From positions 2,519,925 through 2,583,924 of the forward strand of contig OZ244806.1 of NCBI GenBank assembly GCA_965220075.1: a DNA stretch of 64,000 nt, in the 5' to 3' direction. The translations under genes and the position numbers were made by a program. Of the stretch, positions 1-64,000 are shown in pieces. This stretch comes from Chloroflexota bacterium. Its GTDB lineage: Bacteria > Chloroflexota > UBA11872. Every line of letters starts with the position of its first letter. The stretch's first letter is position 1. The notes beneath the pieces are model-generated. The model saw only the letters and a program-made list of their open reading frames with translations. It ran no database searches and was not told the DNA's origin.

Positions 1-1786
1 AGAAGGCATCGGCGCCAATTCTGAAGAACGCGCGGTCTTCCACGTTCCGGTTGATGGTGGCCGCCATGGACGCGCTGAAAGACCCGGCCGCAAAGGTCAC
101 GATCAGGAGAACCAGGAGAGCGGTGAACGGGCCTGGCCGGCGGCCGACCTGCCGCAAGCTGAGGAACAGCCCAACCCCATATACGCGCGACCCGGCCCAG
201 GCAAGGAACCGAACGATCCATGGGACGGCGCGCAGGAACAGCAACGACATAGCCAGGATGAAGGCGAAGGGAATGATGACCAGCAGGCTTCGCGTGAGGG
301 GCTGGGCATCCGGGCCTAAGGCTGGCAGCAAGTCCCAGGTTCGCAGGCTGACGAATCCGTAGATGGCGGCTCCCAGCAGCGCGAAGTCGAGGAAGTATCT
401 CTGGTGCAGCGGCTTACGCCGGATCCGCGTGATCTCGCCCCGGTGAGTCACGACGGACCGGCCGGCGGCCACTATCACGGGTCCCAGCATGGCAAGTATT
501 CCCAGCGCAACAGGCGCAGCGCCCAGCAGGTAGTGGCTTGCCGTCAGCTCGAATCGCAGGCCGGTCCGGTCGGTGAACTCCAGAAAGCCAAGGGTCTTAC
601 CCATCGCTTGTGCGAACGCCATGCCCAGGAATGGACCCACCGCCATCGCCAGCCCGCCCAGCAGCAAGCCCTCCACGGCATAGAGCGCGACGATCTGAAA
701 GGCGCCGGCGCCGCGGCTCTTCAGCATGGCGATTTCGCCGCTCTGCTCATCGACCACCATCCCCGCCGAGAGGGCCATGAATGCGAGGACCAGCGCCACC
801 ACCGGGGCGCTCAGGGCAAAGAGCGTTAGCTCTATGGCGGAGCGCTGCTGGTCGGCGGCGACGAGGATTCGGTCCAGCCGGGTATGCACGGTCGCGTTGG
901 GCAGGGTGGCCGCGGCCAGGGGATCGAGTCTGCGCAATCCGCCGATTACGCGCTGATAGTTCGCCGCGCGGATGGCGTCGGGATCGAAGCTCGAGAACCA
1001 GGCCGAGCTGCCATACAAGGAGGGCTTGAGCGCCAGCAGGCCGCTCAGGAGCGCTTCGCGGTCGACGAAAAGGGCGCCGCGCTCGAGGTGAGCGCTCTCC
1101 TCGAACCAGTAGATGGAGCTGGGATCACGCCGCTCGAAACGGCCCACCAGCTCCACGCCGAATGCGAAAGATTCGTCTTTGGCGGCGTCGTAATGGGTCA
1201 GCCTGATCCGATCCCCAACCAGCAGGCCGTGTTCGTCCAGAGCACGCGAGATCATCATTCCTTCGATAACAAGGGTGCTCTGGCCGGAGGGGTCTTGGGC
1301 GGTTGCGAGTTGCGCCGATGGCAGCCGGCCTTCCAGCAGCTCTATGTGCTCAGCCAGCCCGGTCATTGCCACCAGAGAGCCGAAGACGAGGGAGTGAAGC
1401 CGCAGCTCCTCGCCGGACGGCCCGAAACCCTCCACCTGGGCTATGCGGTCCGACTCCAGGTAGTGCACGCGCATCCGCTCGGTAAGTCCCGCCATGTCGG
1501 CTACCTGGCTCTCGAACACGCGGGCGGCACGCCGGTATTGCGCGAGATCGGTGTCGCCTTCTCGCGGCCATGCCTCGGTGTGGCGGATCACGACACTGGA
1601 AGCGAGCGGGCTGCTAGACCGCTCGATCTCGTGTCTGAGCAGGAAGTCGCTGAAGCCGCCGGCGTAGAGGGGAACCGCCGTAATGAGAGCGACGCTGACG
1701 ACCATGCCCAGCACTACCGTCAACATGGCGGGACCGCTGCGCAGCAGGCGCCGCAAGGCGAGTCCCGCCAGGCCGGGCCCGAGCAT
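1..1786 (-). CDS. ABC transporter permease, FtsX/MacB-like (DevC-type); C-terminus runs off the window start
   Basis: Manual minus-strand translation gives an uninterrupted ORF from ATG at 1786-1784 (5 nt after the HlyD stop) to position 1: MLGPGLAGLALRRLL... It has multiple hydrophobic helices and large extracytoplasmic loops typical of FtsX-domain permeases. It is missing from the ORF track because no stop lies in the window. The gene order HlyD then permease matches DevBCA/MacAB-type exporters. Confidence 0.8.
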   Translation of the reverse strand, partial: MLGPGLAGLALRRLLRSGPAMLTVVLGMVVSVALITAVPLYAGGFSDFLLRHEIERSSSPLASSVVIRHTEAWPREGDTDLAQYRRAARVFESQVADMAGLTERMRVHYLESDRIAQVEGFGPSGEELRLHSLVFGSLVAMTGLAEHIELLEGRLPSAQLATAQDPSGQSTLVIEGMMISRALDEHGLLVGDRIRLTHYDAAKDESFAFGVELVGRFERRDPSSIYWFEESAHLERGALFVDREALLSGLLALKPSLYGSSAWFSSFDPDAIRAANYQRVIGGLRRLDPLAAATLPNATVHTRLDRILVAADQQRSAIELTLFALSAPVVALVLAFMALSAGMVVDEQSGEIAMLKSRGAGAFQIVALYAVEGLLLGGLAMAVGPFLGMAFAQAMGKTLGFLEFTDRTGLRFELTASHYLLGAAPVALGILAMLGPVIVAAGRSVVTHRGEITRIRRKPLHQRYFLDFALLGAAIYGFVSLRTWDLLPALGPDAQPLTRSLLVIIPFAFILAMSLLFLRAVPWIVRFLAWAGSRVYGVGLFLSLRQVGRRPGPFTALLVLLIVTFAAGSFSASMAATINRNVEDRAFFRIGADAF

Positions 1787-1791
1787 CACGG

Positions 1792-3414
1792 TCAGTAGGA
1801 CTGGAAGATCACGGCGCCTTCCTGGAGCCCGTCGGTGATTTCGATTTCGTCATCGCTGCGGATGCCGGTGCGCACCCGGATGCTGCGCCGCCGGCCGTCG
1901 ACCAGCGCCTCCACGAAATCGCGGTAGTTGACGGTCCGCACCGCGGTCAGGGGCACCTTCAACACGTCCTGCTTGACCTCCAGGGTGATCTTCAACGCGG
2001 CGCGCATGCCGATCTCGACCCCGGCGTCAGCCCAATCCACCGCGACCGTGGCCTCGTTGACGCGCGTGGTCCCTCCCCCGGGCGCGGAGATTTCGTGGGG
2101 CAGAACGACCAGCCGCCCCTTGAACACCTGTCCTTCCAAGCCGCCGATTACGACCTCCACGTCCTGCCCCACGGCCAGCAGATCCTCCTGCGCGCGGGGG
2201 ACAGACGCTTCGACCAGCAGCACGCTGGGATCGGCCATCTCGAGAATCTTGTCGGCCGGCTTGACCTCCCAGCCAGGCACGCGGACCACGTAGGTGACCA
2301 CGCCGTCGAACGGGGCCATGAGCTGGTGGTCCAGAGTTGGCTTTTGAAGCGATGCGAGTCGCGCACGGGCGGTATTGGCAGCCTCGCGCAGCAGGGCGGC
2401 ATCGCGGGCGTTGCCGGAGAATGCGGCCTGCAAGTCGGCCAGAGCGGTCTTGGCGGCGTCTCGCTCGATCGTGGCCGCCTGCAAGGCGCGCCGAGCGTGC
2501 TGCAAACTCGCTTCGTCCGCTTTCTTGCCCAGCTCCTCCAGGGCGCTCTCCGCCAGCCGCAGCTCGGCCTGCGCCACGCTCAGCGAGGCGCGCGCCGCCT
2601 GCAAGTCCGGAGGGCCTTCGGGACGCTCGAGCAAGCCGAGCCGGTAGCGGGCTTGCGCCAATGCCAGATCCACCCGCGCGGCGCTTTCCTCGGCCGCCGC
2701 TAGCGCCCGCTTGCCGCCCGGCCCCTGGGCGGTCCGCAGCGCGTCACGCTCCTCCTGAGCGGCCGCCGCCTCGAGCTCCCGCGCAGCCGCCTGCGCCCGG
2801 GCGGCCGCGATCGCTTGGGGGAGCGTGGTCTCGATGCGTTGGGCCGAGGCGGAGCGATCCGCGATCCCAGCCTCAGCAACAACCACGGCGGCCCGCGCGC
2901 TCGCAAGCTCCGCCGGGGAGGCCCCCGCGAGGAGCGTGTCGAGTTCCACCGCGCGCGCGCTGACCCGGTTCGCGGCGAGCAGGAGCTCTCGCTCGGCCGC
3001 CGCCTGCTCGGCCGCAAGCGCGGCCTGCGCCGACTTCAGCCGGTCCTCGGCACTCTTCAGCTCGGCACGCGCGGCGGCGATCTGGGCTTCACGATCGCCC
3101 GTGTCCAGCTGCGCCACGACATCGCCGACCCTTACTGCGTCGCCGCGCTTCACGTCGACCGTCTTGAGCACTCCCGGAACATTGAAGGACAAAGCCGCTT
3201 GCACCTCGGCCACAACGCGGCCATCCAAACGGACCGCCTGCTCGATCGGGCCGCGCTCGACCTCGACGGTGGGGCGGTCCAGAAAGCTGGGCGGGGCGGC
3301 TATAAGCGCGGGGGAACCAGCGCTGCCTTCGGGGCCGGACTCGCAGGCCGCGACAACGACGCCCGCCAAGAGCAACAGCGCGGCGCTTCGCAAGGTTCTA
3401 TTCACCACGGGCAC
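1792..3414 (-). CDS. HlyD-family efflux/secretion periplasmic adaptor (membrane fusion protein), lipoprotein-type N-terminus
   Basis: 540 aa. N-terminus LLLAGVVVAAC has a lipobox-like signal. It has a long Ala/Glu/Arg-rich coiled coil and a beta-barrel C-terminus typical of HlyD/MFP proteins. It is tightly coupled to the downstream permease. Confidence 0.85.
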   Translation of the reverse strand: MPVVNRTLRSAALLLLAGVVVAACESGPEGSAGSPALIAAPPSFLDRPTVEVERGPIEQAVRLDGRVVAEVQAALSFNVPGVLKTVDVKRGDAVRVGDVVAQLDTGDREAQIAAARAELKSAEDRLKSAQAALAAEQAAAERELLLAANRVSARAVELDTLLAGASPAELASARAAVVVAEAGIADRSASAQRIETTLPQAIAAARAQAAARELEAAAAQEERDALRTAQGPGGKRALAAAEESAARVDLALAQARYRLGLLERPEGPPDLQAARASLSVAQAELRLAESALEELGKKADEASLQHARRALQAATIERDAAKTALADLQAAFSGNARDAALLREAANTARARLASLQKPTLDHQLMAPFDGVVTYVVRVPGWEVKPADKILEMADPSVLLVEASVPRAQEDLLAVGQDVEVVIGGLEGQVFKGRLVVLPHEISAPGGGTTRVNEATVAVDWADAGVEIGMRAALKITLEVKQDVLKVPLTAVRTVNYRDFVEALVDGRRRSIRVRTGIRSDDEIEITDGLQEGAVIFQSY

Positions 3415-3523
3415 CTGGGTCTAGGGCATGCCGGCAGACGCGTCGTGCGCGAGCCAGCGGGATTCTACTGAGTCGCCGGGGCCGCAACGGCGGCAACGGG
3501 ATCCAAACGGCTATCGGACCGGG

Positions 3524-3597
3524 TCGGGGCGGCGAGATTCGAACTCACGACCTCATCGTCCCAAACGATGCGCGCTACCAGACTGCGCCACGCCCCG
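3524..3597 (-). tRNA. tRNA-Pro (anticodon TGG)
   Basis: The reverse complement folds as a canonical cloverleaf: acceptor CGGGGCG/CGCCCCG, D-arm GCGC-AGTCTGGTA-GCGC, anticodon stem CATCG/CGATG with loop TTTGGGA (anticodon UGG), and T-arm GTGAG-TTCGAAT-CTCGC. Confidence 0.85.
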
Positions 3598-3737
3598 CGG
3601 TTGCCGACATCGTACGTCCGCACCAGCGGCACAGGCCAGCTTCCACGCGCCGCCGGGCGCGTGCGGCCGCTCGGCCGCACGGTGACCGGCTAGACTCGGC
3701 GCGCAGGTCAGTTGGGCCAGCGAGAGAGGCTGCAAGC

Positions 3738-5102
3738 ATGAACCGCAACGCGGCGCCAAGCACCGCGCTCCCCAGAACCGATGAATATCTGGCCCCCTCA
3801 TCCGAGACGGCGCGCCTCCACGCGCGCGCAAGCCGCGTGATGGTGGGAGGCACCTCGCGGATCCACTACTTCTTCGAGCCGTACCCCATCTATGCGCGGT
3901 CCGGAAAAGGCGCGTACGTGACCGACGTGGACGGAACCGAGCGGGTGGACTTCCTATTCAACATGACCACCCTCATCCACGGGCATGCGGACGCGGCGAT
4001 CAATCGAGCGCTGCGCGAACAACTGGACCAGGGCGCCTCCTTCTCCGAACCGGAAGAGTCGGAGGTCCGGCTGGCCGAGCTTATCGCCCAGCGGGTGGCG
4101 TCGGTGGAAAAGATTCGCTTCGCGAACTCCGGCACGGAGGCGGTGATGCTGGCGTTGAAGCTGGCGCGCGCGCACACCGGCCGAAGCCGCATAGCCAAAT
4201 TCGAGGGGTTCTACCACGGCTACTACGACCACGTGCAGGTGAGCTACGCCTCGCGGCCGGAAGTTTGGGGTCCGCCGGAGGCGCCCGCGAGCGTGGCCAG
4301 CTCCGGCGGTCTGGCGGAGTCGGTGGAGCGGGAAGTGGTGGTTTTGCCGTTCAACGACCGCGCAAGCGTCGAGCGCCTGTTCGAAGAGCACGGCCACACG
4401 CTGGCCGCGCTGGTGGTCGACCCGCTCTCGAATCGCGGCGGGTTTCCGAAGCCGGCGCCCGGGTTCTTCGATTTCCTGCGGCGGTTGACCCGGGCTCACG
4501 GAGTGGTGCTCGTCTTCGACGAAGTCATCAGCTTTCGACTCGGTTACCACGGCGCGCAGGGCCGCTACGGAGGCGCTCCGGACCTCACGGCATTCGGGAA
4601 GATCATTGGCGGCGGCCTGCCCGTGGGCGCGGTCGGCGGACGGAGCGAGATCATGGCGTTGCTCGATCCCACCGACGGTCCGCCGGAGATCGCCTCGGGC
4701 GGCACTTTCAGCGGAAACCCACTGAGCATGACCGCGGGTCTGGCCGCCATGCAGCGCATGACGCCCCCGCTGTACGAGCGCCTGGACGTACTGGGCGAGC
4801 GGCTGCGGCGCGAGTCCGACGCGGTCTTCAGCCGCGCGGGGATTGCGGCGCAACTGAGCGGAGACGGCTCGCTCTTCCGCATAGTCGCGGGCGATGCGCC
4901 GATCAGGCGCTACCGCGACCTTCGCGGCGATCCCGCGGCGGCCGCCTGGCTAGGCCGTCTGCACCGCGAGTTGCTGGCCAGCGGCATCATCGTCGCTAGG
5001 GAGGGCTTGGGCTGTCTGGCAACGGTTATGGGCGATGCCGAGGTCGACCGTTTTCTCGAAGGCCTGGAGACGGCCGTGCGGAGCGCCGGCAGTCCCGGCT
5101 AG
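3738..5102 (+). CDS. Class-III aminotransferase (glutamate-1-semialdehyde 2,1-aminomutase-like, PLP-dependent)
   Basis: 454 aa. Motifs match the GSA-aminomutase/omega-aminotransferase fold: HGHADAAINRALREQLDQG, VVLVFDEVISFRLGYHGAQ, and a GKIIGGGLPVGAVGG lysine-containing PLP loop. Confidence 0.9.
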   Translation: MNRNAAPSTALPRTDEYLAPSSETARLHARASRVMVGGTSRIHYFFEPYPIYARSGKGAYVTDVDGTERVDFLFNMTTLIHGHADAAINRALREQLDQGASFSEPEESEVRLAELIAQRVASVEKIRFANSGTEAVMLALKLARAHTGRSRIAKFEGFYHGYYDHVQVSYASRPEVWGPPEAPASVASSGGLAESVEREVVVLPFNDRASVERLFEEHGHTLAALVVDPLSNRGGFPKPAPGFFDFLRRLTRAHGVVLVFDEVISFRLGYHGAQGRYGGAPDLTAFGKIIGGGLPVGAVGGRSEIMALLDPTDGPPEIASGGTFSGNPLSMTAGLAAMQRMTPPLYERLDVLGERLRRESDAVFSRAGIAAQLSGDGSLFRIVAGDAPIRRYRDLRGDPAAAAWLGRLHRELLASGIIVAREGLGCLATVMGDAEVDRFLEGLETAVRSAGSPG

Positions 5103-5108
5103 CGGGAC

Positions 5109-5471
5109 CTACTCCCACTTCTCGAGGATGAACTCGCAGCCGAGGCCGTAGGCGCGCGACTCGTTCATCAGCAGGGCCAGGTCGGGAAACTCAATGATCC
5201 CCCAGCCGTCGTTCAAGGCGTCGAGAACCGTCTTGTAGGGCCATTCATCGGGATCCGTCGGACCTTCGTCGATCTCTCCCTGGCGGACTAGCGACATTCC
5301 GATCACGGGTGAATCGAGGTTCGTCTTCTGGGCCTGTAGGTATAGGAGGCTCTGGCGTCGGGACGAACCTTCATCGAGCGCAGCGAGAACGCCTTGCAAA
5401 CTGGTCTCCGCGAGGTTGCCCGCCCGGAGGTCCTCGATGCACTTCCGCACTTGCCGCCTGACGTTTTCCAT
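5109..5471 (-). CDS. hypothetical protein (120 aa)
   Basis: Clean ORF lying convergent with the aminotransferase. Codon usage is consistent with neighbours. No recognisable domain. Confidence 0.45.
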   Translation of the reverse strand: MENVRRQVRKCIEDLRAGNLAETSLQGVLAALDEGSSRRQSLLYLQAQKTNLDSPVIGMSLVRQGEIDEGPTDPDEWPYKTVLDALNDGWGIIEFPDLALLMNESRAYGLGCEFILEKWE

Positions 5472-5615
5472 AGTCTGGACGCCCCGCTACCCGCGCGTTT
5501 GCCAACTCGGCGCGCCGCCATTCTAGCGGTCGCGCTAGCATGCGGCGTTCGTGGCGGAAGTGAGCGCCAGCGGACGGCGCGCTAGCGCCCCCGGCGCCAG
5601 AAAAGGAACACCGAC

Positions 5616-6821
5616 GTGCTGAAATCGGCAACGTACGAGGCGGGTAGTCGGCAAGTAAGGATCGAGGTCGAGCGGATCGACACCTGGCGCGAAGACCAGG
5701 GGTCGGTGGTCAATTTCCCGGGAGTCGTGCAGCTCGACGGCGACCGGCTCTACATGACCTACCACCGCGCGCGCCACGGCGCCGCCGAGGGCGAGCCTCT
5801 GCTCTCGGTGCTGTCAGACGATGGCGGGGCCAGCTGGCGCGACGCCCCGCGGGATTTCCCGCTGATCGGCATCAACCCCGCTAATGGCAAGAGCTACGTG
5901 GATTTCGACTCGGGCGTCCTGGGCTATCTCAAAGACGGCACCATCTGCCGGATCGATCACGACACGGTGGAAGCGGCAGAGGGTTACAAGGGTCGGGAGT
6001 CGGGCTCCTTCCACGAGGTAAGCCAGATCAGCGACCCGACTTTCGTGTGGCGGCGCTGGGCGCGCAACGGGGAGCGGATCGAGAGCTGGAACATCAAGGT
6101 GCGAGGGTTGCCGTTCGAGAAGGCTTCGTACCAGTCCTACGCGTCACTGCTGGAGCTCGAAGGCGGCGACTTTCTAACCGCGCTGGAGTGGGTGGCGATT
6201 CTGCCGGAGGACGAGTGGACCGTGGACAGCCGCGGGCGCACGCGCAAGACGTGCATCAACGTGTTCATAGTGCGTTCGTCCGACCGCGGCAAGACCTGGG
6301 ACTTCGTGCAAGCGTTCGACTCGCAGGTGCTCAAGCCTGTATACGGGCCGGGCGACCGGCCGCTGGATGAAGGCTTCGACGAGGCCGATCTGGCGGAGCT
6401 GCCCAACGGCGACATCCTTTGCGTGATGCGCACGGGCTCCTACTCGCCGATGTTCCAGTCGCGTTCCAGTGACGGAGGGCGTACCTGGTCGACGCCCGAG
6501 AACACCGGCTGGCAAGGCGTGCGGCCGCAGCTGCAAGTTCTGCCCAGCGGCGTGCTGGCCTGCTCGGCCGGGCGCGGGGCCTACGGCCACCCGCAGATCA
6601 CGCACGTGATGCTGAGCCTGGACGGCACGGGCCGCCACTGGGAAACACCCTTCGCTTTTCACACCGGACCGGGATGCTCCTATACGACGGCCTGGCAACG
6701 CGATGACAGGTTGCACGTTGCTTTCTCGCACTCCGACTTCACGCGCGAGCTGGGAACCAACGAGCTGCCGATCCAGGCGATCAGGCGGGCCGTGCTAGAT
6801 ATCCAGGTGCTGTCCGGCTGA
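5616..6821 (+). CDS. BNR-repeat (sialidase/exo-alpha-sialidase-like) glycoside hydrolase family protein
   Basis: 401 aa with a GTG start. It has repeated S-x-D-x-G-x-T-W 'Asp-box' motifs (SDDGGASW, SSDRGKTWD, SSDGGRTWS) characteristic of the BNR/sialidase beta-propeller. Confidence 0.75.
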   Translation: MLKSATYEAGSRQVRIEVERIDTWREDQGSVVNFPGVVQLDGDRLYMTYHRARHGAAEGEPLLSVLSDDGGASWRDAPRDFPLIGINPANGKSYVDFDSGVLGYLKDGTICRIDHDTVEAAEGYKGRESGSFHEVSQISDPTFVWRRWARNGERIESWNIKVRGLPFEKASYQSYASLLELEGGDFLTALEWVAILPEDEWTVDSRGRTRKTCINVFIVRSSDRGKTWDFVQAFDSQVLKPVYGPGDRPLDEGFDEADLAELPNGDILCVMRTGSYSPMFQSRSSDGGRTWSTPENTGWQGVRPQLQVLPSGVLACSAGRGAYGHPQITHVMLSLDGTGRHWETPFAFHTGPGCSYTTAWQRDDRLHVAFSHSDFTRELGTNELPIQAIRRAVLDIQVLSG

Positions 6822-6841
6822 GCGGGCGGCGCGCACAACGG

Positions 6842-9103
6842 CTACGGTGCCAGGATCAGGCGGGCGTCCGGGGGGAGCTTGCCGGCGTCGCGATCCAGCC
6901 TGACGGCGTGGTAGACGCCCCCATTCCAGGCCGCCAGCTGGTCGAGGTAATGCGGGCTGCCGGGATGCCCTGACTGGCCGGCGGTGTCCATGGCCCAGAT
7001 TCCCGCCGGTCTATCGGACAGGTCGGTCACCATCCGGTAGGCGACGGGCGCCCCGGATGTCGCGGTCTCGTGCGGCTCGCTGGGGAGCTCCCCGGTCGCG
7101 TTCGGTCCGGTCTGGGGCGCCACGCCGCCGAGCAGCTCATCGAGGTCGCCGCGGCCGGATAGCGGGTGGCTCAGCCGCAGCGGGTGGAGGCGCGCCCAGG
7201 ACCATGACTCCATTTCAGCGCCCAGACGCTCTGTGAGCTCATCCAGAGCGCTCCCAAACGCCGCGCGCACGGCGGCAAGGCGGTCACGCCCCTGGAACCA
7301 TCCGGCCGGATCGCCCGCCAGCGTAGCCAGCGCCAGCCCCGCGATCGCGCTGGCCAGGAACGCATCCAACTCGGCACCCGCCGGCGTCGAAGCGTCCAGA
7401 CGCAGGCGGGCGGACACAACCGCACGCGTCCAGTGTGAAAAAAAGACGTCGAAGATCGCCGCGGCCGCGCTCCCCGGCTCGCGCCTGTAGTCCCATTGCC
7501 CTAGAAGCGCGGCCGCGCGCCGAACGCGTGGCTGCGTGCCGCCTCGCAGCGCGCCGAGCAGCGCAGGCACGCCGTCAGCGGCGCGTAGAAACAGCGTGTC
7601 GGCCTGCATGCGGCGGCAATCGTCGGCGCTGAGGGTGCGCCGCTCTTCGAGCATCTGCCGGATGCGCCGGGCGCGATAGCCGGTGGGCGAGGTGCAGCTG
7701 AGCGGATAGGGGTAGTCGGCGGGCGCCGGTGGGTTGTTGGCGGTGACTATCCATCCGCTGGAGGGATCGCTCAGCGCCGGGAGCCGGTCGAATGGAACCA
7801 CGCCGCGCCATTCGTCCAGCGGGTCCCAGCCGCGCCGCAAGCCGCGCTCGGCACGGCGACGGACGGGAAGGTGTCCGGTCACCTGGTAGCCGATGCGGCC
7901 GTCGACGTCGGCGAACAGAACATTCAGGGTCGGCGTGGCCCAATCACGCAGCGCCGCGCGGAACGTCTCGCAGGAGTCCGCGCGACCGCCGGCGAGCAGC
8001 GACGTCAACCAGCCGCAGGGTTGCGATCCGGTCCAACGCAACGACGCCGGACCCAGGCCGCGCGCCGCGGCCGGCAGCAGCTCGTCGACGATAGGGCCGT
8101 GACGGGATGACTGGATCTGCTTCCGAATGACGCCGCCGCCTTTGACCGCTATCTCCTCGACACGCTCGCCGGCGGGTTCCCAGTCGCCATCGAAGCCGAA
8201 GCTGCCGGGATGCCGCGGGTCGGTGCGCTCCTGATAGAGGTCGCGCTGCGAGCAATTGTTGTTGGTGATGCCCCAGGCCACGCGCGGATTGCATCCGATA
8301 AGCACGGCGGGCAGGCCGGCGTAGGCGATTCCCGCCAGATCGAACGAGCCGCCGCACAAGCGCACCTGATACCACCAGGAGAGCGCACCGACGGCGACAT
8401 GGGGATCGCTGGCCAGCAGTGGGGCGCGCGACGCGCTGCGCGCGGGCGCCACCACCCAGTTGTTGCTGCCCGGTCCGCAGTCGGGCCCGCCGGTGGGCGG
8501 ACCGGCCACGGCGGCGGGGAGAGGCCGGTAGGAGCCAGGCGGAAGGATGGTCTCGTCGCCCGCTTCAGCCGCCAGGAAGGCTTCGTACAACCGGCCTTCA
8601 CCCAGCGCGCGCCTGGCCAGCTCGGGGATGACGATGAGAGGCAAACGGCCGGACAGGTACCAGCGGAGCTCACCCATGACGGCCAGCCAGTCCAGGGATC
8701 GGAACGGCTGGGGCGTGTAGCCGAGCAGATCGAACTCGATAGGCAGCCGGTCGCGCGATTCCTCCAGCAGCGCGTTTGCTCCGTCGGTGAAGGCGTCGAG
8801 CAGGCGAGCGGTTTCGGCTGGAAGCGCTTCGAGCTCCGCGCGCGCTATCGCGGGCAAGCCGATCGTGCGCGCCAGCACGTCGGACTGCAACGCCTCCGGT
8901 CCCAGCGCTTCGGCGAGCCGGCCGAGGGCTCTGCGGCGCAGGTAGTCGAGTTGCCAGAGACGATCCTGGGCCATGGCGTAGCCGAAGCCCGTGAAAAGGT
9001 CGCGGTCGCCGGCGGCAAAGACGTGGGGGATGCCGAACGCGTCGCGCCGGATCTCGACCGCCGCGTCGACCGGCGCCCGGCCGCGGCCGTCGACGGACGG
9101 CAC
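6842..9103 (-). CDS. Penicillin acylase family protein (Ntn-hydrolase; penicillin amidase/AHL-acylase-like)
   Basis: 753 aa. Conserved N-terminal block PHVFAAGDRDLFTGFGYAMAQDRLWQLDYLRR. An internal GSNNWVV motif supplies the Ser N-terminal nucleophile of the beta subunit. No obvious signal peptide. Confidence 0.9.
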   Translation of the reverse strand: MPSVDGRGRAPVDAAVEIRRDAFGIPHVFAAGDRDLFTGFGYAMAQDRLWQLDYLRRRALGRLAEALGPEALQSDVLARTIGLPAIARAELEALPAETARLLDAFTDGANALLEESRDRLPIEFDLLGYTPQPFRSLDWLAVMGELRWYLSGRLPLIVIPELARRALGEGRLYEAFLAAEAGDETILPPGSYRPLPAAVAGPPTGGPDCGPGSNNWVVAPARSASRAPLLASDPHVAVGALSWWYQVRLCGGSFDLAGIAYAGLPAVLIGCNPRVAWGITNNNCSQRDLYQERTDPRHPGSFGFDGDWEPAGERVEEIAVKGGGVIRKQIQSSRHGPIVDELLPAAARGLGPASLRWTGSQPCGWLTSLLAGGRADSCETFRAALRDWATPTLNVLFADVDGRIGYQVTGHLPVRRRAERGLRRGWDPLDEWRGVVPFDRLPALSDPSSGWIVTANNPPAPADYPYPLSCTSPTGYRARRIRQMLEERRTLSADDCRRMQADTLFLRAADGVPALLGALRGGTQPRVRRAAALLGQWDYRREPGSAAAAIFDVFFSHWTRAVVSARLRLDASTPAGAELDAFLASAIAGLALATLAGDPAGWFQGRDRLAAVRAAFGSALDELTERLGAEMESWSWARLHPLRLSHPLSGRGDLDELLGGVAPQTGPNATGELPSEPHETATSGAPVAYRMVTDLSDRPAGIWAMDTAGQSGHPGSPHYLDQLAAWNGGVYHAVRLDRDAGKLPPDARLILAP

Positions 9104-9379
9104 ACGCCGCCGCGTTTCGACCTGCCACCAGCGCGCGAATTCGGGCTGGGTCAGACCCGCCGCGGCGCAGACGCCGTCGATGGGCTCACCGGCGCCCAGC
9201 CTGCCAAGAATCTGTGCGGCGGTTAGTTGAATGAGCTGAAGGAAGGCCGCGCACGTACGGGGCGCGCGGCGCGGCCAGCCTATGCGCCTTTGTTTTGGAG
9301 CGTCAACGGGAGCGCGCGGGGCGGATCGACGCGCCGCGGCAACGTCGCGGGCAGGGCGGCCTGAGGGACACGCCGCTGC

Positions 9380-10726
9380 TCAGGGCCGGCCGGTAAGCGC
9401 GCCCAGTGAGCGGTCTCTCGCTTCGGCCAGGGAGGCCAGGCGCGCGGCGTCCATCACACCCTCTTCGGTGACGATCTGGGCGCTCGCGCCCAGACGGAAG
9501 CGGTCGAAGCCGGGTTCCAGCTCCAGCCCGCACACGCTTCTCACAACCCGCTCGGTCGTGGCCGTGACCACGGTGCGGGCGCCAACGTGCTCGGCCGCGC
9601 GCAGGAGCAACGCGCTGGGCCAGCCATTGATCGCGCCGGCCGCGGGGTCCAGAGCGTCCGCGCCCAGCAGCAGCAAGTCCACGTCTTCCAATCCGCGATC
9701 GAGAAGCGCGTCGTCCATCACGGCGGCGTCCAGTCCCGCGTCCCTGAGCTCCCTCGCCATACGGCGGCCATGGGCGTCCGCCCCGGCGCCCGAGGCCGCC
9801 ACCAGCACTTGCGGCCGGGCGCCGCTCCGGGCCAGCGACCGAAGCGCGCGCAGCACCAGCGAGCTGTAGCTGCCGGTCGCGATGCGCGCCGCTCCCGCAA
9901 TGAGCGCCGCTGTCTGTCGCGCCGTGCAGTCCCGCGCCTGGCGCTGCGCGTCGATGAGCTCGGCCGCGGCGCGGCGCGCATCGCGAGGGGCGCCACCGGA
10001 AGCCGCCACCTGCTCCCACCAGCGGGCGGCCAGACCCCCGATGGACGCCATGCCGGGACGCGCGGCCGCCAGCGCGCGGGCAAGCCGGTCAAGCTGCGCG
10101 ACCGCCTCGTCGCCGACCGCAACAGCCAGGGCGGCGTCCCCGAGCAACGCGAGTCCCTCGGCGGCCAGCGTGCTAGCGCCCTGCGTCCGGTTGTTCCGAA
10201 TAGCCCGGATGCGTGCGCGTATTTCCGGCCGGTCCACTCGCCGCGGCGCCGCACGCGCCCAGGTCTCGCCAAGCCGGGGCACGGCGCGCAGCCGTTGCAG
10301 GTCGTCCGGGTCGACCCAGCGGAGCTCCGTGTGCTCCCAGTCGAGCCGCGGGTCGGCCGCGGGGTCCAGGCGGTAGCGCGACGGGTGCACCACGAAGCGG
10401 CCACGCTGGCCGCCGGCCACCAGAGCGGGTGCGGCCGCCTCGAACACGACTTGGGGCGGGGCGAGGCCCGTCTCTTCGCGAATCTCACGCAGGGCCTGGT
10501 CGATAGGCGCCGCGTTGCCGGCAAGGCTGCCGCTCACGGCAGCCCAGCGCCCCGGAAACGTAGCGACTCGGCGGCTGCGTTTGAGGACGAGCAGCCGGCC
10601 GGCGCGGTGCAGAAACGCCGTCACCACGTGCCGGTCGCGCGCGGAAGAAACGGGGTTGCGGATAGCGCTGCGAGTCACCGAAGCGTGCGTCCTCGGACCG
10701 GGGGGCCTGAGAATATTTTGGCCCAT
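9380..10726 (-). CDS. Fusion protein: N-terminal NUDIX hydrolase domain with C-terminal eIF-2B alpha/beta/delta-like (MtnA/ribose-1,5-bisphosphate isomerase family) domain
   Basis: Nudix box GSLAGNAAPIDQALREIREETGL (GX5EX7REUXEEXGU) lies at the N-terminus. The C-terminal ~260 aa (GASTLAAEGLALL...ARPQVLVAASGAG...LLLGADALDPAAGAINGWPSALLLRAAEHVGARTVV) match the IF-2B family fold. Start is taken at ATG 10726, since upstream in-frame residues overlap an AT-rich divergent promoter. The N-terminal boundary is uncertain. Confidence 0.8.
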   Translation of the reverse strand: MGQNILRPPGPRTHASVTRSAIRNPVSSARDRHVVTAFLHRAGRLLVLKRSRRVATFPGRWAAVSGSLAGNAAPIDQALREIREETGLAPPQVVFEAAAPALVAGGQRGRFVVHPSRYRLDPAADPRLDWEHTELRWVDPDDLQRLRAVPRLGETWARAAPRRVDRPEIRARIRAIRNNRTQGASTLAAEGLALLGDAALAVAVGDEAVAQLDRLARALAAARPGMASIGGLAARWWEQVAASGGAPRDARRAAAELIDAQRQARDCTARQTAALIAGAARIATGSYSSLVLRALRSLARSGARPQVLVAASGAGADAHGRRMARELRDAGLDAAVMDDALLDRGLEDVDLLLLGADALDPAAGAINGWPSALLLRAAEHVGARTVVTATTERVVRSVCGLELEPGFDRFRLGASAQIVTEEGVMDAARLASLAEARDRSLGALTGRP

Positions 10727-10836
10727 GCGCCGCCCGCGCGCGGGCGGCGCCCCGTTGAGTCCACTAGCGAATCTGTCATATTTTGAAGTTGGACGACCCC
10801 CCAAGCGATAACGCTAAGAGCACAGCCACGGCCGCA

Positions 10837-11790
10837 ATGAGCTCCCTGAAGGTCCGTTTGCAGGTTGTCAACCCGGCAATGCTGGGCTGGCGGACCGGGG
10901 AGCACTATCTCAGGCGCGGATTCCGCGTGATCCAGGCAAACCCCTGGCCCTATGCGCTGATCCTCACGCTGCTGGCGATTCCGGCCGGGGCGGCGGCGGC
11001 GATCACGGTGTCCGAGCTGCCCGATGGTCCCGGCAAGGTGGCCGCGGTGTTCTTGCTCAACACCATCTCGGCGACCTTCGCCCCTCCGATTGTGATGATG
11101 GCCGTATCGGCCGGGTTCCGTGGAGAGGTTCTGAGCCTTGCCGCCTCGATCGGCCGCGGGGCGGTGTGGATTCCGCGTTACATCTGGACCAATCTCCACA
11201 CGACGCCGATCTTCTGGGTGCCTGTGACTCTGCTTGAGACGCTAAGGCAGTGGCGCTCCGATAACGCGCCGTTGGAGGGTCTGGCGGAGATTGCGCTGTC
11301 GGCAGCCTTCGTGATCGTGATCGCGGCGGTGGCGCTCTACCTGCACATGCGCACGTTGCTGGCGCCCTTCTTCGCCGTACATGGAAAGCTGCCGGGCACG
11401 CTGGCGACCATCGAGTCGTGGCGCCTCAGCGGCCGGCGCCCCGCCGAGACCTTCGGCACGATGGTCGTGGCGTCGGCCCCGGCGGCCGTGCCCAGCGGCG
11501 CGCTGATTCTCGGGCTCTATTTCAGTCTGGCGGGCGTTCCCGAGGCGCAGGCGGTGCTGGGTGCGATGCTGCCGTCGCTCGTTTTGGTCTTCATCAAGCT
11601 GGTGCGGCCTTTTCTTATTCCGGCGACCTATCTGCTGTACAACGACCTCTGGAGTGAGGAAGTCGACCGCCGAGCCCGCGAGGGACATCCACCGATTCCG
11701 TTCCTGGCCAGGCCGCTGCTGGCCCTTTCCCGCTGGCTCCCTCGGCTGGCGGGCTGGCTGATCGGGCGCAGGGTCGACTCGACGCTTTAG
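10837..11790 (+). CDS. hypothetical polytopic integral membrane protein
   Basis: About 318 aa from ATG 10837. It has 6-8 predicted TM helices (ALILTLLAIPAGAAAAI, AFVIVIAAVALYL, LPSLVLVFIKLV...). It is divergent from the Nudix-fusion gene. No domain recognised. Confidence 0.6.
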   Translation: MSSLKVRLQVVNPAMLGWRTGEHYLRRGFRVIQANPWPYALILTLLAIPAGAAAAITVSELPDGPGKVAAVFLLNTISATFAPPIVMMAVSAGFRGEVLSLAASIGRGAVWIPRYIWTNLHTTPIFWVPVTLLETLRQWRSDNAPLEGLAEIALSAAFVIVIAAVALYLHMRTLLAPFFAVHGKLPGTLATIESWRLSGRRPAETFGTMVVASAPAAVPSGALILGLYFSLAGVPEAQAVLGAMLPSLVLVFIKLVRPFLIPATYLLYNDLWSEEVDRRAREGHPPIPFLARPLLALSRWLPRLAGWLIGRRVDSTL

Positions 11791-11853
11791 CCCCGACTGC
11801 TTCGCCCGACGGCGCCGTGTCACGGGCGGGGCCGCCTTCGAGCCGGAGCGGTA

Positions 11854-12678
11854 CTACGGCACGCTGCTGTACGGGAACTCGCCGGGCAGATAGCGCACCG
11901 GTACCTGCGGGAAGCGCTCGCCCAGGTGGCCGGACAGCACTTTCATACCGGGTTTCTCGGCGGTCGAGTGATGCACGACCAGCGCCGGCACGTCGAGATC
12001 GAATGCGAGCTGCACGCCGTAGAGCCGAAAGCCGTCGTCCGTGACGAGCGCCGCGTCGGCGCCCAGATCGAGCATCGGGGGCAGATTGACAATCGCGCCG
12101 GTGCCGACCGCCATACGCTCCACGCGTTTGTTGCGATCACCCCAGATCAGAACGGTCTCCTGCCCGTAGGGCCGCACGCGCTCGAGCACGCGCTGCGCCA
12201 GCTCCTCGACTGTCATCCCGTTAACGAGGCAGATCCTGTAGTAAGACCCGACCGGGCGCGGCTCGGTCTCGAACCCGAACATGGTGGCCCAGGTATCCGC
12301 GATGCCGATGTCGGGCAGGCGGTCGGAGACATCGTGGCAGCGGAGCAACGTGATGCCCTTTTCACGGAGAAACGCGCGCTTTTGCTCCGCCATTCGGTGC
12401 ACGATAGCGGTGTCAAAGTAACCCGGTCCCTGATAGAACGCCGGCTCGTGACAGATAAACAGGTTGAATCCCGCCTGAGCGGCCTCGTTGAGGACCTTGT
12501 TGGTAGCCATCCAGGCGACGGCGATGCCCGTGACCTCGGATTCGGGGTCGCCGAAGATGAAGCGATCGGGACCGGGCCAGGTGGGGTCAACCGGGTAGAC
12601 GCTGGGGGGCTCGCTGCCCACCTCGGAGAGCCATGCGCCGATTTCGATGAGGTGCTCCATCACGGCTCTTGCGCGCAT
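11854..12678 (-). CDS. Nif3-like dinuclear metal centre protein (YqfO/YbgI family; GTP cyclohydrolase 1 type 2 homolog)
   Basis: 274 aa. Conserved blocks FNLFICHEPAFY and C-terminal DAALVTDDGFRLYGVQLAFDLDVPALVVHHSTAE are typical of the Nif3 family. Confidence 0.8.
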   Translation of the reverse strand: MRARAVMEHLIEIGAWLSEVGSEPPSVYPVDPTWPGPDRFIFGDPESEVTGIAVAWMATNKVLNEAAQAGFNLFICHEPAFYQGPGYFDTAIVHRMAEQKRAFLREKGITLLRCHDVSDRLPDIGIADTWATMFGFETEPRPVGSYYRICLVNGMTVEELAQRVLERVRPYGQETVLIWGDRNKRVERMAVGTGAIVNLPPMLDLGADAALVTDDGFRLYGVQLAFDLDVPALVVHHSTAEKPGMKVLSGHLGERFPQVPVRYLPGEFPYSSVP

Positions 12679-12807
12679 CGACTGCCTTCCTTATCGCAAT
12701 TCACTAAGCGGCACGCCGGTCACCATAGCCCCAGGCATCCGCCAGCGGCCAGCCAATCCCCGCGCGGGTCGTTCAGAAGCGCGTAAAACAAGACCGGGCA
12801 CGCCAAC

Positions 12808-13509
12808 TCAAACCGGCGATTGGCGCTTCAGCGTCTCCAGCAGCTCGTGCGGTACGCCTGGCAGTCGGTCCCACGGGTAGTGCTCGACGACCTGGTCCGT
12901 GGTCGTGATAAACGCCAGATGCCAGCCAAGGGTCAGGAGGGTGCTCTCGTGCAGCCGCTGCAGACAGCTCATGCAGGCGTCTTCCACCACCACGGCCTGA
13001 TAGCGGCAATCAACGGCGCCGCGCACTGTGGACTCCAGGCAAAAGGAGGTGTCGGAACCGGCGAAGAAGGCGCTGCCGACGCCGCGCCGCCGCAGCACGG
13101 CGTCCAGGCCGGACGCGTTGAACGCGCCGGTGGCCCACTTGTAGACGACCGGCTCGCCCTCACGCGGCTCGAGAGGCGGGTACTGGTGCCGGTGCCAGTC
13201 CCACTGCACGAACACGACCGGGCGCTGCTTCGACCGGAAGAAGTCCACGAGGCGGATGGCGTTGGGCACCGTCTCTGCGTAGATGCGCTGGGCCAGCTCT
13301 TCCCCCAACGCCGGTGCGTAGCGCCCAAAGTCCTCGATATAGAGGTCGAACGCCTTCTTATCGAAGTCCACCAGGACCAGAGCGCTCTGCCGCGGGTCGA
13401 TTTCGACGGCCTTGCGGCGCTCGATGTGGGCGGCGACGTCCCAACTTCCTTGCGACACGGGCCGCGGCCAGGTGAGCGGCTTGTCCCATTGACTCTGCCA
13501 GGCTTGCAT
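12808..13509 (-). CDS. Isochorismatase-family cysteine hydrolase
   Basis: 233 aa. ALVLVDFDKKAF (beta1 with catalytic Asp) and AFFAGSDTSFCLESTVRGAVDCRYQAVVVEDAC (catalytic Cys) match the isochorismatase/CSHase fold. Confidence 0.8.
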   Translation of the reverse strand: MQAWQSQWDKPLTWPRPVSQGSWDVAAHIERRKAVEIDPRQSALVLVDFDKKAFDLYIEDFGRYAPALGEELAQRIYAETVPNAIRLVDFFRSKQRPVVFVQWDWHRHQYPPLEPREGEPVVYKWATGAFNASGLDAVLRRRGVGSAFFAGSDTSFCLESTVRGAVDCRYQAVVVEDACMSCLQRLHESTLLTLGWHLAFITTTDQVVEHYPWDRLPGVPHELLETLKRQSPV

Positions 13510-13702
13510 CGATATCGCTCCTTCCGCGGGTCGCGAGCGCCCGTAGGCAGCAGCTTACTTTGGGGGGCGCAGGCGTTTTCTCACGGCTGGCCCGTTCGCT
13601 CGCTTGCGCTGCGCGAATCGTGCCCGGCTACCCGCAACCACCGTACGCGGGGGCAACCTGAGCTTTGTCGGACCGCCCGCACCGCAGGCGAGACACACCG
13701 AT

Positions 13703-14614
13703 CTACCGCGCCGCGACGGCCGCGATTTGCTCGCGCTCCTGCTCCGATAGCTCGATCTCGGCGGCGGCCGCGTTCTCCTGGATTTCCTCGGGTTTGCGCG
13801 TGCCGGCCAGCGCGACGCTGACGATCGGGTTCGAGATGACCCAGGCCAACGCCAGCTGAGCGATGGTGATGCCCTTTGCGGCGGCGATCTTCTTCAACTC
13901 GTCCACCCTTTCGAGGTTGCGCAGAAAGTGCTCGCCCTCGAAGAGGGGCTGCTCGAACGCCACGCCTCGCTTGCGCCAGTCGTCCTCGCCGAAGGTGGTT
14001 TCGGGGGTCATCGTTCCGGTCAACAGCCCGTGCGCCATAGGGCCGAAGGCCATGACGCCCAGGCCGTGCTGCCGGCAGCAGGGAAACAGCTCAGCCTCCG
14101 GGCGGCGGTCGAACAAGTGGTAGCCGATCTGCTCGCAGATGATCGGGATGGTCTCCAGACACTCGACTATCTGCGCGGCGCCGAAGTTGCTCACACCGGC
14201 ATACCTGATCTTGCCCTGCCGCTGGAAGTCGGCCATGGCCTCCATGGGGTCGGAGCAGGGAACGCTCGGATCGGGCCAGTGGACCAGGTAGAGGTCGAGA
14301 TAGTCGGTCTGGAGCCGGCGCAAGCTGCCCTCGATGTCCTGCTCGAGGCTGGCACGTGAGCCGCCGCCCTTGCTGACCAGCACCACGCGGTCGCGCTTTC
14401 CCTTGAGCGCGCGGCCCAGCAGCTTCTCGCCTTCGCCCCCTCCATAGCCAGCCGCGGTATCGAAAAGGGTCACGCCCAGATCGATGGCGGCGTGCACCGC
14501 GCGGACGACTTCCTCGTCTTCGAACGGGCCGTACTGCCCGCGTCCCATCGGAAACCCGCCAAAGCCGATTACCGACGTGACCACGTCCGACTTGCCGAGA
14601 TTGCGGTAACGCAC
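13703..14614 (-). CDS. Aldo/keto reductase family oxidoreductase
   Basis: 303 aa. MRYRNLGKSDVVTSVIGFG...LFDTAAGYGGGEGEKLLGRAL...VVLVSKGG and IPGTRKPEEIQENAAA-like C-terminus are canonical AKR motifs. Confidence 0.9.
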   Translation of the reverse strand: MRYRNLGKSDVVTSVIGFGGFPMGRGQYGPFEDEEVVRAVHAAIDLGVTLFDTAAGYGGGEGEKLLGRALKGKRDRVVLVSKGGGSRASLEQDIEGSLRRLQTDYLDLYLVHWPDPSVPCSDPMEAMADFQRQGKIRYAGVSNFGAAQIVECLETIPIICEQIGYHLFDRRPEAELFPCCRQHGLGVMAFGPMAHGLLTGTMTPETTFGEDDWRKRGVAFEQPLFEGEHFLRNLERVDELKKIAAAKGITIAQLALAWVISNPIVSVALAGTRKPEEIQENAAAAEIELSEQEREQIAAVAAR

Positions 14615-14686
14615 CTTCGCACCTCCAACGCTGCAACCTCACCCACCATGCGCAGTATGTCCGGAGAGACGCCCGGTGGCCCGTCG

Positions 14687-14716
14687 GGTGGCCCGACCTT
14701 CAGGTCGGGCCACCGG
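14687..14716. repeat. REP-like palindromic element, copy 1 (GGTGGCCCGACC-TTCA-GGTCGGGCCACC)
   Basis: Perfect 12-bp inverted repeat around TTCA, in the AKR/higB intergenic space. Near-identical copies occur at 16922-16972 and 17788-17817. Confidence 0.8.
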
Positions 14717-14723
14717 GTGAATT

Positions 14724-14747
14724 GTAACCTGAGCGGTAACAGGTTAC
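14724..14747. promoter_or_regulatory. Palindrome GTAACCTG-N8-CAGGTTAC immediately upstream of higB start (candidate HigA operator)
   Basis: Perfect 8-bp inverted repeat that ends 10 nt before the higB ATG. TA operons are typically autoregulated through such palindromes. Confidence 0.4.
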
Positions 14748-14757
14748 ACTTGCGCGC

Positions 14758-15036
14758 ATGATCCTTGGTTTCCGTCACAGGGGGCTGCGACGGCTGTACG
14801 AGAAGGGGGACCGGCGGCGCATCCCGCCCGAGTATGTCGCGAAGGTTGAGCGCATCCTGGCTCGGCTCGATGTGGCGGCAGAGCCGCGGAATATGGACAT
14901 GCCGGGTTACAGACTGCATTCGTTGAGCGGTGATCTCGAGGGCTTCTGGTCGGTGAGCGTATCCGGTAACTGGCGGCTGATCTTCCGTTTTGACGCAGGT
15001 AACGTCCGCGACGTAGACCTGATCGACTATCACTAG
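14758..15036 (+). CDS. higB: Type II toxin HigB (RelE/ParE superfamily, 'plasmid maintenance system killer')
   Basis: 92 aa. RRLYEKGD...[13 protein letters not shown]...[32 protein letters not shown]...VDLIDYH matches the HigB family. It is followed 14 nt later by an XRE-type antitoxin. Confidence 0.85.
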
Positions 15037-15049
15037 AGGGGAGAAGAGG

Positions 15050-15343
15050 ATGTCCATGAAGAATCCACCTCATCCGGGGCTATCCGTTCGTCACGACTGC
15101 CTGGAGCCACTTGGCCTGAGCGTAACGGAGGCGGCACGAAGGCTGGGGGTGAGCCGCAAGCAGCTATCAGGGATCGTGAACGGTCATTCGGGAATCTCTC
15201 CAGAGATGGCGATCCGCCTCGACAAGGCGTTCGGAGGCGGCGCGACCACCTGGTACCAGATGCAGGCGGCATATGACCTGGCACAGGCGGCCAACAAGGC
15301 CGACAGCATCGATGTCGACCGCATTGAGCTTTCAGTAAGGTAA
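15050..15343 (+). CDS. higA: Antitoxin HigA (XRE-family HTH, addiction-module antidote)
   Basis: 97 aa. [40 protein letters not shown] is the HigA-type HTH. The toxin-first gene order is characteristic of higBA. Confidence 0.85.
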
Positions 15344-15588
15344 CCGCTTTGCACCAGGCGCAGTTGAGCAGTCGGCGGCCAGGGCGTTCATGTAGGCGGG
15401 CTTCGGTTATGCATCTAGGGAATCCATGCCGCTCGAGCGGCTGCCGCACCTCCCAGCCTTCCCAACCGGCTTGCTTGAGCCCGCCGAGCATGCGCGCCAG
15501 GTCCGGCGTGGGCCCGTATTCGAGAGTGTTGTAGGCGAGTCTTAGTGCCATTGCTGGTTTCCAGCGCTATCGCGGGGCATCTGACCTG

Positions 15589-16701
15589 CTACGCGTGGAG
15601 GATGAGCTGGGCGGTCACGTCGGTGAGGCGCCGGAGCTCGTCGTGCGGCATCCGTTCGGCGACGGAGTGCACGTCGTGGTAGCCGACCGCCAGAATCGCG
15701 GTCGCAATGCCCTTTTCGTTGAAGTTCTGGGCATCGCTTCCACCGTGCGTAGAGATGTGACGGGGCTCGAGGCCGGCGGCGGCAATGGCGGTGTCGGCGA
15801 GCCGTATAGCCGGGTGATCGTCGTCAAATCGGGTGACCTTGAACCGGCCCCTTTGCGTATAGTCGACGCGGCCGCCAAACGCGGCCGCGGCATCCTCGCA
15901 GGCCCGGCGCATGGCGGCCATCTGCCGTTCGAGGGCCTCCTGGTCCAGGCTTCGCGCCTGACCCACGAGCTTGACCTCCGGGGGCACGATGTTGGCCGCC
16001 TGGCCGCCTGACACGACGCCGACGTTGGCGACCGTCACGTCATCGACCCGGCCCAGCGGCATGTTGTCCACCGCGCGCGCTTGCATGGCAATGGCGTTGA
16101 TCCCGGTCTCCGGCGCGATGCCGGCGTGCGCGGCCTTCCCGTGGAAGATTGCTTCGAAGCCGTAGGAGGCGGCCTGGCGCGTGACGAGATCTCCAACGGG
16201 GCCGCCGGCATCCAGGACGAAGGCCACGCGCGCGTCGATATCGTTCGGATCAAAGGCGTCGGCGCCGAATTGCCCGACGTCCTCGCCCACCGTGAAGACC
16301 AGCTCGATCGGCCCGTGATCCACCCCCGCGTCATGGACGGCGAGGACAGCCTCGACGATGGCGGCCACGCCGGCCTTGTCGTCCGCCCCCAGCACGCTGG
16401 AGCCGTCGGAGTAGACGCCGTCCACCTTGACGACCGGCCGCATGCCGGGCGTGGGCTGCACCGTGTCCATGTGGGCATTGAGCATGATTGGCAGCGTCTG
16501 CTTGCCCTTGGCCGGCCACTTGCCGATGAGATTGCCAATCTCGTCGCGCGTAAAGACCACCCCGATGTCCTCCAGCAGCGGCTGAATGATCGCCACCACG
16601 CGGCCCTCGTTGCCCCAGTAGCTATCGACGCTGAGGATGTCGACGAAGGTCTTGAGCAACCGGTCGTGGTTGACGGCGACGGGGACGGCTGGGGTTGTCA
16701 T
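15589..16701 (-). CDS. M20-family metallopeptidase (peptidase T/tripeptidase-like)
   Basis: About 370 aa from ATG 16701. NAHMDTV, GADDKAGVAAIVEAV and HGKAAHAGIAPE...G are the metal-binding and catalytic motifs of the M20/ArgE/PepT family. Confidence 0.85.
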   Translation of the reverse strand: MTTPAVPVAVNHDRLLKTFVDILSVDSYWGNEGRVVAIIQPLLEDIGVVFTRDEIGNLIGKWPAKGKQTLPIMLNAHMDTVQPTPGMRPVVKVDGVYSDGSSVLGADDKAGVAAIVEAVLAVHDAGVDHGPIELVFTVGEDVGQFGADAFDPNDIDARVAFVLDAGGPVGDLVTRQAASYGFEAIFHGKAAHAGIAPETGINAIAMQARAVDNMPLGRVDDVTVANVGVVSGGQAANIVPPEVKLVGQARSLDQEALERQMAAMRRACEDAAAAFGGRVDYTQRGRFKVTRFDDDHPAIRLADTAIAAAGLEPRHISTHGGSDAQNFNEKGIATAILAVGYHDVHSVAERMPHDELRRLTDVTAQLILHA

Positions 16702-16921
16702 CGTGAAGATCGTCTCCAGGCGGCGGCGCACGATAGCGGGCCGCGCTGCTTGGCACCGGACAGGCTACAGCGTCCTTATCGTACGGTCGTCATCCGCAGC
16801 CACCGCAAACGCCGGTGCGAGACCGCTGGCGGGTTGTGCCGCCCCAACGTCCATCAGCCGCGCGGCGCTCGCGAGCCGCCGTGCGCTACGCGCTTCCCAC
16901 GGACAGCTTGCAATACGCGCG

Positions 16922-16972
16922 CGAACGCGGCCCGGTGCCCCGACCTTCAGGTCGGGATTGAGCCCGTGGTCG
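16922..16972. repeat. REP-like palindromic element, copy 2 (interrupted variant)
   Basis: CCCGACCTTCAGGTCGGG hairpin followed by GTGGTCGGGCCACCGG, lying between the M20 peptidase and doc. Confidence 0.7.
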
Positions 16973-17057
16973 GGCCACCGGACCTCAGGAAGTTTCGGCA
17001 GAGCGGACCTGTCCGGCGCATCGCTTTCCCTGCAAAGGAAACGGCGTTCGGTCAAGG

Positions 17058-17447
17058 CTACTTTGTAAACGGAAGAGATTTGACATTTTCCTCGAGCCAC
17101 TCGTGCAGCTCAGCGAATCGAAACGAACCGGTCGCAAACAGGCGCATGATGAAGGCGTGGGCCTCAGCGCCGTCGCAGTCGATGAAGCGGCCGTTCAGGC
17201 GCAGGAAGACGTCGGTGGCGGCGAAGGCCGCCCGCTTGTTGCCATCCACGAAGGGATGGTTCACGGCCAGGCTCTCCATGAGCGCGGCCGCTTCCTGAAT
17301 GAGTCCCTCGTAGTAGCCAAGCTGCGGGCGCATGAGGGCGGATTCCAGCGCGCCGGCGTCGCGCAGGCCCGCCGCGCCGCCGAACTCGCGGATCAGCTGG
17401 GCGTGCATGACCACAACCTCCTCGAGCGTAGGGAAGTCGTGAGTCAC
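17058..17447 (-). CDS. doc: Type II toxin Doc (Fic/Doc family, death-on-curing)
   Basis: 129 aa with the Fic/Doc motif HPFVDGNKRAAF. It overlaps the upstream antitoxin gene by 4 nt. Confidence 0.9.
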   Translation of the reverse strand: MTHDFPTLEEVVVMHAQLIREFGGAAGLRDAGALESALMRPQLGYYEGLIQEAAALMESLAVNHPFVDGNKRAAFAATDVFLRLNGRFIDCDGAEAHAFIMRLFATGSFRFAELHEWLEENVKSLPFTK

Positions 17448-17674
17448 TCAGCGAGCAACTCCATCAGGCGGCGGTTTACCTCGACGCTGGCCTGGTAGTG
17501 GGCCATCACCTCGGGGCGGACCCTCCCGCTCGCTTTGCCTTCGATGTACGCCCGCATGGCGTCTTCCAGCACCGCCTGGAAGTGACGGCCGTCCTCGCGG
17601 GCGATCTCGCGCATTGCCGTCAGCAACTCCGGGGCGGCCTGGCTGGAGAACTTCTCGCGCGACGCAACCATCAC
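17444..17674 (-). CDS. phd: Antitoxin for Doc (Phd/ribbon-helix-helix-type)
   Basis: 76 aa small acidic/basic protein immediately upstream of doc and translationally coupled to it. This is the canonical phd-doc arrangement. Confidence 0.75.
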   Translation of the reverse strand: MMVASREKFSSQAAPELLTAMREIAREDGRHFQAVLEDAMRAYIEGKASGRVRPEVMAHYQASVEVNRRLMELLAE

Positions 17675-17787
17675 TCAATCTCCTCAAAGGCGTCTTTGAG
17701 TGTGGAGCACTGCGGCGGCGTGGTCAAGAAACAGCTTGACGGAGATGGACAGCCGCGGGGTCAGGTCACCAGCCCCAGGTTTTGCCC

Positions 17788-17817
17788 GGTGGCCCGACCT
17801 TCAGGTTGGGCCACCGG
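17788..17817. repeat. REP-like palindromic element, copy 3
   Basis: GGTGGCCCGACCTTCAGGTTGGGCCACCGG, lying between phd and the sarcosine-oxidase-like gene. Confidence 0.8.
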
Positions 17818-17891
17818 GCGTTGCGGCGGCTTGGGCTGATCCGGGTTCACTGACGGCTCTTGGCTTATGCTGCGGCAGGTTCTTGCTGGAT

Positions 17892-19046
17892 GTGTTGATA
17901 GACGTGTACGACGTTGTGATCGTGGGCGCGGGCGTGATGGGCAGCGCTGCGGCTTACTGGCTCAGCCGGGCCGGCAAGCGCGTGGCCTTGCTCGATAAGT
18001 ACAGCCCCGCGCACGTGCGGGCGGCCTCGGCCGATGAATCCCGCATGGTGCGATATCAGTACCGCGGGCAGACGATGTACACCCAGATGGTTGCCGGCGC
18101 GGTGGAGCTCTGGAAAGAGTTCGACCGCCGGATGGGCACCAGCTTCTATCGGGAGCAGGGCGCCCTCGCCTTGCAGGCCCAGCCCGACTATGCGCCCTTT
18201 GTCGAAGGCTATGAGGGGCTGCGCCAGCTTGGCTATCAACCGCAGTGGCTGGACGCGGACGACCTGCGGCGCCGGTATCCCCAGTTTGCGAACGTGGATT
18301 CCGGCTACATCCTCGAAGATCTGGGCGGCTACGTCGCCGCGGGGCCGGTCACGCAAGCGCTCGCCGAAGCGGCCACGGAGCTGGGGGCCGACGCACAGGC
18401 GGGCGCCGAAGTGACGGGGTTGCGGGAGTCGGCCGGGCGCGTCGCGAGCGTCGTCACCAGGGACGGGCGCACTTTCGAAGCCGACGTATTCGTCATTGCG
18501 GCCGGGTCGTGGACCCCGAAGCTGCTGCCCGAGCTGCCGATCCGCGTGCAGCCCACCGCCGCGCGGCTGCACTACCTCACCCCCGCGGACCGCGCCGCCT
18601 ACTCGTTCCCTCGTCTGCCGCCGTTCTTCGTGATGGACACGCACTTCTACGGGTTCCCGGTGCACTGGCGCGGCTGCGTGAAGGTGGCCGACGACACGAT
18701 CGGCGCCTCGTTCGATCCCGACCACGAGCGCGAGCACGACGACCCGGCGGCGCTGGCCAAGCTGCGGGACTTCCTGCGGCGCCACATGCCGGAGCTCAGC
18801 CAGGCGGAGGTGGTCTACAGCAAGACCTGCACCTACGCGATGACCGCGGACACCGACTTTGTCATCGACTATCTGCCGAATCGAGGCAACGCGATCGTCG
18901 CGGCGGGATTCTCAGGGCATGGGTTCAAGTTCGGCATCCTGATCGGACAAATCCTGGCGGACCTGGCGATGCGCGGCACAACCCGCTGGGACCTAACGCG
19001 GTTTCGGCTTGACCGCTCTCCGGCGCAAGTGGACGGGCACTGGTAA
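17892..19046 (+). CDS. FAD-dependent oxidoreductase, monomeric sarcosine oxidase/N-methyltryptophan oxidase-like
   Basis: Dinucleotide-binding start (V/L)IDVYDVVIVGAGVMGSAAAYWLSRAG. Start is placed at GTG 17892 or TTG 17895 because the upstream in-frame sequence is the REP element. C-terminal YxxxxxxxGHGFK motif is present. Confidence 0.85.
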   Translation: MLIDVYDVVIVGAGVMGSAAAYWLSRAGKRVALLDKYSPAHVRAASADESRMVRYQYRGQTMYTQMVAGAVELWKEFDRRMGTSFYREQGALALQAQPDYAPFVEGYEGLRQLGYQPQWLDADDLRRRYPQFANVDSGYILEDLGGYVAAGPVTQALAEAATELGADAQAGAEVTGLRESAGRVASVVTRDGRTFEADVFVIAAGSWTPKLLPELPIRVQPTAARLHYLTPADRAAYSFPRLPPFFVMDTHFYGFPVHWRGCVKVADDTIGASFDPDHEREHDDPAALAKLRDFLRRHMPELSQAEVVYSKTCTYAMTADTDFVIDYLPNRGNAIVAAGFSGHGFKFGILIGQILADLAMRGTTRWDLTRFRLDRSPAQVDGHW

Positions 19047-19089
19047 CGCTCCGCCCGCCGGATGGAGACGCCGTGGTTGTGGCGGGCGG

Positions 19090-20112
19090 TCAGTCGTCGC
19101 GCCAGACCTCGCCGAACAGTCGCAGCCAATTCCCGCCCAGAATCTTGCGCACCGCGTCTTCGCCGTAGCCGCGGCGGAGCAGGCCCTCGGCCACGTTCAC
19201 GAACTCCAGCGGGTTGGCGAATCCGCGCAGGAGACGGAAGGGCTGAGGTACGTCACCCGACGAGAGGAATGGCTCGCGGCCATGCGAGGCCCCAATCCAG
19301 TCAAACCACTCACGGGTTCGGCCCATGCAGAAGTCGGTGCCAATGGCCACCTGGTTATCGCCGACCATGTCCACCAGGTAGTCAATCGCGTCCAGATAGT
19401 CATCCAGCGTCGAGTCGTAACCATGGGGATGGTGAGCGGGAAAAGCATTCGCCCCGACTACGCCGCCCCGGCTGGTGAGGGCGCGAATCGCCTCATCGGT
19501 CTTGTTGCGTGGATAGTCCGTTTGGGAACGCGCGTTGGCGTGGGTGAACGTTACCGGCTGCTCCGAGTGCTCGATCGTCTCCAGCACCGTGCGGTCCCCC
19601 ACGTGCGAGAGATCGATCAGGATGCCGAGCTTATTCATCTCGCGAATCGCGGCGAGACCGATGTGACTCAAGCCCTCGTCGGTGCGCTCCCAGCAACCGT
19701 TCCCGAAGAGGTTCCGCTCGTTGTAGGTGAGCTGGACTATGCGCACTCCCAGCGCGTGGAAGAGACGGAAGCGCCGGACGTCGTTCTCCACCGGGGTCGC
19801 GTTCTGCCAGCCCAGGATGATGCCCGTGCGTCCTTCCGCCTTGGCGGCGTGGATGTCGGCCACCCGATGCACCGGCCGGATGTAGGCGGAGTAGTCCTCG
19901 AACCAGCGCAGCCAGGTGGTGAGGTTGTCGAGAGTCTCCTGGAAGCCTTCCCAGATCGCCGAGGTGGCGTTGACGGCCGTCACGCCCCCGTCACGCAGAT
20001 CGCGGAAGATGCGCTCCTCGCCCCAGCTGCTGGTGTCGAGACCGTCGATCACCACGGCCGCGTCGAACAGACGGCGGGCCGCGGCGCTCGGCGCCAATTC
20101 CTCGCTCGTCAT
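19090..20112 (-). CDS. Membrane dipeptidase (peptidase family M19, renal dipeptidase-like)
   Basis: 340 aa. VIDGLDTSSW, HRVADIHAAKAEGRTGIILGWQN and IDLSHVGDRTVLETIE...GTDF are conserved M19 zinc-ligand blocks. Confidence 0.9.
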   Translation of the reverse strand: MTSEELAPSAAARRLFDAAVVIDGLDTSSWGEERIFRDLRDGGVTAVNATSAIWEGFQETLDNLTTWLRWFEDYSAYIRPVHRVADIHAAKAEGRTGIILGWQNATPVENDVRRFRLFHALGVRIVQLTYNERNLFGNGCWERTDEGLSHIGLAAIREMNKLGILIDLSHVGDRTVLETIEHSEQPVTFTHANARSQTDYPRNKTDEAIRALTSRGGVVGANAFPAHHPHGYDSTLDDYLDAIDYLVDMVGDNQVAIGTDFCMGRTREWFDWIGASHGREPFLSSGDVPQPFRLLRGFANPLEFVNVAEGLLRRGYGEDAVRKILGGNWLRLFGEVWRDD

Positions 20113-20499
20113 AGCCGTCTCCGCTGGGCACGGCCCGTCGCTTTACTCCGCGCGGGCGAGCATAACGGACGCCTGGCCGGTCAGCGCCGCGGCCCTCACG
20201 AAGAGCGAAGCGCCGCAGCGGTCTGAAGCAGCACGTATACCGGTGACCGGGATCGACCGGCGCCTCGTTGCAGTACCCATCCCCAACGCGTTGCACAAAC
20301 CGGCGGACTATACATAGGGATCCCTAGCAACGAGTCAGACCAGGCTAAGTCGGTGCGAAAACGGTACGTGGCTGCCACTGTAGCTGACTGTCGTGTACAA
20401 GCTACGCGGTATACGAAGGCTGAGTAGATCTTGCCAAAGGGTGCGCCGCGCCATCCCGTTGGACGCGACCAAAGTGCGAGCTTACCTACAGACCTAGCG

Positions 20500-20790
20500 A
20501 CAGCAACGGCACCTGGTCCGGCTCATACAGGCGAAACGTCGTCCGGACAATCTTGCATGCTAGAGCGCGGCAGACACGAGGTTCTACCTCGTCTTGAAGA
20601 CCAGTCCGAAGCGAGGTCGCCAGACCGCTTCAAGCGGATACGGTTGACCGTCCCCCGGCGGTGGTATTCGATTGGCCGGCCGCCGCGTTTGCGAAGGGCA
20701 AGAGCGGTTCCAGCAGTTTCCGTTCCCGGTCGCTCAGATCGCCGGGATACTCTTTGCCGCTCTTAAAACACCACTGCAAGCGTTGCGCAA
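20500..20790 (-). pseudogene. Degraded IS5-family (IS427/IS1031-type, DUF4096 N-terminus) transposase relic
   Basis: Minus-strand translation gives GDLSDRERKLLEPLLP then, after a frameshift, GRPIEYHRRGTVNRIRLKRSG. These match the conserved transposase N-terminus DLSDxEWxxIxPLLP...GRPRxxDRRVLNGIxWxLRTG. The region is lower-GC, has stops and frameshifts, and no intact ORF. Confidence 0.45.
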
Positions 20791-20878
20791 TTGTCCTCAC
20801 AATAGTAACCGCGGACGGTTTTCAAACACACTCTTAGGGCAGGCCGCCCTTGCACCTGCGTCAGCTAACGAAGTTCGG

Positions 20879-22336
20879 CTACTTGTCGCCCTCGGTCGTC
20901 TCGTCTTCCTTGCCGTCGGTGTCACTGTCGTGGACCGCAACGTCCGACACGACGCCGGGGAGGTTCTTGAGGGTGCTGATGATATCGACGCCCGTGAGCG
21001 ACTGCACCAGGGCCGGGAGTTGCGCGATGGTGGCCGATACGTCCTGCGTCACCTTGCTGGCGCCGGCGCCCGCCCCGTCGGCGCCGCCGTTGCTGATCAC
21101 CACGATGCTGTCGGTCTTGGCGAGGGGCTGCGCCACGGCGCTCGCGACATCGGGCAGCGATTCGAAGAGCTGCTGGATCATGGCCGCCTGGCCGTACTGC
21201 TTCCAGGCATCGGCCTTCTTGTTCATCGCCTGGGCCTCCGCGAGGCCTTGGGCTCTGGTAGCGTCCGCACCCGCCTCACCCCTCGCTCGGATGGCGTCAG
21301 CATCGGCTTGTCCACGGAGCCTGGTCGACTCGGCTTCCGCCTGGGCCTCGGCAATGACGCGTGCGCGCTCGCCCTCCGCCACCGTCTCGAGCTTGTATCG
21401 TTCCGCTTCGGCCTCGACGCGTGTGCCGCGGCGGTGCCCTTCCGCGCGCAATTCCAATTGGTCGCGCTCGGCCTCGGCGGGACGCCGGATCGTCGCGTCT
21501 AGCTCGCGCTCCCGCCGGGCGACCTCCTGTACCTGGACCTCAATCTGCTTTTGCCGCTCGACGACCTCGACTTGCGACTCTTCCGACCGGATTCGCTGGC
21601 GGGTTATTGCCTCTTGAAGGGAGTAGGCCAGCTCGGCCTCGGCGCGCCGGGCGTTGACCTGCTGATCGTACGCGGCTTTTTGCGTCTGGAAGTCGCGTTC
21701 GGACTCGGCGATAGCGGTGTCGGCGGCGAACCGTGCCGCCTGCTGCTCCTGATCGGCCTGGGCTTGCTTAATGCCGGCGTCGCGTTCGGCCTGGGCCTCA
21801 CCGATGGCCGCGTCCCGCTTGACCTCCGAGGTCCGTCGTACGCCGAGGGCCTCCAGATAGCCCTGCTCATCCTGGATGTCGCGAATCGAGAAGCTGACGA
21901 TTTCCAACCCCATGTTGGTCATATCGGTTGCCGCCACGTCACGCACCTGCTCGGCAAAGGCCACGCGGTCCCGGTATATATCCTCGACGGTCATCGTGCC
22001 TAGAATGGCCCGTTGCTGACCCTCAAGGGTTTGTAGGGCAACCTCCGCGATCTCCGTCACGCTCTTACCCAAGAACTGCTCTGCCGCGGTGCGTATCGCG
22101 TCCTCGCTGCGTCCGACTTTGACCTGCGCGATGCCGTCGACTGAGACCGAGACGCCCTCCTTGGTGTAGACCCTGGCCGTGTTGACCGGAAGGGTCATTA
22201 CTTCCAGGGAGATCATCTGTGCTTTCTGCAATATCGGCAGCACGAACATCCGCCCGCCGACCTTCAGCTTGGGCCTAGTGCTTCCACCCGACACGATCAG
22301 CGCATGGTTCGGTCCTACTGTATGAAAGCCCGCCAT
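20879..22336 (-). CDS. Flotillin/SPFH (band 7) family protein
   Basis: 485 aa. N-terminal SPFH domain followed by an extended Ala/Glu-rich coiled coil (EAQAERDAGIKQAQADQEQQAARF...). Encoded immediately downstream of nfeD. Confidence 0.9.
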   Translation of the reverse strand: MAGFHTVGPNHALIVSGGSTRPKLKVGGRMFVLPILQKAQMISLEVMTLPVNTARVYTKEGVSVSVDGIAQVKVGRSEDAIRTAAEQFLGKSVTEIAEVALQTLEGQQRAILGTMTVEDIYRDRVAFAEQVRDVAATDMTNMGLEIVSFSIRDIQDEQGYLEALGVRRTSEVKRDAAIGEAQAERDAGIKQAQADQEQQAARFAADTAIAESERDFQTQKAAYDQQVNARRAEAELAYSLQEAITRQRIRSEESQVEVVERQKQIEVQVQEVARRERELDATIRRPAEAERDQLELRAEGHRRGTRVEAEAERYKLETVAEGERARVIAEAQAEAESTRLRGQADADAIRARGEAGADATRAQGLAEAQAMNKKADAWKQYGQAAMIQQLFESLPDVASAVAQPLAKTDSIVVISNGGADGAGAGASKVTQDVSATIAQLPALVQSLTGVDIISTLKNLPGVVSDVAVHDSDTDGKEDETTEGDK

Positions 22337-22369
22337 GTGTTCCCCCAGATGAGCTGCTACGGATCCGTG

Positions 22370-23731
22370 TTATGCATCGCTCGAGGCTCCCGGTCCATCG
22401 TACAGCTTTTCGACTTTGAGAACCCGTCCATACACCCCGACGACTCGCACCTCATCGCCTTCCTGGATCGAGACCCCGGGATCGGTTGACGCCGACCACT
22501 CCCTGTCCGACACCTTGACCCTGCCTGCCGGATCGAGGTCGGTCAGGGCCATGCCCGATGCTCCTTCCAGCTGCATCTCCTCCGCGGTTTGAAATCCGGT
22601 CGAGACCCCTCCGCCATGGATAGCCAGGCGGATGAACAGCACCCACGCCGCGGTCATGAGTCCGGACGTCACCGCAATCATGATCGGGCTCACCATGATG
22701 TTCAGCTCCGGGAGATCCGATGGGCTGAAGAAGTTGCCGAACAGGAAGATCGACCCGAGGACGAAAGAGACAATTCCGCCCGCACCGAAGAGGCTGAATC
22801 CCGGCGCCGTCGTCTCCGCATAGAACAGTCCCATGGCAAGGGCAAGAAGCACCAGGCCAACCCAGTTGCCCGGCAGATTGAAGAATCCGACGAAGGCCAG
22901 GATGAGCGAGATAACGCCGACGACCCCTGGGCCGATCATGCCGGGAACGGACCACTCCGCCCAGAGAGCCAACCCCCCCAGCAGGAACAGCACCAGGGCC
23001 AGGTTGGGATTCGCGAGGATCCCCAGCAGGTGTTCCAGCAGCGTGCGGCCAAGCTGGTCCACTCGTGCCCCGGCGGACTCGACCACCACCGGCCCGGCCG
23101 CGGTCTCGGCGGTGCGGCCGTGGAGTTGCTCCAGCATGGTGTCCATATCGGGAGCGATGAGGTCGATGATTCCGACGTCCAGGGCCTCCTGCTCCGAGAA
23201 GGCCTTGGCTTTCGACACGGTTTCCTCCAGGGCATCGCCGTTGCGATCCCGGATCTCGGCAATGCTGCGGATGAAGGCCCGGGTGTCCTCGTCCACCTTG
23301 CGCGCGAGTGTCTCGGGAAGGTCGACGCCGCCGGGGCCGACCGCCGCGGCCGCGCCGATGTTGGTGCCCGGCGCCATCACCGCGAAATTCGCCGCGGCTG
23401 CAACAAAGGTGCCCGCCGAAGCCGCTCTGGCGCCTGAAGGCGAGACGTACACCGCGACGGGGACGTGCGCTTCCAGGAGCCGCTCGACGATTTCGCGGGT
23501 CGAGTCCACGAGGCCGCCCGGCGTGTCCAAGCGGATGACGGCCAGCGATGCGCCGTCGCCGCGAGCCTTGTCGAGTCCCCGCGCAACGTGAGCGGAGGAC
23601 AGCGGCTCGATGGCTCCGTCGACCTCGATGACGAGCACGGTCGGCCCATCTGCCCGTGCCGGGTCGGTGGACTGCCACGCCAGAAGCACGGAGGCAGCAA
23701 CAACTGCCGCGACGGCAACCAGGCGACGCAT
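22370..23731 (-). CDS. NfeD-family membrane-bound ClpP-class serine protease
   Basis: 453 aa. Signal peptide, ClpP-like domain (VIEVDGAIEPLSSAHVARGL...SAGTFVAAAANFAVMAPGTNIGAA), multi-TM region and C-terminal OB-fold. This is the canonical NfeD-flotillin operon partner. Confidence 0.9.
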   Translation of the reverse strand: MRRLVAVAAVVAASVLLAWQSTDPARADGPTVLVIEVDGAIEPLSSAHVARGLDKARGDGASLAVIRLDTPGGLVDSTREIVERLLEAHVPVAVYVSPSGARAASAGTFVAAAANFAVMAPGTNIGAAAAVGPGGVDLPETLARKVDEDTRAFIRSIAEIRDRNGDALEETVSKAKAFSEQEALDVGIIDLIAPDMDTMLEQLHGRTAETAAGPVVVESAGARVDQLGRTLLEHLLGILANPNLALVLFLLGGLALWAEWSVPGMIGPGVVGVISLILAFVGFFNLPGNWVGLVLLALAMGLFYAETTAPGFSLFGAGGIVSFVLGSIFLFGNFFSPSDLPELNIMVSPIMIAVTSGLMTAAWVLFIRLAIHGGGVSTGFQTAEEMQLEGASGMALTDLDPAGRVKVSDREWSASTDPGVSIQEGDEVRVVGVYGRVLKVEKLYDGPGASSDA

Positions 23732-24018
23732 GACCGCCCTCCAAGCGGGAGGACCCAGGCGTCTTATCGCCTGGAAATGCCAGCGTCCATATTAGTGGAG
23801 ACGCGGCCGCTCCGGTCAACGAGCCTTCCAGCGGCCCGCGACGACGGGCGCGAAGGCGCCCTCCGCAACGTCACGCTTCGCATCCAGGGCATGGCCGGGC
23901 GTGCGTCCGGGTCGGCCCATGGCTAGCGGGTACAGCCGGGTGACCCGCGCTCACGTTGACACTCGGAAAGCCCCCTCTCTACAGTCGAGGCGCTTGCGAA
24001 TCGCGCGCGTGGCACGCC

Positions 24019-25023
24019 ATGTCTGAGGAGACCGCCGGCCATCGGATTCTGATCACGGACATCGCCTGGCCGAGCACGGCGCCGGAGCGCGAGGTGCTGG
24101 CCGAGCTCGACGCGGAGGTCGTCGAATCCGACAGCCCCGACGAGGACCGCCTGGTCGAGCTGGCGCAGGACGTGACCGGCATCCTGGCGTGCTTTGCCAA
24201 GGTCACCGAGCCGGTGATCGCGGCCTCGCCCCGCCTGCGGGTGGTCGGACGCACCGGCGTGGGCACGGACAACATCGACGTGGACGCCTGCACGCGGCGC
24301 GGCATTCCCGTGACCTACGTGCCCGACTACGCCATCGAGGAAGTGGCCGACCACGCGATGGCGCTGCTGATGGCGTTTTCCCGCAAAATCGTGGCGCGGG
24401 ACCGGCTCACCAAGGCCGGTCGCTGGGAGACCAAGCCCGCGCGCCCCATCCACCGGCTGCGCGGACGCACGCTGGGGATCTTGGGCTATGGCCGCATCGG
24501 CCACGCGCTGGCGCTGCGCGCGATTCCGCATGGGTTCAAGATCCTGGTGTTCGACCCGTACATCACGGCCGACCGCGTGGCGGACATCGGGGCCGAGCTG
24601 GTGAGCAAGGAGCGGTTGCTGGCCGAATCGGACGCGATCTCGGTGCACGCCCCGCTCACACCCGAGACGCACCACGTCATCGGCGAAGCCGAGCTGCGCG
24701 CGATGAAGCCGGAGGCCTGTCTGATAAACACCGCGCGCGGACCGCTGGTGGACGAATACGCGCTGGCGCGGGCGCTGTCCGAAGGCTGGATCGCGGGCGC
24801 CGGCATCGACGTGCTGGAAGCCGAGCCGCCGCCGGAGGGCCACCCGCTCCTCGCGGAGCCGAACGCCATCGTCACGCCGCACGCCGCCTTCATGTCCGAG
24901 GAGTCGGTGCTCGAGCTCGAGCGCCGCGCCGCATTGGCCGTCGTCCGCGTCCTCCAAGGCCGCATGCCGGAGTTCATCTGGAACCGCGAAGTGCTGGACC
25001 AGGTGAGCCTGGCGAAGGACTAG
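24019..25023 (+). CDS. D-isomer-specific 2-hydroxyacid dehydrogenase (PGDH/GyaR-like), NAD-binding
   Basis: From ATG 24019. GILGYGRIGHALALRA (GxGxxG), catalytic RGP...NTARG...D...E...H arrangement and VTPHAAF motif. Confidence 0.9.
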   Translation: MSEETAGHRILITDIAWPSTAPEREVLAELDAEVVESDSPDEDRLVELAQDVTGILACFAKVTEPVIAASPRLRVVGRTGVGTDNIDVDACTRRGIPVTYVPDYAIEEVADHAMALLMAFSRKIVARDRLTKAGRWETKPARPIHRLRGRTLGILGYGRIGHALALRAIPHGFKILVFDPYITADRVADIGAELVSKERLLAESDAISVHAPLTPETHHVIGEAELRAMKPEACLINTARGPLVDEYALARALSEGWIAGAGIDVLEAEPPPEGHPLLAEPNAIVTPHAAFMSEESVLELERRAALAVVRVLQGRMPEFIWNREVLDQVSLAKD

Positions 25024-25184
25024 CGGCGCTATCGGGCCGACGGCGGGATAAACCGCAGCGGCGTCGGGGCGCAGCGCCAGCCCCTCGGCAGGTGGCTCAT
25101 CGAGAACATGCCACGCGGGGCTGAGCTCGAAATACCCGACCGCCGTTCAAACCGTACGATCCCGTTCAGCGACGCACACGACGA

Positions 25185-25421
25185 GTGAGCCGCTATCTCC
25201 TCCATGCCAACGGAGTCTCGGAGACAATCCGCGGCGCTCCGCACCCCGGTGTCGTCACGTTCCTTGCCGAGCACGAGGATCTTTGGCTGTCGTCGATCGT
25301 GATCGATGAGCTGGAATACGGCGTGCGGCTCTACCGAGGACTCGGCGTCTTCATGCTGCCTGCTCTAGAGAGCAGGGCGGCTGGGATTCAGCTGGTTCGG
25401 TCGAGGTCTTGCTCAGGTTGA
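25185..25421 (+). pseudogene. VapC (PIN-domain toxin) N-terminal relic
   Basis: LLHANGVSETIRGAPHPGVVTFLAEHEDLWLSSIVIDELEYGVRLYRGLG aligns with the VapC/FitB block LLDTNVVSELxRxxPxPxVxxWL....LxLSxITxxELxYGV. The catalytic Asp is replaced (HAN for DTN) and the C-terminal half is missing. Confidence 0.5.
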
Positions 25422-25486
25422 GCGATTCGTCAATCGGACTCTCAAGAGATGTATGACTATGCTCAATTGCAGTTCTGAACCTGCCA

Positions 25487-27163
25487 TTATACTGGCTTAT
25501 TACCGCCATATTCTCGCAGGTTAGTGAAAGGCTCTACCACAGGATGAGGCCTAGGAGGCAGCATTACAATAACCCTTTGTCGTGCTCGGGAAAGTGCCAC
25601 GTTTAGCAACCGGGACGTCTTCATGAAGGGCTCTCGCTCAGATCCGAAGTAGTCATCGGTCCGGAACACATGAATGACGGTGTCAGCCTCGCGCCCCTTT
25701 GTTTGGTGGTAGTTCATCAACTTCACCGTACCGCGCTCGGAGTAGTCCAAATCGATGAGGGCCTCGACGCGGCTGCGCTCGACGATCTCACACAACTGCC
25801 GCACGGCTTCCTCTGATACGGGAATTTCCCGAAGCGGCCGCAAGAGGCGCCTGAAGTGGTTAGCAGCTCTATGCCACGGACGATTGCCAGCCCTGATGCC
25901 GAGACCCTCCCATGACTCTATGGCGACCTCTGCCAATTCCCCCATCGTGCCATCTACAGCTGCAGCAAGGGCACCCTCGAGCTGCTGTAGCGATTCCTTC
26001 AAGAGACCTGGAAGACTAACCCTGCCTGCGAGCGCCCTAGCCATCTCGGGGACTCTGCGCTGCCTCGTGGCTGCGGTCAGAAACAGCCCAAGCGATTCGC
26101 GGAACTCTTCACTAGTCGTTATCCCAAGTGCAAACGCACATTGTGCTGCCATCGATGCCATCGCCTCTGCGTGAGCCTCTGGTATACCCACGAGAACGCA
26201 GTCGATACCCGCAGCATCTAGTTGCTCGGCCAACTCGGCTACCGCAGCATTGGAGTGGGCGAAGATACCGACATCACGGGAATGTTGTCTCCGCGCGTCC
26301 CTGATAATCTCACCAAGTAGGCCCGAATGGTCGTCAGGGCTCACATCGAAATGGATGACGAGGCGGCCACTAGTCAAAGCTTCAACGACCGCCTCATGGT
26401 TAAACAGGCGCTGGCGTATGGCCTCGGCAACAGCTGGAATTGCTCCTGATGGGTCGCGATGAGATCGCGGGGAGAGCTCAATCTCCTTGTCCACCCACTC
26501 CCGCAATTGGCGGAATCTCTCTGGCGAAACGCCCTCGATGAATGTATAGATCATTTGGTTTTCGTCACCCAGCAGGAGCAGCCTGCGCGACGTGATCGTC
26601 TGAAGAAGCTGCCACTGCTCTGCGCTTGTATCCTGGGCCTCGTCACAGATCACTAGACCCCAGCGGGTCGCAAGGAGCCGCCTTACACGCTCGCTACCAT
26701 TGACAATCGCCATCGCACCAGGAATTAAGTCAGCGTATCGGAGCTTGGTACGGTCCTGACCCAGCAGCTTGCTGCGCGCCTCCGACTGAAGTGAGGGCAG
26801 AGCCAGCCCGTAGCCCGCGTACCTTCCATACCCTTTCAACACCCGATAGGCGAGTCCATGGAATGTGAGAACTTCAACGCGATCCGCACAACCCACGAGT
26901 ACTCCCGGCGAGCGGCTCATGATCTGGGTTACCGCCGAGCGCGAAAATGTCAGGAACAGGACTCTCGGGGACGGATTGTCTTCTGAGGTCTCAAGAAAAG
27001 CGCGCGCAGCCCACAGCGCCGTCGTAGTCTTACCAGTTCCCGGTCCGCCCAGAACAAGCGTTCTGTCATTCGAGTGGAGGATCGCATTCACGACCTCGCG
27101 CTGCCTACAGTCAAGGTCATCAATTCGCATAGTCGTCCTAGCCGGATTAAGTACCGGCTGCAA
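25487..27163 (-). CDS. gajB: UvrD/Rep-like superfamily-1 helicase (GajB-like)
   Basis: 558 aa. Walker A LVLGGPGTGKTTT, motif II VICDEAQD, C-terminal VALSRARQRVIV. Overlaps the upstream OLD-like gene by 17 nt (operon). The region is lower GC than flanks. Confidence 0.8.
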   Translation of the reverse strand: MQPVLNPARTTMRIDDLDCRQREVVNAILHSNDRTLVLGGPGTGKTTTALWAARAFLETSEDNPSPRVLFLTFSRSAVTQIMSRSPGVLVGCADRVEVLTFHGLAYRVLKGYGRYAGYGLALPSLQSEARSKLLGQDRTKLRYADLIPGAMAIVNGSERVRRLLATRWGLVICDEAQDTSAEQWQLLQTITSRRLLLLGDENQMIYTFIEGVSPERFRQLREWVDKEIELSPRSHRDPSGAIPAVAEAIRQRLFNHEAVVEALTSGRLVIHFDVSPDDHSGLLGEIIRDARRQHSRDVGIFAHSNAAVAELAEQLDAAGIDCVLVGIPEAHAEAMASMAAQCAFALGITTSEEFRESLGLFLTAATRQRRVPEMARALAGRVSLPGLLKESLQQLEGALAAAVDGTMGELAEVAIESWEGLGIRAGNRPWHRAANHFRRLLRPLREIPVSEEAVRQLCEIVERSRVEALIDLDYSERGTVKLMNYHQTKGREADTVIHVFRTDDYFGSEREPFMKTSRLLNVALSRARQRVIVMLPPRPHPVVEPFTNLREYGGNKPV

Positions 27164-28880
27164 CCGCGACCGCGTCCTCTAGCAGCTGGACCGCCACGGC
27201 AGGAAGATTGTCTGACGGCAGTGAGTCAATGAACGGTCCATGCAATGAGTTGCTCTTTATGAAACGAATCGCCGTTTCAGTGATCTCCGATCTGGTGAGT
27301 ACGTCGAGGTTCCGAGGCTCAGCTAAGCCTGCGGCCGCTGCAACGTCCTTGAGCGCCTGAATTAGTATTCCTTCGGGCACGCCATTCACAATGGCCGCCT
27401 CAATGGCGAAGTCGTCTGGAAGCCGAACAACCGCATCTGCTGAATTGCCGTGGGTTTGCAAGTACTGCTGCACCTCTCGACGAGTGTCACCGTCGACCAC
27501 CGCGACTGCACGTAGACCAATGTCTCGGGCCGCATCCGCCAGCTTCAAGACGGCGGCATAGCCACCGGAGCCTCCCGATCCCGCGTTGACAATCGAGACT
27601 CCCCGTGTCGCGGGAAGCGCCAAGCCCTGCTCCGCAGACATCCGCAACGCGAGGTTGTGCAGTGCGGCAAAATCATTAGGTCCTTCCACAATGACTACTG
27701 AACGGTAGCTGAGAGCTGGAAGCAGATTGCGATGCCAGTGCTTGGCTGCGACATTCTCAGCCTTGGTCGTTGGCCGCCTGCCTTGGCGGACAAATCGCTC
27801 TCCATTCCCGTCTCTCCCTAGCCTGACGACCTCCTGGGGGTCGAATACCTCCGCGACAGCTGACACCCTAGTGGTCACCCACGCCTGTCCCGCCAACCTT
27901 CGGATGACGGCTGTCATGTGTGCAGATGATGCAGCATCTAGCCCGTCGCCGAGATCGTCGACGGCTAGGACTGGACCGGCGCCTGACGAGAGGGCCAGTG
28001 CCTCAGCTATGCGAAATAGCGAGGCGGCAGTTGACCCGCGCCGCCACGCCGGAAGGCTGCCTGCACCGTCACCAAGGTCAAGGGACGGACCAAGCGAGCG
28101 GAGAAGCCCACTTGGCGATCCATCTTCAGGCGCAAACTGGAAGAGTTGCGATACGTCTGTTGTCGAGAGTCCGAGTAGGTCCCTGAGCGGGGTGACTACA
28201 TCTTCAAGGGCCTCATTGATTTGGTCTGAACCGGTGAACTGCCCAGCGGCCTGAACGACTGCCTGCACGTACTGGGCAATCGCCGTCGCAAAGTCGTCGC
28301 CTCCAGCCCTGTCGATCACGCGCCGGAATGCGCCGCGAGGCCCAAGGTCGAGGATCCGTCCTTCACTCCAGCGCAGACGATTGAATCCCAACCTCTCAAC
28401 ATCCCGGCGTCTGATGTGGAGGAACGAATCGGAGGTTGGATCAGATTCCTTTGGATAGAAGATCCACTCTTCGCACCGCTCCTCCTCAAGAATCCACCTG
28501 GCCCAGTACTCCAGCCGCAGAACCCATTCAAATCGATCTTGGTCGACTTCTTCTATGTCCTCGATTTCTGGAAGGAGGCGGCCCTCACACCTGTCCCACA
28601 GTTCCAAATGGTCGAGGAAGTCCTGTTCCAGCTGCTCGCCAAGTCCACCGAGGGTGACCCCGATCCGAATGGGCCGGGTCGTGATTCTGTTATGGAAGTC
28701 AATTTCAGTGGTAGTCCCGGTGGCCCTGGCGTCGGAATCAAGTACGCGTGCCAGCGCTTCAATAAGGTCAGTCCTCTCCGCACCCGGTTCGCCCATGACC
28801 ACAACGTGACCTCTGGGCGCGACCCGGAAGTCGGAGAAGCCTCGAAATCGCCTTATGTGGAGTTCTTTAACATGCATCAA
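27147..28880 (-). CDS. gajA: OLD-family ABC-type ATPase with C-terminal TOPRIM nuclease domain (GajA-like; P-loop degenerate)
   Basis: 577 aa. N-terminus IRRFRGFSDFRVAPRGHVVVMGEPGAERTDLIEAL has the layout of OLD/GajA ATPases, but the Walker A reads GEPGAERT instead of GxxxxGK[ST]. The C-terminus has TOPRIM glutamate and DxD motifs (VVIVEGPNDFAALHNL, AVAVVDGDTRRE). Confidence 0.8.
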   Translation of the reverse strand: MMHVKELHIRRFRGFSDFRVAPRGHVVVMGEPGAERTDLIEALARVLDSDARATGTTTEIDFHNRITTRPIRIGVTLGGLGEQLEQDFLDHLELWDRCEGRLLPEIEDIEEVDQDRFEWVLRLEYWARWILEEERCEEWIFYPKESDPTSDSFLHIRRRDVERLGFNRLRWSEGRILDLGPRGAFRRVIDRAGGDDFATAIAQYVQAVVQAAGQFTGSDQINEALEDVVTPLRDLLGLSTTDVSQLFQFAPEDGSPSGLLRSLGPSLDLGDGAGSLPAWRRGSTAASLFRIAEALALSSGAGPVLAVDDLGDGLDAASSAHMTAVIRRLAGQAWVTTRVSAVAEVFDPQEVVRLGRDGNGERFVRQGRRPTTKAENVAAKHWHRNLLPALSYRSVVIVEGPNDFAALHNLALRMSAEQGLALPATRGVSIVNAGSGGSGGYAAVLKLADAARDIGLRAVAVVDGDTRREVQQYLQTHGNSADAVVRLPDDFAIEAAIVNGVPEGILIQALKDVAAAAGLAEPRNLDVLTRSEITETAIRFIKSNSLHGPFIDSLPSDNLPAVAVQLLEDAVAVAAGT

Positions 28881-29224
28881 TGGGCATTGGCAGCTTCGTG
28901 GTCTGAGAGATTGCTAACTTGAGGCTGCGCCTCATGAGCCTATCTTGAGAACGAAGTGCAAGCAACCCGCTGGCCAGATGCGAAGCTGGCCTCGTCGTCG
29001 CAGAAGGCGGCCCCTATGCGACGCGTGACAGATTGCCCTAGCGGTCCCGGACCAGCAGGACTTCGCTGAGGCCCCGGGCGATGCCGAGTCGGTCGCCGCT
29101 CGACACATTTCCCAGTTGGGCTGTGTCTTGGCCACCAGGGGCACGGGCGGCGAAGCAAATCATAGGGCAACCACGAGAGTCGCCGTTACGGGTGCGTCAG
29201 GGCAGGGGCTGAACCGCAGCGGCG

Positions 29225-29563
29225 CTAGACACAGCCGGTGGCGACGGCGAGGGCGCGGCAGACCTGGCGCATCTTGGTTGGGCTGAGGGTGCCGACGTAG
29301 CGGTGCAGCCGGCGTTGCTCGACGGTTTGCACGTGGTCGAGGTTGACGGCGGAGTCGTGCCGCAGGCCCTCGTCCGCGCCGACGACGACCTCGCTCGGCA
29401 GGCCGCGGATAGTGGACGTGATCGGCGCAACCATCGCTGTGGGCAGCAGCGGCAACACTTCCTGGCGCGTGAGGACGACGACCGGGCGCCGCTTGTCGGG
29501 CCGCTCGAAGCCGTAGTGCCAGATCGCGCCGCGGCGCGGCCCGGCGTCTAGTCCTCGGGCCAT
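29225..29563 (-). CDS. mazF: Type II toxin, PemK/MazF-family endoribonuclease
   Basis: 112 aa. GAIWHYGFERPDKRRPVVVLTRQEV...VAPITSTIRGLPSEVVV...SAVNLDHVQTVEQRRL matches MazF/PemK. Overlaps the upstream antitoxin gene by 16 nt. Confidence 0.85.
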   Translation of the reverse strand: MARGLDAGPRRGAIWHYGFERPDKRRPVVVLTRQEVLPLLPTAMVAPITSTIRGLPSEVVVGADEGLRHDSAVNLDHVQTVEQRRLHRYVGTLSPTKMRQVCRALAVATGCV

Positions 29564-29781
29564 ACACCTGCCTCAGCCCATCCCTCGAACTCGGCGTCAA
29601 GCCCGCCGGACGGGCGATAGCCCGCGCGGTAACGGAGGGCGATGCCCTCGGCGTCCTTGCGGGCCAGGTAGGCGGCCGCCGCCTCACGCAGGACGGCCGA
29701 GCGGTCCCGCTCCCGCACCGCCGGATGCGCGTCGAGCCGCGCGAGCAGCGCCTCGTCGAATGTCACCTGTATGGGCTTCAT
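29548..29781 (-). CDS. Ribbon-helix-helix antitoxin (MazE/CopG-like) paired with the MazF-like toxin
   Basis: 77 aa from ATG 29781. MKPIQVTFDEALLARLDAH... is an RHH N-terminus. The longer ORF in the track is rejected because it extends through an AT-rich promoter. Confidence 0.75.
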   Translation of the reverse strand: MKPIQVTFDEALLARLDAHPAVRERDRSAVLREAAAAYLARKDAEGIALRYRAGYRPSGGLDAEFEGWAEAGVWPED

Positions 29782-29787
29782 AGCTAT

Positions 29788-29811
29788 AAGAATACTATAT
29801 ATCTTATACAC
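29788..29811. promoter_or_regulatory. AT-rich palindrome TATAAGA-N10-TCTTATA just upstream of the antitoxin start (candidate TA operator/promoter)
   Basis: Inverted repeat within the only strongly AT-rich 30 bp of the region, 7 nt upstream of the antitoxin ATG. Confidence 0.35.
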
Positions 29812-29974
29812 ATCACCGCCCAGTAGCTGCGCATCGGCACTTGCCGCCCCTGCAGACATTCCGAACGCAAGTGAGGAATCTAGAGCGGCCGCGGCACGTT
29901 CCCTGCTCCTTAGATTCCTCGCGTTGCTCGGAATGACGAGATGGGCGATCCGAGCGTACGGTGGACGCTCCCAG

Positions 29975-30012
29975 GCTGCACGCAGCCTGGGCCACCGGAC
30001 CTGGCTTTTATT
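29975..30012 (+). terminator. REP-type hairpin (CCCAGGCTGCACGCAGCCTGGG) followed by T-tract CTTTTATTTTT; intrinsic-terminator-like
   Basis: Perfect 10-bp stem with a 2-nt loop, followed by a U-rich run on the plus strand. Shares the ...GGGCCACCGG tail with the REP family. Related hairpins lie at 50247-50275 and 50411-50440. Confidence 0.4.
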
Positions 30013-30104
30013 TTTGAGTCGAAACAAACGCCCGAACACATATAAAAACTCCCGCCCCAAAGGACTGGACCTCTGTTGGGCGCACCCACTGTGCGCTGCT
30101 CGTT

Positions 30105-30283
30105 TGCCTGTCATTCCGGCCTTGCGCCGGAATCCAGGCCCGGGCCGCCGGGCACAGTCTGTGTAGGGGCGCCCCTCGTGGGCACCCTGGGGTACCGGCA
30201 GCGAATCCGGGGACAGGGCAACCACAAGGGTTGCCCCTACGCGAATCCCACCTCTGGGGCTACCACGAGGGTTACCCCCCATT
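30105..30283. repeat. Structured repeat/MITE-like segment abutting the IS481 left end (hairpin CATTCCGGC-CTTGC-GCCGGAATG, then CCAGGCCC core)
   Basis: Shares the hairpin plus GGAATCCAGGCCC core with repeats at 33083-33180 and 47281-47381. Additional internal inverted motifs CCCCTCGTGGG / CCACGAGGG. Confidence 0.45.
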
Positions 30284-31536
30284 TGTGAATTGTCCAGACC
30301 GGGGACATGGTGAACACATCTAGGCGGACTCGCGCAGGTCGAGAGAGCCCAGGTGGTCGGTCATGAAGATGGCGTCCCAGCAGCCGTCGGTGGGCCTGGG
30401 CCGAAACGCGACCGGCTGGCCGCGCAACGCCTTGGGCAGGCGCAGTTGGCGGCCTTGGAAGGAGACCCAGCCGCCCTGCTGGACCTTGCGCACTTGGTCG
30501 GCGGGCTGGTAGGGCAGCGGCGGCAGGTGCGCCGGGTAGGGCCTGGGGCTGATCTGGTAGCGGCTGGCCGGTACGGCCAGACCCAGGCTCTCGTGCGGGC
30601 GCACGTGGTTGTACTGGTGCCGCCAGGCAGCAAAGGCAGCCTGCCAGGCGGCCAGATCGGGCTGTGGCGGCTGGCCCGCCAGTTCGCGCTTGAGGGTGCC
30701 GTGGAAGCGCTCGTCCTTGCCCAGCGTCTGCGGGTGGTAGGGCCGGCTGTGGCTGACCGCCACGCCCAGGCGCCGCAGCCAGACGGTCAGCGGGGTGTAG
30801 GGATGGGCCGGATGGTTGCCCCAGGGACTGCCGTTGTCGACCAGCCGGCGGTCGGGCAGCCCGTAGCGCTGGAAGGTGGCGATCAGGTGGGCGCGCACCG
30901 TGGCGGTGCGCTGATTGGGGCAGGCCACCAGCCCGAGCGCGTAGCGCGAATGGTCATCGAGGATGGTGAGGGGATGGCAGCGGCCGGGGCCGCAGGGCCA
31001 GCCGGCTTTGAAGTCCATCTGCCAGAGGGCGTTGGGGTAGGGCTGCTCGAACCGCTGGTAGGCGCGCGCCTGGCCCGCCCCCTGGGCGGGGTCCAGGGCC
31101 CCATGGCGACGCAGGATGGCGCTGATGGTGGAGACCGCCGGCAGCGGCTGGAGGCCCTGCCGGGCCAGCAAAACGCGCAGCTTGCGCGCGCCCCAGGCGG
31201 GATGCTGCGCACGCAAGGCCAGCACCGCCTGCTCCATCGCAGGGGCCGTCTGCCCCGGACTGTGGTGCGGTCGCCGCGCGCGCTCCGCCAGCCCCGCCGG
31301 GCCTTCCGCCGCATAGCGCTGCAACCACTTGTAGGCCGTGGCGGGCGCAATCCCGAAGCGCCGGCAGAGCGCCCGCCGGTTCGCCCCAGGCTGTCTCGCC
31401 AGCGCCACAAACTCGGCCCGTTGCTCCCTCATCGACCGGTCCTCAAACGGCACGTCATCAGGCCCCCGTCCTCTGCGAATGTGTTCACTATGTCCCCGAA
31501 CATGTGTTCATGATGTCCCCGGTCTGCACAGAATCA
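30284..31536 (-). mobile_element. IS481-family insertion sequence (about 1.25 kb) with terminal inverted repeats
   Basis: IR-L 30284-30319 TGTGAATTGTCCAGACCGGGGACATGGTGAACACAT. IR-R 31502-31536 reverse complement TGATTCTGTGCAGACCGGGGACATCATGAACACAT (23/25 identical in the core). Encloses a single DDE integrase-core transposase. Confidence 0.8.
30320..31453 (-). CDS. IS481-family transposase (rve/integrase core domain, DDE)
   Basis: 377 aa. N-terminal HTH (GIAPATAYKWLQRY) and integrase core with HSRPYHPQTLGKDERFHGTLKRE (the third-carboxylate region typical of IS481/IS3-type rve domains). Confidence 0.9.
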   Translation of the reverse strand: MPFEDRSMREQRAEFVALARQPGANRRALCRRFGIAPATAYKWLQRYAAEGPAGLAERARRPHHSPGQTAPAMEQAVLALRAQHPAWGARKLRVLLARQGLQPLPAVSTISAILRRHGALDPAQGAGQARAYQRFEQPYPNALWQMDFKAGWPCGPGRCHPLTILDDHSRYALGLVACPNQRTATVRAHLIATFQRYGLPDRRLVDNGSPWGNHPAHPYTPLTVWLRRLGVAVSHSRPYHPQTLGKDERFHGTLKRELAGQPPQPDLAAWQAAFAAWRHQYNHVRPHESLGLAVPASRYQISPRPYPAHLPPLPYQPADQVRKVQQGGWVSFQGRQLRLPKALRGQPVAFRPRPTDGCWDAIFMTDHLGSLDLRESA

Positions 31537-31626
31537 GGGCGGGGTTGAACAGGTGGGACGTCAGCCGTCGGAGTCTGTATGAGATACTCGCTCAATGGCG
31601 CCCCATAGGTTCTCATAGACATTTGT

Positions 31627-32091
31627 ATGGATAACAACTTCCAAAGGAAAGGCTCAATCTCAAACGCTCATATTGGGCATGACTTTGAAGATCATGCACA
31701 GGAACACCTTCGCAGTTGCGGCATCTCACTTAGAAAGAACTATTCTGTTAAAATTGGAGTTTCTAAAGGCAACGATAAAGAACGCCATTTTGATCTCGGA
31801 TCAGATATCCCGCCAGTACTATTCGAGTGTAAATCTCACACATGGACAGAAAGCGGAAATACTCCAAGCGCTAAGATTACTGTTTGGAATGGGGCCATGT
31901 ATTTCTTCCATATTGCGCCGCCTGAATATCGCAAAATCCTGTTCGTGCTAAGGGATTATTCCGCTAAAAAGAGGGGAACTCTCGCGCAATACTACGTCAG
32001 AAACTATATCCATCTGATACCTGATGATATCGAGATTTGGGAGTTTGACGTCGCCAGAGGCGTAGAGATCCTGCGTGATACGCTGACCTGA
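31627..32091 (+). CDS. hypothetical small protein with PD-(D/E)xK nuclease-like motif, AT-rich (foreign)
   Basis: 154 aa in a roughly 42% GC segment directly after the IS. FDLGSD...VLFECKSH gives a D...E-x-K signature. No other recognisable domain. Confidence 0.5.
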   Translation: MDNNFQRKGSISNAHIGHDFEDHAQEHLRSCGISLRKNYSVKIGVSKGNDKERHFDLGSDIPPVLFECKSHTWTESGNTPSAKITVWNGAMYFFHIAPPEYRKILFVLRDYSAKKRGTLAQYYVRNYIHLIPDDIEIWEFDVARGVEILRDTLT

Positions 32092-32121
32092 TGGACATCT
32101 CTCCCCACGGACCGCTCGCCT

Positions 32122-32892
32122 ATGCCGCTGACTGAGGCCCAGATCGCCCGCTTCCGCGTGGACGGCTTCCTGGTGGTGGAGGACGTCGTCCCGCCGGACC
32201 GGATGGCGGAGATGCACCGGCGCATCTCCGCCATCACCTCCGCCGCCGGCATGGAGGATGCGGAGCGCATGGGCATGCAGATTGAGCCGGATGCCGCCGG
32301 CGCTGCCGCGTTGCCGCGGAAGCTGAACGAGCTGGCGCCGCATGACGCCGTTTTCCGCCGGCACGCCGAGATGCCGGAGTTGCTGGACATGGTGCGCCAG
32401 CTCACTGGCGGACCGCTGCGTCTATATGCCGATCAGGCGTTTCTCAAGCCCCCGCGGCAAGGCAGCGCCAAACCCCCGCATCAGGACAACGCCCACTTCG
32501 GCGTGGACCCGCCAGACTGGGGCGTGACCGCGTGGTGCGCCCTGGACGATGCCACGGTGGCCAACGGCTGCATGCAGTACATCTCCGGGTCGCACCGGTT
32601 GGGCAACGTGCCGCACGAGTGGATGGAGGGGACGACCCATCTCGTACCGCACGGCGTCGAGTTGGCCGCGCCCGTCCACGCGCCGGTGCGCGCGGGTGGC
32701 GTGATCTTCCACCACCTGCTCACGCTGCACATGTCGGCGCCCAACACCAGTGGCGACTGGCGGCGGGCGTATGCCTGCCACTACATCCGCACCGACGCTC
32801 GGCACGCGGACGAGGAGCCGATCAAGGCGAAGCTCGGAAAGGAGCACCCGCTGGGTGGCGGGGCAGAACCATCACCCCATCCCTTGACCTAA
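32122..32892 (+). CDS. Phytanoyl-CoA dioxygenase (PhyH) family Fe(II)/2-oxoglutarate-dependent oxygenase
   Basis: 256 aa. FRVDGFLVVEDV..., HQDNAHF (HxD iron ligands), GCMQYISGSHR, and the second His in IFHHLLTLHMSAPN. Confidence 0.9.
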   Translation: MPLTEAQIARFRVDGFLVVEDVVPPDRMAEMHRRISAITSAAGMEDAERMGMQIEPDAAGAAALPRKLNELAPHDAVFRRHAEMPELLDMVRQLTGGPLRLYADQAFLKPPRQGSAKPPHQDNAHFGVDPPDWGVTAWCALDDATVANGCMQYISGSHRLGNVPHEWMEGTTHLVPHGVELAAPVHAPVRAGGVIFHHLLTLHMSAPNTSGDWRRAYACHYIRTDARHADEEPIKAKLGKEHPLGGGAEPSPHPLT

Positions 32893-32943
32893 CCGAGACT
32901 TTCGCGTATCCCCGCGCCATTCCCGCGAAGCATGTCCCGCGCA

Positions 32944-33180
32944 AGGAGACCTTTGCATAACTGGTCGACACCCCACTCGCAAGCCTCGGATCACCTGTCC
33001 ACCATGTCTCCGGTCTGGACACAAGGGAGAGGGGATAAGGCCCGCTCTCCCGCCTCCGCTGGAGAGGTTACGCAAAGGTCTCCGCAAGCGGGGAGCCGGA
33101 ATCCAGGCCCCACCCAACCTGGAACTGGGTGAGGTTCTCCCCACACATCCTGGGCCTCGCCGGGTTAGGCAAACGTCTCC
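32944..33180. mobile_element. Tandem MITE-like elements carrying the 16-bp terminal repeat GGAGACCTTTGCRTAA shared with the IS5-family IS at 60442-61632
   Basis: L-type end GGAGACCTTTGCATAA at 32944-32959. R-type ends TTACGCAAAGGTCTCC at 33068-33083 and TTAGGCAAACGTCTCC at 33165-33180. The internal core GGAATCCAGGCCCCACCCAACCTGGAAC...ACATCCTGGGCCT...CCGGGTTAGGCAAAC is conserved with the 47261-47381 copy. Confidence 0.6.
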
Positions 33181-34057
33181 AACGGGGAGACCGAGACGGC
33201 CGGTTCGCGAACCGCCCCCTCGGGGGAGATGAGGGCGGGACGCCTTGGTAGATGGCGAAGCCGAAGTTCTCCTGGAGGAGTTCCAGCTTGTGCCCGTCCC
33301 AACGCCATAGGTGTTCGCAGCTGGAGCCGGCTCGGGTACCCCACAAGTCACCGACAACATGCACGCGGAAGTCTTGCGGGTTCATCGCGGGATACGCCTG
33401 CTGCGCTGCTCCCAGGGACGTGCGCGGCCAACCTTCAATGCCCCCGGGGTCATCACCGCTGTCATCGTCGTCTGCTTCCAGCTCATCCTCATCAAAATCG
33501 TCGTCGCCCGTATCCGGCTGAGGCCCATCCTGGATGGGATGGGCGAAATAGCTCCAGCGGTGCACGCAGAACTCTGCGTAGTCGAAGCGGGCGTGATCCG
33601 GTTCGCCCCGGATCACGTCTAGGTGCGTTGTCCCATCAACTATCTGATCTAGCAGCTCCTGATCGAGATTCTCAAGCTCGGTATGCCACCGCTGTGGGCG
33701 CGAGGCCTCTTGTTGGAGCATAAGCTGATTGAACTCCGCGAACTCGCTTTGCAGCAGACAAATGACGGGGTTCGGCGGGTCAGCGGGCAGAAGCTCCCGC
33801 GCAGCGACGAGGCCGGGCCAGTTGGTGGAGAACATGATCGTGGGGATGTCCTCAGCACCGCCGAAGATGCGGCGCTGGCCCTGAATCCGATTCAGGCCGG
33901 CCTCGTCGTTCCAGCCCCAGTGGTAGAAGTCGCTGCCGATGATGCGGCGCTGCTGGTCATCCTCGGCCGAGAGAGAGGACCGGTCTGGAATCGGGTCGCG
34001 CTGACGTGCACGTACGGCAAAGGTCCTCAGCTCCGCGATCCAGGTGCGCCTATCCAT
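33068..34057 (-). CDS. hypothetical acidic protein (329 aa); C-terminus and stop codon supplied by the MITE
   Basis: Long ORF with an Asp/Glu-rich linker (DTGDDDFDEDELEADDDDSGDD). The last ~40 codons and the TAA stop lie inside the repeat, suggesting the native 3' end was replaced by the insertion. Confidence 0.5.
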   Translation of the reverse strand: MDRRTWIAELRTFAVRARQRDPIPDRSSLSAEDDQQRRIIGSDFYHWGWNDEAGLNRIQGQRRIFGGAEDIPTIMFSTNWPGLVAARELLPADPPNPVICLLQSEFAEFNQLMLQQEASRPQRWHTELENLDQELLDQIVDGTTHLDVIRGEPDHARFDYAEFCVHRWSYFAHPIQDGPQPDTGDDDFDEDELEADDDDSGDDPGGIEGWPRTSLGAAQQAYPAMNPQDFRVHVVGDLWGTRAGSSCEHLWRWDGHKLELLQENFGFAIYQGVPPSSPPRGRFANRPSRSPRWRRLPNPARPRMCGENLTQFQVGWGLDSGSPLAETFA

Positions 34058-34327
34058 GGGTATATCCCCACGCTACACGAGTACCGGTCGGGCCGACGCC
34101 GCGAACGGTGCGATACCGAGCATAGATACCCAGGGTTGTCGACGCCGACCTCCGTGCTCGATCACCGCGTGGGAGGCGGGGGCGTTGACGGGCGAGCGCC
34201 GGTATCCGATGCCTGGGAGCCGTTCAGAAACGCCCTCGACCCCAAGAGGCGGCTCGCATAACCAGGGCGGAGACGCCGCCCTGACGCCATTGCCATGGGT
34301 CGGAGCCTTAGGGAGCTTCCGACGTGT

Positions 34328-35497
34328 CTAGCCGGGATAGTCCCCCAGGGCGTCCGCGGCGGCCTCGATGTCCGACGCGTCGTTGAAGGCGTGGAAGCAA
34401 AAGCGCACGGCCGTGTAGCCGTCCGCGGCCCGGCACAGAATGCGGTGGGCCTTGAGGCAGTGGGCGGCCAGCGGGGTCCCGGAGACGCCCTCCAAGCCGA
34501 CTGTGAAGATTCCGGAACGCACGGCGCCTTGCTCGGGCGTGTTGATGCGGGCGCCGGGAACGTCGCTGAAGACGCGGCGGGCATCGGCCGCGAGCGCCGC
34601 GCTGCGCTGCTGGATGGCTTCCAGGCCCAAGTCGTTCAGCAGTCGAATCGAGGCGCGCCAGGCGGCGTAGAGCGCGTAGGGACGAGCGCCAAACTCGTAG
34701 CGCTCGGCGGTCGGGTGCAGACGGAAACGGCCCGGCGGGAAAGCGGAATCGGCCGCCGCGCCGACGCCGCTGCCCCAGGGATGCAGGCGTGCCTGGGCAT
34801 CGCGCCGGACGTACATGGCGCCCACGCCGTACGGCCCCATGCTCCACTTGTAGGCAGGGAAGGCCATGACGTCACAACCAAGCTGGCGCACGTCAGCGGG
34901 GCAGGCGCCGAAGGATTGCGCGGCATCCACCACGGTGACAACGCCGCGTTCGCGGGCCAGCGCGGAGACCCCGTCGACCGGCAGCACGATCCCGCGCTCC
35001 GTGGTGACGTGGCTCAGACAGATCGCGCGCGTGTTGGCCGTCATTGCTGCCTCAAGGTCGCGCAGGAAGGCGTGGTCGTCGCCGTCGGCTTCGATCGCGA
35101 CCAGCTCCAGACCGAGGCAATCCCGTAGCGTGAGCCAGGGGAGATAGCCGCTGGGGTGCTCCTCAGCGGTGAGAATGACGCGGTCGCCGCGTTGCAACTG
35201 AAGCGCAGCGGCCACGAACGAGATGGCCTCCGAGACGGCGCGGATCAGCGCGATCTCGTCCGGCTCCGCGCCGAGCAGCGCGGCGATCTCGCTGCGCAGG
35301 GCGCGCAGTTCGGCGTTGTAGACGTCAACCAGATCGGGGTTCGTGGTCGTCATGACCGCTTCGCGGTCGTAGAAGGCTTGCTGCAGGTCGAGCGTGGCTT
35401 GCGGGGTCGGCGCAACGCCGCCGGAGTTCAGGCAGCGGTAGTGGCGCAGGGCCGGGATCCCCTCGCGCAGTTCGGTGAAGGTGTTGGTGTCAACCAT
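34328..35497 (-). CDS. Class-V aminotransferase-fold PLP enzyme (cysteine desulfurase/isopenicillin-N-epimerase-like)
   Basis: From ATG 35497. VDAAQSFGACPADVRQLGCDVMAFPAYKWSMGPYGVGAMYVR contains the PLP-lysine region of the SufS/NifS/CsdA family. Confidence 0.85.
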   Translation of the reverse strand: MVDTNTFTELREGIPALRHYRCLNSGGVAPTPQATLDLQQAFYDREAVMTTTNPDLVDVYNAELRALRSEIAALLGAEPDEIALIRAVSEAISFVAAALQLQRGDRVILTAEEHPSGYLPWLTLRDCLGLELVAIEADGDDHAFLRDLEAAMTANTRAICLSHVTTERGIVLPVDGVSALARERGVVTVVDAAQSFGACPADVRQLGCDVMAFPAYKWSMGPYGVGAMYVRRDAQARLHPWGSGVGAAADSAFPPGRFRLHPTAERYEFGARPYALYAAWRASIRLLNDLGLEAIQQRSAALAADARRVFSDVPGARINTPEQGAVRSGIFTVGLEGVSGTPLAAHCLKAHRILCRAADGYTAVRFCFHAFNDASDIEAAADALGDYPG

Positions 35498-35912
35498 GGG
35501 TCGGGGGTACGTCAATCCAGCGGCGTGTGCCGGCCGCTTCAAGGGCGGCATCGATGACCTGCTGTATGCGGAGTCCGTCCATCAGGATAGGCGGTGCTTC
35601 GCGGTTCTCCCGAATGCAGTCCACAAACCCAAGCCTTATGCGCTCGCCGAAGTACGCAGGGGTGCGGGCGCGATCGGCGTCGTCCAGTGGCAGTCCCGGG
35701 TCGACAAATTCAGCAAAGCGCCCCAGCCGGTGGATCATGGCCCGCAGCACGCCGTCGGTCAAAATGCCGGCGCCACGCTCCCGATTCGGGCCGGCGATGG
35801 CTGCTACGCCGGCGTTGGGCACCGTATGGAGTCCTTGCGCGCTGTTGCAGGGCATTCGGCGAGCGCATGGCCGCAGATGGCGGCGGTCTAGACCTGAAAT
35901 CGTGTGCCGGAA

Positions 35913-35957
35913 CCCACACCCGGAATTGAACCGGGGACCTCGTTCTTACCAAGGACT
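35913..35957 (-). repeat. 45-nt direct repeat of the 3' half of tRNA-Thr(GGT), anticodon loop to acceptor end (putative attR of an integrated island)
   Basis: CCCACACCCGGAATTGAACCGGGGACCTCGTTCTTACCAAGGAC versus the genuine tRNA at 56526-56601 CCCACACCCGGAATTGAACCGGAGACCTCGTTCTTACCAAGAAC (about 43/45), in the same orientation. No 5' half is present, so this is not a functional tRNA. Confidence 0.7.
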
Positions 35958-35959
35958 TC

Positions 35960-36026
35960 GCTGCCAGCGCTGTGGCATGTACCAGGGGACCGCGAGCGAA
36001 ACGCAGCAAATTATGGTGTGGTGCGT
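35960..36026. repeat. 67-bp repeat R3 adjacent to the tRNA-half repeat; second copy at 53674-53741
   Basis: GCTGCCAGCGCTGTGGCATGTACCAGGGGACCGCGAGCGAAACGCAGCAAATTATGGTGTGGTGCGTT versus GCTCCCAGCGCTGTGGCATGTACCAGGAGACCCCGAGCGAAACGCATCAAATTATGGTGTGGTGCGTT (about 62/67). Contains the CAAAnnTATGGTGT motif that also occurs twice just 3' of the genuine tRNA-Thr. Confidence 0.7.
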
Positions 36027-36262
36027 TCCTACCCGGCTCGCCATGCCGGCCCGCCGTACAAACGAAAGATCCGCGCGCTCCCCGACCTGAACGTGAAAGA
36101 TCAAGATAGGGTAAGAAACGTCCCTGGACCAAAGCCGCGGCAGCGCTCCGCTGTCTCATACTCCTGGACATGCCCGGTGCGACTTCGCCGGGCGAAGGCC
36201 GTCATAAGAGGAGTGGAGCAGACCGTCCACCAAATCCTACCTCATGTTGGCTGGACGCGCTC

Positions 36263-37666
36263 TTACGTCCGAAGTTCCAACCGCGGCTGAAGCAGACGTT
36301 CGGGTACATCGTTCTCGCGCATGAACTCCACCAGAAGCCGATGTATCTCCCGTGCTTGGTCCAAGTGATTCTCGATCACATTGTCAAGTTGTTGGGGATC
36401 GGATGTCAGATTGTAGAGCTGAGACACTCCTGGGTCAGGGCTGTATAGCAGGCTCCAATGTCCCGCAGTGACGGTTGTCACCGGAGGGTCTTTGAGATCG
36501 CGGAGGAAGTTGTCTACTGATTGGACCGCGTCGCCCGGATTAGCGAATGGGATGCTGCTGACCACGTAGTCGCGTCCTGATCGTGTGGCGTCGCCCAGGG
36601 CAGGCGCCAGTGAGCGGCCCTGAACGAAGTCCGGGATGGCCACACCCAGCAGGTCGAGCACTGTAGGCATCACATCGATTGCGGAACTCAAGCCGCTGTG
36701 TACCCCGGGAGACACCCCAGGGGCACGGATCAGAAGCGGCAAATGAACCAACTCCTCGAAGAGCGGAGAGTAGCTCCACTGCGAACCCATTTCGTCATAT
36801 GGCCGGAGCGTTCCATCCGGGTACTTGTCTGAGCTCATCTTGCCGAAGAGGCCCCCATGCTCTCCGAAGTAGAAGCCGTGGTCTGAGGTGAAAATGACAG
36901 CCGTCTTGTCCGCAATCCCCATATTCTCTACAGACCTCAGAAGATGGCCCACCCAGGTGTCCACCATCGTGATCTCACCGCAGTAAGCGGCGTGCCCTTT
37001 ACGCATCTGCGCCTCTGTGTAGCCTGGCATATCATGCCAGTTGCCGTAGAGCGGGAGTACGAGCTCGCCATCGTACTCAGGCATGTAGATCTCTGTGTAG
37101 TATGATGGAGCATCCCAGGGCTCGTGGGGATCCCATGTATCCACATATAGAAAGAAATCCTCTTTGTAGTGGCGCTCCAGCCACTGCATGGCAGTCATAA
37201 ATGTCTTCGGCGCATTCCTGTCCGATTCATAGTGCCATCTATCCCTGATATCCAATGCCTCATTGTGATAGCCGGGCTCCGGGATCAACGACCATAGGGT
37301 GTCCTGTCCGGTGTTCATGAAGAATGTCTGGAAGCCTCGGTCGTAGTTCATTCCATCCCTGAGGTAGTATGGCGTGTCCACTGAAGCCGACGTGTGAAAG
37401 CCATGTTTGGCTAGTATCTCCGCAAGAGTGGTCACGCCCGCGGGAAGTGGCTCCCAACCCATGAAGGACATCGTCCATCGCCCTGTGTGATGGTCCGCCC
37501 GTGAGGGCATGGTCGGGAATCCGGCGGAGTAGTGAGCGTCGAACCTGACCGACGCGGCTGCCAACGCATCCAGGGAGGGTGTGCGTATGTAGGAATTACC
37601 ATATGCGCCAACGTGATCCTTGCGAAAGCTGTCGGAAACTATCCAAATGACATTCATACCAGTCAC
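36263..37666 (-). CDS. Sulfatase-like hydrolase/transferase of the alkaline-phosphatase superfamily (Thr at the formylglycine position)
   Basis: 467 aa. NVIWIVSDSFRKDHVGAYG and GFPTMPSRADHHTGR align to the sulfatase blocks IVADDLGYGDLGCYG and SPVCSPSRAALLTGR, but with T-M-P-S-R in place of C/S-x-P-x-R. C-terminal FTSDHGFYFGEHG metal-site block is present. No signal peptide or TM. Confidence 0.8.
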   Translation of the reverse strand: MTGMNVIWIVSDSFRKDHVGAYGNSYIRTPSLDALAAASVRFDAHYSAGFPTMPSRADHHTGRWTMSFMGWEPLPAGVTTLAEILAKHGFHTSASVDTPYYLRDGMNYDRGFQTFFMNTGQDTLWSLIPEPGYHNEALDIRDRWHYESDRNAPKTFMTAMQWLERHYKEDFFLYVDTWDPHEPWDAPSYYTEIYMPEYDGELVLPLYGNWHDMPGYTEAQMRKGHAAYCGEITMVDTWVGHLLRSVENMGIADKTAVIFTSDHGFYFGEHGGLFGKMSSDKYPDGTLRPYDEMGSQWSYSPLFEELVHLPLLIRAPGVSPGVHSGLSSAIDVMPTVLDLLGVAIPDFVQGRSLAPALGDATRSGRDYVVSSIPFANPGDAVQSVDNFLRDLKDPPVTTVTAGHWSLLYSPDPGVSQLYNLTSDPQQLDNVIENHLDQAREIHRLLVEFMRENDVPERLLQPRLELRT

Positions 37667-37674
37667 TTTCGTAG

Positions 37675-37980
37675 TTAGTTCGTTTCGGTAAGTGTATCAC
37701 CGAGCAGGCTACGGATTGACTTCCGCCAGGCGAAGGCCGTCATTGGGGGGATCGGACCGTCCACTACTTCGTCCTGTACGTTCCCCACTGTGACGGCTTC
37801 GCTACCGCCCATGCCCTGTGCCCAGTCGGAAAACGGCGAGAAGAGATTGTCGCTGAGTAGGAGGCCTTCGACTCGTGTCAGACGGGCAAGGTCGGGAGAC
37901 ATTTCCGGGTACCCCGACCAGCCGCCATCCAGGAAGACGACATCGTAGGGCTCGCGGAGCGTCGGCAGGACGTCGATCGC
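37675..37980 (-). pseudogene. Class I SAM-dependent O-methyltransferase (caffeoyl-CoA OMT family 3) C-terminal fragment
   Basis: AIDVLPTLREPYDVVFLDGGWSGYPE...VEGLLLSDNLFSPF matches the C-terminal half of family-3 OMTs (FDxxFIDADKxxY...GGLIxxDNVLW). An in-frame TAG sits at 37981-37983, and the N-terminal SAM-binding half is unreadable in any frame. Confidence 0.5.
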
Positions 37981-37982
37981 CT

Positions 37983-38030
37983 GGTGGGCCTAGTGAGACT
38001 GAATGGCGAACTTCCCGCTGGGAGATCCAG
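37983..38030. repeat. 46-bp repeat R4 (GGTGGGCCTAGTGAGACTGAATGGCGAACTTCCCGCTGGGAGATCC); second copy 40376-40425
   Basis: About 40/46 identity between the two copies, both inside the putative island and in the same orientation. Confidence 0.6.
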
Positions 38031-38166
38031 CTGCCAAAGGTCGGCTTGGTGGATGCCGAGGTGATGCGGGTGCCATTCGTCAACCCGACCAGGGAGCGTC
38101 CCCAGACAGAATTGTGAAGCCGCTCGACCTCTGGACGTCCACCACGCCGGGCGCCCCTACGCTAGG

Positions 38167-39717
38167 TTAACTGCCTTTGATGAAGTCGGCTGCACGTTCC
38201 GCCATGGCGATTACCGTTAGGTTGAGATTAGCCCGGACAGTATCAGGCATGATCGAGGCGTCGACGACGCGCAGTCCGTCGATGCCGTAGACCCTTCCGT
38301 ACTGGTCCACCACGGCCAACGGATCATTTGAAGGACCCATTTTGCAAGTGCTCGATACGTGGTGTGCGGTGATCACCGCCCGCTTCATCCAAGAATCCAG
38401 GGCATCATCGTCGGACAGGACGTCGTCCGGTGGTGCGAGCCGCTCCTCGACTATCTGATCGAAGGCCTCATGCTTAAACAGGTCGGCGCACACCCTGACA
38501 CATTCACGTAGCCGCGACCGATCGATGGGATCGTCCAGCAGGTTGAAGTCGAGATAGGGAGGTTGCCTGGGGTCGCCGGATTGGAGGCGCAGCTCGCCCC
38601 GGCTGAAGGCCAGGTACAGGCACAAACTTACGCCTATGCCTATCGGGTTCCTATGATCCAACCCCCTCATGGGCTTCGCCGCCGAATAGTTGCCCATGTA
38701 GATGACCAAATCGTTCTTGAAGGACGAACCCGAGGCCGTAAACCGCAGGGTGACGGTGCCAGTCGCGACCTGGTCGGTGTTTAGTGGGAACCCTTCACGC
38801 GTACGCCAGGCCATTGGCACATCCGGGTGATCGCGAAGATTGCGCCCGACACCAGGGAGATCCTGTACGACGGGTATGTCCAACTGCCGCAATTGGTCCC
38901 CAGGCCCAATACCCGACAGAGCCAGGATTTGCGGCGTACCTATGGCACCAGCACAGAGGATTATCTCCTCGCCATAGACGGAAAACTCCTCATGACCGCT
39001 GATGACCCGCAGTCCTACCGCTCGACGGCCTTCGAAGATGATCCCGACGACAAGGCAATGGGGTCTGATGGTCAAACCCCTTCGATCGCGCGCTGGGTCG
39101 AGGTAGCCCATTGCCGCACTCACACGCACGCGGCCGGTGACGTTGAAGGCAAGGGGCCCTACGCCCGTGGAGTCAAGTTGATTGTGGTCCGGACAATCGG
39201 GGAACCCGGCGTCTCGACATGCCCGGTAGAAGGCGCGTTGTTGGGGGCCCCATTCGTCGGGCTGATACCTGCGGCAGCTTATGGGGCCATCCGAACCGTG
39301 GAATTCATCTGCGAAATCCTGGTCCGCTTCCAACTTTCGCAGGTAGGGGAGTATCTTCTCGAACTGCCATTCGGAGTTCCCCCACTCCGCCCATCGGTCG
39401 AAGTCCTCCGGCATTCCACGAAGAAACTGAGCGTCGTTGATAGCGCTAGAGCCGCCCGTGACCTTTCCGCGAGGGACATCTATCCAAGCCTGGTCCGTGG
39501 CTCTGGCGCGAAAATTCCAAATGTGTCCGCTATCCCAGATTGCTTTCCCGGTCCCGTAGGCGTACTTCACCGAATCGGGCATCTGCTCCAACGCGGGATA
39601 GTCCCCTCCGGCCTCAAGAAGCAGCACCGACCGGTGACGGTCTTCCGATAGACGGGCCGCCAAGACCGAACCTGCCGATCCCGCTCCGACGACAATGTGG
39701 TCGTATTTCTTAGTCAT
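38167..39717 (-). CDS. GMC-family FAD oxidoreductase (choline dehydrogenase-like)
   Basis: From ATG 39717. YDHIVVGAGSAGSVLAARLSED...VLLLEAGG N-terminal FAD fold, GMC signature GGSSAINDAQF, and C-terminal HH active-site region (ITAHHVSSTCKMG). Confidence 0.9.
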   Translation of the reverse strand: MTKKYDHIVVGAGSAGSVLAARLSEDRHRSVLLLEAGGDYPALEQMPDSVKYAYGTGKAIWDSGHIWNFRARATDQAWIDVPRGKVTGGSSAINDAQFLRGMPEDFDRWAEWGNSEWQFEKILPYLRKLEADQDFADEFHGSDGPISCRRYQPDEWGPQQRAFYRACRDAGFPDCPDHNQLDSTGVGPLAFNVTGRVRVSAAMGYLDPARDRRGLTIRPHCLVVGIIFEGRRAVGLRVISGHEEFSVYGEEIILCAGAIGTPQILALSGIGPGDQLRQLDIPVVQDLPGVGRNLRDHPDVPMAWRTREGFPLNTDQVATGTVTLRFTASGSSFKNDLVIYMGNYSAAKPMRGLDHRNPIGIGVSLCLYLAFSRGELRLQSGDPRQPPYLDFNLLDDPIDRSRLRECVRVCADLFKHEAFDQIVEERLAPPDDVLSDDDALDSWMKRAVITAHHVSSTCKMGPSNDPLAVVDQYGRVYGIDGLRVVDASIMPDTVRANLNLTVIAMAERAADFIKGS

Positions 39718-40453
39718 GCTGCTTCGCTGTCGCGATAGAGCATCCCTAACGGTCGGGTGGTCCTCAATAGAGGCCAGTATCACAATAGCTCACAGGTCGC
39801 ATTGACTCAGGGTGTGTCTTCCTCATGAAGCTTGGCCCCGCTCTGCACCGCGAGCCCTGCGGTAGCCGTAGAGTACCCCGCTGGCGACGCAGGAGGCGTT
39901 TCGCTGAGTCCTCTCGCATGCCCAGCATGACTCCTCAGCGAATCCTATGACGGAGGGTGCACGCCCCCGACTCGTCGGGCGTTCCAGGTTCATTCAGCAC
40001 TAAGACGGGCTCTAGGACCGAGAGCACCAAGCCTGCGTGATAGAGAGGATGAGCACGCGCGAGCGCACGTTCCGACTGCACCGAGATACGGATCAGGAGA
40101 TACCGAAACATGCCGTTCACCACGGCTGCCGGCGGCAGTCACGACGTGATCGACCGAACGTGCAGTTGTGGAACGCTCTACCGTCCCGCTCCGACCAATT
40201 CCGCCTCGCGCCGCAGATCCAGGGTCGGAGCCCACTCGAATAGTCACGCGGTTGCGGCCGAGGCTTCCGGCTGCGTCCCTTAGGCGTAACCATCCCCCGG
40301 ACCATGAACTCCGCCCAAAGAGGCAGTGGCCGCGGCGGCCAAGGAGTTGTGAATGCGGAACGCATCGGCTGAAACATGGTGGGCCTAATGGGACTGAATT
40401 GCGAACTTTTCGCTGGGAGGTCCTCATATAGGAGTCGGTCAGACTATTTTGGC

Positions 40454-42190
40454 TTAGGGCGTGAGAACGTCCCCTGGAAGGTTCTCCCGGAGATTCCCCC
40501 ACCACCCGCGGTCCACTCCGTAATGCACCACGTATCCCCCGTCCTCATGCTCCCCGATGCGTCCGGCCACTTGGACCCCTCCGCCCACGGAAACCTGCTC
40601 GAAGACCTCCGCCGGTCCATGGACCCTCACCCACTGCACGTATTCCCCCCGGTCCACCTCCACCACCAGCTCGCCGACGTCGTGCGACACCACCTCTCCG
40701 GCAACGCTCACGCACGCATCCAGGAACGCGTCAAGCGCCACGCCCAGCAGCCCGGGTGGCGGGATTCCCGGAGAGTCCGCCGGACACGGGTCGACGGCCG
40801 GTGAAGCCAGGTTGATGCCGACCAGGACCGCCAAGACCAGCGCCCCTATCCCCAGCAGCCGGACCACCCACATGAAGCAACCACTCCACTCCCGTCCGCC
40901 CTTCGGCTCTTCTACCCAGCCCGGAGGCCGGTACTTCCGATAGTCCTGCGGCGAACTCGGGGGATCTGCCGCTGTTTCCCCTCGCGCCTCCGTCGCAGGC
41001 GTGACGCCCTCAGTTTGTGGTCTCTCATACGCCGTTCCGACACCGCCTTCGCTCTTCGCCGTTCCTTCAGCCTGCTCGGTGTTCCACAGCCCCAATTCGG
41101 TCTGTTCCGACTCTTTCAGCCAGGAAGCCGCGTCCGCCGCCTTATCAGACCGGCCGCTCAGGTACCACTCTACCGAGTGCATAAAGCCGTGATAGGCCGC
41201 GTCCAGGTCGGGACCCCGAAGGGAGGATGCCTGGCCGGAGCCGAACCACAGCGGAGCCGAGACCGAGACGTCCAGCCATGGCTGGGCCACATTCAGCCCT
41301 ACGGCATAGGCCAACATGGAATCGGGTTGGTCCCGGGGGGAAGGCGAGTCGGATCCGGCAAGGGACTTTTTCCAGCCAAGCCACTGACCTTTTTCGTGTG
41401 CACCCCTCTGCGTCGGCGGCACCATACCCGTCTGCACCGACGGCGCAAACAGCATGTACATGAAGCCTATGAACGCGCCGACCAGGGCGTTCGCCCACCA
41501 TTGGGACAGCCATAGAGCCAGCCAGAGCCCGCTGCCGACGCCCATAAGAGCCCCGGCCAACATTCCCCATTCGACTGCATCCCCGAGGTTTTCCCTCCTT
41601 ACACGCACCGGGTTGTCATCGAAAAGGCCCTGGTGTTGCAGGAACTCTCCCAACTTGTCGCCGATGGCATCCTCGTGCTTCTTCAACCGGTCATGCAGCG
41701 CCTCGACCGTTGTGGGGCCCGGCGGCAGGCTGTTGCAGATGAGCCGCTCCCAGTCATATACGACGGGACCCTTCTGAGACAGCCGGTATAGGAAGCCGGT
41801 TCCTGTTCTGACGCACTCCAACTGGAGCGTGCCGCGCTGGCACATCTCGATGACGGAGGCCAACAGCGTTTTGCTCAATATAAAATGGCCTTCCAGCGCC
41901 GATACCGCTGCCGCCGGCAGTGAACCGGACTGCGGGGTTGCCGGGTACGATGAGCGCCAATGCGCCTCGGTCCCCTGCGGGGGCCGGTACTTGGGCCACA
42001 GCCACAGCACAAGAAAGAGCAGCAGCCCGACGCCGACGCCTATTGTCCGGAAGCCCCAGGCCGTGAGCTGCGTCCAATCCATTTCCCGGTAATCGGGGAA
42101 GCCACTCTCGGCGATGGCCCCGCCAGGGTCCAGCGCGAACAACAGACCAATGACGACAAGGGCCGCCAGCGTTGCCAAGACACTATCCAT
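40454..42190 (-). CDS. hypothetical membrane protein (DUF2207-like topology: N-terminal TM, large soluble domain, C-terminal TM cluster)
   Basis: 578 aa. N-terminal helix ALVVIGLLFALD, central helices around residues 200-250, and a Pro/Gly-rich C-terminal region. Family assignment is tentative. Confidence 0.65.
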   Translation of the reverse strand: MDSVLATLAALVVIGLLFALDPGGAIAESGFPDYREMDWTQLTAWGFRTIGVGVGLLLFLVLWLWPKYRPPQGTEAHWRSSYPATPQSGSLPAAAVSALEGHFILSKTLLASVIEMCQRGTLQLECVRTGTGFLYRLSQKGPVVYDWERLICNSLPPGPTTVEALHDRLKKHEDAIGDKLGEFLQHQGLFDDNPVRVRRENLGDAVEWGMLAGALMGVGSGLWLALWLSQWWANALVGAFIGFMYMLFAPSVQTGMVPPTQRGAHEKGQWLGWKKSLAGSDSPSPRDQPDSMLAYAVGLNVAQPWLDVSVSAPLWFGSGQASSLRGPDLDAAYHGFMHSVEWYLSGRSDKAADAASWLKESEQTELGLWNTEQAEGTAKSEGGVGTAYERPQTEGVTPATEARGETAADPPSSPQDYRKYRPPGWVEEPKGGREWSGCFMWVVRLLGIGALVLAVLVGINLASPAVDPCPADSPGIPPPGLLGVALDAFLDACVSVAGEVVSHDVGELVVEVDRGEYVQWVRVHGPAEVFEQVSVGGGVQVAGRIGEHEDGGYVVHYGVDRGWWGNLRENLPGDVLTP

Positions 42191-42538
42191 AGGTCCCCTT
42201 CCTTCCCACCTCTCGCAGGTCTCCTTGCGCCACGCCCGGCTTGCACCACCTGCGCTCGACAGTGCAGGGAATCTCGCTTCTCTACGCAGCCAACTAGAAC
42301 CCTGCCGCTGTCTCCAACAGTACTGTCGCCAGAAGTCTCTCTAGGGAAAGAGCAAGATCGCCATGCTTGACTGAACCGCAGCACGAAGGATCTCGATTAC
42401 GTCTAGTTTGGCGGCAGGCACCTCCGATAGGCCTACGGCGACCTCGGCAGAACTGCCGTAGGCTCACGTCGCGCCTCCGTCTTGGAGGTGGTCGTTCGAT
42501 GAGAGGGAGACACGGTCCGCAGGTAACGATGCTGGCGT

Positions 42539-42585
42539 TGGTGGGCCGGGTGCGACTCGAACCCACGACCTTCGGACAGAGAGTC
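42539..42585 (-). other. tRNA 3'-end-like fragment (T-arm GTGGG-TTCGAGT-CGCAC, acceptor CCGGCCC, ACCA) without a matching 5' half
   Basis: Reverse complement GGTCGTGGGTTCGAGTCGCACCCGGCCCACCA. No complementary GGGCCGG acceptor strand lies within 120 nt. It sits at the truncation point of the GH116 fragment. Possibly an old att remnant of a different tRNA. Confidence 0.35.
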
Positions 42586-42608
42586 CAGCCTGACGAGGGT
42601 TCGCCAGC

Positions 42609-43694
42609 TTACTCCAGCCGCCGCCAAGGCTCGCCACTCCTGTAATCCGCTGTGCCGAGTGCCACCCCGAGGCGGCCAGCGCGACGGAAGGCAGGCCAAA
42701 ATGTTGGCAGGACGTTGGCAGGCCGCAGGCGGTGCAAAGCGCAGCATCCGGTGGGATGTAGACCGTCTGTCGGCCCCAACGGGGCGAAGGAAGGAACGGT
42801 GTGTCGCTCGGCTATGCGCGTCGGCCTGCGAGTGGCGGGTGCTGTCTCGCCTGGTGTGCCGGCGGCGAGGGAGGCCGTGGGTGAATCGGCGTCGCCGGTC
42901 GGGCGGTCGTCGAGCTCGCCGTCGGCGCTGAAGTCGTCCCAGAAGTCGAGCAGCGCGTCGCCCCAGGGGATGTCGTGCCAGGCGGTGCGAGCGGTGACGG
43001 TCTGGTCGCCCCACTGCTCGGCATCGGTGGCAACGCCGTCTGAACGCATGTCCAAGCCGCGGAGGCCGTTTCCCACGCGCCAGCGGTTGACGTTGCGCTT
43101 TGGCTCGCCGTACTTCCCGTCGGTGCCGATGAAGTTGGCCAGGGCGACGCAGATCGAGACCCGGACAGGAACGTCCGACAGGTTGGCGGCAACCCAACGC
43201 AGGACGGCGATGGGGAGGCCGCTGTCGTCGGCGCGGCCGGGAATGAGCGGGTTGAAGGCTTCGAGCCGGAGGTCGACGGGCAGGTCCGGGTCGCGCAGAC
43301 AAACCTGGGCCAGCGGATAGGCGGCGTGGAAAGAGGCGCTGGCGAAGCGCGGCAGGCCATGGTGCGGCGCGGGCGAGCCGACCGTACCCTCGAAGTCCAC
43401 CGGGTCGAGATCGCCTTCGAGCAGCCGGGTGACGGGTGGTTTGCCCTGGGCCTGGACGCGGGCGGCGAAGAAGGCGCGGGGCTCGGTCATGTTGCGCGTG
43501 ATGGGCACGGTGGGGACAAAGCCCTTGGCGGGGCGGTTGACGATCTCCCAGTCGCGGAGATTGCCGCGCCCACCCAGCGAGACGGTGCCGGTGCCGATGC
43601 CGCCCAGGGGCATGGCCACGCGCCGCAGCCGCTCGCCGCGGTAGGTGCGCAGGACAGGCCAGGAGGCGTTCAGATCCGGACCGTCGCTGGGCAT
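42609..43694 (-). pseudogene. Glycoside hydrolase family 116 (GBA2-type beta-glucosidase) N-terminal beta-sandwich domain only; catalytic domain absent
   Basis: From ATG 43694. MPLGGIGTGTVSLGGRGNLRDWEIVNRP... matches the GH116 N-terminal domain. The ORF ends after about 360 aa with no (alpha/alpha)6 catalytic domain, and its 3' end runs into the tRNA-like fragment. Confidence 0.5.
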
Positions 43695-43867
43695 AGAGGA
43701 ATCGTGGCTCACGTGCGCGGCCGCGTCAGCATCTGCTTGGGAACGAGAGGCATGATTCACACTAGTGACTGACCGGAGTTGACGGGTCTGGGCTTGATGA
43801 GGCAGGCATGCTGCCACACGTGGGAAAAGCCGCCCGGGCCTTGATGACAGTGAAGGGGGAGCCCGGA

Positions 43868-44380
43868 ATGCCCAAGCCAACCAAGCGGCTCAAGCTGCCG
43901 CATCCAGACCTCACAGATCTGTTGGCAGTCCTCAAGGCCACCGTATCTGGTGAGCGTACGTGCGACGTGACCGGGGCTCAGGTCCGCTATTTCCTCTGTG
44001 ATCCGTGGCCCGAGGACGCGGACCTCGCCATGTACGACGAGGACGGAAACATCTATCTCCCGGAGAGCTTCGCGAAGGCCGACCCAGGTTTCGCCTACCT
44101 GGTTGTGCTGCATGAACACGTCGAGATCACACACAAGCTGGCGGGGCGATCCCACGCCTATGCACATCACCGGGCGCTCCTGGCCGAGCTGCTAGCGGCC
44201 AAAGAGATGTTCAGCGGGCCTGGTGAGTTGCAGCAGTTCCTTAGTAAGAGGATCGCGGGATACCCCGACTGGAAGGTGCCCGACAAGGGTGATGTCGAAG
44301 AGCGGCTCTACCGCTTGCTCCGGGCCCCGAGGCCTTTGAGGGGTCAAATCCTTGAGGTGATGAAGCAAGCGAGGCTTTAG
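43868..44380 (+). CDS. hypothetical protein with HEITH (HExxH) motif; possible small zinc-metallopeptidase-like protein
   Basis: About 170 aa from ATG 43868. Contains LVVLHEHVEITHKLAGRSHAYAHH. No other recognisable homology. Confidence 0.45.
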   Translation: MPKPTKRLKLPHPDLTDLLAVLKATVSGERTCDVTGAQVRYFLCDPWPEDADLAMYDEDGNIYLPESFAKADPGFAYLVVLHEHVEITHKLAGRSHAYAHHRALLAELLAAKEMFSGPGELQQFLSKRIAGYPDWKVPDKGDVEERLYRLLRAPRPLRGQILEVMKQARL

Positions 44381-44603
44381 AGCGGGCGCGAGTGCCGTGG
44401 GCGGCGAAGAGAGTGCAGCGCGGGCCAGGCAGGGTGCATATCCTGGCCGTCGTTGAGCACGGACGGATCGTGCCTCACGCGCGTGGACGGCACCACGGTA
44501 CGTGGTGGATGCGCGCGAGAGACTCCAATTCAGCGCACTCACAGTTTCGACAGCCGATACTGGGAATGGCCTCTGGACGAAAGGGCTGCCGGGGGAATGG
44601 CGA

Positions 44604-45182
44604 ATGCTGGATCGAGATCAAGTGGCTGACACAGCGCCGGACGGTGTGCACCTCGCGCTGCTGCGCGCCATCAACGTGGGCGGCACGAAGAAGCTGCTGA
44701 TGGCGGAACTGCGGGCGATGTTTGAGGCTGCGGGATGCGCGGACGTGCGGACGTATATCCAGAGCGGGAACGTCGTGTTCCGGGCGGAGCGGACGCTGGC
44801 GGTACGCATTCCGGCGCTTATCCAAGCGGCAATCGCCGCAAGCAAGGGGTTCCAGGTTCCCGTGGTCACGCGGACGGCAGAGGAGTTGAACGCCGTCGTG
44901 CGGGGAAATCCGTTCCTGGCAGCCGGCGCGGACCCGGCCAGACTCCATGTGGGGTTCCTGTCCGACGCGCCCAGCGCGGCGCGGATCGCCGAGCTGGACC
45001 CGGACCGCTCGCCGCCGAACGCGTTCGAGGTGCGGGGACGCGAGGTCTACCTGCACTTTCCCGATGGCGTGGCGCGGTCCAAGCTCACGGTCGACTACTT
45101 CGACCGCGTGTTGGCAACGACGGTCACCATTCGCAACTGGCGGACGGTCGGCAGGCTGCTCGACATGGCCGGCGGCGTCTGA
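44604..45182 (+). CDS. DUF1697 domain protein
   Basis: From ATG 44604. HLALLRAINVGGTKKLLMAELRAMFEAAG...VRTYIQSGNVVF is the hallmark DUF1697 N-terminal block. Confidence 0.8.
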   Translation: MLDRDQVADTAPDGVHLALLRAINVGGTKKLLMAELRAMFEAAGCADVRTYIQSGNVVFRAERTLAVRIPALIQAAIAASKGFQVPVVTRTAEELNAVVRGNPFLAAGADPARLHVGFLSDAPSAARIAELDPDRSPPNAFEVRGREVYLHFPDGVARSKLTVDYFDRVLATTVTIRNWRTVGRLLDMAGGV

Positions 45183-45434
45183 GCTGAGGGAACGCCGGTG
45201 CGCGGGCGGCCGGCCACGGCAGCTGGATTCAGGCTCAAGGCCGGAATGACGAAGGGGGCGGCCAATCGGCGGCATGCCGAAATGGCGCGGCTTGAAGGGT
45301 CCAGGGACCGATGCGAGGGCCCAGGAGTTGTGCGCAGGCAGAGCGGCGCATAAAGTGCGGCGACCTCCATGGCGCCGGAGTTGGTCGCGGGGCTGAAATG
45401 TCCGCCGCCGCCCCTTCATCTAGATGAGGTGCGT

Positions 45435-47201
45435 ATGACGGACCGCATTGCCGACCGCGGGCTGGTCAACGAGCCGTTCTACGTCACCGACTTGAGCGCC
45501 GTGGAACCGGCGGACGCCGTCGGCGCAGTGCCGGCGTTTCACCGCTGGCGGGCGATGGGGTACACCGCCGGCGACATGAGTGGCCAGATGCTGCTGGCGG
45601 GTCCCGAGACGGCGGCGCCGGACGTCACCCTGGACCTGAATGCAAGCGGCTGGCACGCGGTCTCGCTGGGCCTGATGCCGCCGCCGGGCTATGAGGGCGC
45701 CCCGTTGAAGGTGCTGGCACGGCTGAGCGGCGACACGACGCCGACGATGCTGACCGCGCAAGCGGGGCATCCCGACCGCGGGCACGACTTACAGATCGTG
45801 GACCTCTATTGGCGCTCGGCCGACCTGACGGGCCAGCAGCTGGTGCTGGGGCAGCCGCAGTGGCAGACGGCGCCGGTCGATGCCGTGGGCGCCTGGCGGT
45901 CGGAGATCGTGCGGATTGCTTATGTCAAGCTGGTGCCGCTCACCGACGCGGAGGCGGCCGAGGCACAGGCCGAGCGCCAGCACGGCGATACGCGGCGGCT
46001 GTTCGCCCATCAGGACGCGCACGGGCCGCACTATCTGTGGCGGTTGACGGACGCGGAGGGCATTCGGCGCGAGATCGAGCCCTATCGCCACACCGACTTC
46101 GCCCGCATGTATTGGGAAGCCGGCGAAGGCGACATCAGCTACTACTTCAGCAAGATCGCGCGCTGGTGCACGTTCGACGAGGCCGAAGACTTTGCGCGCG
46201 TGGGCGACCGGCTGCACGCGGAAAGCTGGCGGGCGTTCCGGGACCTGGGCGTTGACCCGCTCGATATCGCCATCGAGCACTGCCACGACGCCGGGCTGGA
46301 ACTACATGCGTCGTACCGCGTGGCCGGCTTCTGGTACCCGCCGCCGATCGACCACTTCAATCTGGGGGACACGTTCGCCGCGGCGCATCCGGAATGGCGC
46401 GGGCGGGATCGCAACGGCCAGACGACGCCGCGCATTGCCTATTCCTATCCCGAGGTGCGGGCCTACGTGGTGTCGCTGCTGCGCGAGATGGCCGAGCGCC
46501 CCATCGACGGCGTGTGCCTGTTGTATAACCGGCGCATGCCGCTGGTGGAGTACGAGCCGCCGGTGGTGGCGGCCTTCCAGGAGGAATACGGCCTCGACCC
46601 GCACGCGCTGCCGGCGGACGACGAGCGCTGGCTGCGGTTCCGGGCGCGCGAGCTGACCCAGTTCATGCGCGAGGTGCGGCAGGCAATGGACGAGGCAGGC
46701 ACGGCGCGCGGCAGGCGCCTTGGAGTTTCAGCCGTGGTGATGAACAGCGAGCAGGAGAACCTCCAAAACGCCATGGACCTGGGAGCGTGGGTCGAGGAGG
46801 GTATCGTCGACACCCTGATTCCCTACACCTCGGCGCCGGGCGGCGACTCGCACGCCGTGTCGTGGGAGAACCCGGCGGATCTGGCGTATTTCGTGGAGCT
46901 GGTGCGCGGGACGGACTGCGTGCTGGCGCCCGGGATGATGCCGCGCCACCGCCCGCCCGAGGACGTGCGCCGCCAGGCGGCGGGCATCTACGGCGCGGGC
47001 GCCGAGCACCTGTTCTTCTGGGACGCGGCGGGCGGCTCCGGGCGGGCGAACTTCGGCGCGATGTGGAATGCGCTGCGGCGGTTGGGGCACCGCGAGGAGA
47101 TCGAGGCCTGGCGCGCGGCGGGCGAGCCCTCCCTGGAACCCACCGCGCACGACGTGGACGTGCTGGACGATTGGGATCTCTCGTATACGACGCCGGGCTG
47201 A
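45435..47201 (+). CDS. GHL10-like (glycoside hydrolase-like family 10/DUF187-type TIM barrel) protein, paralog A
   Basis: About 589 aa. AAHPEWRGRD, YSYPEVRAYVVSLLREMAERPIDGVCLLYNRRMP and WLRFRARELTQFMREVRQAM resemble the GHL10 blocks (hPeW, PeVr...DGixlDyxR, WxxxRxxxitxfv). Roughly 55-60% identical to the next gene. Confidence 0.75.
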   Translation: MTDRIADRGLVNEPFYVTDLSAVEPADAVGAVPAFHRWRAMGYTAGDMSGQMLLAGPETAAPDVTLDLNASGWHAVSLGLMPPPGYEGAPLKVLARLSGDTTPTMLTAQAGHPDRGHDLQIVDLYWRSADLTGQQLVLGQPQWQTAPVDAVGAWRSEIVRIAYVKLVPLTDAEAAEAQAERQHGDTRRLFAHQDAHGPHYLWRLTDAEGIRREIEPYRHTDFARMYWEAGEGDISYYFSKIARWCTFDEAEDFARVGDRLHAESWRAFRDLGVDPLDIAIEHCHDAGLELHASYRVAGFWYPPPIDHFNLGDTFAAAHPEWRGRDRNGQTTPRIAYSYPEVRAYVVSLLREMAERPIDGVCLLYNRRMPLVEYEPPVVAAFQEEYGLDPHALPADDERWLRFRARELTQFMREVRQAMDEAGTARGRRLGVSAVVMNSEQENLQNAMDLGAWVEEGIVDTLIPYTSAPGGDSHAVSWENPADLAYFVELVRGTDCVLAPGMMPRHRPPEDVRRQAAGIYGAGAEHLFFWDAAGGSGRANFGAMWNALRRLGHREEIEAWRAAGEPSLEPTAHDVDVLDDWDLSYTTPG

Positions 47202-47260
47202 TGGCAGGGGCGGGCGCTGTGCCGTTGGGATTCACCCTCACCCCAACCCTCTCCCATCAA

Positions 47261-47381
47261 GAGACCTTTGCGTAACCCCTCGTCATTCCCGCGCACGCGG
47301 GAATCTAGGCCCACCCAACCTGGAACCGCGCATGGTTCCGCCCGGACATCCTTGGCCTGACCGGGTTATGCAAACATCTCT
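47261..47381. mobile_element. MITE-like element (121 bp) with IS5-type terminal inverted repeats, between the two GHL10 paralogs
   Basis: Left TIR GAGACCTTTGCGTAA (47261-47275), right TIR TTATGCAAACATCTCT (47366-47381). Internal hairpin CATTCCCGCG-CAC-GCGGGAATC and the core AGGCCCACCCAACCTGGAAC shared with 33083-33180. Confidence 0.6.
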
Positions 47382-47479
47382 TCGAGGGAGAGGGGGCCGG
47401 ACTCTCACCGGAAAAGGGAGTCGGGGTCGGACCCTAACCTTCTGCTGGACGCGGATTTGAGCGATAGGAGGCGGTGGGC

Positions 47480-49285
47480 ATGACTGAAACGGCAACCGCG
47501 AGCGATCTCTTTGCCGACATGTGGCTGAGCAGCGCGCCGCAATACCGCACGGACCTGGACCGCTGCGAGCCGGCCGCGGCGCTGAGCGCCACGCCCAAGC
47601 GGCGGCACTGGCGGACCATGTCGTTCGAGACGGACGACGTCGCGGGAACCATGATCGCGGCGGGTCCCGAAACCGCCGCGCCGCCGGTGCGCTATCCGCT
47701 GCGCGCCAGCGGCTGGCACGCGGTGTCGGTGGGCGTCGTGCCGAGCTTCAAGTGCACCGACGACACCGCCACGCTGGCGGTCCCCGTCAAGCTCAGCGGC
47801 GACGACACCTATTCGGTGCTCACGCTAAACCTGCCGTCGCTGCAAACCCGGCTGCTGCCGGACTGGCGCGGGCCGGTGGTGGTGGAGATGTTCTGGAAGA
47901 TCGCGGATCTCACGGACATGGACCTCGACATCCTCCAGCTGGTCCGACGCGTTGCGCCGGGCGATCACTTTGGATCGTTGAGCGGCCCGGCGGCGCGCGT
48001 GGCCTACGTCAAGCTGGTGCCGCTGACCGACGATGAGGTCGCGGTCTGGCAGGCGGACCAGGCCCGGAAAGACACGGGCCGCCTGTTTGCGCACAACGAC
48101 TCACACGGGCCGCACTATCTGTTCCGGCTCAACACCCCAGAAGAGGTGCGGCGCGAGATCGAGCCCTACCGCGACACGGATGTCTCGCGCATTTACTGGG
48201 AGGCGGGCGGGGGCGACCGGACGCGGTATTTCAGCCGCATCGCCCGCGCGGAGATCATGGAAGGGCAGGAGGACTTCGGGCGGCGCGGCGACCGCATGCA
48301 CGCCGAAAGCTGGCGGGGCTTCCAACGGCAGGGCGTTGACCCGTTCGACGTGGCGCTGGCGCACACCCACGCGCTGGGCATGGAGTTTCACGCGTGCTAT
48401 CGCGTGGCGGGATTCAAGTATCCGCCGCCGCTGGACGGCGCGAGCCTGGGCGAGGTTTTCTTCGACCGGCATCCCGAATGCCGCGGCGTGGACCGGGCGG
48501 GCAACCGCACGCCGCGCATGGCCTACAGCTATCCCGCGGTGCGGGAGTTCGTGATCGCGGTGTTGCGGGAGATCGCGGAGCGACCCGTGGACGGCGTGTG
48601 TCTGCTGTTCAACCGGCGCATGCCGCTGGTGGAGTACGAACCGCCGGTGGTGGAGGGGTTCCAACAGGAATACGGGCTGGACCCGCGGGAGCTGGCGGCG
48701 GACGATCCCCGCTGGCTGGCCCACCGCGCGCGCACGCTCACCGGCTTCATGCGCGAGTTGCGCGCGGCGCTGGACGACCTGAGACCGGCGGGCACGAAGC
48801 GCCTTGACGTCGGCGCGGTGGTGGCGGCCACCGAGCAGGAGAACCTGCAAGACGGCATCGACCTGCGGGCGTGGGTGAGCGAGGGACTGATTGACACGCT
48901 GATTCCTTATAGCTCGGAGCCGGTCTACGACAGCCACGAGCCAGCCTGGACTGACCCGTCGCAGTTGGCCTTTTTCGTCGAGCTGGTGCGCGGGACCGAG
49001 TGCGTGCTGGCGCCCAACCTGATGCCGCGGCACCAGTCGCCGGAGGACTTCCGCCGCCGGGCGTCAACCGTCTACGGGGCCGGCGCGGGCCACATGTTCT
49101 TCTGGGACGCGGCGGGCGGCTCGGGCCGGGCCAACTTCCAACCCATGTGGAGCGGACTGCGGCGCCTGGGCCACCAGGACGAGATCAGCGCCTGGCAAGC
49201 CGCCGGCGAGCCCCCGCTGCCGCACACGATCAAGCCCCTGCGGCTGTGGGACGGGTGGGATTTCGCCTACGAGACGCCGGGGTAG
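47480..49285 (+). CDS. GHL10-like TIM-barrel protein, paralog B
   Basis: About 601 aa from ATG 47480. Colinear with paralog A over the full length (PETAAP...ASGWHAVS(L/V)G...VAYVKLVPLTD...HAESWR(A/G)F...YSYPAVREFVIAVLREIAERPVDGVCLLFNRRMPLVEYEPPVV...). Confidence 0.75.
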   Translation: MTETATASDLFADMWLSSAPQYRTDLDRCEPAAALSATPKRRHWRTMSFETDDVAGTMIAAGPETAAPPVRYPLRASGWHAVSVGVVPSFKCTDDTATLAVPVKLSGDDTYSVLTLNLPSLQTRLLPDWRGPVVVEMFWKIADLTDMDLDILQLVRRVAPGDHFGSLSGPAARVAYVKLVPLTDDEVAVWQADQARKDTGRLFAHNDSHGPHYLFRLNTPEEVRREIEPYRDTDVSRIYWEAGGGDRTRYFSRIARAEIMEGQEDFGRRGDRMHAESWRGFQRQGVDPFDVALAHTHALGMEFHACYRVAGFKYPPPLDGASLGEVFFDRHPECRGVDRAGNRTPRMAYSYPAVREFVIAVLREIAERPVDGVCLLFNRRMPLVEYEPPVVEGFQQEYGLDPRELAADDPRWLAHRARTLTGFMRELRAALDDLRPAGTKRLDVGAVVAATEQENLQDGIDLRAWVSEGLIDTLIPYSSEPVYDSHEPAWTDPSQLAFFVELVRGTECVLAPNLMPRHQSPEDFRRRASTVYGAGAGHMFFWDAAGGSGRANFQPMWSGLRRLGHQDEISAWQAAGEPPLPHTIKPLRLWDGWDFAYETPG

Positions 49286-49387
49286 GGACTAGCAACGGGC
49301 ACTCGTCCAACTAGATGACGCCGCCCCTTGCAGCGGCACCATTGCATTTGATCGCCGTTCGACGACCAAGGGAACTGTTCTGAATCT

Positions 49388-50134
49388 CTAAGGAGCCAGT
49401 TCTTCGAGTCTAATCCATGCACCCGGATAGCGACCCCTTAGCTCATAGAACATTTCTACGGTCCCATTGAAGAGACCTTCTTCAAGTTTGTGGTAAGCAA
49501 GCCAATTGTTTTCGTCATGAAGGTCGAATTCACCATATATCTTTTCCAAAGGCCGAAGCTGAAACAGCTCGTGCGTGAGGAACTTATTTCTGTATGTAAC
49601 AAATATCGACTCGAAATTGGTGGCCCCGAGCGACGTGTCCAATATCTCGTCAATTGGTTTGATGAGGCTCGACAGACCATGCTTCGCAAGGATTGGCCGC
49701 ACGTTAACATCTGATGGATACTTAGTGGAAGCGACAAAATAGTTGAAGCATATAGATCTCAATGCGTTCAGATAGAAGGATTGCTCTGGGCTGGCGTTTC
49801 CATTTGATTCAGTTGCGATCAATAGACCGGTATATCCATGTACAAAGCCAAACATGGAATGAAGCATAATCCCAAGTTCCACTCTGTCATTCTCTGACAT
49901 ATCGGAGGGCAGAAACTGCCGGCTCCATCGAGCGTCCAAGTTAAACCATTGATGATCTGGTATTGGCTCAGGAGGCCCGACGGTAAGGTCTTCATTGATC
50001 TCTGCTAGCAATCCGGACTTGCACTTGAGACATTTGTATACAAGGCTTAAACCAAATCGGCCGCGGCTCTCAAAGCTACAATCGGTATCGTTTATACGAC
50101 CAACATTGTCGCACTTTTTGCAAGTGATATTCAT
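49388..50134 (-). CDS. hypothetical protein with N-terminal CxxC...CxxC zinc-ribbon, AT-rich (about 42% GC; foreign)
   Basis: About 248 aa from ATG 50134. MNITCKKCDNVGR...YKCLKCKSG zinc ribbon followed by an uncharacterised domain. The upstream in-frame extension in the track runs into GC-rich REP hairpins and is rejected. Confidence 0.6.
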   Translation of the reverse strand: MNITCKKCDNVGRINDTDCSFESRGRFGLSLVYKCLKCKSGLLAEINEDLTVGPPEPIPDHQWFNLDARWSRQFLPSDMSENDRVELGIMLHSMFGFVHGYTGLLIATESNGNASPEQSFYLNALRSICFNYFVASTKYPSDVNVRPILAKHGLSSLIKPIDEILDTSLGATNFESIFVTYRNKFLTHELFQLRPLEKIYGEFDLHDENNWLAYHKLEEGLFNGTVEMFYELRGRYPGAWIRLEELAP

Positions 50135-50246
50135 CGCCAATCTTGAGGATCCATGTCCTTCCTCTGCCAAGCACAGATTACCCTCCCTTTGAGATTGTAA
50201 GGGAGTGCACATTCGCCAGTCACGTTGTTCACCATTCAGGTGCGTG

Positions 50247-50275
50247 GCCGGTGGCCCAGGCTGCGTGCAGCCTGG
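50247..50275. repeat. REP-type hairpin GGCCCAGGCTGC-GTG-CAGCCTGGG; sister hairpin CCCACGCTGC-GTG-CAGCGTGGGCCACCG at 50411-50440
   Basis: Two near-identical 10-bp-stem hairpins 165 bp apart, related to the hairpin at 29975-30000 and sharing the GGTGGCCC/GGGCCACC flanks of the REP family. Confidence 0.6.
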
Positions 50276-50548
50276 GAAGAACAGTGTGGCTCCTTCGCTC
50301 GATACCGGCATGGACAGTCCCGATCCTACTCAGGGAGGACTGGTTCAACGCTTGGGTTGTCGGGTAGCCCGGTCGCGGCGACAGCCCCGCCTCACAGTCC
50401 CTGTCTTGAGGGAATCCCACGCTGCGTGCAGCGTGGGCCACCGAGCCATACACTGCACGAGTGCCTAATACTGTTAGGAATGCTCTGAAAAAGCCCGGTG
50501 GTTGCGGCAGGGCCTATGCTCACGAGCGACGGATAGCCGCTGAGGGCC

Positions 50549-50887
50549 ATGATGCCGCCGCAACGCTCATTTGCCGACGTGGAGTATGACGGACAGCCGC
50601 GCCAGACGCGGCGGGAGCGCTTTCTGCAGCGCATGGACGCGCTGATGCCGTGGGCGCGGCTCGAAGCGCGCATCCGGCCGGTCTACCCCACCGGCGAGCG
50701 CGGGTGGCTCCCCTACCCGCTGGCCCTGCTGCTGCGGCTTCACGGCGTGCAGGTGTTCTACAACCTCAGCGACCCGGCGATGGAAGACGCGCTCTATGAC
50801 AGCGCGGCGGTGCAGCGGTTCGTGGAGCTGACCGCGCGGGGGCCGCGGCCCGATGAGACGACGAGGCGCCGGTGTTCGGCGGGCTGA
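50549..50887 (+). pseudogene. IS5-family transposase N-terminal (DUF772) fragment
   Basis: SFADVEYDGQPRQTRRERFLQRMDALMPWARLEARIRPVYP...GWLPYPLALLLRLHGVQVFYNLSDPAMEDALYD matches the IS5 transposase N-terminal domain. No DDE domain follows. Confidence 0.6.
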
Positions 50888-51100
50888 GCGGCGACCGGCT
50901 CGCGCGGAGAATCAAGGCGGTGGCCCAGGCCGCCGGCCTGGGCGCGCACTTCAGCGGGCATAGCGGGCGCGTCGGCATGGCGCGCCGCATGGTGTCGCGG
51001 GGAGCGCCGCTCCCCGTGGTCGTGCGCCAGGGCCGATGGCAGCCTGCCACGGGCGCGGCGATGGTTCAGCGCTACACGCGCGCCAGGCTTCTCCCGCAGG
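50872..51100 (+). pseudogene. Tyrosine recombinase (phage integrase) C-terminal catalytic fragment
   Basis: HFSGHSGRVGMARRMVSRGAPLPVVVRQGRWQPATGAAMVQRYTRA carries the HxxR...Y catalytic-tail signature of tyrosine integrases. The N-terminal two-thirds are missing. Confidence 0.55.
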
Positions 51101-51148
51101 GCGCTGGAGCGCGTCCTCGTCTCGAACGGGGTTGCCTACCGGCACGTC

Positions 51149-51364
51149 GTGGAGTTGGGCAACGCGAGCCGGCATGACCCGGAGGACGCGCCGCTGAGGC
51201 TCGTCGACGAGCCGCGCGGCCTGTCGATCCTCCAGGCCGAGTTCGCGACCGGCCGCGTGGTGGCGATCATGTGCGCGTGCAGGGCCGGGGCGTCCTGCCA
51301 CCGCTCCCATATTTCGGCGCAGATGGTGTCACGGCTGACGGACCTGCAGGTGCTTCACCTCTAG
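51149..51364 (+). pseudogene. DUF488-family protein C-terminal fragment
   Basis: VVAIMCACRAGASCHRSHISAQMVSRL resembles the conserved C-x-E...CHR motif of DUF488. Too short to be intact. Confidence 0.4.
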
Positions 51365-51929
51365 GCCCCACCATTGCGGCCACGGGCTCCGTCCTGCCGC
51401 ACCACGGGCTTTTCGGCCCCCCCCGCCCCACCAAATTTCCCCAAACGTCGTCGAACCGGCCCTCTCACGCGCGTCTTTCGCGGCCTCAGCGCGGGAGCGA
51501 GCTGTGGGTCTTGGTGACGACCGCGAAGGGCCGCGGCGCCGGCGGGGCGGCGCGGGGAACGCGCGGCGCACCTGCTCGTCGAAGGCCGCCCAGGCGCGGG
51601 AGCCGGCACGCCACGCAGCGCTCGACGTCCTGGGCGGCTGGGGGAAGGCGCTCGCCGCACGTGGCGCACGCCCGCGGACAGCGCCGGCAAAAGCGGTGCG
51701 GCAGTCGCAGCACGCGCCCGCAGATCTCACAGGCCATTCGCATACGAGATTCTGCCGCGCCGCTCGGGCCGGCACGTCCCCAGATTCGCAGCCTGCGCGC
51801 ACTTCGCCGCCGAATGCGTCAATGAAACGATTTGTCGCCCAACCGCGGCGCTCGCGTGAAAAACCCTACCGTTGGCGCCTGCAGGGTGTGCATTAGAATG
51901 CCCGATAGGCGTGGCGCACTAGTGGGCAC

Positions 51930-52340
51930 ATGCAACGGTCAACGATTCGACGCGTCGGACGACTGCTGGTTCTTCCGCTCTGGCTCCCGTTGGCGATTCT
52001 GGTGGTCACAGCCATCCGCTTCGCCACCCTGTCGCCGGTTGAGGAAGCGAGTGGCATGCCGAACGCGGCCGCGATGATTGCGCTTATGGTCCTCTTTGCC
52101 TGGATCGCCGCGATCCCGCTGACCCTGGCGGTGGCCTTTCTGCATCGGCGCATCCGCGTGGTGGCCTACGTGTGCGGTGCCGTGCTGGTGCCGCTGACGG
52201 TCTACGGCGCAGTGATTGGCGGGCTGTTCGGACCGGTGGGCGTCGTGCTCTACCCGCTCGTCCTCTCGCTCCCGGCCTGGACCGCTCTGGGCATCACGAC
52301 CTTCATTCAGCGCAACCGCCTCCGACATGCGCCTGGCTGA
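51930..52340 (+). CDS. hypothetical small membrane protein (4 predicted TM helices)
   Basis: 136 aa, strongly hydrophobic with regularly spaced helices. Plausible real CDS within the otherwise fragmentary region. Confidence 0.5.
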   Translation: MQRSTIRRVGRLLVLPLWLPLAILVVTAIRFATLSPVEEASGMPNAAAMIALMVLFAWIAAIPLTLAVAFLHRRIRVVAYVCGAVLVPLTVYGAVIGGLFGPVGVVLYPLVLSLPAWTALGITTFIQRNRLRHAPG

Positions 52341-52385
52341 GAGCGCCTAGCTGCCCTAGCCGGAGACGTGTGAGCTGCGGCTGAC

Positions 52386-52680
52386 CGATGCTTGCGCCGC
52401 ATCCCGCCGCAGCGTCTCCACCTCGCCGGCCTCCAGCTCCCTCGCTGCCCCGGCCGCCAAGTCGCCCAGCGTCACGGGCCGAGGCGCACGCGCCGCAAGT
52501 GCGTGACCCGCATTCCCACGGCCTCGAACATTCGCCGCACCTGCCGCTTGCGGCCCTCGGTGAGCACCAACTGCCAGTCGTTGTTCCCGCGCCGGTCGCC
52601 GGTCGCCGATATCGATGCCGTCGGTGAGCCGTCGGACCAGATCACCCTAGAGGTGGCCTGGTTTATGACCGATCACTTGG
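52386..52680 (-). pseudogene. RsuA/RluB-type pseudouridine synthase C-terminal fragment with in-frame stop
   Basis: Minus-strand translation LVLTEGRKRQVRRMFEAVGMRVTHLRRVRLGPVTLGDLAAGAARELEAGEV matches the EGRNRQVRRMFEAxG...LxRVRxG C-terminus. It is preceded by a TAG within the conserved LDxDTEGL region, and no N-terminal domain is present. Confidence 0.5.
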
Positions 52681-53234
52681 TCTAGATCGAGAGCGATCGC
52701 AACATACAGGAGTTTGAGTTTGGCAACAGAGCGGCGAGAGTCGTGATTTCATAGCTGAAACAGAGGTAAATCACCCCCCTACAGGACGTGAACAGTGAAC
52801 ACTTTTTGAAAGGCCGCAGTCCGGTCTGAAAGGCTGAAACGCGGTGGATGGTGGGGGCCACGACAAGGCGGAAAAGCGGCGGGTGGGTTGGAAAACAGGG
52901 CGCAGAAGGTGATGGATGTGCCGGTGCATGACGTGGCGGTTTTGTGGCTGTCAGAGGCATCTCCGGCCCTCTGAAGGGCATTGACGCACTGCTCGTCGAG
53001 GTCGTGGGGTGGTGACACGTCAGCACGTGACTGTGCCTGGGGATCGGTCGCTCAGGGTCTCGAAGCCGGGCTCCCAGGGCCTCCAGCCCGGCGACGGCGG
53101 CTTTCAGCCTGTCTGCCAGTTCCCTCGTCCTCCCGCACGCGGCCCGCTCCTTCCGACACGCCTCCTCCAGCTCCTCGTATGCGTCCCTGCCGGCGGCTGC
53201 GGCGTCCCTGGCCTCGTCCCGTTCCCGCTCCCGC

Positions 53235-53360
53235 TTCTAAGTATTCCTGACGAATATCCCTCACCAACTCGGGATGGGTGAGCATCGGACCGCCCGACCA
53301 CGTGGAGGGGCTTGCCAGCCCACGCCTCTCGAACTCCGAGCCCATACCCCCGTCCATCAA
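53235..53360 (-). pseudogene. Homocysteine S-methyltransferase/MetH Hcy-binding domain N-terminal fragment (about 42 aa)
   Basis: MMDGGMGSEFERRGLASPSTWSGGPMLTHPELVRDIRQEYLEAGA matches the ILDGGMGTELERRG...WSA..L..PExVxxIHxxYxxAGAD N-terminus. The downstream sequence is low-complexity. Confidence 0.35.
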
Positions 53361-53673
53361 GATCGTCTCCCCCGCTGCTGGGAGTCTGTCCGAGAAACAA
53401 TGTTCTAAACCATATGCGTCATTAGTGGAGTGTAAAGATGCTAATTACTCCACGACAAAGTCCAGATTGCTATAAGCAGGTTATTGCGTGGCGTTTTTCG
53501 TCTCCAGGAACGAATCCTCGGACAGGCTCCTAGCAGGTTTGAACAAGTTTCCTTTTGCTCCCACGTCCATACAGGTGCAGTTCCCTCAAGGCTGCCGACA
53601 TCGCATCTTCTCCCAACAGCTCCCACAGACTAAACAGGAAGTGCTCGCCCAAACTATAGTTACCAACTATTTT

Positions 53674-53741
53674 GCTCCCAGCGCTGTGGCATGTACCAGG
53701 AGACCCCGAGCGAAACGCATCAAATTATGGTGTGGTGCGTT
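53674..53741. repeat. Second copy of 67-bp repeat R3 (see 35960-36026)
   Basis: About 62/67 identity to copy 1, in the same orientation. Not accompanied by a tRNA-half. Confidence 0.7.
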
Positions 53742-54033
53742 TTCCTGGGCCTCGACTTCGAGCGTCATCCGCGCCAGGATTGCGCCATGCTCACTGGCAT
53801 GCGAGCTCTCTCGATTCCCGCGGATCGTCTTGTGATTGCCGCCGAAGTGCGGAACCCAGAGGCCGCCCCCATAGCACTCGCCGAAGCGTGTTCGCCGTCT
53901 TAGTTCCGGAACAATCGGCTTCGGAAGTCACGCGCGATTTCGTCAGTTCCGGCAACAGCCAGGATTCACTCAATCCTGGCATGTCCTCTTCGTTCCGCGA
54001 GTTGCCGCCATTGCCGCTGCGGCTTCCGAACTA

Positions 54034-54804
54034 CTAACAGCCGAAGCCCAGGGTGAAGATGCAGAGCATGCCCTCTATGAACTTGTCGATGTTGCCCAAG
54101 GCGTTCAAGCCAAGTTCGGCCAGGGTCAACAGCGCTTCGGCTGTGATCGCCCCGGCCTCGAGCAGCTTGAGCAGGTCAGCGTTGCCGGATCGCTGGGCGA
54201 GCTCCGCGATCCCGGGGCCGTTGGGATCGGCGCCGGCGTCCAGCAGCAGCTGTACGACCGCGATGTCGCCGCGATCGACGGCTAGGGCCAGGACCGATAG
54301 GCCTTCCTCCGCCAGGGTGTTGGGATCGGCGCCGGCGTCCAGCAGCATTTTCAGAATCTCGGCTTCGCCCTCTATCACGGCCCAGACCACGACCGCGAGG
54401 CCGGCTCCGTCCTTGGCATTAGGGTCAGCGCCGGCGTCCAGCAGCATTTTCAGAATCTCGGCTTCGCCACCGCGGACAGCCAAGGACGCAACAGGGTCGC
54501 CGTCCGACGTGAGGGCGTCGGGATTGGCGCCGGCATCCAAGAGCAGTGGCACGATTTCCGAGTCGCCAAGCTCAACGGCGACCGGCAAGGCCGAACGGCC
54601 GTCTTCGTCCCGGTATTTGGGGTCGGCGCCGGCCCAGATCGCGAGCTCGACAAGCGTCGTCCGGCGTTCGGAAACGTGGTCCAGCAGCAGCGCATCGTCG
54701 CTGAGGATCAGCCGTGCCAGGAAAAACAGAAGCACGGGCCCAGCGAGCACGAGAGCCACGGCGGCGTAGAGGACGAACCGAAGTCGGGCTGTCACGGAGT
54801 CCAT
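54034..54804 (-). CDS. Ankyrin-repeat protein with N-terminal transmembrane anchor
   Basis: 256 aa. N-terminal TM helix LYAAVALVLAGPVLLFFLARLIL, then about 6 ankyrin repeats (LLDAGADPN... repeated; GDPV/GLAVVVWAV...). Confidence 0.85.
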   Translation of the reverse strand: MDSVTARLRFVLYAAVALVLAGPVLLFFLARLILSDDALLLDHVSERRTTLVELAIWAGADPKYRDEDGRSALPVAVELGDSEIVPLLLDAGANPDALTSDGDPVASLAVRGGEAEILKMLLDAGADPNAKDGAGLAVVVWAVIEGEAEILKMLLDAGADPNTLAEEGLSVLALAVDRGDIAVVQLLLDAGADPNGPGIAELAQRSGNADLLKLLEAGAITAEALLTLAELGLNALGNIDKFIEGMLCIFTLGFGC

Positions 54805-55105
54805 CTCGCCAATGTGCGCTGGCCGAGGCTGGCAGGATTTCGGAGCCGTACCGGACGGTGCGCCCTCAGTCTCTGGGACGGTGACCCAAGGGTTGAACTG
54901 ACGCGGGACGAATCCGTTTCAATGGGCGGATCTGGAACGCCGTTCCCGGTCATCGCGTCTGCGATCTCGATCGATTTAGGTAGTGGGTGAGATGGTCCCG
55001 CCTCGACAGAGGCACGCCCCCCGTTCAGAAGCAATCGGCGACACCCTCACGTTGGCCCGGTTTCCGTCCGGGCCAACGTGGGGGTTGGAATGCCGTCGTC
55101 GTGCG

Positions 55106-56170
55106 CTAAGTCACATCGTCGAACGCCCAGGCGAACACCCCACGCACGTCCTCGCGGTGATCGCCGCGGCAGCCGGCCTCCGCCTGATCGCCGAAGACTG
55201 CCTGATAGATGCCGACGTTGTTGTCGTTACCGAGGTGGTTCTCCACGATGTCGTTGAGGTCGACGCAGGTCGTGGGCCAGCCCAGGACCGGCCCCGCGGC
55301 CAGCGCCTCGCGGATAATCCGTACGATTTCCGAACCTTCCCCCTCCCAGAACAAGGCATAGCCCAGAGGAAGCCGGCCGCCAGAGTTGTTGAGGGTCACA
55401 TCGACCCCGGCGTCGACGAGGATGCGCACGATTTCCGTGTGGCCTCGAAAGATGGCTTCGAACAAGAGCGGATCGCCGTTGCTTTCCTTGGCGTTCACGT
55501 CCGCCCCGGCGTCCACCAGGATCCGCACGACGTTCGTGTGGCCTCGCCAGATCGCGGAATGAATCACTGGGTCGCCATCGGCGTCCCTGGCGTCCACGTT
55601 GGCGCCGGCGTCAATCAGGATCTGCACGACATCCGCGTGGTCCCGCCAGATCGCCGAATGAATCACCGGGTCGCCGTCGGAGTCCGTGGCGTTCACATTG
55701 GCGCCGGCTCCTGCCAGGATCCGCACGATCTCGACGTGGTTGCGCCAGACCGCCTCGCGAATGAGGGGATCGTTGTCCGAGGTCCGCACATTGGCGTTCA
55801 GACCGCCGGCCACAAGGGTGCGCACCTGCTCGGTCTGGCCCCGCCAGACGGCTGAGTAAAGGGCGTCATCCACCAGCGGCAGGGACGGCGCTGCGACAGC
55901 GGGTGGGGGAGCGGGTGGCGCGAGATCGAACGCCCAGGCAAACACCCCGCGCACGTCCTCGCGGTGGTCGACCTGGCAGCCGGCCTCGGCCTGGTCGCCA
56001 AAAACCCGCTGGTAGATGCCCACGTTGTTCTCCCGGCCCAGGTGCTGTTCCACGACGTCGTTTAGGTCGACACAGGTGGTGGGCCACTGGGCGAACACCG
56101 GTGTCGCGAGCGCCGCAGCAGCGGCCACCGCAACCACCACCGCAATGAGAGTCGGTCGTACCCGTGTCAT
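55106..56170 (-). CDS. Secreted ankyrin-repeat protein with duplicated Cys-containing N- and C-terminal domains
   Basis: From ATG 56170. Signal peptide MTRVRPTLIAVVVAVAAAAALATPVFA. The roughly 55-aa module WPTTCVDLNDVVEQHLGRENNVGIYQRVFGDQAEAGCQVDHREDVRGVFAWAFD is repeated almost verbatim at the C-terminus, flanking about 5 ankyrin repeats (ILAGAGANVNATDSDGDPVIHSAIWRDH...). Confidence 0.85.
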   Translation of the reverse strand: MTRVRPTLIAVVVAVAAAAALATPVFAQWPTTCVDLNDVVEQHLGRENNVGIYQRVFGDQAEAGCQVDHREDVRGVFAWAFDLAPPAPPPAVAAPSLPLVDDALYSAVWRGQTEQVRTLVAGGLNANVRTSDNDPLIREAVWRNHVEIVRILAGAGANVNATDSDGDPVIHSAIWRDHADVVQILIDAGANVDARDADGDPVIHSAIWRGHTNVVRILVDAGADVNAKESNGDPLLFEAIFRGHTEIVRILVDAGVDVTLNNSGGRLPLGYALFWEGEGSEIVRIIREALAAGPVLGWPTTCVDLNDIVENHLGNDNNVGIYQAVFGDQAEAGCRGDHREDVRGVFAWAFDDVT

Positions 56171-56525
56171 AGGCCATTTTCCCTTGTACTCGAACTGTCC
56201 GAAGTCTCTGGCTGATCGGCCTACCCTGTCAATGAGTGCATGGCAATCGCAGTCTGCCCACAGCTCGATACCCGTGTAGCCCGCCATCAGCCGGCAACGC
56301 CGCCTGCCTATTGAGCAAGTTGGTCAGCGGGAAGCGGCCGGCAGTTGCCCGGGCACGGTGCCGGCCCCGGCGTCGAGGCGATCACGACAAGGTGGGGGGC
56401 TTGGACTCCGCGGCCGGCGCCAACCACGAACCAAGGCAAAAGTATGGTGTCTTGAAGAACTGTGGCAGGGCGCGTCTGGCAACATCCAAACAACTATGGT
56501 GTCTTCCAAACCTGTAAACCCGCGT

Positions 56526-56601
56526 TGGAGCCCACACCCGGAATTGAACCGGAGACCTCGTTCTTACCAAGAACGCGCTCTACCGACTGAGCTATGTGGG
56601 C
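56526..56601 (-). tRNA. tRNA-Thr (anticodon GGT), CCA encoded
   Basis: The reverse complement folds canonically: acceptor GCCCACA/TGTGGGC, D-arm GCTC-AGTCGGTA-GAGC, anticodon stem CGTTC/GAACG with loop TTGGTAA, T-arm TCCGG-TTCAATT-CCGGG, CCA. Two CAAAnnTATGGTGTCTT motifs lie within 85 nt of its 3' end. Confidence 0.9.
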
Positions 56602-56692
56602 GCGTGCCGAGGCGCGGGGTCGCGAGCCGATACCCGCGTCATGGGCATCGTACCCGGCCGCGCGGCACGGCGACGCGCGCGAGCGCGGCCGA

Positions 56693-57157
56693 TCAGCCTG
56701 TGACGGCCGTAAGAACCTCGCTGGCGTGATCATCAGGGCGCACGTTGGGCCAGATACTCGCGATCGCGCCGTCCTCATCGATCAGGAACGTGGCCCGCTG
56801 GATGCCCATGCTGGTCTTCCCCGCAAGCTGCTTCTGCACCCACACGCCGTAGTCCCGCACCACCGACTTCTCGGTGTCGGCTAGGAGCGGGAAGTTCAGG
56901 TCGTACTTGGCAGTGAACTTCTGGTGCGAGGCTACGCTGTCGGCGCTGACGCCGTAAACGAGCGCCCCGGCGTCGGTGAGAGCCGCCAGGTTGTCGCGAA
57001 AGCTACAGGCCTCCTTGGTGCAGCCGGGGGTATCGTCGCGCGGATAGAAGTAGAGGACGACTTTCTTTCCGCGCAGGTCACGCAGCCTGACGGTCTGGCC
57101 GTCGGTGTCCTGCAGCTCGAACTCGGGCGCCGGGTCGCCGGCATTCAGGGTGTTCAC
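56693..57157 (-). CDS. bcp: Peroxiredoxin Bcp (thiol peroxidase, AhpC/TSA family)
   Basis: 154 aa from GTG 57157, with a GGAGAG RBS 6 nt upstream. PAPEFELQDTDGQTVRLRDLRGKKVVLYFYPRDDTPGCTKEACSFRD contains the peroxidatic Cys in the T-P-G-C-T context. Confidence 0.85.
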   Translation of the reverse strand: MNTLNAGDPAPEFELQDTDGQTVRLRDLRGKKVVLYFYPRDDTPGCTKEACSFRDNLAALTDAGALVYGVSADSVASHQKFTAKYDLNFPLLADTEKSVVRDYGVWVQKQLAGKTSMGIQRATFLIDEDGAIASIWPNVRPDDHASEVLTAVTG

Positions 57158-57251
57158 GGTCGGTCTCTCCAAAAAGGCGGGCGGCCCTATTGTGCCCCAT
57201 GCGACGACCCGGGTGGCCAGGCGCGAGGCCGATGGTGCGCACGCCCCGCTC

Positions 57252-57671
57252 TCAGGCGCCGCCTTGCGCCTGGTTGACTTGCGCAAGCTCCTTGTCGATG
57301 AGTGCGGCGATATCGTCGGGCGGGCTGTAGATGGCAAAGCAGACGAGGCGCTCCGTGCCCGTGTTGCGGAACTGATGGGGCAGGTTGGCCGGACCGTAGA
57401 ACATGTCGCCCGCTTTGATGGGCAGGACCTGATCGCCCACCGCGACCTCGCCCACGCCCTCCACTACGTAGGTCACTTCCTGGGATTGCGCGTGCACGTG
57501 GTGTGAGCCCGACTGACCGGGATCGAATATGCCGACGTGGGCGGTCATCTGCCCCGTCTGCAGCAGCGTCTTGATGGTGCGTTGGAAGCCGGGCGTCTCG
57601 ATCCGCTCCCCGGCTACGTCGTCAACGGCCAAGACGCGCGGCTCGGACGCATTGGAGTGCTGGACTGCCAT
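57252..57671 (-). CDS. Cupin-domain protein
   Basis: 139 aa from ATG 57671, with a GAGGAG RBS. Cupin motifs GSHHVHAQSQEVTYVVEGVG and PANLPHQFRNTG. Confidence 0.7.
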   Translation of the reverse strand: MAVQHSNASEPRVLAVDDVAGERIETPGFQRTIKTLLQTGQMTAHVGIFDPGQSGSHHVHAQSQEVTYVVEGVGEVAVGDQVLPIKAGDMFYGPANLPHQFRNTGTERLVCFAIYSPPDDIAALIDKELAQVNQAQGGA

Positions 57672-57830
57672 GGAGTCGCTCCTCTGTTGTTCATCGGTAG
57701 GCTCAGTCAGGGCGCAAACCGCCGGGACAAACACCCATCGTGATGACAAGCGGACACGGATGCAAGGCGGCCGGTGAGAGGTGCGGCGGCTGCGCCGCCG
57801 CGGCCCACTCCGCGTGTGGCCAGCCACACG

Positions 57831-57907
57831 TGGAGCCCAAGGTGGGGCTCGAACCCACAACCTGCGGTTTACAAAACCGCCGCTCTGCCGATTGAGCTAC
57901 CTGGGCC
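57831..57907 (-). tRNA. tRNA-Thr (anticodon TGT), CCA encoded
   Basis: The reverse complement gives acceptor GGCCCAG/CTGGGCT, D-arm GCTC-AATCGGCA-GAGC, anticodon stem GCGGT/ACCGC with loop TTTGTAA, T-arm GTGGG-TTCGAGC-CCCAC, CCA. Confidence 0.8.
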
Positions 57908-57979
57908 TGAATCTGTTACGCAGTCAGCATATGATCGACTTGCCCTCATCTGCGCAAGTTTTGCGCAAGTCCTTCCTGC

Positions 57980-59101
57980 TCATCGAGTCAACACCGCTTC
58001 GAGGGCGCGCGCAGCTTCGTGCTTCGCATCCATCGCTATGTGTCCGTAAGTGTCCTTCGTGACCTGGATGCTCGCGTGCCCAAGCAACTCGCTGACGATG
58101 GCCAGTGGCACGCCAGCGCTGAGCATTAGGCTGGCACAGCAGTGACGAAGGTCGTGCCAGCGCATGCGTGCCACGCCAGCTTGCTCAAGCGCCCTGTGAA
58201 AGCGTCGGAGGACGTTACGTGGATCCTGCTCGGTACCGGTGGCTGACGGAAACACTAGGTCGCGGTCGTCCCATTCGGGTCCAGCAAGAAGTCGTTGCCC
58301 AATCTGGCGGCCACGGTGTCCGCGCAGCGCACGAACGAGATCGGGTGCCAGCGGCACAACTCGATCACTCGTGCGTGTCTTGGTCGGCACCACCAGAATC
58401 CCTACATTCGGCATTCGTGTCACCGATCGCGTTATGCGAGCGGTTTGACCATCCAGATCGACATCGGACCAGCGTAAGCCCAGCAGCTCACCCTGACGAA
58501 CACCTGTGAAAGCGGCGAACCTAACCTCGTACTCAACCGGCGTCCCTTCCACCGCTCGCAGGACAGCAAGCACACGCTCAATGCTCGGTACCTCAACCAC
58601 GCGCCGTGGCACGGTTGGAGGGATAACAGCGCGTGCCACGTTGCCTGCGACCATCTTCAGACGAACCGCATCTTCGAGTGCCTTGTGCAGCACTCGATGG
58701 ACGTGAACGATCGTACGCGGATGTAGACCGCCACTCTTGCCGTCACGCCTACCCGACACCGCTGCCCGCGCGTACAAGTCTTGAATTTCCATCGGATGTA
58801 GGCGGCCCATCTTCCGGTCGCCAATGTGTGGAATTATGTGAAGTTCCGCCAGTTGTCCGTACCGCCTCACCGTTCTTGCCGACGCATGCGTTCCATGTTG
58901 CGCCAACCAGTGGTGCAGATACTCGGCAACCGTGAGGTTCTGAGCGTCGAAGAGGATTCCTCCCTCAAGTTCGCGTCGACGCTTGTCAGCGCGCGCCAGC
59001 GCCTCGCGTTTCGTCGCTGCCGATCTGGCCACTGTACGCTTCAGAACTTGACTGTAGACACGGCATTGCCAACGTCTGCCGCGCTTCTCAAAACTAGCCA
59101 T
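57980..59101 (-). CDS. Site-specific tyrosine integrase (phage-integrase family)
   Basis: About 373 aa from ATG 59101, with a GGAGG RBS. N-terminal SAM-like/core-binding domain and C-terminal catalytic domain with R...HDLRHCCASLMLSAGVPLAIVSELLGHASIQVTKDTYGH (R-H-R-Y tetrad region). Confidence 0.9.
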   Translation of the reverse strand: MASFEKRGRRWQCRVYSQVLKRTVARSAATKREALARADKRRRELEGGILFDAQNLTVAEYLHHWLAQHGTHASARTVRRYGQLAELHIIPHIGDRKMGRLHPMEIQDLYARAAVSGRRDGKSGGLHPRTIVHVHRVLHKALEDAVRLKMVAGNVARAVIPPTVPRRVVEVPSIERVLAVLRAVEGTPVEYEVRFAAFTGVRQGELLGLRWSDVDLDGQTARITRSVTRMPNVGILVVPTKTRTSDRVVPLAPDLVRALRGHRGRQIGQRLLAGPEWDDRDLVFPSATGTEQDPRNVLRRFHRALEQAGVARMRWHDLRHCCASLMLSAGVPLAIVSELLGHASIQVTKDTYGHIAMDAKHEAARALEAVLTR

Positions 59102-59111
59102 TGATTTCCTC

Positions 59112-59300
59112 CTACATACCAGCGCGCTCCCGGATAAATCGGAGCAGCGCCTCACGTGGAATGCGGTAGTCGCGCCCCCCTAACTTGAAGCTGGGGAGTT
59201 CGCCGCTGCGAATCATTTCGTAAATCGTCTTGCGCCGACACCGAAGAAGTTCGGCGCACTCGGTCGGTGTGAACACGACCTGATTGATGTCGACGGTCAC
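59112..59300 (-). CDS. Excisionase-family DNA-binding protein (HTH, MerR-like Xis)
   Basis: 62 aa. FTPTECAELLRCRRKTIYEMIRSGELPSFKLGGRDYRIPREAL matches the excisionase DNA-binding domain. Lies immediately upstream of int. Confidence 0.75.
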   Translation of the reverse strand: MTVDINQVVFTPTECAELLRCRRKTIYEMIRSGELPSFKLGGRDYRIPREALLRFIRERAGM

Positions 59301-59743
59301 GCCGCCAACCTGTCAGACTCCGACACATGGGGCCGCCCTGATCCGCCGTTTCGTGGAAGGCCGGGGTTGCTACCGTTCACCATTCGCACCCACACTATCG
59401 TTCGCCCAGTCCTGGCCGGATTTCTGCGAAGTCACAGCGCCCTGCCTACCGTTAACTCGACGGCGGCCCCCAATGACGCGCGAGCGACGCCGGCCGAGCA
59501 CAGGTGCAGAAGCAGACGCGACCGCCTGATTGGGCGTTGCGGATTTGACAGCCGGTCCATCCGCAAACGTGCCGGTAGACGCACGGGCTGATGAGATGCT
59601 GCAATCAACGCCTCGCATGGGCGAGTCTAGGCTGGCGACGACCGATCTGGGAATACAGGTTTCTGGAATCCCAATCGGATCCCTTGCACGCCGAGGGTCC
59701 CACCGGCGGGCAGCCGCAACTCACGAACGCCACACGGCCCGGA

Positions 59744-60259
59744 TCATCGCCGCCGCAGGGTGTTGAGCACGGGAGCCAGCATGGGAACCAGCGATGCCGG
59801 CGTCGGGCATTCGATGAATCGGTTGCCGAAATGGTTGCGCATGTCCGTCCGGTTCTCCCCCTCGAGCCCCAGCCCCAGCCCCAGCACTTCGGTCCGGGCC
59901 TCGGCCGCATGACGGTTCAGCCGCACGACCGTGTATGGATCCTCGTGCCGCCCATCGTGGATGACCACCAGCACCTTCACAGGCTCCGGCCGGGCCCTCA
60001 TCTGCTTCAGCATCCGCGTATAGGACGGCCCCACGCGGCTCCCGGTTTCGGCCTGCAGCCCCGCCGGTCGCTCCAAGGCCGGCTCCGACGCGTCGTCCAT
60101 GCCGAGCAGCGGGTCCGCGCCCTCGAACGCGACCACCGCGTGCCAGATACCCAGCTGCGCACAGGCCAAGTGCAGCGTGGCCGCCGCCACGCGGGCGGCC
60201 ACCATACGCACGATCTCTATCGAGCCCGAGCAGTCCAGCAGGACACCGATCGCCCCCCT
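59744..60259 (-). pseudogene. von Willebrand factor A (vWA) domain protein relic lacking a start codon
   Basis: The reading frame opens directly onto the MIDAS motif (AIGVLLDCSGSIEIV...), with a TGA two codons upstream and no ATG/GTG/TTG. The remaining about 170 aa follow the vWA pattern (VKVLVVIHDGRHED...). Confidence 0.5.
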
Positions 60260-60441
60260 TCAGCATCCGGCTCAAGCTCGTGCTGGACCACGAAGGGGGT
60301 GGCGTCCTGACTGCGGATCACGGCGCGCCTACTCAGACGGCCATGGCGGTTGCTTCACTCGAGCGTGTGCATCAACGGTGGCAGGTCGAGCGGCTCGGCG
60401 TTACGCATAAGGGGGCTAGGCGGCGCCAGGTGTCCCACGCT

Positions 60442-61632
60442 GGAGACCTTTGAATAATTGGGGATGGAGCGCGTGGGGAGGGGCATCGGCAACGCCTGGA
60501 GGCCGGCGCGGCGTCCGGTCGGGCGGGCCGGCACGAGATCCCGTGCCGCGGGACCCCGCGCGCGGCGCACTGGTCCCGCGGTCAGCCCGTGGCCCAGGCC
60601 AGGGTGTCCGCTTTGCGCAGGTTGTAGGCCATGAGCTTGAACCACAGCTCCACGGTGTTGCGCCCCAGCCCGCGGTAGCGCACCCGCTGGTAGCCATAGC
60701 TGCGCTTGAGGGTGCCGAAGACCTTCTCCACCAGCGCCCGGCGGGGCGCGATGAGGGCGTTACGCCGCTGCTGCCAGACGGGGAGCGCCCGTTGGTGTTT
60801 GTGGGAGCGGTGCATGATCCGGTCGTTGATCCCCTGGGCCTGCAGCCACCGGCGCCGGCGCGTGGACTCGTAGGCCCGATCGCCGTACACCGCCCGCTCG
60901 TCCCCGCTCACCAAGGCGTCGGCCACCTCGCTCTCGGAGACGTTGGCGGGGGTCAACGCCGCCCGCCGCACCACGCCCGTGTCCGCATCCACCCCAGATG
61001 CACCTTGTAGCCAAAGTGGGAGCGGCCGCCCCGCCCCCGTTGGGTCCACGCCGCCTCTGGATCGGTGGCACTCGGCGCCCCGCGCCCCGCCGCCAGCGGC
61101 GGGCGCCGCACCTGCGCCGCCACCAGGGTGGCGTCCAGCAGCGTGCCCTGCTTCAGCACCAGGCCCTGCGTGTCCAGTTGCGCCGCCAGCTCCGTAAACA
61201 ACGGCGCGCTGAGCCCGTCGACCTCCAACGCCTGGCGAAAGCGGCTGATGGTGGAGTGGTCCGGCGTGGCGTCCTGCAGGCCCAGCCCCACAAAGCGCCG
61301 GAAGGAGAGCCGGTCGCCCAGCGCCTCTTCCAGCTGGGGGTCCGAGAGGCTGTACCACTGCTGGAGCAGCAGCACCTTGACCATCAGCAGCGGCGGATAG
61401 CTGGGCCGCCCGCGCGGGGCGGCGTGCACGCCCGCCACGACCTGCCCGAGCCGCTCCCAGTCCACCGCGTCGTCGATCCGCTCCAGCCGCTGGTTCTGGC
61501 CCAGCGTCTCCGACACCACCGCTTCCGCCAGCGACGGCCGGCCCATGTCCCGGTGCATACGACTTCTCCCCCATCATCCGCCTGGCGACGCCCAATACTC
61601 CGCTCCGCCCCCGGATTTACGCAAAGGTCTCC
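60442..61632 (-). mobile_element. IS5-family insertion sequence (about 1.19 kb) with 16-bp TIRs GGAGACCTTTGMRTAA and a frameshifted transposase
   Basis: TIRs at 60442-60457 (GGAGACCTTTGAATAA) and 61617-61632 (TTACGCAAAGGTCTCC). The transposase N-terminal (DUF4096/DUF772) part is ORF 60953-61558, and the DDE part (GDRAYES...) is in another frame at 60582-about 61000. This is either a programmed frameshift, as in the IS427/IS1031 groups, or inactivation. Confidence 0.7.
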
Positions 61633-61784
61633 AAGAGCGGGACCTGGCAGATCGAATTGCAGACCTTGATGCTGAGCTCGAGCGTCTGAATGCTGAATGA
61701 GATCAGCATGAGACGGAACTGGCCGCAGAAGGAGAGAGAGCCGATAAGGGGATCCGACGAGCTATCTGGGCCGATGGCGATGAG

Positions 61785-62153
61785 TTGATCGCTGCGGTCG
61801 GGAAGGTGCTTGCTGACCTCGGATTCGCGGTGCGCGACATGGACGCAGAGTTAACGGAAGGCGAGCCGAAGCGTGAAGACCTGCGGCTGGCGCTTAAGGA
61901 CGAGCCTGGGTGGCAAGCGATGGTTGAAGTAAAGGGCTACAGCAGCGGCACAAAGACAAACGACAATCGCCAAATCCGTGAGCACCGCGAACGCTACATC
62001 CTAGAGGAGGGCCGACTGCCTGACCTGACGGTGTGGCTCGCCAACCCATATCGGCGGATGGACCCTTCCACAAGGCCTGCTCCCGACCAAAATGTGAAAG
62101 ACGCCGCCGTGGCTGTCGACGCTGTCCATGTGCTTGCGACAGATCTCTACTAG
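61785..62153 (+). CDS. hypothetical protein (TTG start; weak PD-(D/E)xK-like D...EVK motif)
   Basis: 122 aa. VRDMDAE...AMVEVKGY. No ATG or GTG is available in frame after the upstream stop at 61698-61700. Confidence 0.4.
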   Translation: MIAAVGKVLADLGFAVRDMDAELTEGEPKREDLRLALKDEPGWQAMVEVKGYSSGTKTNDNRQIREHRERYILEEGRLPDLTVWLANPYRRMDPSTRPAPDQNVKDAAVAVDAVHVLATDLY

Positions 62154-62584
62154 CAGTGGGCGCTGGTCGCAGCGGGAAGCCTTGACGCAGGAGCTGTTGG
62201 CCGGAGCTTGGTGAATGCCGATCCCGGCCTGTGGACTCCGCCGGTCTCAGGTTCCGGCACCTAGCTCGATTCGTTGCAACTGACTCACGGGGAATTAGTG
62301 GCCTGGAGCGCTCGGAGCTACGAGCTTCTCGCTGGGCATTCCAAATGCAGAGGGGTGGCGGCACGTAGCGAGTGCTGCTGCCTTGGACATTCGCAACTCA
62401 ACCGCGCCGAATAAGGGAGATTGGTGGCTCAGTTTCCTCGAATCGACACCGTGACCTTCTAGGAGTTATCCGATCTACGGAGGTCAACTCCGAGAGCGAG
62501 ACACATGACCTGTTTCAGCCATTGCCATCGTGGCACCGTTGATCAGAGTCCATTCCGTGATCGAAATAGACTCCTGGTGTCGAA

Positions 62585-63610
62585 TTACCGCGGAGCTCTA
62601 ACTCGGTGCGATATGGACTGACCCACGCCTCTAAGGGACAGCGCAAGACCACCGTCGAAACGCAGCCAGGCCTGGTCAGGCGAAAATACATCGTCTGGTA
62701 TATAGCAAAACACCGGAATTCCCACTTCTTCTTTTTTCTGCCAGATGGACGTGTCTTTAGTCAGTTCCCGGTATAGATGCAGAGCGGTCTGGATGACTAT
62801 TGCATGGCTGTACCGCACGCCACACATCGTTAGGTGGCTCAGAATGTGAATCTCGCGATCCTTCACGACTCTGAGTCTGGCTCTGTCCTTGTCTCCCTCC
62901 GGGAGCATCAGCCGCTGCACAGGTGGGGAGTGAGCCGCTTCGGTGTTGACCGTTACCCTTATGACATCCTTCAGAGTGACCCCCCGGTTGTCGAAAAGCA
63001 CCAGCTGCTGTCCGAGCCAGCGGTCACAGTCGAACCCCTGATCGGACTCGGACTCGAACAACCCCTCCGGCTTTAACGTCCACGGCGTTTCCGGCGTTGC
63101 TTTGTTGAGCCAATCCGTCATCCCGGATAACGGCCACTCGATGACGAAACTAAGCGGCTGTGGGCCCATGGGAAGAACATGCGTAGCCTCCGGCTCCCTG
63201 GTCTGCTCATCCAGTTTCGACAACTCCATGTAGCCGCCTCTTACGTCCACTGGAGCAAGGGTCAGGGTCCTCCGGTTGCTTGGGACCTTCCGGATCCTGC
63301 TGAAGCCCAGTTTCGCCATCTGACAAGAGTCGCCGTCCAGCAAGCGCGGGCTCCGGTCGTCGCCGAGCACCAACTTCCTCAGAAAAATGGAGCAATGCCT
63401 TGCCAGAGATGCGACTGTATCGCTGAGCTGATCGGGTGGCTGGCTTCCGCATCCGTCGATTACCAGTTGGAGGTCAACCATTGCTTCTCGAATTCTCTCT
63501 GCCTTGTCTCGGTTTCCTACGGTCACCGGGCTCCCTGTTGTTTTGACAAACTGTACTGGTTGCTGTGAATCTGCCTTTTCTCCAACGTCGGCCATGGCTA
63601 GCTCCTCCAT
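62585..63610 (-). CDS. hypothetical protein (341 aa), lower-GC cargo gene
   Basis: Long clean ORF at about 55% GC in a 67% GC background. No recognisable domain. Confidence 0.5.
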   Translation of the reverse strand: MEELAMADVGEKADSQQPVQFVKTTGSPVTVGNRDKAERIREAMVDLQLVIDGCGSQPPDQLSDTVASLARHCSIFLRKLVLGDDRSPRLLDGDSCQMAKLGFSRIRKVPSNRRTLTLAPVDVRGGYMELSKLDEQTREPEATHVLPMGPQPLSFVIEWPLSGMTDWLNKATPETPWTLKPEGLFESESDQGFDCDRWLGQQLVLFDNRGVTLKDVIRVTVNTEAAHSPPVQRLMLPEGDKDRARLRVVKDREIHILSHLTMCGVRYSHAIVIQTALHLYRELTKDTSIWQKKEEVGIPVFCYIPDDVFSPDQAWLRFDGGLALSLRGVGQSISHRVRAPR

Positions 63611-63786
63611 CCGCCAATCCGAGAGTGAACAGATATCGTTCTCATTGGTGAGGCCTCCTCCGTGTGGCCATCATTGTCGCCGCTGCGCTGCATTCTCCAT
63701 ACGGGGCTTAGGACATGGATTCGCTCAGGAGAAAAGTGAGCGCGCCGACAGGAAGTCATCAGAAAAGTAAACGCTGTCGGGACTGG

Positions 63787-63862
63787 TGGACCGAATTGGA
63801 CTCGAACCCACGACCTCCGCAATGCGAGTGCGGCGCTCTTGCGCCTGAGCGTCGGCCCGTCG
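63787..63862 (-). tRNA. tRNA-like gene, probable tRNA-Ala (anticodon CGC) with non-canonical T-stem; CCA encoded
   Basis: Reverse complement GGGCCGA-C-GCTC-AGGCGCAA-GAGC-G-CCGCA-CTCGCAT-TGCGG-AGGTC-GTGGG-TTCGAGT-CCAAT-TCGGTCC-A-CCA. The acceptor and anticodon stems pair well. The T-stem 3' strand CCAAT pairs poorly with GTGGG, and only one nucleotide separates the acceptor and D stems. Could be a degenerate or fragmentary tRNA. Confidence 0.4.
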
Positions 63863-64000
63863 GCGGTAGTTTAGGCCGCGTCCGGCACGTGCACCTGCGT
63901 CCGCCAGCGATCGCGCTCGGAGACAACGTGACTCTCGGTGAGCGAGAGGCATTATCTACCGACGGCTCACTCTTCGGTACGCCACCATCCCGCCGACTAC

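Follow-up and report, generated by a model that had tools for sequence, protein, structure and literature searches.

A two-gene Gabija cassette from a Chloroflexota bacterium with an altered GajA nucleotide site

The window analysed here is a stretch of 64,000 nucleotides from a Chloroflexota bacterium, in which two adjacent open reading frames (ORFs) lie on the minus strand. The first-pass annotation had read them as a Gabija-like GajA/GajB pair, and both ORFs were found with the positions and lengths it claimed:

27147..28880, minus strand: gajA-like gene (longest ORF 577 aa), in which an ABC-type ATPase-like domain at the N-terminus is followed by a TOPRIM nuclease at the C-terminus
25487..27163, minus strand: gajB-like gene for a UvrD-type SF1 helicase/NTPase (longest ORF 558 aa), directly downstream of gajA and on the same strand

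Since family members begin with MxIKEL, the likely start codon of gajA is the ATG at 28877, one codon into its TTG ORF. The longest gajB ORF also begins with TTG, and homology supports a start at the ATG at 27130 (residue M12 in the window), which would give a protein of 547 aa; the relatives' gajB starts at the same position. Thus, the 17-nt overlap of the two genes reported earlier is an artefact of taking the longest ORF, and the start at 27130 leaves a spacer of 16 nt.

Described Gabija systems consist of a 4:4 GajA:GajB supramolecular complex, with NTP-inhibited DNA nicking or cleavage and protection against phages. The cassette is a genuine two-gene Gabija, that is, a Class 2 OLD nuclease with a UvrD-like GajB. 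The HMM models of PADLOC-DB, on whose E-values these calls rest, match both GajA (PDLC00086, 2.4e-30; PDLC04168, 7.7e-22 over residues 1-514) and GajB (PDLC00104, 6e-52), the best PADLOC models for the helicase being those of GajB. A search of the PDB with the GajA family profile found the GajA of Bacillus cereus VD045 (BcGajA) as the best match (4e-8), and an AF2 model of the 577-aa protein (pLDDT 82) retrieved with Foldseek the GajA structures 8u7i, 8x5i and 8sm3 at the top (E from 1e-17 to 1e-15). An ABC-type ATPase fold and a TOPRIM domain are both present in this single protein of ~580 aa, and a GajB homologue lies directly downstream of GajA in ~38 of ~40 complete related loci. The proposed identity is therefore borne out by PADLOC, the PDB profile, Foldseek and the conserved pairing. 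Support from general profiles is partial: in Pfam, OLD-like_TOPRIM falls just under its cut-off (22.3 against 23.2 bits), and the search of GajA gave no AAA_15 or AAA_21 match.

Other OLD-type assignments were considered and rejected. PtuA has no TOPRIM domain, and the PtuA of Septu pairs with the HNH nuclease PtuB; in the window, matches to PtuA are weak and N-terminal (E 0.007-0.013), and the neighbours are gajB, a MazF/RHH pair and an insertion sequence (IS), with no pairing with a PtuB HNH nuclease, or with a reverse transcriptase and ncRNA, as a Septu or retron-associated OLD would have. Class 1 OLD proteins, such as P2 Old and Thermus scotoductus OLD (6P74), share the ABC ATPase and TOPRIM fold (Foldseek E = 2.7e-15). 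Nevertheless, they are encoded by stand-alone genes and have an active ATPase (PMC10568477), whereas the helicase partner of this GajA is conserved and its site is non-canonical, with the catalytic residues replaced. The feature that divides Class 2 from Class 1 (PMC10568477), a gajB immediately downstream, is found here and also in the canonical Gabija relative P0214.

The catalytic motifs of the helicase and of the TOPRIM nuclease are intact, as had been noted:

27026..27049, minus strand: GGPGTGKT, the canonical Walker A (motif I) of GajB
26630..26653, minus strand: VICDEAQD, the Walker B (motif II) of GajB, of the canonical DExQD type
27672..27695, minus strand: TOPRIM catalytic Glu motif VIVEGPND (E399, equivalent to BcGajA E379), aligned to LLIEGPSE of BcGajA
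27486..27500, minus strand: TOPRIM DxD motif VVDGD (D463, D465), intact

GajB is unblemished. Motifs III (LLLGDENQMIY) and VI (VALSRARQRV) of SF1 helicases are also present, Pfam UvrD-helicase matches at 7e-27, and GajB keeps the consensus at all 36 columns with a conservation of 95% or more. A housekeeping UvrD, PcrA, Rep or HelD was rejected, as the NCBIfam equivalog models score 18-60 bits against cut-offs of 419-1144; the best-scoring UvrD/PcrA/Rep model reaches 60 bits against its cut-off of 965, which places the helicase outside the housekeeping clade. In GajA, the TOPRIM catalytic residues are kept across the clade to which it belongs: E399 in 219 of 223 sequences, D463 in 221 of 222 and D465 in 220 of 222 (all at least 98%), with D403 in 222 of 222, in a check that took in the equivalents of BcGajA E379 and of the DxD motif.

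The cassette has a GC content of 0.58-0.60, against 0.65-0.70 in its flanks, and thus lies in the lower-GC patch described earlier. Its supposed position between toxin-antitoxin relics and an IS stands only in part. There is an IS481-type transposase in the neighbourhood, and a PIN fragment beyond gajB (E = 0.031) does look like a remnant, but the toxin-antitoxin pair beside gajA contains a full-length MazF/PemK gene (2.6e-19) with an RHH antitoxin. Elsewhere in the family, the locus L016 carries a deletion that fuses GajA to GajB, and the Desulforudis loci L007 and L009 have a truncated GajA and no GajB.

The nucleotide site of GajA departs from that of BcGajA at three motifs:

28770..28793, minus strand: Walker A / P-loop GEPGAERT (G30-E-P-G-A-E35-R36-T37), read from sequence
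27936..27971, minus strand: remodelled Walker B / D-loop VLAVDDLGDGLD, with D308-D309 in place of E288-E289 (EEPExxLH)
27867..27878, minus strand: H-loop equivalent VTTR, with R338 in place of the H-loop His (BcGajA H320, STHSP)

The family profile aligns R36 with K35 of BcGajA (GMNDIGKT), so that the unusual P-loop, already read correctly in the first-pass annotation, is an artefact of neither the start site nor the alignment. R36, D309 and R338 correspond to K35, E289 and H320 of BcGajA, the Walker B and H-loop residues having been mapped through alignment A1 against A2 (hhalign) and A2 against 8wy4. A search of 1.84 billion representatives, with no selection on the P-loop, returned 155 matches at E <= 1e-30, and the clade is distributed mainly in Chloroflexota and Actinomycetota, with some Bacillota. 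Across this clade, the change from Lys to Arg in Walker A is coupled to Glu to Asp in Walker B, where EEPExxLHP becomes DD[LF]G[DE]xLD, and to His to Arg in the H-loop. Position 36 is Arg in 200 of 205 cluster representatives (Lys in 4, His in 1); all 226 sequences have Asp at position 308, position 309 is Asp in 220 (Glu in 4, Asn in 2), and position 338 is Arg in 219 (His in 4). The order of these substitutions was taken from a neighbour-joining tree that carries no support values. The Arg/Asp/Arg (R/D/R) branch of Gabija is large and previously undescribed, and it is very probable that the cassette is a member of it.

Several features suggest that this site is alive. The codons for R36 in relatives are CGT, CGC, CGG, CGA and AGG, and five different Arg codons point to selection at the amino-acid level. 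The P-loop scaffold (G30, G35 and Ser or Thr at 37) is nearly invariant, and G282, the glycine of the ABC signature, does not vary. The occasional Lys, Glu or His at the three exchanged positions shows exchange among chemically similar residues, as expected of a live ligand site. Since the change from Lys to Arg is clade-wide, multi-codon and coupled, it is the mark of a Gabija lineage that is divergent and subject to purifying selection, rather than of decay in this genome. Walker A Lys to Arg mutants and degenerate ABC sites typically bind ATP without hydrolysing it. The GajA site is probably constrained and remodelled so as to bind nucleotide without hydrolysis, and we lean, by little more than even odds, towards its being a binding-only sensor across the clade.

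Comparison with known systems is consistent with such a reading. TAP1 and CFTR NBD1 have degenerate sites with other residues in place of the Walker B Glu and the H-loop His but with the P-loop scaffold retained; in heterodimeric ABC proteins, degenerate sites bind ATP stably, with a regulatory rather than a turnover role. However, these are transporter nucleotide-binding domains, whose dimers pair a degenerate site with a consensus one, whereas every protomer of GajA would hold a degenerate site, and here the Walker A Lys is changed too. Closer at hand are the canonical sister Gabija (P0214, P0226, P0249, P0269, P0274, P0281 and others), which share full-length homology with the clade (hhalign probability 100, E = 5e-67, 569 columns), the same TOPRIM motifs and, at least in P0214, a GajB-like gene directly downstream. 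In contrast to the clade, they keep GxNxxGK[ST], EEPExxLHP and [ST][ST]HS and are found by Pfam AAA_15/AAA_21. The Gabija of B. cereus VD045 (PDB 8SM3, 8U7I, 8X5I, 8WY4) has the same two-gene operon in the same order, a GajA of ~580 aa with an N-terminal ABC fold and a C-terminal TOPRIM with catalytic Glu and DxD, and a UvrD-like SF1 GajB with canonical Walker A and DExQD. Nevertheless, BcGajA is only ~12% identical to the GajA of the window, in which, as in the clade, K35 is replaced by Arg, E289 by Asp (EEPEISLH to DDLGDGLD) and H320 by Arg; the copy in the window has, in addition, lost a P-loop glycine and the C-terminal tail. The ATP site has been described as highly conserved among GajA homologues (Antine et al., PMC10781630), and the clade departs from this conservation. 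That a GajA can work with a non-canonical P-loop has a precedent in LsGajA of Ligilactobacillus salivarius, which reportedly lacks the residues equivalent to BcGajA N31, K35 and T36 and yet is inhibited by dNTPs in a protective system (PMC13304284). LsGajA, likened here by description and not by sequence, belongs to another lineage, and no coupled remodelling of Walker B and H-loop has been described for it. BcGajA K35A, for its part, retains cleavage and ATP inhibition in vitro (PMC8136825). The earlier statement that the altered P-loop should abolish nucleotide binding is therefore too strong for the change from Lys to Arg.

Two further changes set the gajA of the window apart from its relatives:

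28776..28778, minus strand: codon 35, GAG (Glu), one G to A transition away from the GGG of relatives
27131..27149, minus strand: premature TAA of gajA (27147-27149) and a 16-nt relic of the tail codons, seen by comparison with relatives

Of the two P-loop changes, that from Gly35 to Glu is, on the sequences compared, the only one private to this genome: in 205 other representatives, position 35 is Gly in 204 and Ser in 1. GEPGAERT is thus not one degenerate motif. Arg36 defines a clade and is constrained, and the two changes differ in their histories. The sole second observation of Glu35 comes from another public assembly, locus L053 of Logan ERR13602196, which is of the same strain and carries an identical cassette.

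The other private lesion was missed in the earlier reading. A nonsense codon (CAA to TAA) and a 1-nt deletion remove the conserved seven-residue C-terminal tail of GajA, QSGLVQL. In the closest relatives, GajA ends in AAGTQ[ST]GL[VI]QL*, and its stop codon overlaps the gajB start in CTATGA; in the window, translation across the junction gives T * S G * D D Y A N, and the 4-nt overlap of the ATGA type has given way to the 16-nt spacer, which destroys the stop/start coupling of the family. The deletion comes downstream of the premature stop and so leaves the present reading frame undisturbed. The residues G..QL of the tail are at least 90% conserved in alignment A1, and among 95 full-length subfamily members the tail is missing in two, the window and P0043, although it is not conserved in distant actinobacterial members of the clade. 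Within the relic, AGGA at 27136-27139, 5 nt upstream of the gajB ATG, is Shine-Dalgarno-like and a putative ribosome-binding site. The junction is identical in L053, and a third assembly, L052, has the same 16-nt spacing between the genes.

Taken together, the explanation we favour, with moderate confidence, is an R/D/R branch of Gabija with a binding-only GajA site, of which the window holds a copy with private gajA lesions. As in described Gabija, the TOPRIM nuclease of a GajA/GajB complex would be held off while nucleotide fills the GajA site. In the clade, NTP would be bound at this site, but not hydrolysed, by two arginines and by two aspartates that coordinate Mg; GajA would therefore be purely a sensor, and NTP hydrolysis would be left to GajB alone. 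In addition to this design, the copy in the window would carry Glu at the most constrained glycine of the P-loop, and its nonsense codon and deletion would take away the tail and the coupling to gajB. Its GajA may be attenuated, and we put at about even or slightly better the chance that, in this strain, the private lesions impair or change the way in which GajA senses or assembles. Work on BcGajA offers some support for this mechanism, as the protein showed no ATPase activity and was inhibited by NTP binding (PMC8136825), while GajB was found to be the NTP hydrolase (bioRxiv 10.1101/2023.05.02.539174). By contrast, Huo et al. measured ATPase activity in BcGajA and treated its six ABC motifs as a catalytic machine (PMC10822852); hydrolysis may thus matter in canonical Gabija, and the clade may work otherwise. 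A bolder version is more tentative and somewhat unlikely: that the clade is a distinct Gabija subtype, whose GajA gave up ATP hydrolysis or changed its ligand or threshold, with GajB as sole NTPase and the allele of the window desensitised or off. If true, the clade would be a natural separation-of-function experiment, in which nucleotide binding without hydrolysis by GajA is enough for Gabija immunity, and the tail-less Glu35 allele a natural variant of this sensor with its sensitivity lowered or its function switched off.

Alternatively, the cassette could be fully functional, with Glu35 and the short C-terminus tolerated or even adaptive; for example, the Glu carboxylate may fill part of the phosphate pocket and shift the NTP threshold, and AGGA may replace the lost coupling. 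This is possible, if rather doubtful. Apart from these changes, both ORFs are undamaged, and GajB has no departure at its conserved columns, so Glu35 and the loss of the tail could be tolerated. By its count of departures, the GajA of the window is not an outlier, with 4 at columns at least 95% conserved, a number reached or exceeded by 22 of 95 family members. AGGA stands before gajB, and the tail, not being kept in distant actinobacterial members, may be dispensable. On the other hand, no other representative has Glu at position 35, where Gly stands in 204 of 205, and the tail is present in 93 of the 95 full-length subfamily members. Results on BcGajA K35A fall on both sides: its behaviour in vitro (PMC8136825) agrees with tolerance, but K35A, like H320A, abolishes defence and weakens ATP inhibition of DNA binding (bioRxiv 10.1101/2023.05.02.539174), and thus the P-loop matters in cells. 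Improbable, in turn, is that the clade's ATPase-like domain binds no nucleotide at all, with Arg/Asp/Arg having a structural, dimerisation or DNA-binding role and sensing having moved to GajB. All three catalytic residues are replaced together, the domain escapes the Pfam ATPase models AAA_15 and AAA_21, and mutations in GajB, not GajA H320A, relieved NTP inhibition of the complex (Huo et al., PMC10822852). Nevertheless, without phosphate in the site it is difficult to account for the near invariance of G30, G35 and Ser/Thr37, the replacements conserve charge (Lys to Arg, Glu to Asp, His to Arg), reversions to Lys, Glu or His occur, and G282 does not vary.

Decay, named as an option at the outset, would in its strongest form make the cassette an early-stage pseudogene in which gajA was inactivated first, with no defence now and loss to come, as might befit a small mobile islet. 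Three private events in gajA (Glu35, the nonsense codon and the 1-nt deletion), the nearby IS481-type transposase and PIN remnant, and the clear decay of relatives (the L016 fusion; L007 and L009) all agree with it. Yet the remaining 576 and 547 codons have neither frameshift nor internal stop, GajB is at consensus in 36 of 36 conserved columns, and the total of GajA departures is ordinary, which leaves this outcome unlikely. Of the earlier description of a divergent or decaying variant, then, the former applies to the R/D/R clade; the latter draws some support from the truncated tail and is countered by the flawless GajB and the ordinary count in GajA. Finally, Glu35 and the tail lesion could be sequencing or assembly errors, given that the source appears to be metagenome-derived or long-read and that L052 (4x coverage) has many errors. 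Such an origin is highly improbable: the independent Logan assembly of ERR13602196 is identical over the whole cassette, Glu35 and junction included, L052 shares the 16-nt spacing, and Glu35 comes from a substitution rather than from a homopolymer indel.

The gene pair that the first-pass annotation read as a Gabija-like cassette is present as two minus-strand open reading frames (ORFs), which lie in a lower-GC patch (GC 0.58-0.60, versus 0.65-0.70 in the flanks), as had also been reported.

27147..28880, minus strand: gajA, OLD-type ATPase and TOPRIM protein, longest ORF 577 aa
25487..27163, minus strand: gajB, UvrD-like SF1 helicase, longest ORF 558 aa

In PADLOC-DB, GajA is matched by PDLC00086 (2.4e-30) and by PDLC04168 (7.7e-22, over residues 1-514), and GajB by PDLC00104 (6e-52). 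Profile searches with Pfam bear out the OLD/TOPRIM assignment only in part, as OLD-like_TOPRIM scores 22.3 bits, slightly under its cut-off of 23.2, and none of the Pfam ATPase models matches the window GajA. Pfam clearly identifies the second protein as a UvrD-type helicase, and this protein scores far under all the housekeeping UvrD, PcrA, Rep, and HelD cut-offs of NCBIfam, which, together with its GajB match, identifies it as a Gabija partner and not as a housekeeping helicase. In addition, an AlphaFold2 model of GajA, built from a 58-sequence family alignment (pLDDT 82, pTM 0.81), finds the Bacillus cereus GajA structures 8U7I, 8X5I, and 8SM3 as its top Foldseek matches (E 1e-17 to 1e-15), followed by the Class 1 OLD protein of Thermus scotoductus. 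A phmmer search of the PDB with the single GajA sequence returned no GajA match, and GajA was reached by the family profile only. With these matches, and with the pairing of both genes kept in relatives, the cassette is a genuine Gabija, like described systems in its architecture, its fold, its partner, and its nuclease residues; it is a new sequence variant rather than a new kind of system.

Judged by the family alignment, gajA probably starts at the ATG at 28877. Public calls of this gene (P0001 and P0121) begin at Met29 or Val27 and give proteins of 549 or 551 aa; these calls cut off a conserved N-terminal strand, MxIKELxIxxFRGF (window 28794-28880, minus strand). Because such short calls are combined with near-invisibility to Pfam ATPase models, annotation pipelines may under-call this group of proteins.

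The Walker A of GajA is G30-E-P-G-A-E35-R36-T37. This GEPGAERT motif had been read correctly, and it is the true Walker A equivalent rather than a start-site artefact, because the family profile aligns it to GMNDIGK35T of BcGajA, the B. cereus reference. A word-index search for the GajA family gave 147 matches with 47-100% identity, nearly all of 583 aa, and a search of 1.84 billion representatives gave 155 matches at E <= 1e-30. The latter does not select on the P-loop and is the basis of the conservation counts, which were made on 205 independent cluster representatives that span this loop. Position 36 is Arg in 200 of them, Lys in four, and His in one, while position 35 is Gly in 204 and Ser in the remaining one, so that Glu35 is restricted to the window genome. 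The R36 codons of relatives include CGT, CGC, CGG, and CGA, with AGG in the window; given this diversity, the residue has been maintained by selection and does not reflect recent shared ancestry. The E35 codon, GAG in the window versus GGG in relatives, differs by a single transition. Thr37 is a normal [ST] variant that is present in 17 other members. In effect, what had been described as a degenerate P-loop is half clade signature (Lys to Arg) and half private mutation (Gly to Glu), and a clade of P-loop variants exists for Arg36 but not for Glu35.

The P-loop Arg does not stand alone, the nucleotide site as a whole having been remodelled in a coordinated way. Those canonical relatives that are closest to the clade (P0214, P0226, P0247, P0249, P0269, P0273, P0274, and P0281; E 1e-60 to 1e-32) carry GxNxxGK[ST], hhhEEPExxLHP, and [ST][ST]HS, whereas the clade has GxxxxGR[ST], hhhhDD[LF]G[DE]xLD, and [ST]TR. 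The two are homologous over their full length (hhalign probability 100, E = 4.9e-67, 569 aligned columns). The numbering of H320 was obtained by comparing the canonical-sister profile with the PDB, where it aligns to BcGajA residues 183-450 and fixes Walker B as IYLI-E288-E289-PEISLH and the H-loop as ST-H320-SP.

Replacements at the nucleotide site of GajA (BcGajA residue, clade residue, and counts in the clade)
Walker A: K35, R36; Arg 200, Lys 4, His 1
Walker B: E289, D309; Asp 220, Glu 4, Asn 2
H-loop: H320, R338; Arg 219, His 4

The TOPRIM residues E399, D403, D463, and D465 are conserved in at least 98% of this R/D/R clade, and the nucleotide site itself is remodelled yet strongly constrained. 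A few members keep the Lys (P0139, P0145, P0165, and P0208), and a small sub-lineage within the clade (P0172 and P0174) combines a GRS Walker A with an H-loop His, P0174 having in addition a D-E Walker B. Thus, the three substitutions are not strictly locked together. A neighbor-joining tree, calculated without support values, places the Lys-bearing members in a basal grade, which suggests that the Walker B and H-loop changes may have preceded the change from Lys to Arg.

Clustered at 50% identity, the clade gives at least about 150 clusters, from three phyla. When one genome per species was scanned with three patterns, one of them the GRS motif, 51 related loci emerged in Chloroflexota (Dehalococcoidia, Tepidiformaceae), Bacillota (Desulforudis), and many Actinomycetota, the last at 30-42% identity. 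As its distant loci were selected for GRS, this set was left out of the judgement of motif conservation. Of about 40 complete loci, about 38 have a GajB homologue as the next gene downstream of gajA. The canonical sister P0214 is also followed immediately by a GajB-like gene, whose product is 33% identical to the window GajB (E = 1e-16); consequently, the R/D/R clade is nested within Gabija proper. Its loci do decay. For instance, in a Dehalococcoidia MAG (L016, 6001-8265), a deletion has fused gajA and gajB into a single 759-aa ORF that joins GajA ~1-402 to GajB ~127-553, eliminating the TOPRIM domain. In Desulforudis and a related Bacillota MAG (L007 and L009), GajA matches extend only to residue ~477 and there is no GajB; these loci seem to hold a degraded copy from this clade. 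In a further protein, P0157 (1259 aa), the first 506 residues resemble clade GajA (profile positions 75-581); this protein may be a natural fusion of GajA to another domain or a merged gene call.

Gabija is among the most common anti-phage systems, and the clade signature is of interest as it bears on whether hydrolysis by GajA matters. The role of the GajA ATPase site is disputed, with pure NTP sensing on one side (PMC8136825) and measured ATPase activity on the other (PMC10822852). Cheng et al. (2021) found BcGajA to lack ATPase activity and to be inhibited by all NTPs, dNTPs, and NDPs; in vitro, K35A altered neither cleavage nor its inhibition by ATP, and H320A partly relieved inhibition (PMC8136825). 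In later work by Cheng et al. (2023), both K35A and H320A abolished defence in vivo and weakened the ATP inhibition of DNA binding, GajB was the NTP-hydrolysing subunit, and the GajA:GajB stoichiometry mattered (bioRxiv 10.1101/2023.05.02.539174). By contrast, Huo et al. (2024) described six conserved ABC motifs, GajA ATPase activity, and a conserved catalytic machine, with H320A abolishing defence (PMC10822852). The structural study of Antine et al. considered the ATP site of GajA highly conserved among homologues (PMC10781630), and a 2026 study reported that LsGajA, from Ligilactobacillus salivarius, lacks N31, K35, and T36 and retains both dNTP inhibition and protection (PMC13304284). No description of the R/D/R lineage was found in the literature, of which our coverage is incomplete.

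From its residues, the nucleotide site of clade GajAs would be expected still to bind NTP, because it keeps the glycine scaffold, Ser/Thr37, both Mg-coordinating acids, and Gly282 of the signature, because every replacement preserves the charge of the residue replaced, and because the replacements occasionally revert. Hydrolysis, on the other hand, is probably lost: Lys-to-Arg Walker A mutants typically bind ATP without turning it over, as do degenerate ABC sites with Walker B Glu-to-Asp and H-loop substitutions. Clade GajA may thus be a pure NTP-occupancy sensor that gates the TOPRIM nuclease, with all NTP hydrolysis supplied by the intact GajB. A sensor-only GajA would agree with the model of Cheng et al. 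for BcGajA. All three hydrolysis residues are replaced in the clade, yet the P-loop scaffold, the TOPRIM nuclease, and GajB are preserved. The existence of such a natural lineage argues that hydrolysis by GajA is dispensable in at least the R/D/R branch, which offers a ready-made test system for the role of this site.

The window copy carries a second private lesion, which the first-pass annotation had not described and which came to light at the junction of the two genes. In relatives, gajA ends in ...AAGTQ[ST]GL[VI]QL before its stop codon, which the start of gajB overlaps by 4 nt (CTATGA, or GTGA/TTGA equivalents). Such an overlap of stop and start is a typical translational-coupling junction. 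The window reads GGT ACT TAA TCC GGC TAG GAC GAC TAT GCG, where CAA has become a TAA nonsense codon (27147-27149) and 1 nt has been deleted directly past it, with loss of the overlap. Consequently, the window GajA lacks seven C-terminal residues, whose G..QL core reaches at least 90% conservation across the subfamily; among 95 full-length members, this tail is missing only in the window and in P0043. The 17-nt overlap of the two genes first described is an artefact of taking the longest ORFs, because the gajB start of relatives aligns to Met12 of the long ORF (ATG at 27130), which public gene callers likewise choose, giving 547 aa. The actual arrangement is a 16-nt spacer, with AGGA five bases ahead of the gajB ATG as a putative ribosome-binding site.

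GajB shows no departures at 36 columns conserved at 95% or more, and all its helicase motifs are intact. GajA shows four departures at such columns (G35E, S37T, and two missing tail residues); as 95 family members have between 0 and 10 (median 1-2), and 22 of them have four or more, this number is ordinary. What stands out is their location, in a P-loop glycine that is Gly in 204 of 205 other representatives and Glu in none of them, and in a near-universal tail. Placed at the glycine that precedes the Arg, the Glu35 side chain would be expected to crowd or repel the beta-phosphate, and the lost tail and coupling may affect assembly or GajA:GajB stoichiometry. On balance, we lean slightly towards a functionally impaired window allele. 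The effects of the private mutations are nonetheless uncertain and of local interest only. The allele was observed a second time only in the Logan assembly ERR13602196 (L053), where the cassette is identical. Its 99.8% identity had suggested a second strain, which was rejected, since all nine differences fall in the first 83 nt, at the contig end. Thus, L053 offers no independent evolutionary evidence; it confirms the base calls at E35 and the junction, and is silent on persistence in the population.

The cassette sits within a small islet (~25.0-32.1 kb) that is bordered on one side by a 2-hydroxyacid dehydrogenase gene and on the other by a PhyH dioxygenase gene. Its other features are listed here, followed by one gene beyond it.

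25185-25421, plus strand: PIN-domain ORF, 78 aa (weak partial match, E = 0.031, profile positions 6-47 of 120)
29225-29563, minus strand: MazF/PemK-type toxin (PF02452, 2.6e-19, full-length)
~29548-29781, minus strand: ribbon-helix-helix antitoxin (RHH_1, 4e-7), upstream of the toxin gene
30320-31453, minus strand: IS481-type transposase (rve, rve_3, LZ_Tnp_IS481, HTH_32)
31627-32091, plus strand: low-GC orphan ORF, 154 aa, between the IS and the PhyH gene
34328-35551, minus strand, outside the islet: class-V aminotransferase/cysteine desulfurase (PADLOC SspA and DndA matches, ~1e-29)

The neighbouring toxin-antitoxin genes had been taken for relics. This probably holds for the PIN-domain ORF, a likely truncated VapC remnant that has LLHAN where LLDTN is usual at the N-terminus, but not for the MazF/RHH pair directly upstream of gajA, which is intact. 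The IS noted beside the cassette is the IS481-type transposase, which forms the boundary of the low-GC islet next to MazEF. A promoter scan found no sigma-70-like site, which carries no information for such a high-GC and probably non-proteobacterial genome. No wider defence island was found at 31 to 42 kb, the genes from 32 to 42 kb being metabolic. The enzyme at 34328-35551 is probably a housekeeping IscS/NifS-like protein, with no further Dnd or Ssp genes among the neighbours scanned. The orphan ORF at 31627-32091, which has no Pfam or PADLOC match, may be cargo of the islet.

Follow-up and report, generated by a model that had tools for sequence, protein, structure and literature searches.

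To what kind of event, or series of events, does the variable region downstream of a tRNA-Thr(GGT) gene in an uncultured soil Chloroflexota bacterium owe its structure? We analysed a 64,000-nucleotide (nt) stretch of DNA from this organism (GCA_965220075.1, OZ244806.1:2519925-2583924; hereafter the window), in which a first-pass annotation had proposed a single 20.7-kb island. We found at least two att-bounded modules together with an 11-kb segment that is absent from a 98.5–98.8%-identical contig. The region is probably (at roughly 85%, judged from sequence) a composite island formed by repeated site-specific integration at the anticodon-loop site of the tRNA gene, in which two integrase-less att-flanked modules, E2 (53660-56525) and E1 (35957-42590), are stacked and a third segment, E3 (42591-53659), lies between them. 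The repeats, the arm architecture, the differences in modules among relatives, the polymorphism of E3 and the lack of integrase in the modules were observed directly. The tRNA gene and the candidate att sequences are as follows.

56526-56601, minus strand: intact tRNA-Thr(GGT), integration target regenerated at attL (ARAGORN; Rfam tRNA, 66.3 bits)
56440-56525, minus strand: arm Y (P′ arm of attL), directly 3′ of the tRNA (motif scans)
53660-53741, minus strand: distal end of E2, comprising the core heptamer TTACCAA (53660-53666) and arm X′ (P arm)
35957-36027, minus strand: arm X of E1, with CTGTGGCA at 35970 and TATGGTGTGG at 36012
35909-35956, minus strand: last displaced tRNA-Thr(GGT) 3′ fragment (positions 28-75), attR core of the array (blastn, repeat finder)
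35824-35908, minus strand: degenerate arm-Y-like sequence outside the last tRNA fragment (alignment by eye; motif table)
35498-35823, minus strand: 3′-end remnant of a GFO_IDH_MocA oxidoreductase gene abutting the array (window 34260-35823 is homologous to L085, which has the complete gene ahead of the aminotransferase gene)

The intact tRNA is 100% identical to that of a more distant relative, L204. Its positions 28-75 align in the same orientation to window positions 35956 to 35909 with 45/48 identities (E 1.4e-14, sensitive blastn); megablast gave 43/45 over 35909-35953, and a repeat finder returned a 70-nt match (35887-35956 versus 56505-56574, 83%) that reaches approximately 22 nt beyond the tRNA 3′ end. 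The match is peculiar to the GGT isoacceptor, and the adjacent tRNA-Thr(TGT), only 64% identical to tRNA-Thr(GGT), does not share it. Thus far the first-pass annotation was borne out, both in the displaced 3′-half copy (35909-35956) and in its reading as the attL/attR mark left when a tyrosine integrase inserts DNA at a tRNA gene, as the intervening region is accessory and differs among relatives, which carry parts of it with tRNA-half repeats. The anticodon-loop heptamer, TTACCAA on the plus strand, occurs three times in the window, only at the att cores (35946, 53660 and 56564). Homology starts at loop position 32 in most copies of arm X and at position 28 in the terminal copy of the window, and the identity block extends through the tRNA 3′ end and a trailer of approximately 25–35 nt, which fits the known crossover sublocation in the anticodon loop. 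An intact tDNA and a cognate fragment in the same orientation therefore lie on one replicon, as Islander expects.

The arms carry repeated short motifs. Arm Y contains TATGGTGT at 56443 and 56495 and CTGTGGCA at 56460. The 64-kb window has four copies of the 8-mer TATGGTGT (0.4 expected), all on one strand and in three arms only, a count attained in 0 of 100 shuffles, and the three occurrences of CTGTGGCA fall exclusively in the arms that bear TATGGTGT. An internal junction of the related locus L082 repeats the arm Y motif offsets of -84, -67 and -32 from the tRNA 3′ end, the -84/-67 or -84 motifs also occur at the intact tRNAs of L082 and L083, and the arm X offsets are the same across unrelated cargo in relatives. 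The degenerate sequence at 35824-35908 has TATGGAGT at offset -84, plus CTGTTGCA, which suggests that the array may once have extended further. From these elements we infer an attP of approximately 240 nt that would consist of arm X (with, counted from the loop, CTGTGGCA at +24, GAGCGAAACGC at +48 and TATGGTGTGG at +66), the heptamer TTGGTAA of the loop, a copied tRNA 3′ half and its ~25–35-nt trailer, and arm Y (TATGGTGT at -32 and -84 and CTGTGGCA at -67 from the tRNA 3′ end). Such a site would be used by a heterobivalent tyrosine integrase with the TATGGTGT and CTGTGGCA repeats as putative arm sites, the exact crossover presumably lying in or beside the loop. Conservation of the motifs could simply reflect descent of all arms from one ancestor, but their repetition inside a single attP argues for putative binding sites. 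Recombination in or next to the loop would regenerate the tRNA from the element's own copy, and each integration would push the previous tRNA 3′ half and all earlier insertions further downstream. The attP-like junction matched none of 50,697 phage records and nothing in pattern scans of IMG/VR, and a pattern search of JGI/ENA metagenome contigs gave just one further site, so that the family is not demonstrably widespread.

The two modules carry the following genes.

55106-56287, minus strand: ankyrin-repeat protein, 393 aa, E2 cargo (Pfam Ank_2, 1e-33)
54034-54804, minus strand: ankyrin-repeat protein, 256 aa, E2 cargo (Pfam Ank, 8e-23)
42539-42590, minus strand: 3′ part (positions 29-76) of a tRNA-Glu(CTC)-like gene borne by E1 (blastn; junction sequences)
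35957-42538, minus strand: body of E1 (Pfam, motif, GC, comparison with L082 and L083)
40454-42190, minus strand: DUF2207-like membrane protein, E1 (Pfam DUF2207_C)
39990-40505, minus strand: 171-aa ORF, E1
38167-39783, minus strand: GMC oxidoreductase, E1 (Pfam)
36263-37666, minus strand: Thr-variant sulfatase-family enzyme, E1 (Pfam; T-x-P-x-R motif)

E2 (2.9 kb) adjoins the tRNA, has the two ankyrin genes as its cargo and keeps both att sites, arm Y and arm X′; the segment 53660-53741 is 90% identical to 35946-36027. The 393-aa ankyrin gene is kept in L081, L082, L200 and L084. E1 has a GC content of ~60.6% (over 35957-42590) versus 65% for the window, and it has arm X as one att site and, as the other, arm Y′, which L081 and L082 show. 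The arm sequences are the same in both modules. The tRNA-Glu gene is intact in L081, L082 and L083, was called as tRNA-Glu(CTC) in L081 and L082 by ARAGORN, and is cut in the window at the left edge of E3. Most genes that had been listed for the interval were recovered by Pfam (sulfatase, GMC oxidoreductase, DUF2207_C, GH116 stub, DUF1697, two GHL10 genes, DUF772/IS5, a weak Phage_integrase fragment and two ankyrin proteins), and the sulfatase has a T-x-P-x-R motif; the zinc-ribbon ORF given as 42% GC measured 47.7%. Three features had been overlooked: the third att-like site (53660-53741), the tRNA-Glu 3′ fragment (42539-42590) and an intact integrase just outside the interval.

Related loci, each of whose arrays is visible over only ~10 kb, share this architecture and vary in module content. 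In L081 (98.5–98.8% identical to the window) and L082, the tRNA-Thr is followed by arm Y, two ankyrin genes and arm X′, then by a tRNA half (98–100% identical), arm Y′, tRNA-Glu, DUF2207 (plus GMC), sulfatase and arm X, and finally by a second tRNA half and the aminotransferase gene; this layout holds a complete attP-like internal junction, of which the tRNA half and arm Y′ beside the distal end of E2 are replaced by E3 in the window. L083 has the same att architecture with other cargo, namely an E1-like module beside the tRNA and then a peptidase S9 module, and L084 has ankyrin and two-component-system modules. L204 has the identical tRNA-Thr(GGT) after AhpC, and within 9.4 kb neither tRNA halves nor arm X occur; its distal synteny has not been kept, and the tRNA is neighboured by IS elements. 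Among the related loci compared, we saw no clean empty site with both flanks conserved, and no excised circle or attB junction was observed. E1 of the window is 97% identical to that of L082, where the flanks are 89% (aminotransferase) and 80% (AhpC) identical, and 92% identical to that of L083, where the flanks are 85% and 70.5% identical. This excess could come from homologous recombination between lineages rather than re-integration; in L083, however, unlike the window, the E1-like module occupies the tRNA-proximal place, and this different array position favours independent integration. The earlier description of an old, immobilised island was only half right: because E1 is ~97% identical between species with flanks of 80–89% and sits elsewhere in a second genome's array, this is a dynamic locus and not simply an old one, and E3 is polymorphic within the species.

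E3 is a patchwork that can be divided as follows.

42591-53659, no strand assigned: E3, 11 kb, standing in for ~540 nt of the E2/E1 junction
42591-42859: unmatched
42860-50475: chromosomal-type cluster with a GH116 N-terminal stub, a 190-aa ORF, DUF1697, two GHL10 genes and a 307-aa low-GC ORF (Pfam)
50475-50864: IS5 fragment (Pfam DUF772/IS5)
50865-53659: gene-fragment debris
50872-51100, plus strand: C-terminal remnant (~70 aa) of a Cre-like tyrosine recombinase with GHSGRVG and RY motifs, truncated by the IS5 fragment

The GH116 stub, DUF1697, the GHL10 pair and the low-GC ORF are not the classical cargo of an island: this ~7.6-kb part is colinear at ~92% with an ordinary chromosomal cluster of L198 and L199, in which GH116 is full length (852 aa) and no tRNA-Thr array lies nearby. 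E3 is missing from L081, L082 and L083 and present in the window and in L200, an independent 2.7-Mb assembly (21x coverage) whose sequence follows window 46712-57964 colinearly at 97.8%. One sample gave both L200, with E3, and L081, without it. The structure of L081 and L082 is not derivable from an E3-bearing ancestor by simple deletion, because both hold an intact tRNA-Glu and a complete junction. In the lineage of this strain, E3 would have later taken the place of the E2/E1 junction, at the cost of a tRNA-Thr half, arm Y′, ~440 nt and a 5′ stretch of the tRNA-Glu in E1, and it appears to be made up of a piece of a normal chromosomal glycosidase cluster and of IS5, recombinase and other gene fragments. 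Our preferred scenario, possible rather than probable, has E3 begin as a third element that entered the tRNA-Glu gene of E1, with a later deletion or aberrant recombination event whose end lay at the TTGGTAA core. An assembly chimera is extremely unlikely: the source is probably a metagenome-derived genome and the left junction (42590) was seen in this window only, but the right junction, at the distal end of E2, is identical in L200.

Neither the window nor ~90 kb of related loci yielded a cognate integrase, and no relative of the att family that bears an integrase came to light. The remnant at 50872-51100, which had been put forward as the cognate enzyme, scored 24.3 bits against Pfam Phage_integrase (2.9e-5), under the 27.1-bit cutoff, and 5e-4 against a PHROG integrase; in the PDB its recombinase matches were to Cre only (E ~2e-3), and two ankyrin chains outscored Cre but without a significant aligned stretch. 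Lying 2.5 kb from the nearest att core, it is confined to E3 and missing from genomes with the same att-bounded modules. Weak, Cre-like and found in E3 alone, it is at best a candidate for the cognate enzyme. It shows no similarity to the intact integrase at 57980-59155, which is specific to this strain and absent in L200, L201 and L083. Searches of the E1 and E2 ORFs (Pfam, PADLOC, PHROGs) gave no integrase, phage or transfer genes, only sulfatase, GMC, DUF2207 and ankyrins. Both modules retain their two att sites and lack integration and transfer genes, as CIMEs do. Because they encode no integrase, E1 and E2 would be CIME-like units, mobile only if an integrase reached them in trans or from a neighbouring element. 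As for other classes, no integrase is fixed at the locus and the junctions are tRNA halves with arms, not the attC sites of integrons; PHROGs gave only integrase matches and ankyrin-repeat families of unknown function, not the content of a prophage or phage satellite. The wider surroundings (20-64 kb) are generally variable, with an IS481 insertion, a Gabija block and the strain-specific integrase region.

Three other histories have to be weighed against stepwise integration. That one ~20.7-kb island arrived in a single integration, its own integrase decaying to 50872-51100 to leave it old and immobile, would account for an interval bracketed by the intact tRNA and the terminal fragment, for the weak integrase fragment inside it and for the many pseudogene fragments at 50.5-53.6 kb. 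We consider it very improbable: there is an internal att site at 53660, L081 and L082 have complete attP-like junctions, the 11 kb with the integrase fragment is missing from the 98.5–98.8%-identical contig that retains both att-bounded modules, relatives have half of the interval as a chromosomal cluster, and the fragment itself is Cre-like and far from any att core; L081, L082 and L083 already contradict it. Origin of the tRNA-half copies and arms by local duplication or homologous recombination, with no mobile element, draws on the variability of the 20-64 kb surroundings, but the copies start precisely at the anticodon stem-loop, end at the tRNA 3′ end plus trailer, share one orientation, separate unrelated cargo and bear structured arms with internally repeated motifs. 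This geometry is as predicted for site-specific integration (PMC4383910) and unexpected from random duplication, which leaves such an origin a negligible likelihood.

A platform resembling an integron and served in trans, its modules integrase-less by design and reshuffled at tRNA-Thr(GGT) by an integrase elsewhere or a helper element, deserves more weight, although we judge it unlikely. Five genomes show four module types (the ankyrin pair, E1 variants, peptidase S9 and the two-component system), none with an integrase or remnant and all with both arms at fixed motif spacing; the modules are small (2.8–7.6 kb) with simple cargo, and E1 shifts its array position between genomes while being more conserved than its flanks. 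However, no candidate integrase is linked to the locus (the sole nearby intact one, 57980-59155, is strain-specific), integrase-bearing members may lie outside the ~10 kb visible per array or in strains beyond the sample, elements are documented to decay to CIMEs (PMC5704250), and the metagenome search added a single site. Similarly doubtful is the more specific proposal that small modules that never encoded an integrase, each with a full attP (arm X, tRNA-Thr half, arm Y), are reshuffled by an integrase encoded elsewhere; if true, this gene-capture platform would be the functional counterpart of an integron, with a tRNA gene and a heterobivalent tyrosine integrase as its basis.

Stepwise integration, the preferred reading, makes the island ordinary in kind and unusually readable in structure. 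It is well established that tRNA islands can have attP sites centred on the anticodon, displaced 3′ fragments and a tandem arrangement (PMC4383910). As in Islander class A islands (Hudson, Lau & Williams 2015, PMC4383910; Williams 2002 cited therein), an intact tRNA is regenerated by the element, the far end is recognizable by a displaced 3′ fragment in the same orientation, identity spans the tRNA from its anticodon stem-loop to its 3′ end, and several fragments mark tandem arrays; unlike Islander, which requires an integrase gene per island, no module here has one, and 35.9-56.6 kb contains no integrase apart from the ~70-aa Cre-like remnant in the secondary insertion. The Prochlorococcus tycheposons (Hackl et al., bioRxiv 10.1101/2020.12.28.424599) likewise are cargo elements at tRNA genes whose neighbours are split only by partial tRNA copies, with newer arrivals displacing older ones deeper into the island and fragmented integrases and extra partial tRNAs as remnants. 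What defines a tycheposon is a tyrosine recombinase and a replication module of its own; here the genes next to the tRNA code for ankyrin proteins, neither a recombinase nor a replication gene accompanies them, and the sequences are unrelated. Att-flanked units that lack an integrase and stand in tandem arrays are called CIMEs (PMC5704250), and the Chloroflexi have examples at ssrA (PMC3146451). Like those of the Streptococcus ICESt1/ICESt3 family, which grow by accretion (PMC5704250), E1 and E2 keep attL and attR, lack integration and transfer genes and stand in tandem at the 3′ end of the target gene; unlike them, they have no functional ICE/IME partner in the array and belong to Chloroflexota, not Firmicutes, and they may or may not have arisen by decay. 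The Dehalococcoides ssrA islands (McMurdie et al. 2011, PMC3146451) are from the same phylum and are also tandem islands downstream of a small-RNA gene, split by direct repeats of its 3′ end, with conserved sequence around the repeats and a tRNA-like gene embedded in the islands; fifteen of them, without an integration module, have been proposed to be cis-mobilizable. Those islands use a tmRNA target (T-loop region), a 20-bp repeat and the serine recombinase DsiB, in contrast to the tRNA-Thr anticodon-loop target, the 45–70-nt repeat and the arm architecture typical of tyrosine integrases described here. The array is a further example of an established type of tRNA island, in uncultured soil Chloroflexota.

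The window holds four tRNA genes by ARAGORN, in agreement with Rfam, including tRNA-Thr(GGT) at 56526-56601 on the minus strand. The first-pass annotation had reported a displaced 3' half of this gene, and a sensitive blastn search against the window bore it out: tRNA positions 28-75 recur in the same orientation from 35956 to 35909 (45/48 identity, E = 1.4e-14). Megablast gave 43/45 over 35909-35953, and a repeat finder returned a 70-nt match, D11, that ends ~22 nt beyond the tRNA 3' end. Because the neighbouring tRNA-Thr(TGT) at 57831-57906 is just 64% identical to the GGT gene, the copy at 35909-35956 is isoacceptor-specific. The tRNA-half repeat first read from the sequence is therefore genuine, with a match far stronger than chance would give. 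The minus strand holds a second tRNA-like fragment, at 42539-42590, and the 82 nt on the inward side of the left fragment (35946-36027) are repeated at 53660-53741 with 90% identity. Both 82-nt copies begin with TTACCAA, the reverse complement of the anticodon loop TTGGTAA, which occurs three times in 64 kb: in these two copies and in the tRNA itself.

Contigs of relatives were taken from a graded series of homologues of the flanking class-V aminotransferase (34328-35551); for AhpC, on the tRNA side, the protein matches listed were at most 61% identical, came from many phyla and were of no use for synteny. Two relatives, L081 (aminotransferase protein 99%, DNA 98.5-98.8% identical) and L082 (90% protein), have just 10-12 kb from AhpC/tRNA-Thr(GGT) to the aminotransferase. 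In both, the tRNA is followed by arm Y, two ankyrin genes, arm X' and a tRNA-Thr 3' half (98-100% identical), and then by arm Y', ~440 nt, an intact tRNA-Glu(CTC)-like gene, DUF2207, a GMC oxidoreductase (L081 only), a sulfatase, arm X, another tRNA-Thr 3' half and the aminotransferase; arm X is the sequence on the inward side of the left fragment and arm Y the one 3' of the tRNA, with X' and Y' their copies at the internal junction. L083 (85%) shows the same architecture with other cargo, an E1-like module (PhyH, without DUF2207) beside the tRNA and then a peptidase-S9 module, and L084 (82%) carries an ankyrin module and a module with a two-component system. These layouts, together with the internal att structure, indicate that the window holds a tandem array. 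At tRNA-Thr(GGT) lies a composite island array, formed by accretion, with the following parts:

35957-42590: E1, a module with a sulfatase, a GMC oxidoreductase, a 171-aa ORF, DUF2207, the 3' part of the tRNA-Glu-like gene, and arm X
42591-53659: E3, an 11-kb block between E2 and E1, not in L081, L082 or L083
53660-56525: E2, a module in which arm Y and arm X' enclose two ankyrin genes

The interpretation as an integrated island at tRNA-Thr(GGT) is thereby partly supported; in place of the single ~20.7-kb island proposed by the first-pass annotation, the relatives show a tandem array, here of two integrase-less modules plus E3. The gene list proposed for the region was largely right by Pfam, except that the low-GC ORF has 47.7% GC, not 42%. 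In a more distant relative, L204 (AhpC 71% identical), AhpC is accompanied by a tRNA-Thr(GGT) that is 100% identical, and neither tRNA halves nor arm X occur within 9.4 kb. An unoccupied site would fit this picture, though IS elements and the loss of distal synteny blur the comparison. Relative to the L082 lineage, AhpC/BCP (56693-57157) is 74% identical in amino acids and 80% in nucleotides, and the aminotransferase flank 90% and 89%, so the two flanks of the array, the AhpC side being far more diverged, may differ in history.

Four copies of the 8-mer TATGGTGT are present in the window, each on the plus strand, against 0.4 expected, and none of 100 shuffles reached four:

36012, plus: TATGGTGT in one 82-nt copy
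53726, plus: TATGGTGT in the other 82-nt copy
56443 and 56495, plus: TATGGTGT just 3' of the intact tRNA

CTGTGGCA occurs three times in the window, in the same three places (both 82-nt copies and 3' of the tRNA). The internal junction of L082 reads, in order, TATGGTGTGG, CTGTGGCA, TATGGTGTGG, a 23-nt spacer, the tRNA 3' half ending in TTACCAA, CTGTGGCA, GAGCGAAACGC and TATGGTGTGG, and is, judged by this motif order, a complete attP-like site. Across unrelated modules the motifs keep constant offsets, of +24, +48 and +66 from the loop in arm X and of -84, -67 and -32 from the tRNA 3' end in arm Y. Outside the last fragment lies a degenerate arm Y with TATGGAGT at offset -84, and CTGTTGCA, next to what remains of a GFO_IDH_MocA gene, found whole in the related locus L085; the array was probably once longer and cut back by deletion. 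The arm Y plus tRNA-end pattern had 0 matches in IMG/VR and metagenome contigs, a looser arm X pattern matched 112 metagenome stretches with a real site beside a tRNA half in one (L161), and the attP-like junction returned nothing relevant from phage and plasmid collections. Arm X is not a structured RNA by Rfam, whose matches are the four tRNAs alone. A 4-bp inverted repeat (ATAG/CTAT) around the 53660 core and the likeness of 53614-53659 to a tRNA half were considered and set aside as too weak to carry weight.

No integrase, transfer or phage genes were found in E1 or E2. The sulfatase of E1 has T-M-P-S-R where a C/S-x-P-x-R motif is expected. E1 of the window is 97% identical to that of L082, with flanks at 89% (aminotransferase side) and 80% (AhpC side), and 92% identical to that of L083, with flanks at 85% and 70.5%; in the window, L081 and L082 it lies distally, and in L083 it is the module next to the tRNA. 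This identity above that of the flanks and the changed position in the array point to movement after the lineages diverged, and offer evidence, from sequence comparison, of a recent transfer of one module or more between species. The tRNA-Glu(CTC)-like gene of E1 (L081 2311-2386; L082 4152-4227; its 3' part in the window) is still called by ARAGORN; read from the junction sequence, it has two acceptor-stem mismatches and a T at position 37, and it may be a hybrid left by an earlier integration. Between arm Y' and this gene (~3712-4150), L082 has a putative frameshifted remnant, from translation, of an OmpR-type winged-helix (Trans_reg_C-like) response-regulator C-terminus. Beside arm X, at window position 36066/36067, L081 and L082 hold 630-710 nt more, including a leucine-rich-repeat-like pseudogene fragment, which was either lost from the window or never there.

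E3 stands in place of ~540 nt of the E2/E1 junction, comprising tRNA-Glu positions 1-28, the ~440 nt, arm Y' and the tRNA-Thr half, and cannot be ancestral because other genomes have an intact tRNA-Glu and the complete junction. L200, a 2.7-Mb contig covered 21x, carries E3 too; this contig and the 4x contig L081 derive from one sample, ERZ25067264, in which the genome with E3 is ctg836550 and the contig lacking it ctg763945. Window 46712-57964 and L200 are colinear at 97.8%, and their right junctions are identical. Its presence in L200 and absence from L081 make E3 polymorphic within the species. The right edge separates the loop heptamer precisely from the 3' strand of the anticodon stem, an exactness that integrase action at the TTGGTAA core could account for. 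The left edge splits the tRNA-Glu-like gene between positions 28 and 29, which would fit an element integrated earlier into the E1-borne tRNA-Glu.

The first GHL10 protein of E3 has homologues at 94-95% identity with source names Chloroflexi/Chloroflexota, in ordinary chromosomal contexts in L198 and L199. Gene order there is full-length GH116 (852 aa), a 190-aa ORF (L198 only), DUF1697, GHL10 and GHL10; L199 has DUF2330 and an IS5 copy at the point of the 190-aa ORF, and a homologue of the low-GC ORF closes the cluster in L198. No tRNA-Thr array was found at these GH116/GHL10 clusters. Window 42860-50475 is colinear with the L198 cluster, at ~92% from GH116 to GHL10 and at ~76%, patchily, over the low-GC ORF; the stretch at 43.7-44.6 kb is missing in L199. 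Truncation of GH116 by the tRNA-Glu junction was ruled out, as homology to full-length GH116 stops at 42860, leaving 270 nt unmatched. The rest of E3 holds a putative DUF488-like stretch, unassigned ORFs, an N-terminal fragment of a homocysteine S-methyltransferase, and two further remnants:

50475-50864: IS5 fragment
50872-51100: recombinase C-terminal remnant

E3 is a strain-specific patchwork, partly of chromosomal origin. Two repeats link it to DNA outside the array. An 85-nt repeat (80% identical) lies at 33095-33179, outside the island, and at 47297-47380, between the GHL10 genes, and also in L081 and L200. A perfect 30-nt inverted match joins 29969-29998, left of an IS481 element, to 50248-50277, just before the IS5 fragment; since IS5 copies in L198 and L199 are bordered by related sequence, the match may represent an end or a target associated with IS5.

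The fragment at 50872-51100 had been taken for the integrase of the island, a role that is not supported: it is confined to E3, the nearest core lies 2.5 kb away, and it shows no relation to the intact integrase outside the array. It scored 24.3 bits against Pfam Phage_integrase, under the 27.1-bit cutoff, and matched a PHROG integrase family at 5e-4; among solved structures its recombinase matches were to Cre only, weakly (E about 2e-3), with two ankyrin chains outscoring Cre without a significant aligned stretch. The other recombinase is intact:

57980-59155, minus: integrase with Phage_int_SAM_3 and Phage_integrase, just 5' of tRNA-Thr(TGT), its end 74 nt away

No TATGGTGT arms lie near this gene, and it was rejected as the fixed partner of the array. 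L200 departs from the window at 57964, with PhyH and type I restriction-modification genes instead of the integrase, and in L201 (the L082 contig) and L083 unrelated genes lie upstream of AhpC; missing from all three, the integrase is not a constant partner of the array. Neither recombinase sequence had tblastn matches in any fetched locus, and no further integrase, and no cognate one, was found in the window or those loci. A reading we regard as unlikely is that the modules lack integrases by design and depend on one supplied in trans, much as integron cassettes would, with the tRNA as their platform.

Variable DNA also seems to lie on both sides of the array. Given the divergence of L200 at 57964, the part of window 57965-64000 that starts with the integrase, takes in an IS5-like transposase (60582-61595) and reaches tRNA-Ala(CGC) at 63784-63858 appears strain-specific. 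It is probably another island, for which no att repeat could be identified. A tandem TGCGCAAGT(TT)TGCGCAAGT at the 57964/57965 boundary, beside the integrase, is not enriched in the window. On the other side, L083 and L084 have homologues of window 15.4-20.1 kb just 1-9 kb from the aminotransferase, so ~14 kb of left flank (20000-34000) also seems to be variable DNA. It carries flotillin/NfeD, a 2-hydroxyacid dehydrogenase, an RHH protein, PhyH and

25487-27163, minus: GajB of a Gabija pair (PADLOC, 6e-52)
27147-28880, minus: GajA of the same pair (PADLOC, 2e-30)
30291-31530: IS481-family insertion sequence, transposase 30320-31453, 39-nt inverted repeats

Pfam detects a UvrD helicase alone in the Gabija pair, whose block (25487-28880) has 58% GC against 65% for the window. 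The IS481-family insertion is precisely missing from the 98.5%-identical contig L081.

What had been described as a degraded island thus becomes a resolved history of two stacked integrase-less modules at one tRNA plus E3, an 11-kb rearrangement polymorphic among co-occurring strains of one soil sample. The locus yields a defined attP architecture of ~240 nt with candidate arm sites, and the TATGGTGTGG and CTGTGGCA arms flanking the tRNA-Thr half are concrete queries for the missing integrase. It also carries a warning for island predictors: if the span from the tRNA to the farthest fragment is taken as one island, a native glycosidase cluster would be labelled, wrongly, as cargo gained by horizontal transfer, and a stray recombinase fragment would pass for the island's integrase.

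In islands at tRNAs with an anticodon-centred attP, the regenerated tRNA and the displaced fragment mark the ends, and several fragments mark tandem arrays (PMC4383910). The geometry of this locus matches that Islander class, which, however, requires an integrase in each island, and here the modules have none; nor does the locus qualify as an integron or a prophage. Tandem islands in Chloroflexota have so far been described at ssrA, in Dehalococcoides, where they are separated by repeats of the ssrA 3' end, use a serine recombinase and in 15 cases have no integration module (PMC3146451); the present locus adds a tRNA-based example of the tyrosine-integrase type. In Prochlorococcus tycheposons newcomers at tRNAs push older elements inward (bioRxiv 10.1101/2020.12.28.424599), the same pattern as here, although the locus is not itself a tycheposon. 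CIMEs are integrase-less units that keep both att sites and stand in tandem, explained by decay followed by accretion (PMC5704250), and their structural features are those of this locus.

Follow-up and report, generated by a model that had tools for sequence, protein, structure and literature searches.

SLH domains and dockerins are modules of about 55 residues that occur in two or three repeats at one end of many unrelated secreted proteins of one organism, and they are more conserved than the passengers to which they are joined. In the genomes of sponge symbionts, the usual hallmark is a set of ankyrin and other eukaryote-like proteins. The ankyrin proteins of these symbionts are an established feature, their arrays are enriched in comparison with free-living relatives, and they have been proposed to block phagocytosis (PMC6306507). 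Here we describe AnkA, an ankyrin protein of a Chloroflexota bacterium whose ankyrin array lies between two copies of a 54-residue module, M1 and M2, together with its neighbor AnkB. The window analysed is a stretch of 64,000 nucleotides of contig OZ244806.1 (assembly GCA_965220075.1), and all positions below are those of this window.

Two adjacent ankyrin proteins had been predicted at this locus, and both are present as minus-strand ORFs, AnkA (354 aa) at 55106-56170 and AnkB (256 aa) at 54034-54804; the features of both genes given below are on the same strand. Their Pfam scores are far above the ankyrin cut-offs of 21-27 bits (27.3 for Ank_2), namely 117 bits for Ank_2 and 93 bits for Ank in AnkA, and 81 and 80 bits, respectively, in AnkB. 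Ankyrin families were the sole matches when whole AnkA and AnkB and the isolated modules were compared with Pfam and NCBIfam. AnkA is composed of a signal peptide, M1, a Pro/Ala linker, six ankyrin repeats and M2, followed by DVT and the stop codon. The start codon was taken from the orthologue alignment; a longer ORF up to 56287 was rejected because the orthologues give no support for it and use the ATG at 56170. The Sec-type signal peptide (aa 1-27, 56090-56170), read from the sequence, consists of MTRVRP, a 16-residue hydrophobic core and TPVFA/QW, with predicted cleavage after VFA. Its n, h and c regions and the ATPVFA/QWP junction are conserved in the alignment of 58 orthologues; a signal peptide in this protein agrees with the original prediction. 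M1 (aa 29-82, 55925-56086), with Cys33 and Cys65, and M2 (aa 298-351, 55118-55279), with Cys302 and Cys334, were delimited by sequence and profile. The Pro/Ala-rich linker (aa 83-98, 55877-55924) has low pLDDT in the full-length AlphaFold model, and the ankyrin array (aa 99-292, 55295-55876), which is found by Pfam and by its 99-nt periodic repeats, forms in the same model a stacked solenoid of six helix pairs with pLDDT 85-98. Downstream of AnkA, 21 nt past its stop codon, is an inverted repeat (55043-55085) whose two 18-nt arms are 94% complementary and separated by 7 nt. It is a possible terminator or RNA-stabilising hairpin; it is absent from the calls of the T-tract terminator scan, and the promoter and terminator scan gave no signal above chance.

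In AnkB, a membrane helix at the N-terminus precedes the ankyrin repeats and a conserved C-terminal tail. The transmembrane anchor that the original prediction had assigned to the second ankyrin protein corresponds to a hydrophobic helix (aa 10-30, 54715-54777), which was read from the sequence and is conserved in an alignment of 24 orthologues. Arg7 and Arg9, just before the helix, are invariant in these orthologues. By the positive-inside rule, the helix is probably an N-in signal anchor. The ankyrin repeats (aa 47-195, 54220-54666) were found by Pfam and have a 99-nt period. The C-terminal tail (54037-54156) ends in GMLCIFTLGxGC, in which Cys248 and the terminal Cys256 are invariant among the 24 orthologues. 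A lipobox or CaaX motif at this C-terminus was ruled out by the sequence, which ends in Cys and has CIFT at an internal position.

A duplicated module with two Cys residues before and after the ankyrin array of AnkA had also been predicted, and it was reproduced exactly on realignment. M1 and M2 are identical at 47 of 54 residues and 133 of 162 nucleotides, and the repeat was found independently as a 161-nt direct repeat of 83% identity. Third codon positions account for 21 of the 29 nucleotide differences, and 16 of the differing codons are synonymous and seven non-synonymous. Thus, as judged from its codons, the pair is an old duplication under selection. A recent duplication or mis-assembly is ruled out by this synonymous divergence and by the many orthologues. 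The split M1/ankyrin/M2 architecture is found in more than 55 AnkA orthologue clusters, so the layout is not an assembly artefact.

Homology searches with the module found relatives in large numbers but no known domain family: the isolated 54-residue module has no family match in Pfam or NCBIfam, and its fold has no match in PDB or BFVD. The literature searched gave no description of the M1/M2 modules or of a secreted family with them. A word-indexed protein search with the module alone gave 16 mostly fragmentary matches, and the family became visible only by exhaustive profile search, which gave 284 protein clusters at 50% identity. Every named source among the clusters is a Chloroflexota MAG. 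In GTDB species genomes 220 stretches with the module were confirmed, and the module loci kept were all (78/78) from Chloroflexota MAGs. Viral contigs contained no relatives of the module, and carriage by phages is thus not indicated.

We retrieved 241 module proteins, a set enriched for AnkA relatives, of which 96 have the two modules in tandem and 71 have them split. In these family members the module follows the signal peptide immediately, and its first residue is almost always at aa 24-40. In the usual layout the signal peptide is followed by M1, a linker of 14 aa and M2, and the passenger domain comes last; the gap between tandem modules is exactly 42 nt in most pairs. The passengers include RCC1 (14 proteins), trypsin-like (10), LRR (6), PD40 (5) and fn3 (2) domains as well as ankyrin, cytochrome c and metallopeptidases, and about 70 of 116 have no Pfam match. 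Those that were identified are diverse and of extracytoplasmic types. The family does not resemble polymorphic toxins, since its passengers are repeat domains, peptidases, cytochrome c or of no assignable type; clustering of the ORFs flanking module genes gave no recurrent small downstream gene of the immunity type. RCC1, LRR and ankyrin passengers are equally compatible with intracellular host targets and with extracellular ones.

The symmetric architecture of AnkA, which the original prediction regarded as unusual, is therefore real, but it is not a stand-alone oddity and derives from the widespread tandem-module layout. On this comparison, AnkA is a variant of that layout in which the ankyrin array has been inserted in the M1-M2 linker. 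AnkA M1 fits the profile of tandem M1 modules better than that of tandem M2 modules (125.8 vs 123.0 bits), and AnkA M2 fits the tandem-M2 profile better (126.3 vs 123.1 bits). Among the split-form proteins, 47 of 51 M1s carry the M1-type signature and 49 of 51 M2s the M2-type signature. P0054 and P0143 have the order M1, insert, M2 and further domains. The signatures of the split form and these two layouts indicate that the duplication is older than the ankyrin insertion.

Some features of the family could be explained if the module were kept mainly at the DNA level, as a recombination handle for exchange of passengers between paralogues, and encoded a protein segment of little function. A complete genome has up to about nine module loci, and the paralogues are frequently side by side. 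P0083 has the same ankyrin array joined to different N-terminal modules. The inter-module span in AnkA orthologues is 150, 181 or 214 aa, the steps being whole ankyrin repeats. We consider this explanation extremely improbable, because the differences between M1 and M2 are mostly synonymous and the protein sequence is kept. The M1- and M2-specific signatures are also stable across paralogues, which argues against homogenising gene conversion. In addition, all but one of 254 distinct instances of the module (253/254) retain both Cys residues, and many polar residues (N10, D11, E14, H16, N22, Y26, Q27, E35, D41, H42, R43 and D45) are near-invariant. The module is much more conserved than the passenger domains and, by this measure of its sequence, is under purifying selection. 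Such conservation, polar residues included, suggests a common ligand or partner. Asp5 is accompanied by Arg39 in 33 of 34 cases, and the two residues adjoin the Cys pair.

Structure prediction was confident for the ankyrin array and for the isolated module but not for the modules within full-length AnkA. AlphaFold gave M2 alone as a helical hairpin with pLDDT 93, in which the two Cys residues face each other; as far as the model indicates, each module is probably stapled by a disulfide between them. In the full-length model the pLDDT of the modules is only 34-58 and their placement against the ankyrin array is undefined, so this model is uninformative on the packing of M1 against M2. When the module profile was compared with PDB sequences, Arc-family repressors were the only matches (E 0.1-0.45), the best being P22 Arc (E 0.1) and the Arc-family entry 9pio_G (E 0.15). 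The alignment by hhalign has a probability of 90% and a pairwise P of 1.4e-6, which is borderline after correction for database size. The aligned pattern WPxxxxxLxxxVxxxxGxxxNxxIYQRV is in register with helix A, the loop and helix B of Arc. The Pfam Arc model does not match the module even at E <=10. The N-terminal beta strand of the ribbon-helix-helix (RHH) fold is absent from the module model, and the cleavage site of the signal peptide is followed at once by Q-W-P, the start of the module.

The Arc matches raise the possibility that the module is the helix-loop-helix core of an Arc-like RHH fold, an obligate dimer, and that M1 and M2 together form one pseudo-dimeric globule, as in engineered single-chain Arc. 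The ankyrin solenoid of AnkA would then be a large loop between the two halves, and the role of the modules would be structural, for stability and protease resistance, and not partner binding. This intramolecular clasp would agree with the fit of the predicted module helices to the Arc register and with the tandem linker, which is almost always 14 aa; a linker of 14 aa is within the workable range for single-chain Arc. It would also agree with the copy number, because two modules are the commonest state (165/241). However, the strand that defines the RHH fold is the very part that the module lacks, the similarity to Arc is borderline, and a single module is found in 74 of 241 proteins, some of them fragments. 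Furthermore, the model of the module monomer is confident on its own, and the full-length AnkA model has no confident M1-M2 contact. We therefore regard the clasp as rather unlikely.

Our preferred reading, to which we give about an even chance, is that exported proteins carry the module as a common handle for docking or retention and that the ankyrin array of AnkA binds a host or matrix target. AnkA would be exported by the Sec pathway and its signal peptide cleaved, so that the mature protein has M1 at its start and M2 at its end. The two are copies of a lineage-specific helical module, which forms an N-terminal tandem pair in most family members, and would serve a common step after export. 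Most likely, the module would retain its protein on, or dock it to, a single conserved partner on the cell surface or in the surrounding matrix; self-association of the modules is an alternative. Binding of a host or matrix protein would fall to the ankyrin solenoid of AnkA. AnkB, which is co-conserved, would be tethered to the membrane by its N-terminal helix, and its repeats are probably exposed on the same side of the membrane.

Some of the bins with the module carry the prefixes RHO2 and SB0662, which are in use for sponge-derived MAGs in two papers, and from these bin names the lineage appears to be sponge-associated. By analogy with the ankyrin proteins of sponge symbionts (PMC6306507), a role of AnkA and AnkB in host interaction is plausible. 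The family is confined to these apparently sponge-associated MAGs, and three of its cargo types (ankyrin, LRR and RCC1) are well-known eukaryote-like domains of effectors. The module might instead be a leader for the uptake of such effectors by sponge cells, comparable to the RxLR or PEXEL regions in effectors of eukaryotic pathogens; its constant position after the signal peptide, with variable cargo, would be expected of such a leader. Many passengers, however, are typical of extracellular or periplasmic proteins (trypsin-like and metallo-peptidases, PD40 propellers and cytochrome c), and one of the two modules of AnkA is at the C-terminus. To our knowledge, an RxLR- or PEXEL-like delivery leader has no bacterial precedent, and we consider delivery into host cells by this route very unlikely. 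A broader proposal, which we hold to be quite unlikely, is that the module is an undescribed extracellular domain, possibly an exapted disulfide-stapled Arc-like core, that tags the host-directed secretome of sponge-symbiotic Chloroflexota for module-to-module docking at the surface or for host-cell delivery. If true, the module would be the bacterial counterpart of the effector-marking leaders of eukaryotic pathogens, and the tagged secretome would comprise ankyrin, LRR and RCC1 proteins, propellers and proteases.

The tRNA-proximal island location that had been proposed for the two genes was confirmed: AnkA-AnkB lie between tRNA-Thr(GGU) (56526-56601, minus strand) and an element-end arm, and a copy of the tRNA closes the array. 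The 3' end of the tRNA gene, which is the integration site, faces AnkA, whose start is 355 nt downstream of that end (56526). The 3' 45-48 nt of the tRNA are repeated 20.6 kb away, at 35908-35956, with two mismatches in the last 25 nt, and zero chance matches are expected. This 48-nt copy and the distal element-end arm (35957-36027) form the outer boundary of the 20.6-kb array (35908-36027, minus strand). The distal end of the 2.9-kb AnkA-AnkB unit (53660-53741, minus strand) is an internal copy of this arm of about 75 nt (53667-53741), beside which the att copy of the tRNA is degraded to 7 nt (TTGGTAA). The same structure of tRNA copy and arm is found in two other loci, L001 and L002, of which L001 is without about 15 kb through an AnkB::GMC fusion and L002 has an extra islet of 2.5 kb. 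Among the main ORFs scanned between 35.9 and 56.5 kb, none has an integrase domain, and the closest tyrosine integrase gene (57980-59155) lies beyond the array. The Rfam scan found four tRNAs and nothing else. AnkA and AnkB are not compositionally foreign, their GC3 being 0.80-0.82 vs 0.84-0.85 in the neighboring bcp and cupin genes. Atypical composition was found in other cargo of the array, namely orf307, the sulfatase and the GMC oxidoreductase. In this genome AnkA-AnkB form a 2.9-kb cassette, integrase-free in the ORFs scanned, within a series of tandem elements that have integrated at tRNA-Thr(GGU).

The two genes are adjacent in at least 10 species, and in 11 species representatives the AnkA-type gene adjoins a two-component system, not a tRNA. 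As to whether the genes belong to an island or to the core genome, AnkA-AnkB are conserved across the clade, but their location and the content of the array are variable. The cassette looks mobile, and it is a concrete case of ankyrin genes that move in small cassettes, flanked by att sites, at a tRNA hot spot. The module, for its part, is a sequence tag: more than 100 clusters of secreted proteins from a single symbiont lineage have it, and with it the candidate host-interaction secretome of that lineage can be listed. It is small, well predicted and expressible for tests of binding partners.

Like tRNA-integrated islands and tandem integrative elements, the AnkA-AnkB array is inserted at the 3' end of a tRNA and has a distal tRNA repeat and conserved arms, and the presence or absence of its parts differs between close relatives. 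It differs from them in that a 20.6-kb array is without integrase in its main ORFs, the AnkA-AnkB unit is only 2.9 kb with host-like codon composition, and the distal att copy of the cassette is only 7 nt. Ankyrin effectors of the Legionella Dot/Icm system are, like AnkA, bacterial ankyrin-repeat proteins, and they are thought to act on host proteins; AnkA, in contrast, belongs to a Chloroflexota bacterium and has a Sec signal peptide and no type IV signal. Membership of AnkA and AnkB in the Dot/Icm group was rejected: NCBIfam T4SS_AnkY, AnkH and AnkX gave 52-96 bits against cut-offs of 600-1400 (best, 95.5 bits against 600), so the match is confined to generic repeats. Residues 1-32 of the module are 38% identical to Arc residues 12-43, and the WP start, the G-x-x-x-N turn and IYQRV are found in both. 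Unlike the Arc/Mnt repressors, the module has no beta ribbon, is predicted to be extracytoplasmic, and has a longer second helix, with Cys and a DHRxDVR motif, and an added third helix; the likeness is borderline and unsupported by Pfam or fold searches. The ankyrin eukaryotic-like proteins of sponge symbionts (PMC6306507) are, like AnkA, bacterial ankyrin arrays with export signals, which in AnkA are predicted; they differ from AnkA in its flanking M1 and M2, which are common to a wider secreted family without a match in the domain libraries searched. SLH domains and dockerins differ from the module, which has no sequence or fold similarity to them and has a conserved Cys pair. In size, repetition, position and conservation, however, they are alike, and this likeness is a functional analogy only.

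The interval singled out in the original prediction is filled by two neighbouring minus-strand ORFs, AnkA (55106-56170, 354 aa) and AnkB (54034-54804, 256 aa), both of which far exceed the Pfam thresholds for ankyrin repeats. Besides ankyrin, neither protein had a match in Pfam or NCBIfam. Legionella ankyrin-effector models scored at most 96 bits against cut-offs of at least 600, and these matches mirror the generic repeat only. The AnkA ORF can be extended upstream to an ATG at 56287; in the alignment, the starts of 58 orthologues fall at the MTRVRP/MRRIR position, and therefore 56170 was taken as the AnkA start. At the N-terminus, a basic stretch and a 16-residue hydrophobic core lead to the junction TPVFA/QW, and ATPVFAQWP is conserved among the orthologues. 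It reads as a Sec signal peptide, as had been predicted, and AnkA is probably exported.

The 54-residue two-Cys module that flanks the ankyrin array was also reproduced. Its two copies, M1 (aa 29-82) and M2 (aa 298-351), are identical at 47 of 54 residues and at 133 of 162 nucleotides, a repeat finder detected the pair independently, and the consensus string first given for the module is accurate. Twenty-one of the 29 nucleotide differences are at third codon positions; at the codon level, 16 changes are synonymous and 7 non-synonymous. The duplication is thus real, old and kept by selection on the protein. The alternative that the modules act at the DNA level, as a recombination handle, is highly improbable. 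Alignment of the AnkA orthologues showed the modules to be much better conserved than the intervening ankyrin repeats.

AnkB has at least 55 orthologue clusters in the same clade, with 61-100% identity. The number of ankyrin repeats varies among them. They keep a hydrophobic N-terminal helix with two invariant Arg in front of it, in agreement with the membrane anchor predicted for one of the ankyrin proteins; by the positive-inside rule, the repeats would face outward. The conserved C-terminal tail (54037-54156) ends in GMLCIFTLGxGC-COOH, in which two Cys, one of them the last residue, are invariant in 24 orthologues. To our knowledge, it matches no known sorting or lipidation motif. AnkA and AnkB are adjacent or 1-3 genes apart in at least 10 other genomes, and this co-conservation suggests that they are functionally linked.

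Both Cys are kept in 253 of 254 distinct module instances, and about half of the module positions, many polar ones included, are at least 95% conserved. AlphaFold, given the module alone with 70 sequences, predicted a confident hairpin (pLDDT 93) in which a turn links helix 8-19 to a long helix 27-51; a short third helix follows, and the two Cys face each other. Asp5 occurs together with Arg39 in 33 of 34 cases, and both flank the two Cys. The co-occurrence fits the hairpin geometry; common ancestry could also yield the pattern.

Arc-family repressors were the only matches of the module among PDB sequences (E about 0.1-0.45), the better value of single-chain Arc arising only because that chain holds two copies. 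The alignment spans helix A, loop and helix B with 38% identity, and hhalign of the module against Arc gave a probability of 90%. The Pfam Arc model did not match the module, the beta ribbon is missing from it, and fold searches with the module did not retrieve Arc. We treat the relationship as an unproven lead. Were the kinship genuine, the module would act as a dimerising unit and M1 could pair with M2 in the same chain; such an Arc-like intramolecular clasp seems unlikely.

Homology searches placed the module in a large family. A module-only search gave just 16 short matches. Searching with whole AnkA recovered over 55 clusters that share its split form, in which the ankyrin array lies between M1 and M2, as well as proteins that match in the modules alone and otherwise consist of LRR, RCC1 or beta-propeller regions. 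When 1.84 billion representative proteins were searched exhaustively with a profile, 284 clusters were obtained at E<=0.001, 141 of which reach E<=1e-30. A GTDB scan with one genome per species found 220 confirmed module stretches; all 78 loci kept from it belong to Chloroflexota MAGs, as do all related records. No relatives were found in the viral contigs searched. Among the listed module loci, 8 or 9 come from each complete chromosome, and 22 of 80 loci (the 78 plus L001 and L002, from two close relatives) hold 3-6 modules within 6 kb, so paralogues often lie side by side.

All retrieved proteins were scanned with a custom module model. Because this set includes the AnkA-relative matches in addition to the profile-search matches, it is enriched for AnkA-like proteins; within it, 241 proteins carry the module, 165 in two copies and 74 in one, and the two copies are in tandem in 96 and split in 71. 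The first module nearly always begins at residue 24-40, right behind the signal peptide. A short linker joins the copies of tandem proteins, its length being exactly 42 nt in most loci, and a variable region follows. Pfam detected RCC1 (14), trypsin-like peptidases (10), LRR (6), PD40 propellers (5), ankyrin (2) and fn3 (2) in 116 tandem-type proteins, about 70 of which had no match. Individual family members bear cytochrome c, M1-like or MA-clan metallopeptidases, or Big_2 domains. In split proteins, 150, 181 or 214 residues, in steps of one ankyrin repeat, lie between the copies, and AnkA of the window is the longest version. Profiles made from tandem proteins only typed split-form M1 as M1 in 47 of 51 cases and split-form M2 as M2 in 49 of 51, and two retrieved proteins (P0054 and P0143) have the order M1, insert, M2, further domains. 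The most parsimonious account is that an ancestral tandem protein received an ankyrin array in the linker between M1 and M2. The symmetric architecture called unusual in the original prediction does exist; on this account it is a derived state of a common design.

Several retrieved proteins deserve mention. P0202 has FtsK alpha and motor domains, a membrane helix, a long Ala/Pro-rich region and a tandem module pair at its end; it could be a module-displaying membrane anchor or a gene-calling chimera. P0151 joins a cytochrome c domain to a tandem pair. P0083 and its relatives (P0084-P0092) carry a different, N-terminally duplicated Cys-containing module of about 65 residues (NYEGEDFCQDTPSWPNGTYLG...DPCVTWAQDQRNSAIRG), which has no Pfam match; the ankyrin array attached to it shares 56-61% identity with that of AnkA. 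A further C-terminal region of some 75 residues, with two Cys and the end ...DG.W.IE, is common to P0089, P0104 and P0123, which are module proteins of the LRR and RCC1 types; it appears beta-rich and has no Pfam match.

The 3' end of tRNA-Thr(GGU) (56526-56601) lies 355 nt upstream of the AnkA start. The last 48 nt of this tRNA, from the anticodon loop onward, are copied at 35908-35956 with 2 mismatches in the terminal 25 nt (chance expectation, none). In front of this distal copy lies a conserved arm of roughly 75 nt (35908-36027 together), which recurs just past AnkB at 53667-53741, where only TTGGTAA is left of the tRNA part (53660-53741). Elements of the array each end in such an arm, followed by 44-48 nt copied from the 3' part of the tRNA. 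The same hot spot is seen in the two close relatives, at L002 5606-8214 and at L001 9571-9646 and 15164-15274. In L002, an additional pentapeptide-repeat islet of 2.5 kb separates the tRNA from a perfect 45-nt copy, and the AnkA-AnkB region beyond the islet is 96% identical to the window. L001 has the distal arm and a 44-nt copy; at L001 11274-12335, AnkB codons 1-75 (98.7% identical) run straight into codons 251-537 of GMC oxidoreductase (96% identical), and therefore a single deletion removed the roughly 15 kb separating these genes in the window. The tRNA copies and arms, and the same system in L001 and L002, show that integrase-less elements are arrayed in tandem at this integration hot spot; the AnkA-AnkB unit is the tRNA-proximal 2.9 kb. 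The island location originally proposed for the pair is thus borne out.

No integrase was found in the main ORFs scanned inside the array. A tyrosine integrase gene (57980-59155; GC 60%, GC3 0.61) lies outside it, with a DDE transposase gene (60582-61595), between tRNA-Thr(UGU) and tRNA-Ala(CGC); on the corresponding side of tRNA-Thr(UGU) in L002, the adjacent called genes are of the PhyH family and include no integrase. GC3 of AnkA and AnkB is host-like (0.80-0.82); several other cargo genes are atypical. The low GC of a 307-aa ORF without Pfam match (49388-50311, minus; 47.7% against 65% for the window) and of the sulfatase and GMC oxidoreductase genes (36263-39783, minus; 56-59%) suggests cargo of differing origins. 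A 1.7-kb stretch without an intact gene (52341-54033) contains a 45-residue N-terminal fragment of homocysteine S-methyltransferase (53226-53357, minus; PF02574, E 2.5e-7), probably a pseudogene remnant at the junction of two elements. The sequence at 42525-42589, in which ARAGORN called no tRNA, resembles the 3' half of tRNA-Ala(CGC) (63784-63858; 72% over 65 nt) and may be a further degraded attachment site. Two tandem paralogous GHL10-like genes (45369-47201 and 47474-49285, both plus; 57% protein identity) are separated by a region with a 91-nt repeat (47310-47400) that is 75% identical to 33109-33199.

In 11 other species representatives (L003-L005, L007-L010, L013-L015 and L024; about 400-2800, same strand), the AnkA-type gene immediately follows a HisKA_3 kinase and a GerE-type regulator, and no tRNA is nearby. 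The same order is found in L081 (5522-7490), and two genes intervene in L082 (623-2594). This recurrence suggests an ancestral regulated locus; no such two-component pair is present in the window. The AnkA-AnkB pair is thus widespread in the clade, and in the lineage of the window it has moved into the island.

Two papers use the bin prefixes RHO2 and SB0662 for MAGs derived from sponges. In the literature, proteins of the ankyrin, LRR and similar kinds are regarded as hallmarks of sponge symbionts, Chloroflexi included, and escape from phagocytosis has been proposed as their role (PMC6306507). That the module is a leader for delivery into the host is quite unlikely.

In conclusion, the descriptive picture is secure: an ankyrin protein predicted to be exported carries a new, conserved two-Cys module that defines a large lineage-specific family, and its gene lies in an att-flanked cassette. 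AnkA is a real finding of more interest than a generic ankyrin match, because its module has not been described before and tags an entire secretome. It belongs to the known theme of eukaryote-like proteins of sponge symbionts, as a new variant with a putative mechanism. The module may be a shared retention or docking handle for exported proteins, with the ankyrin solenoid as the target-binding part. We regard this reading as having an even chance overall and the docking step as less probable. It is favoured because the module resembles SLH domains and dockerins in five respects: its constant position after the signal peptide, its occurrence in one or two copies, the extreme conservation of its polar residues, the varied extracytoplasmic passenger domains and the many paralogues per genome.
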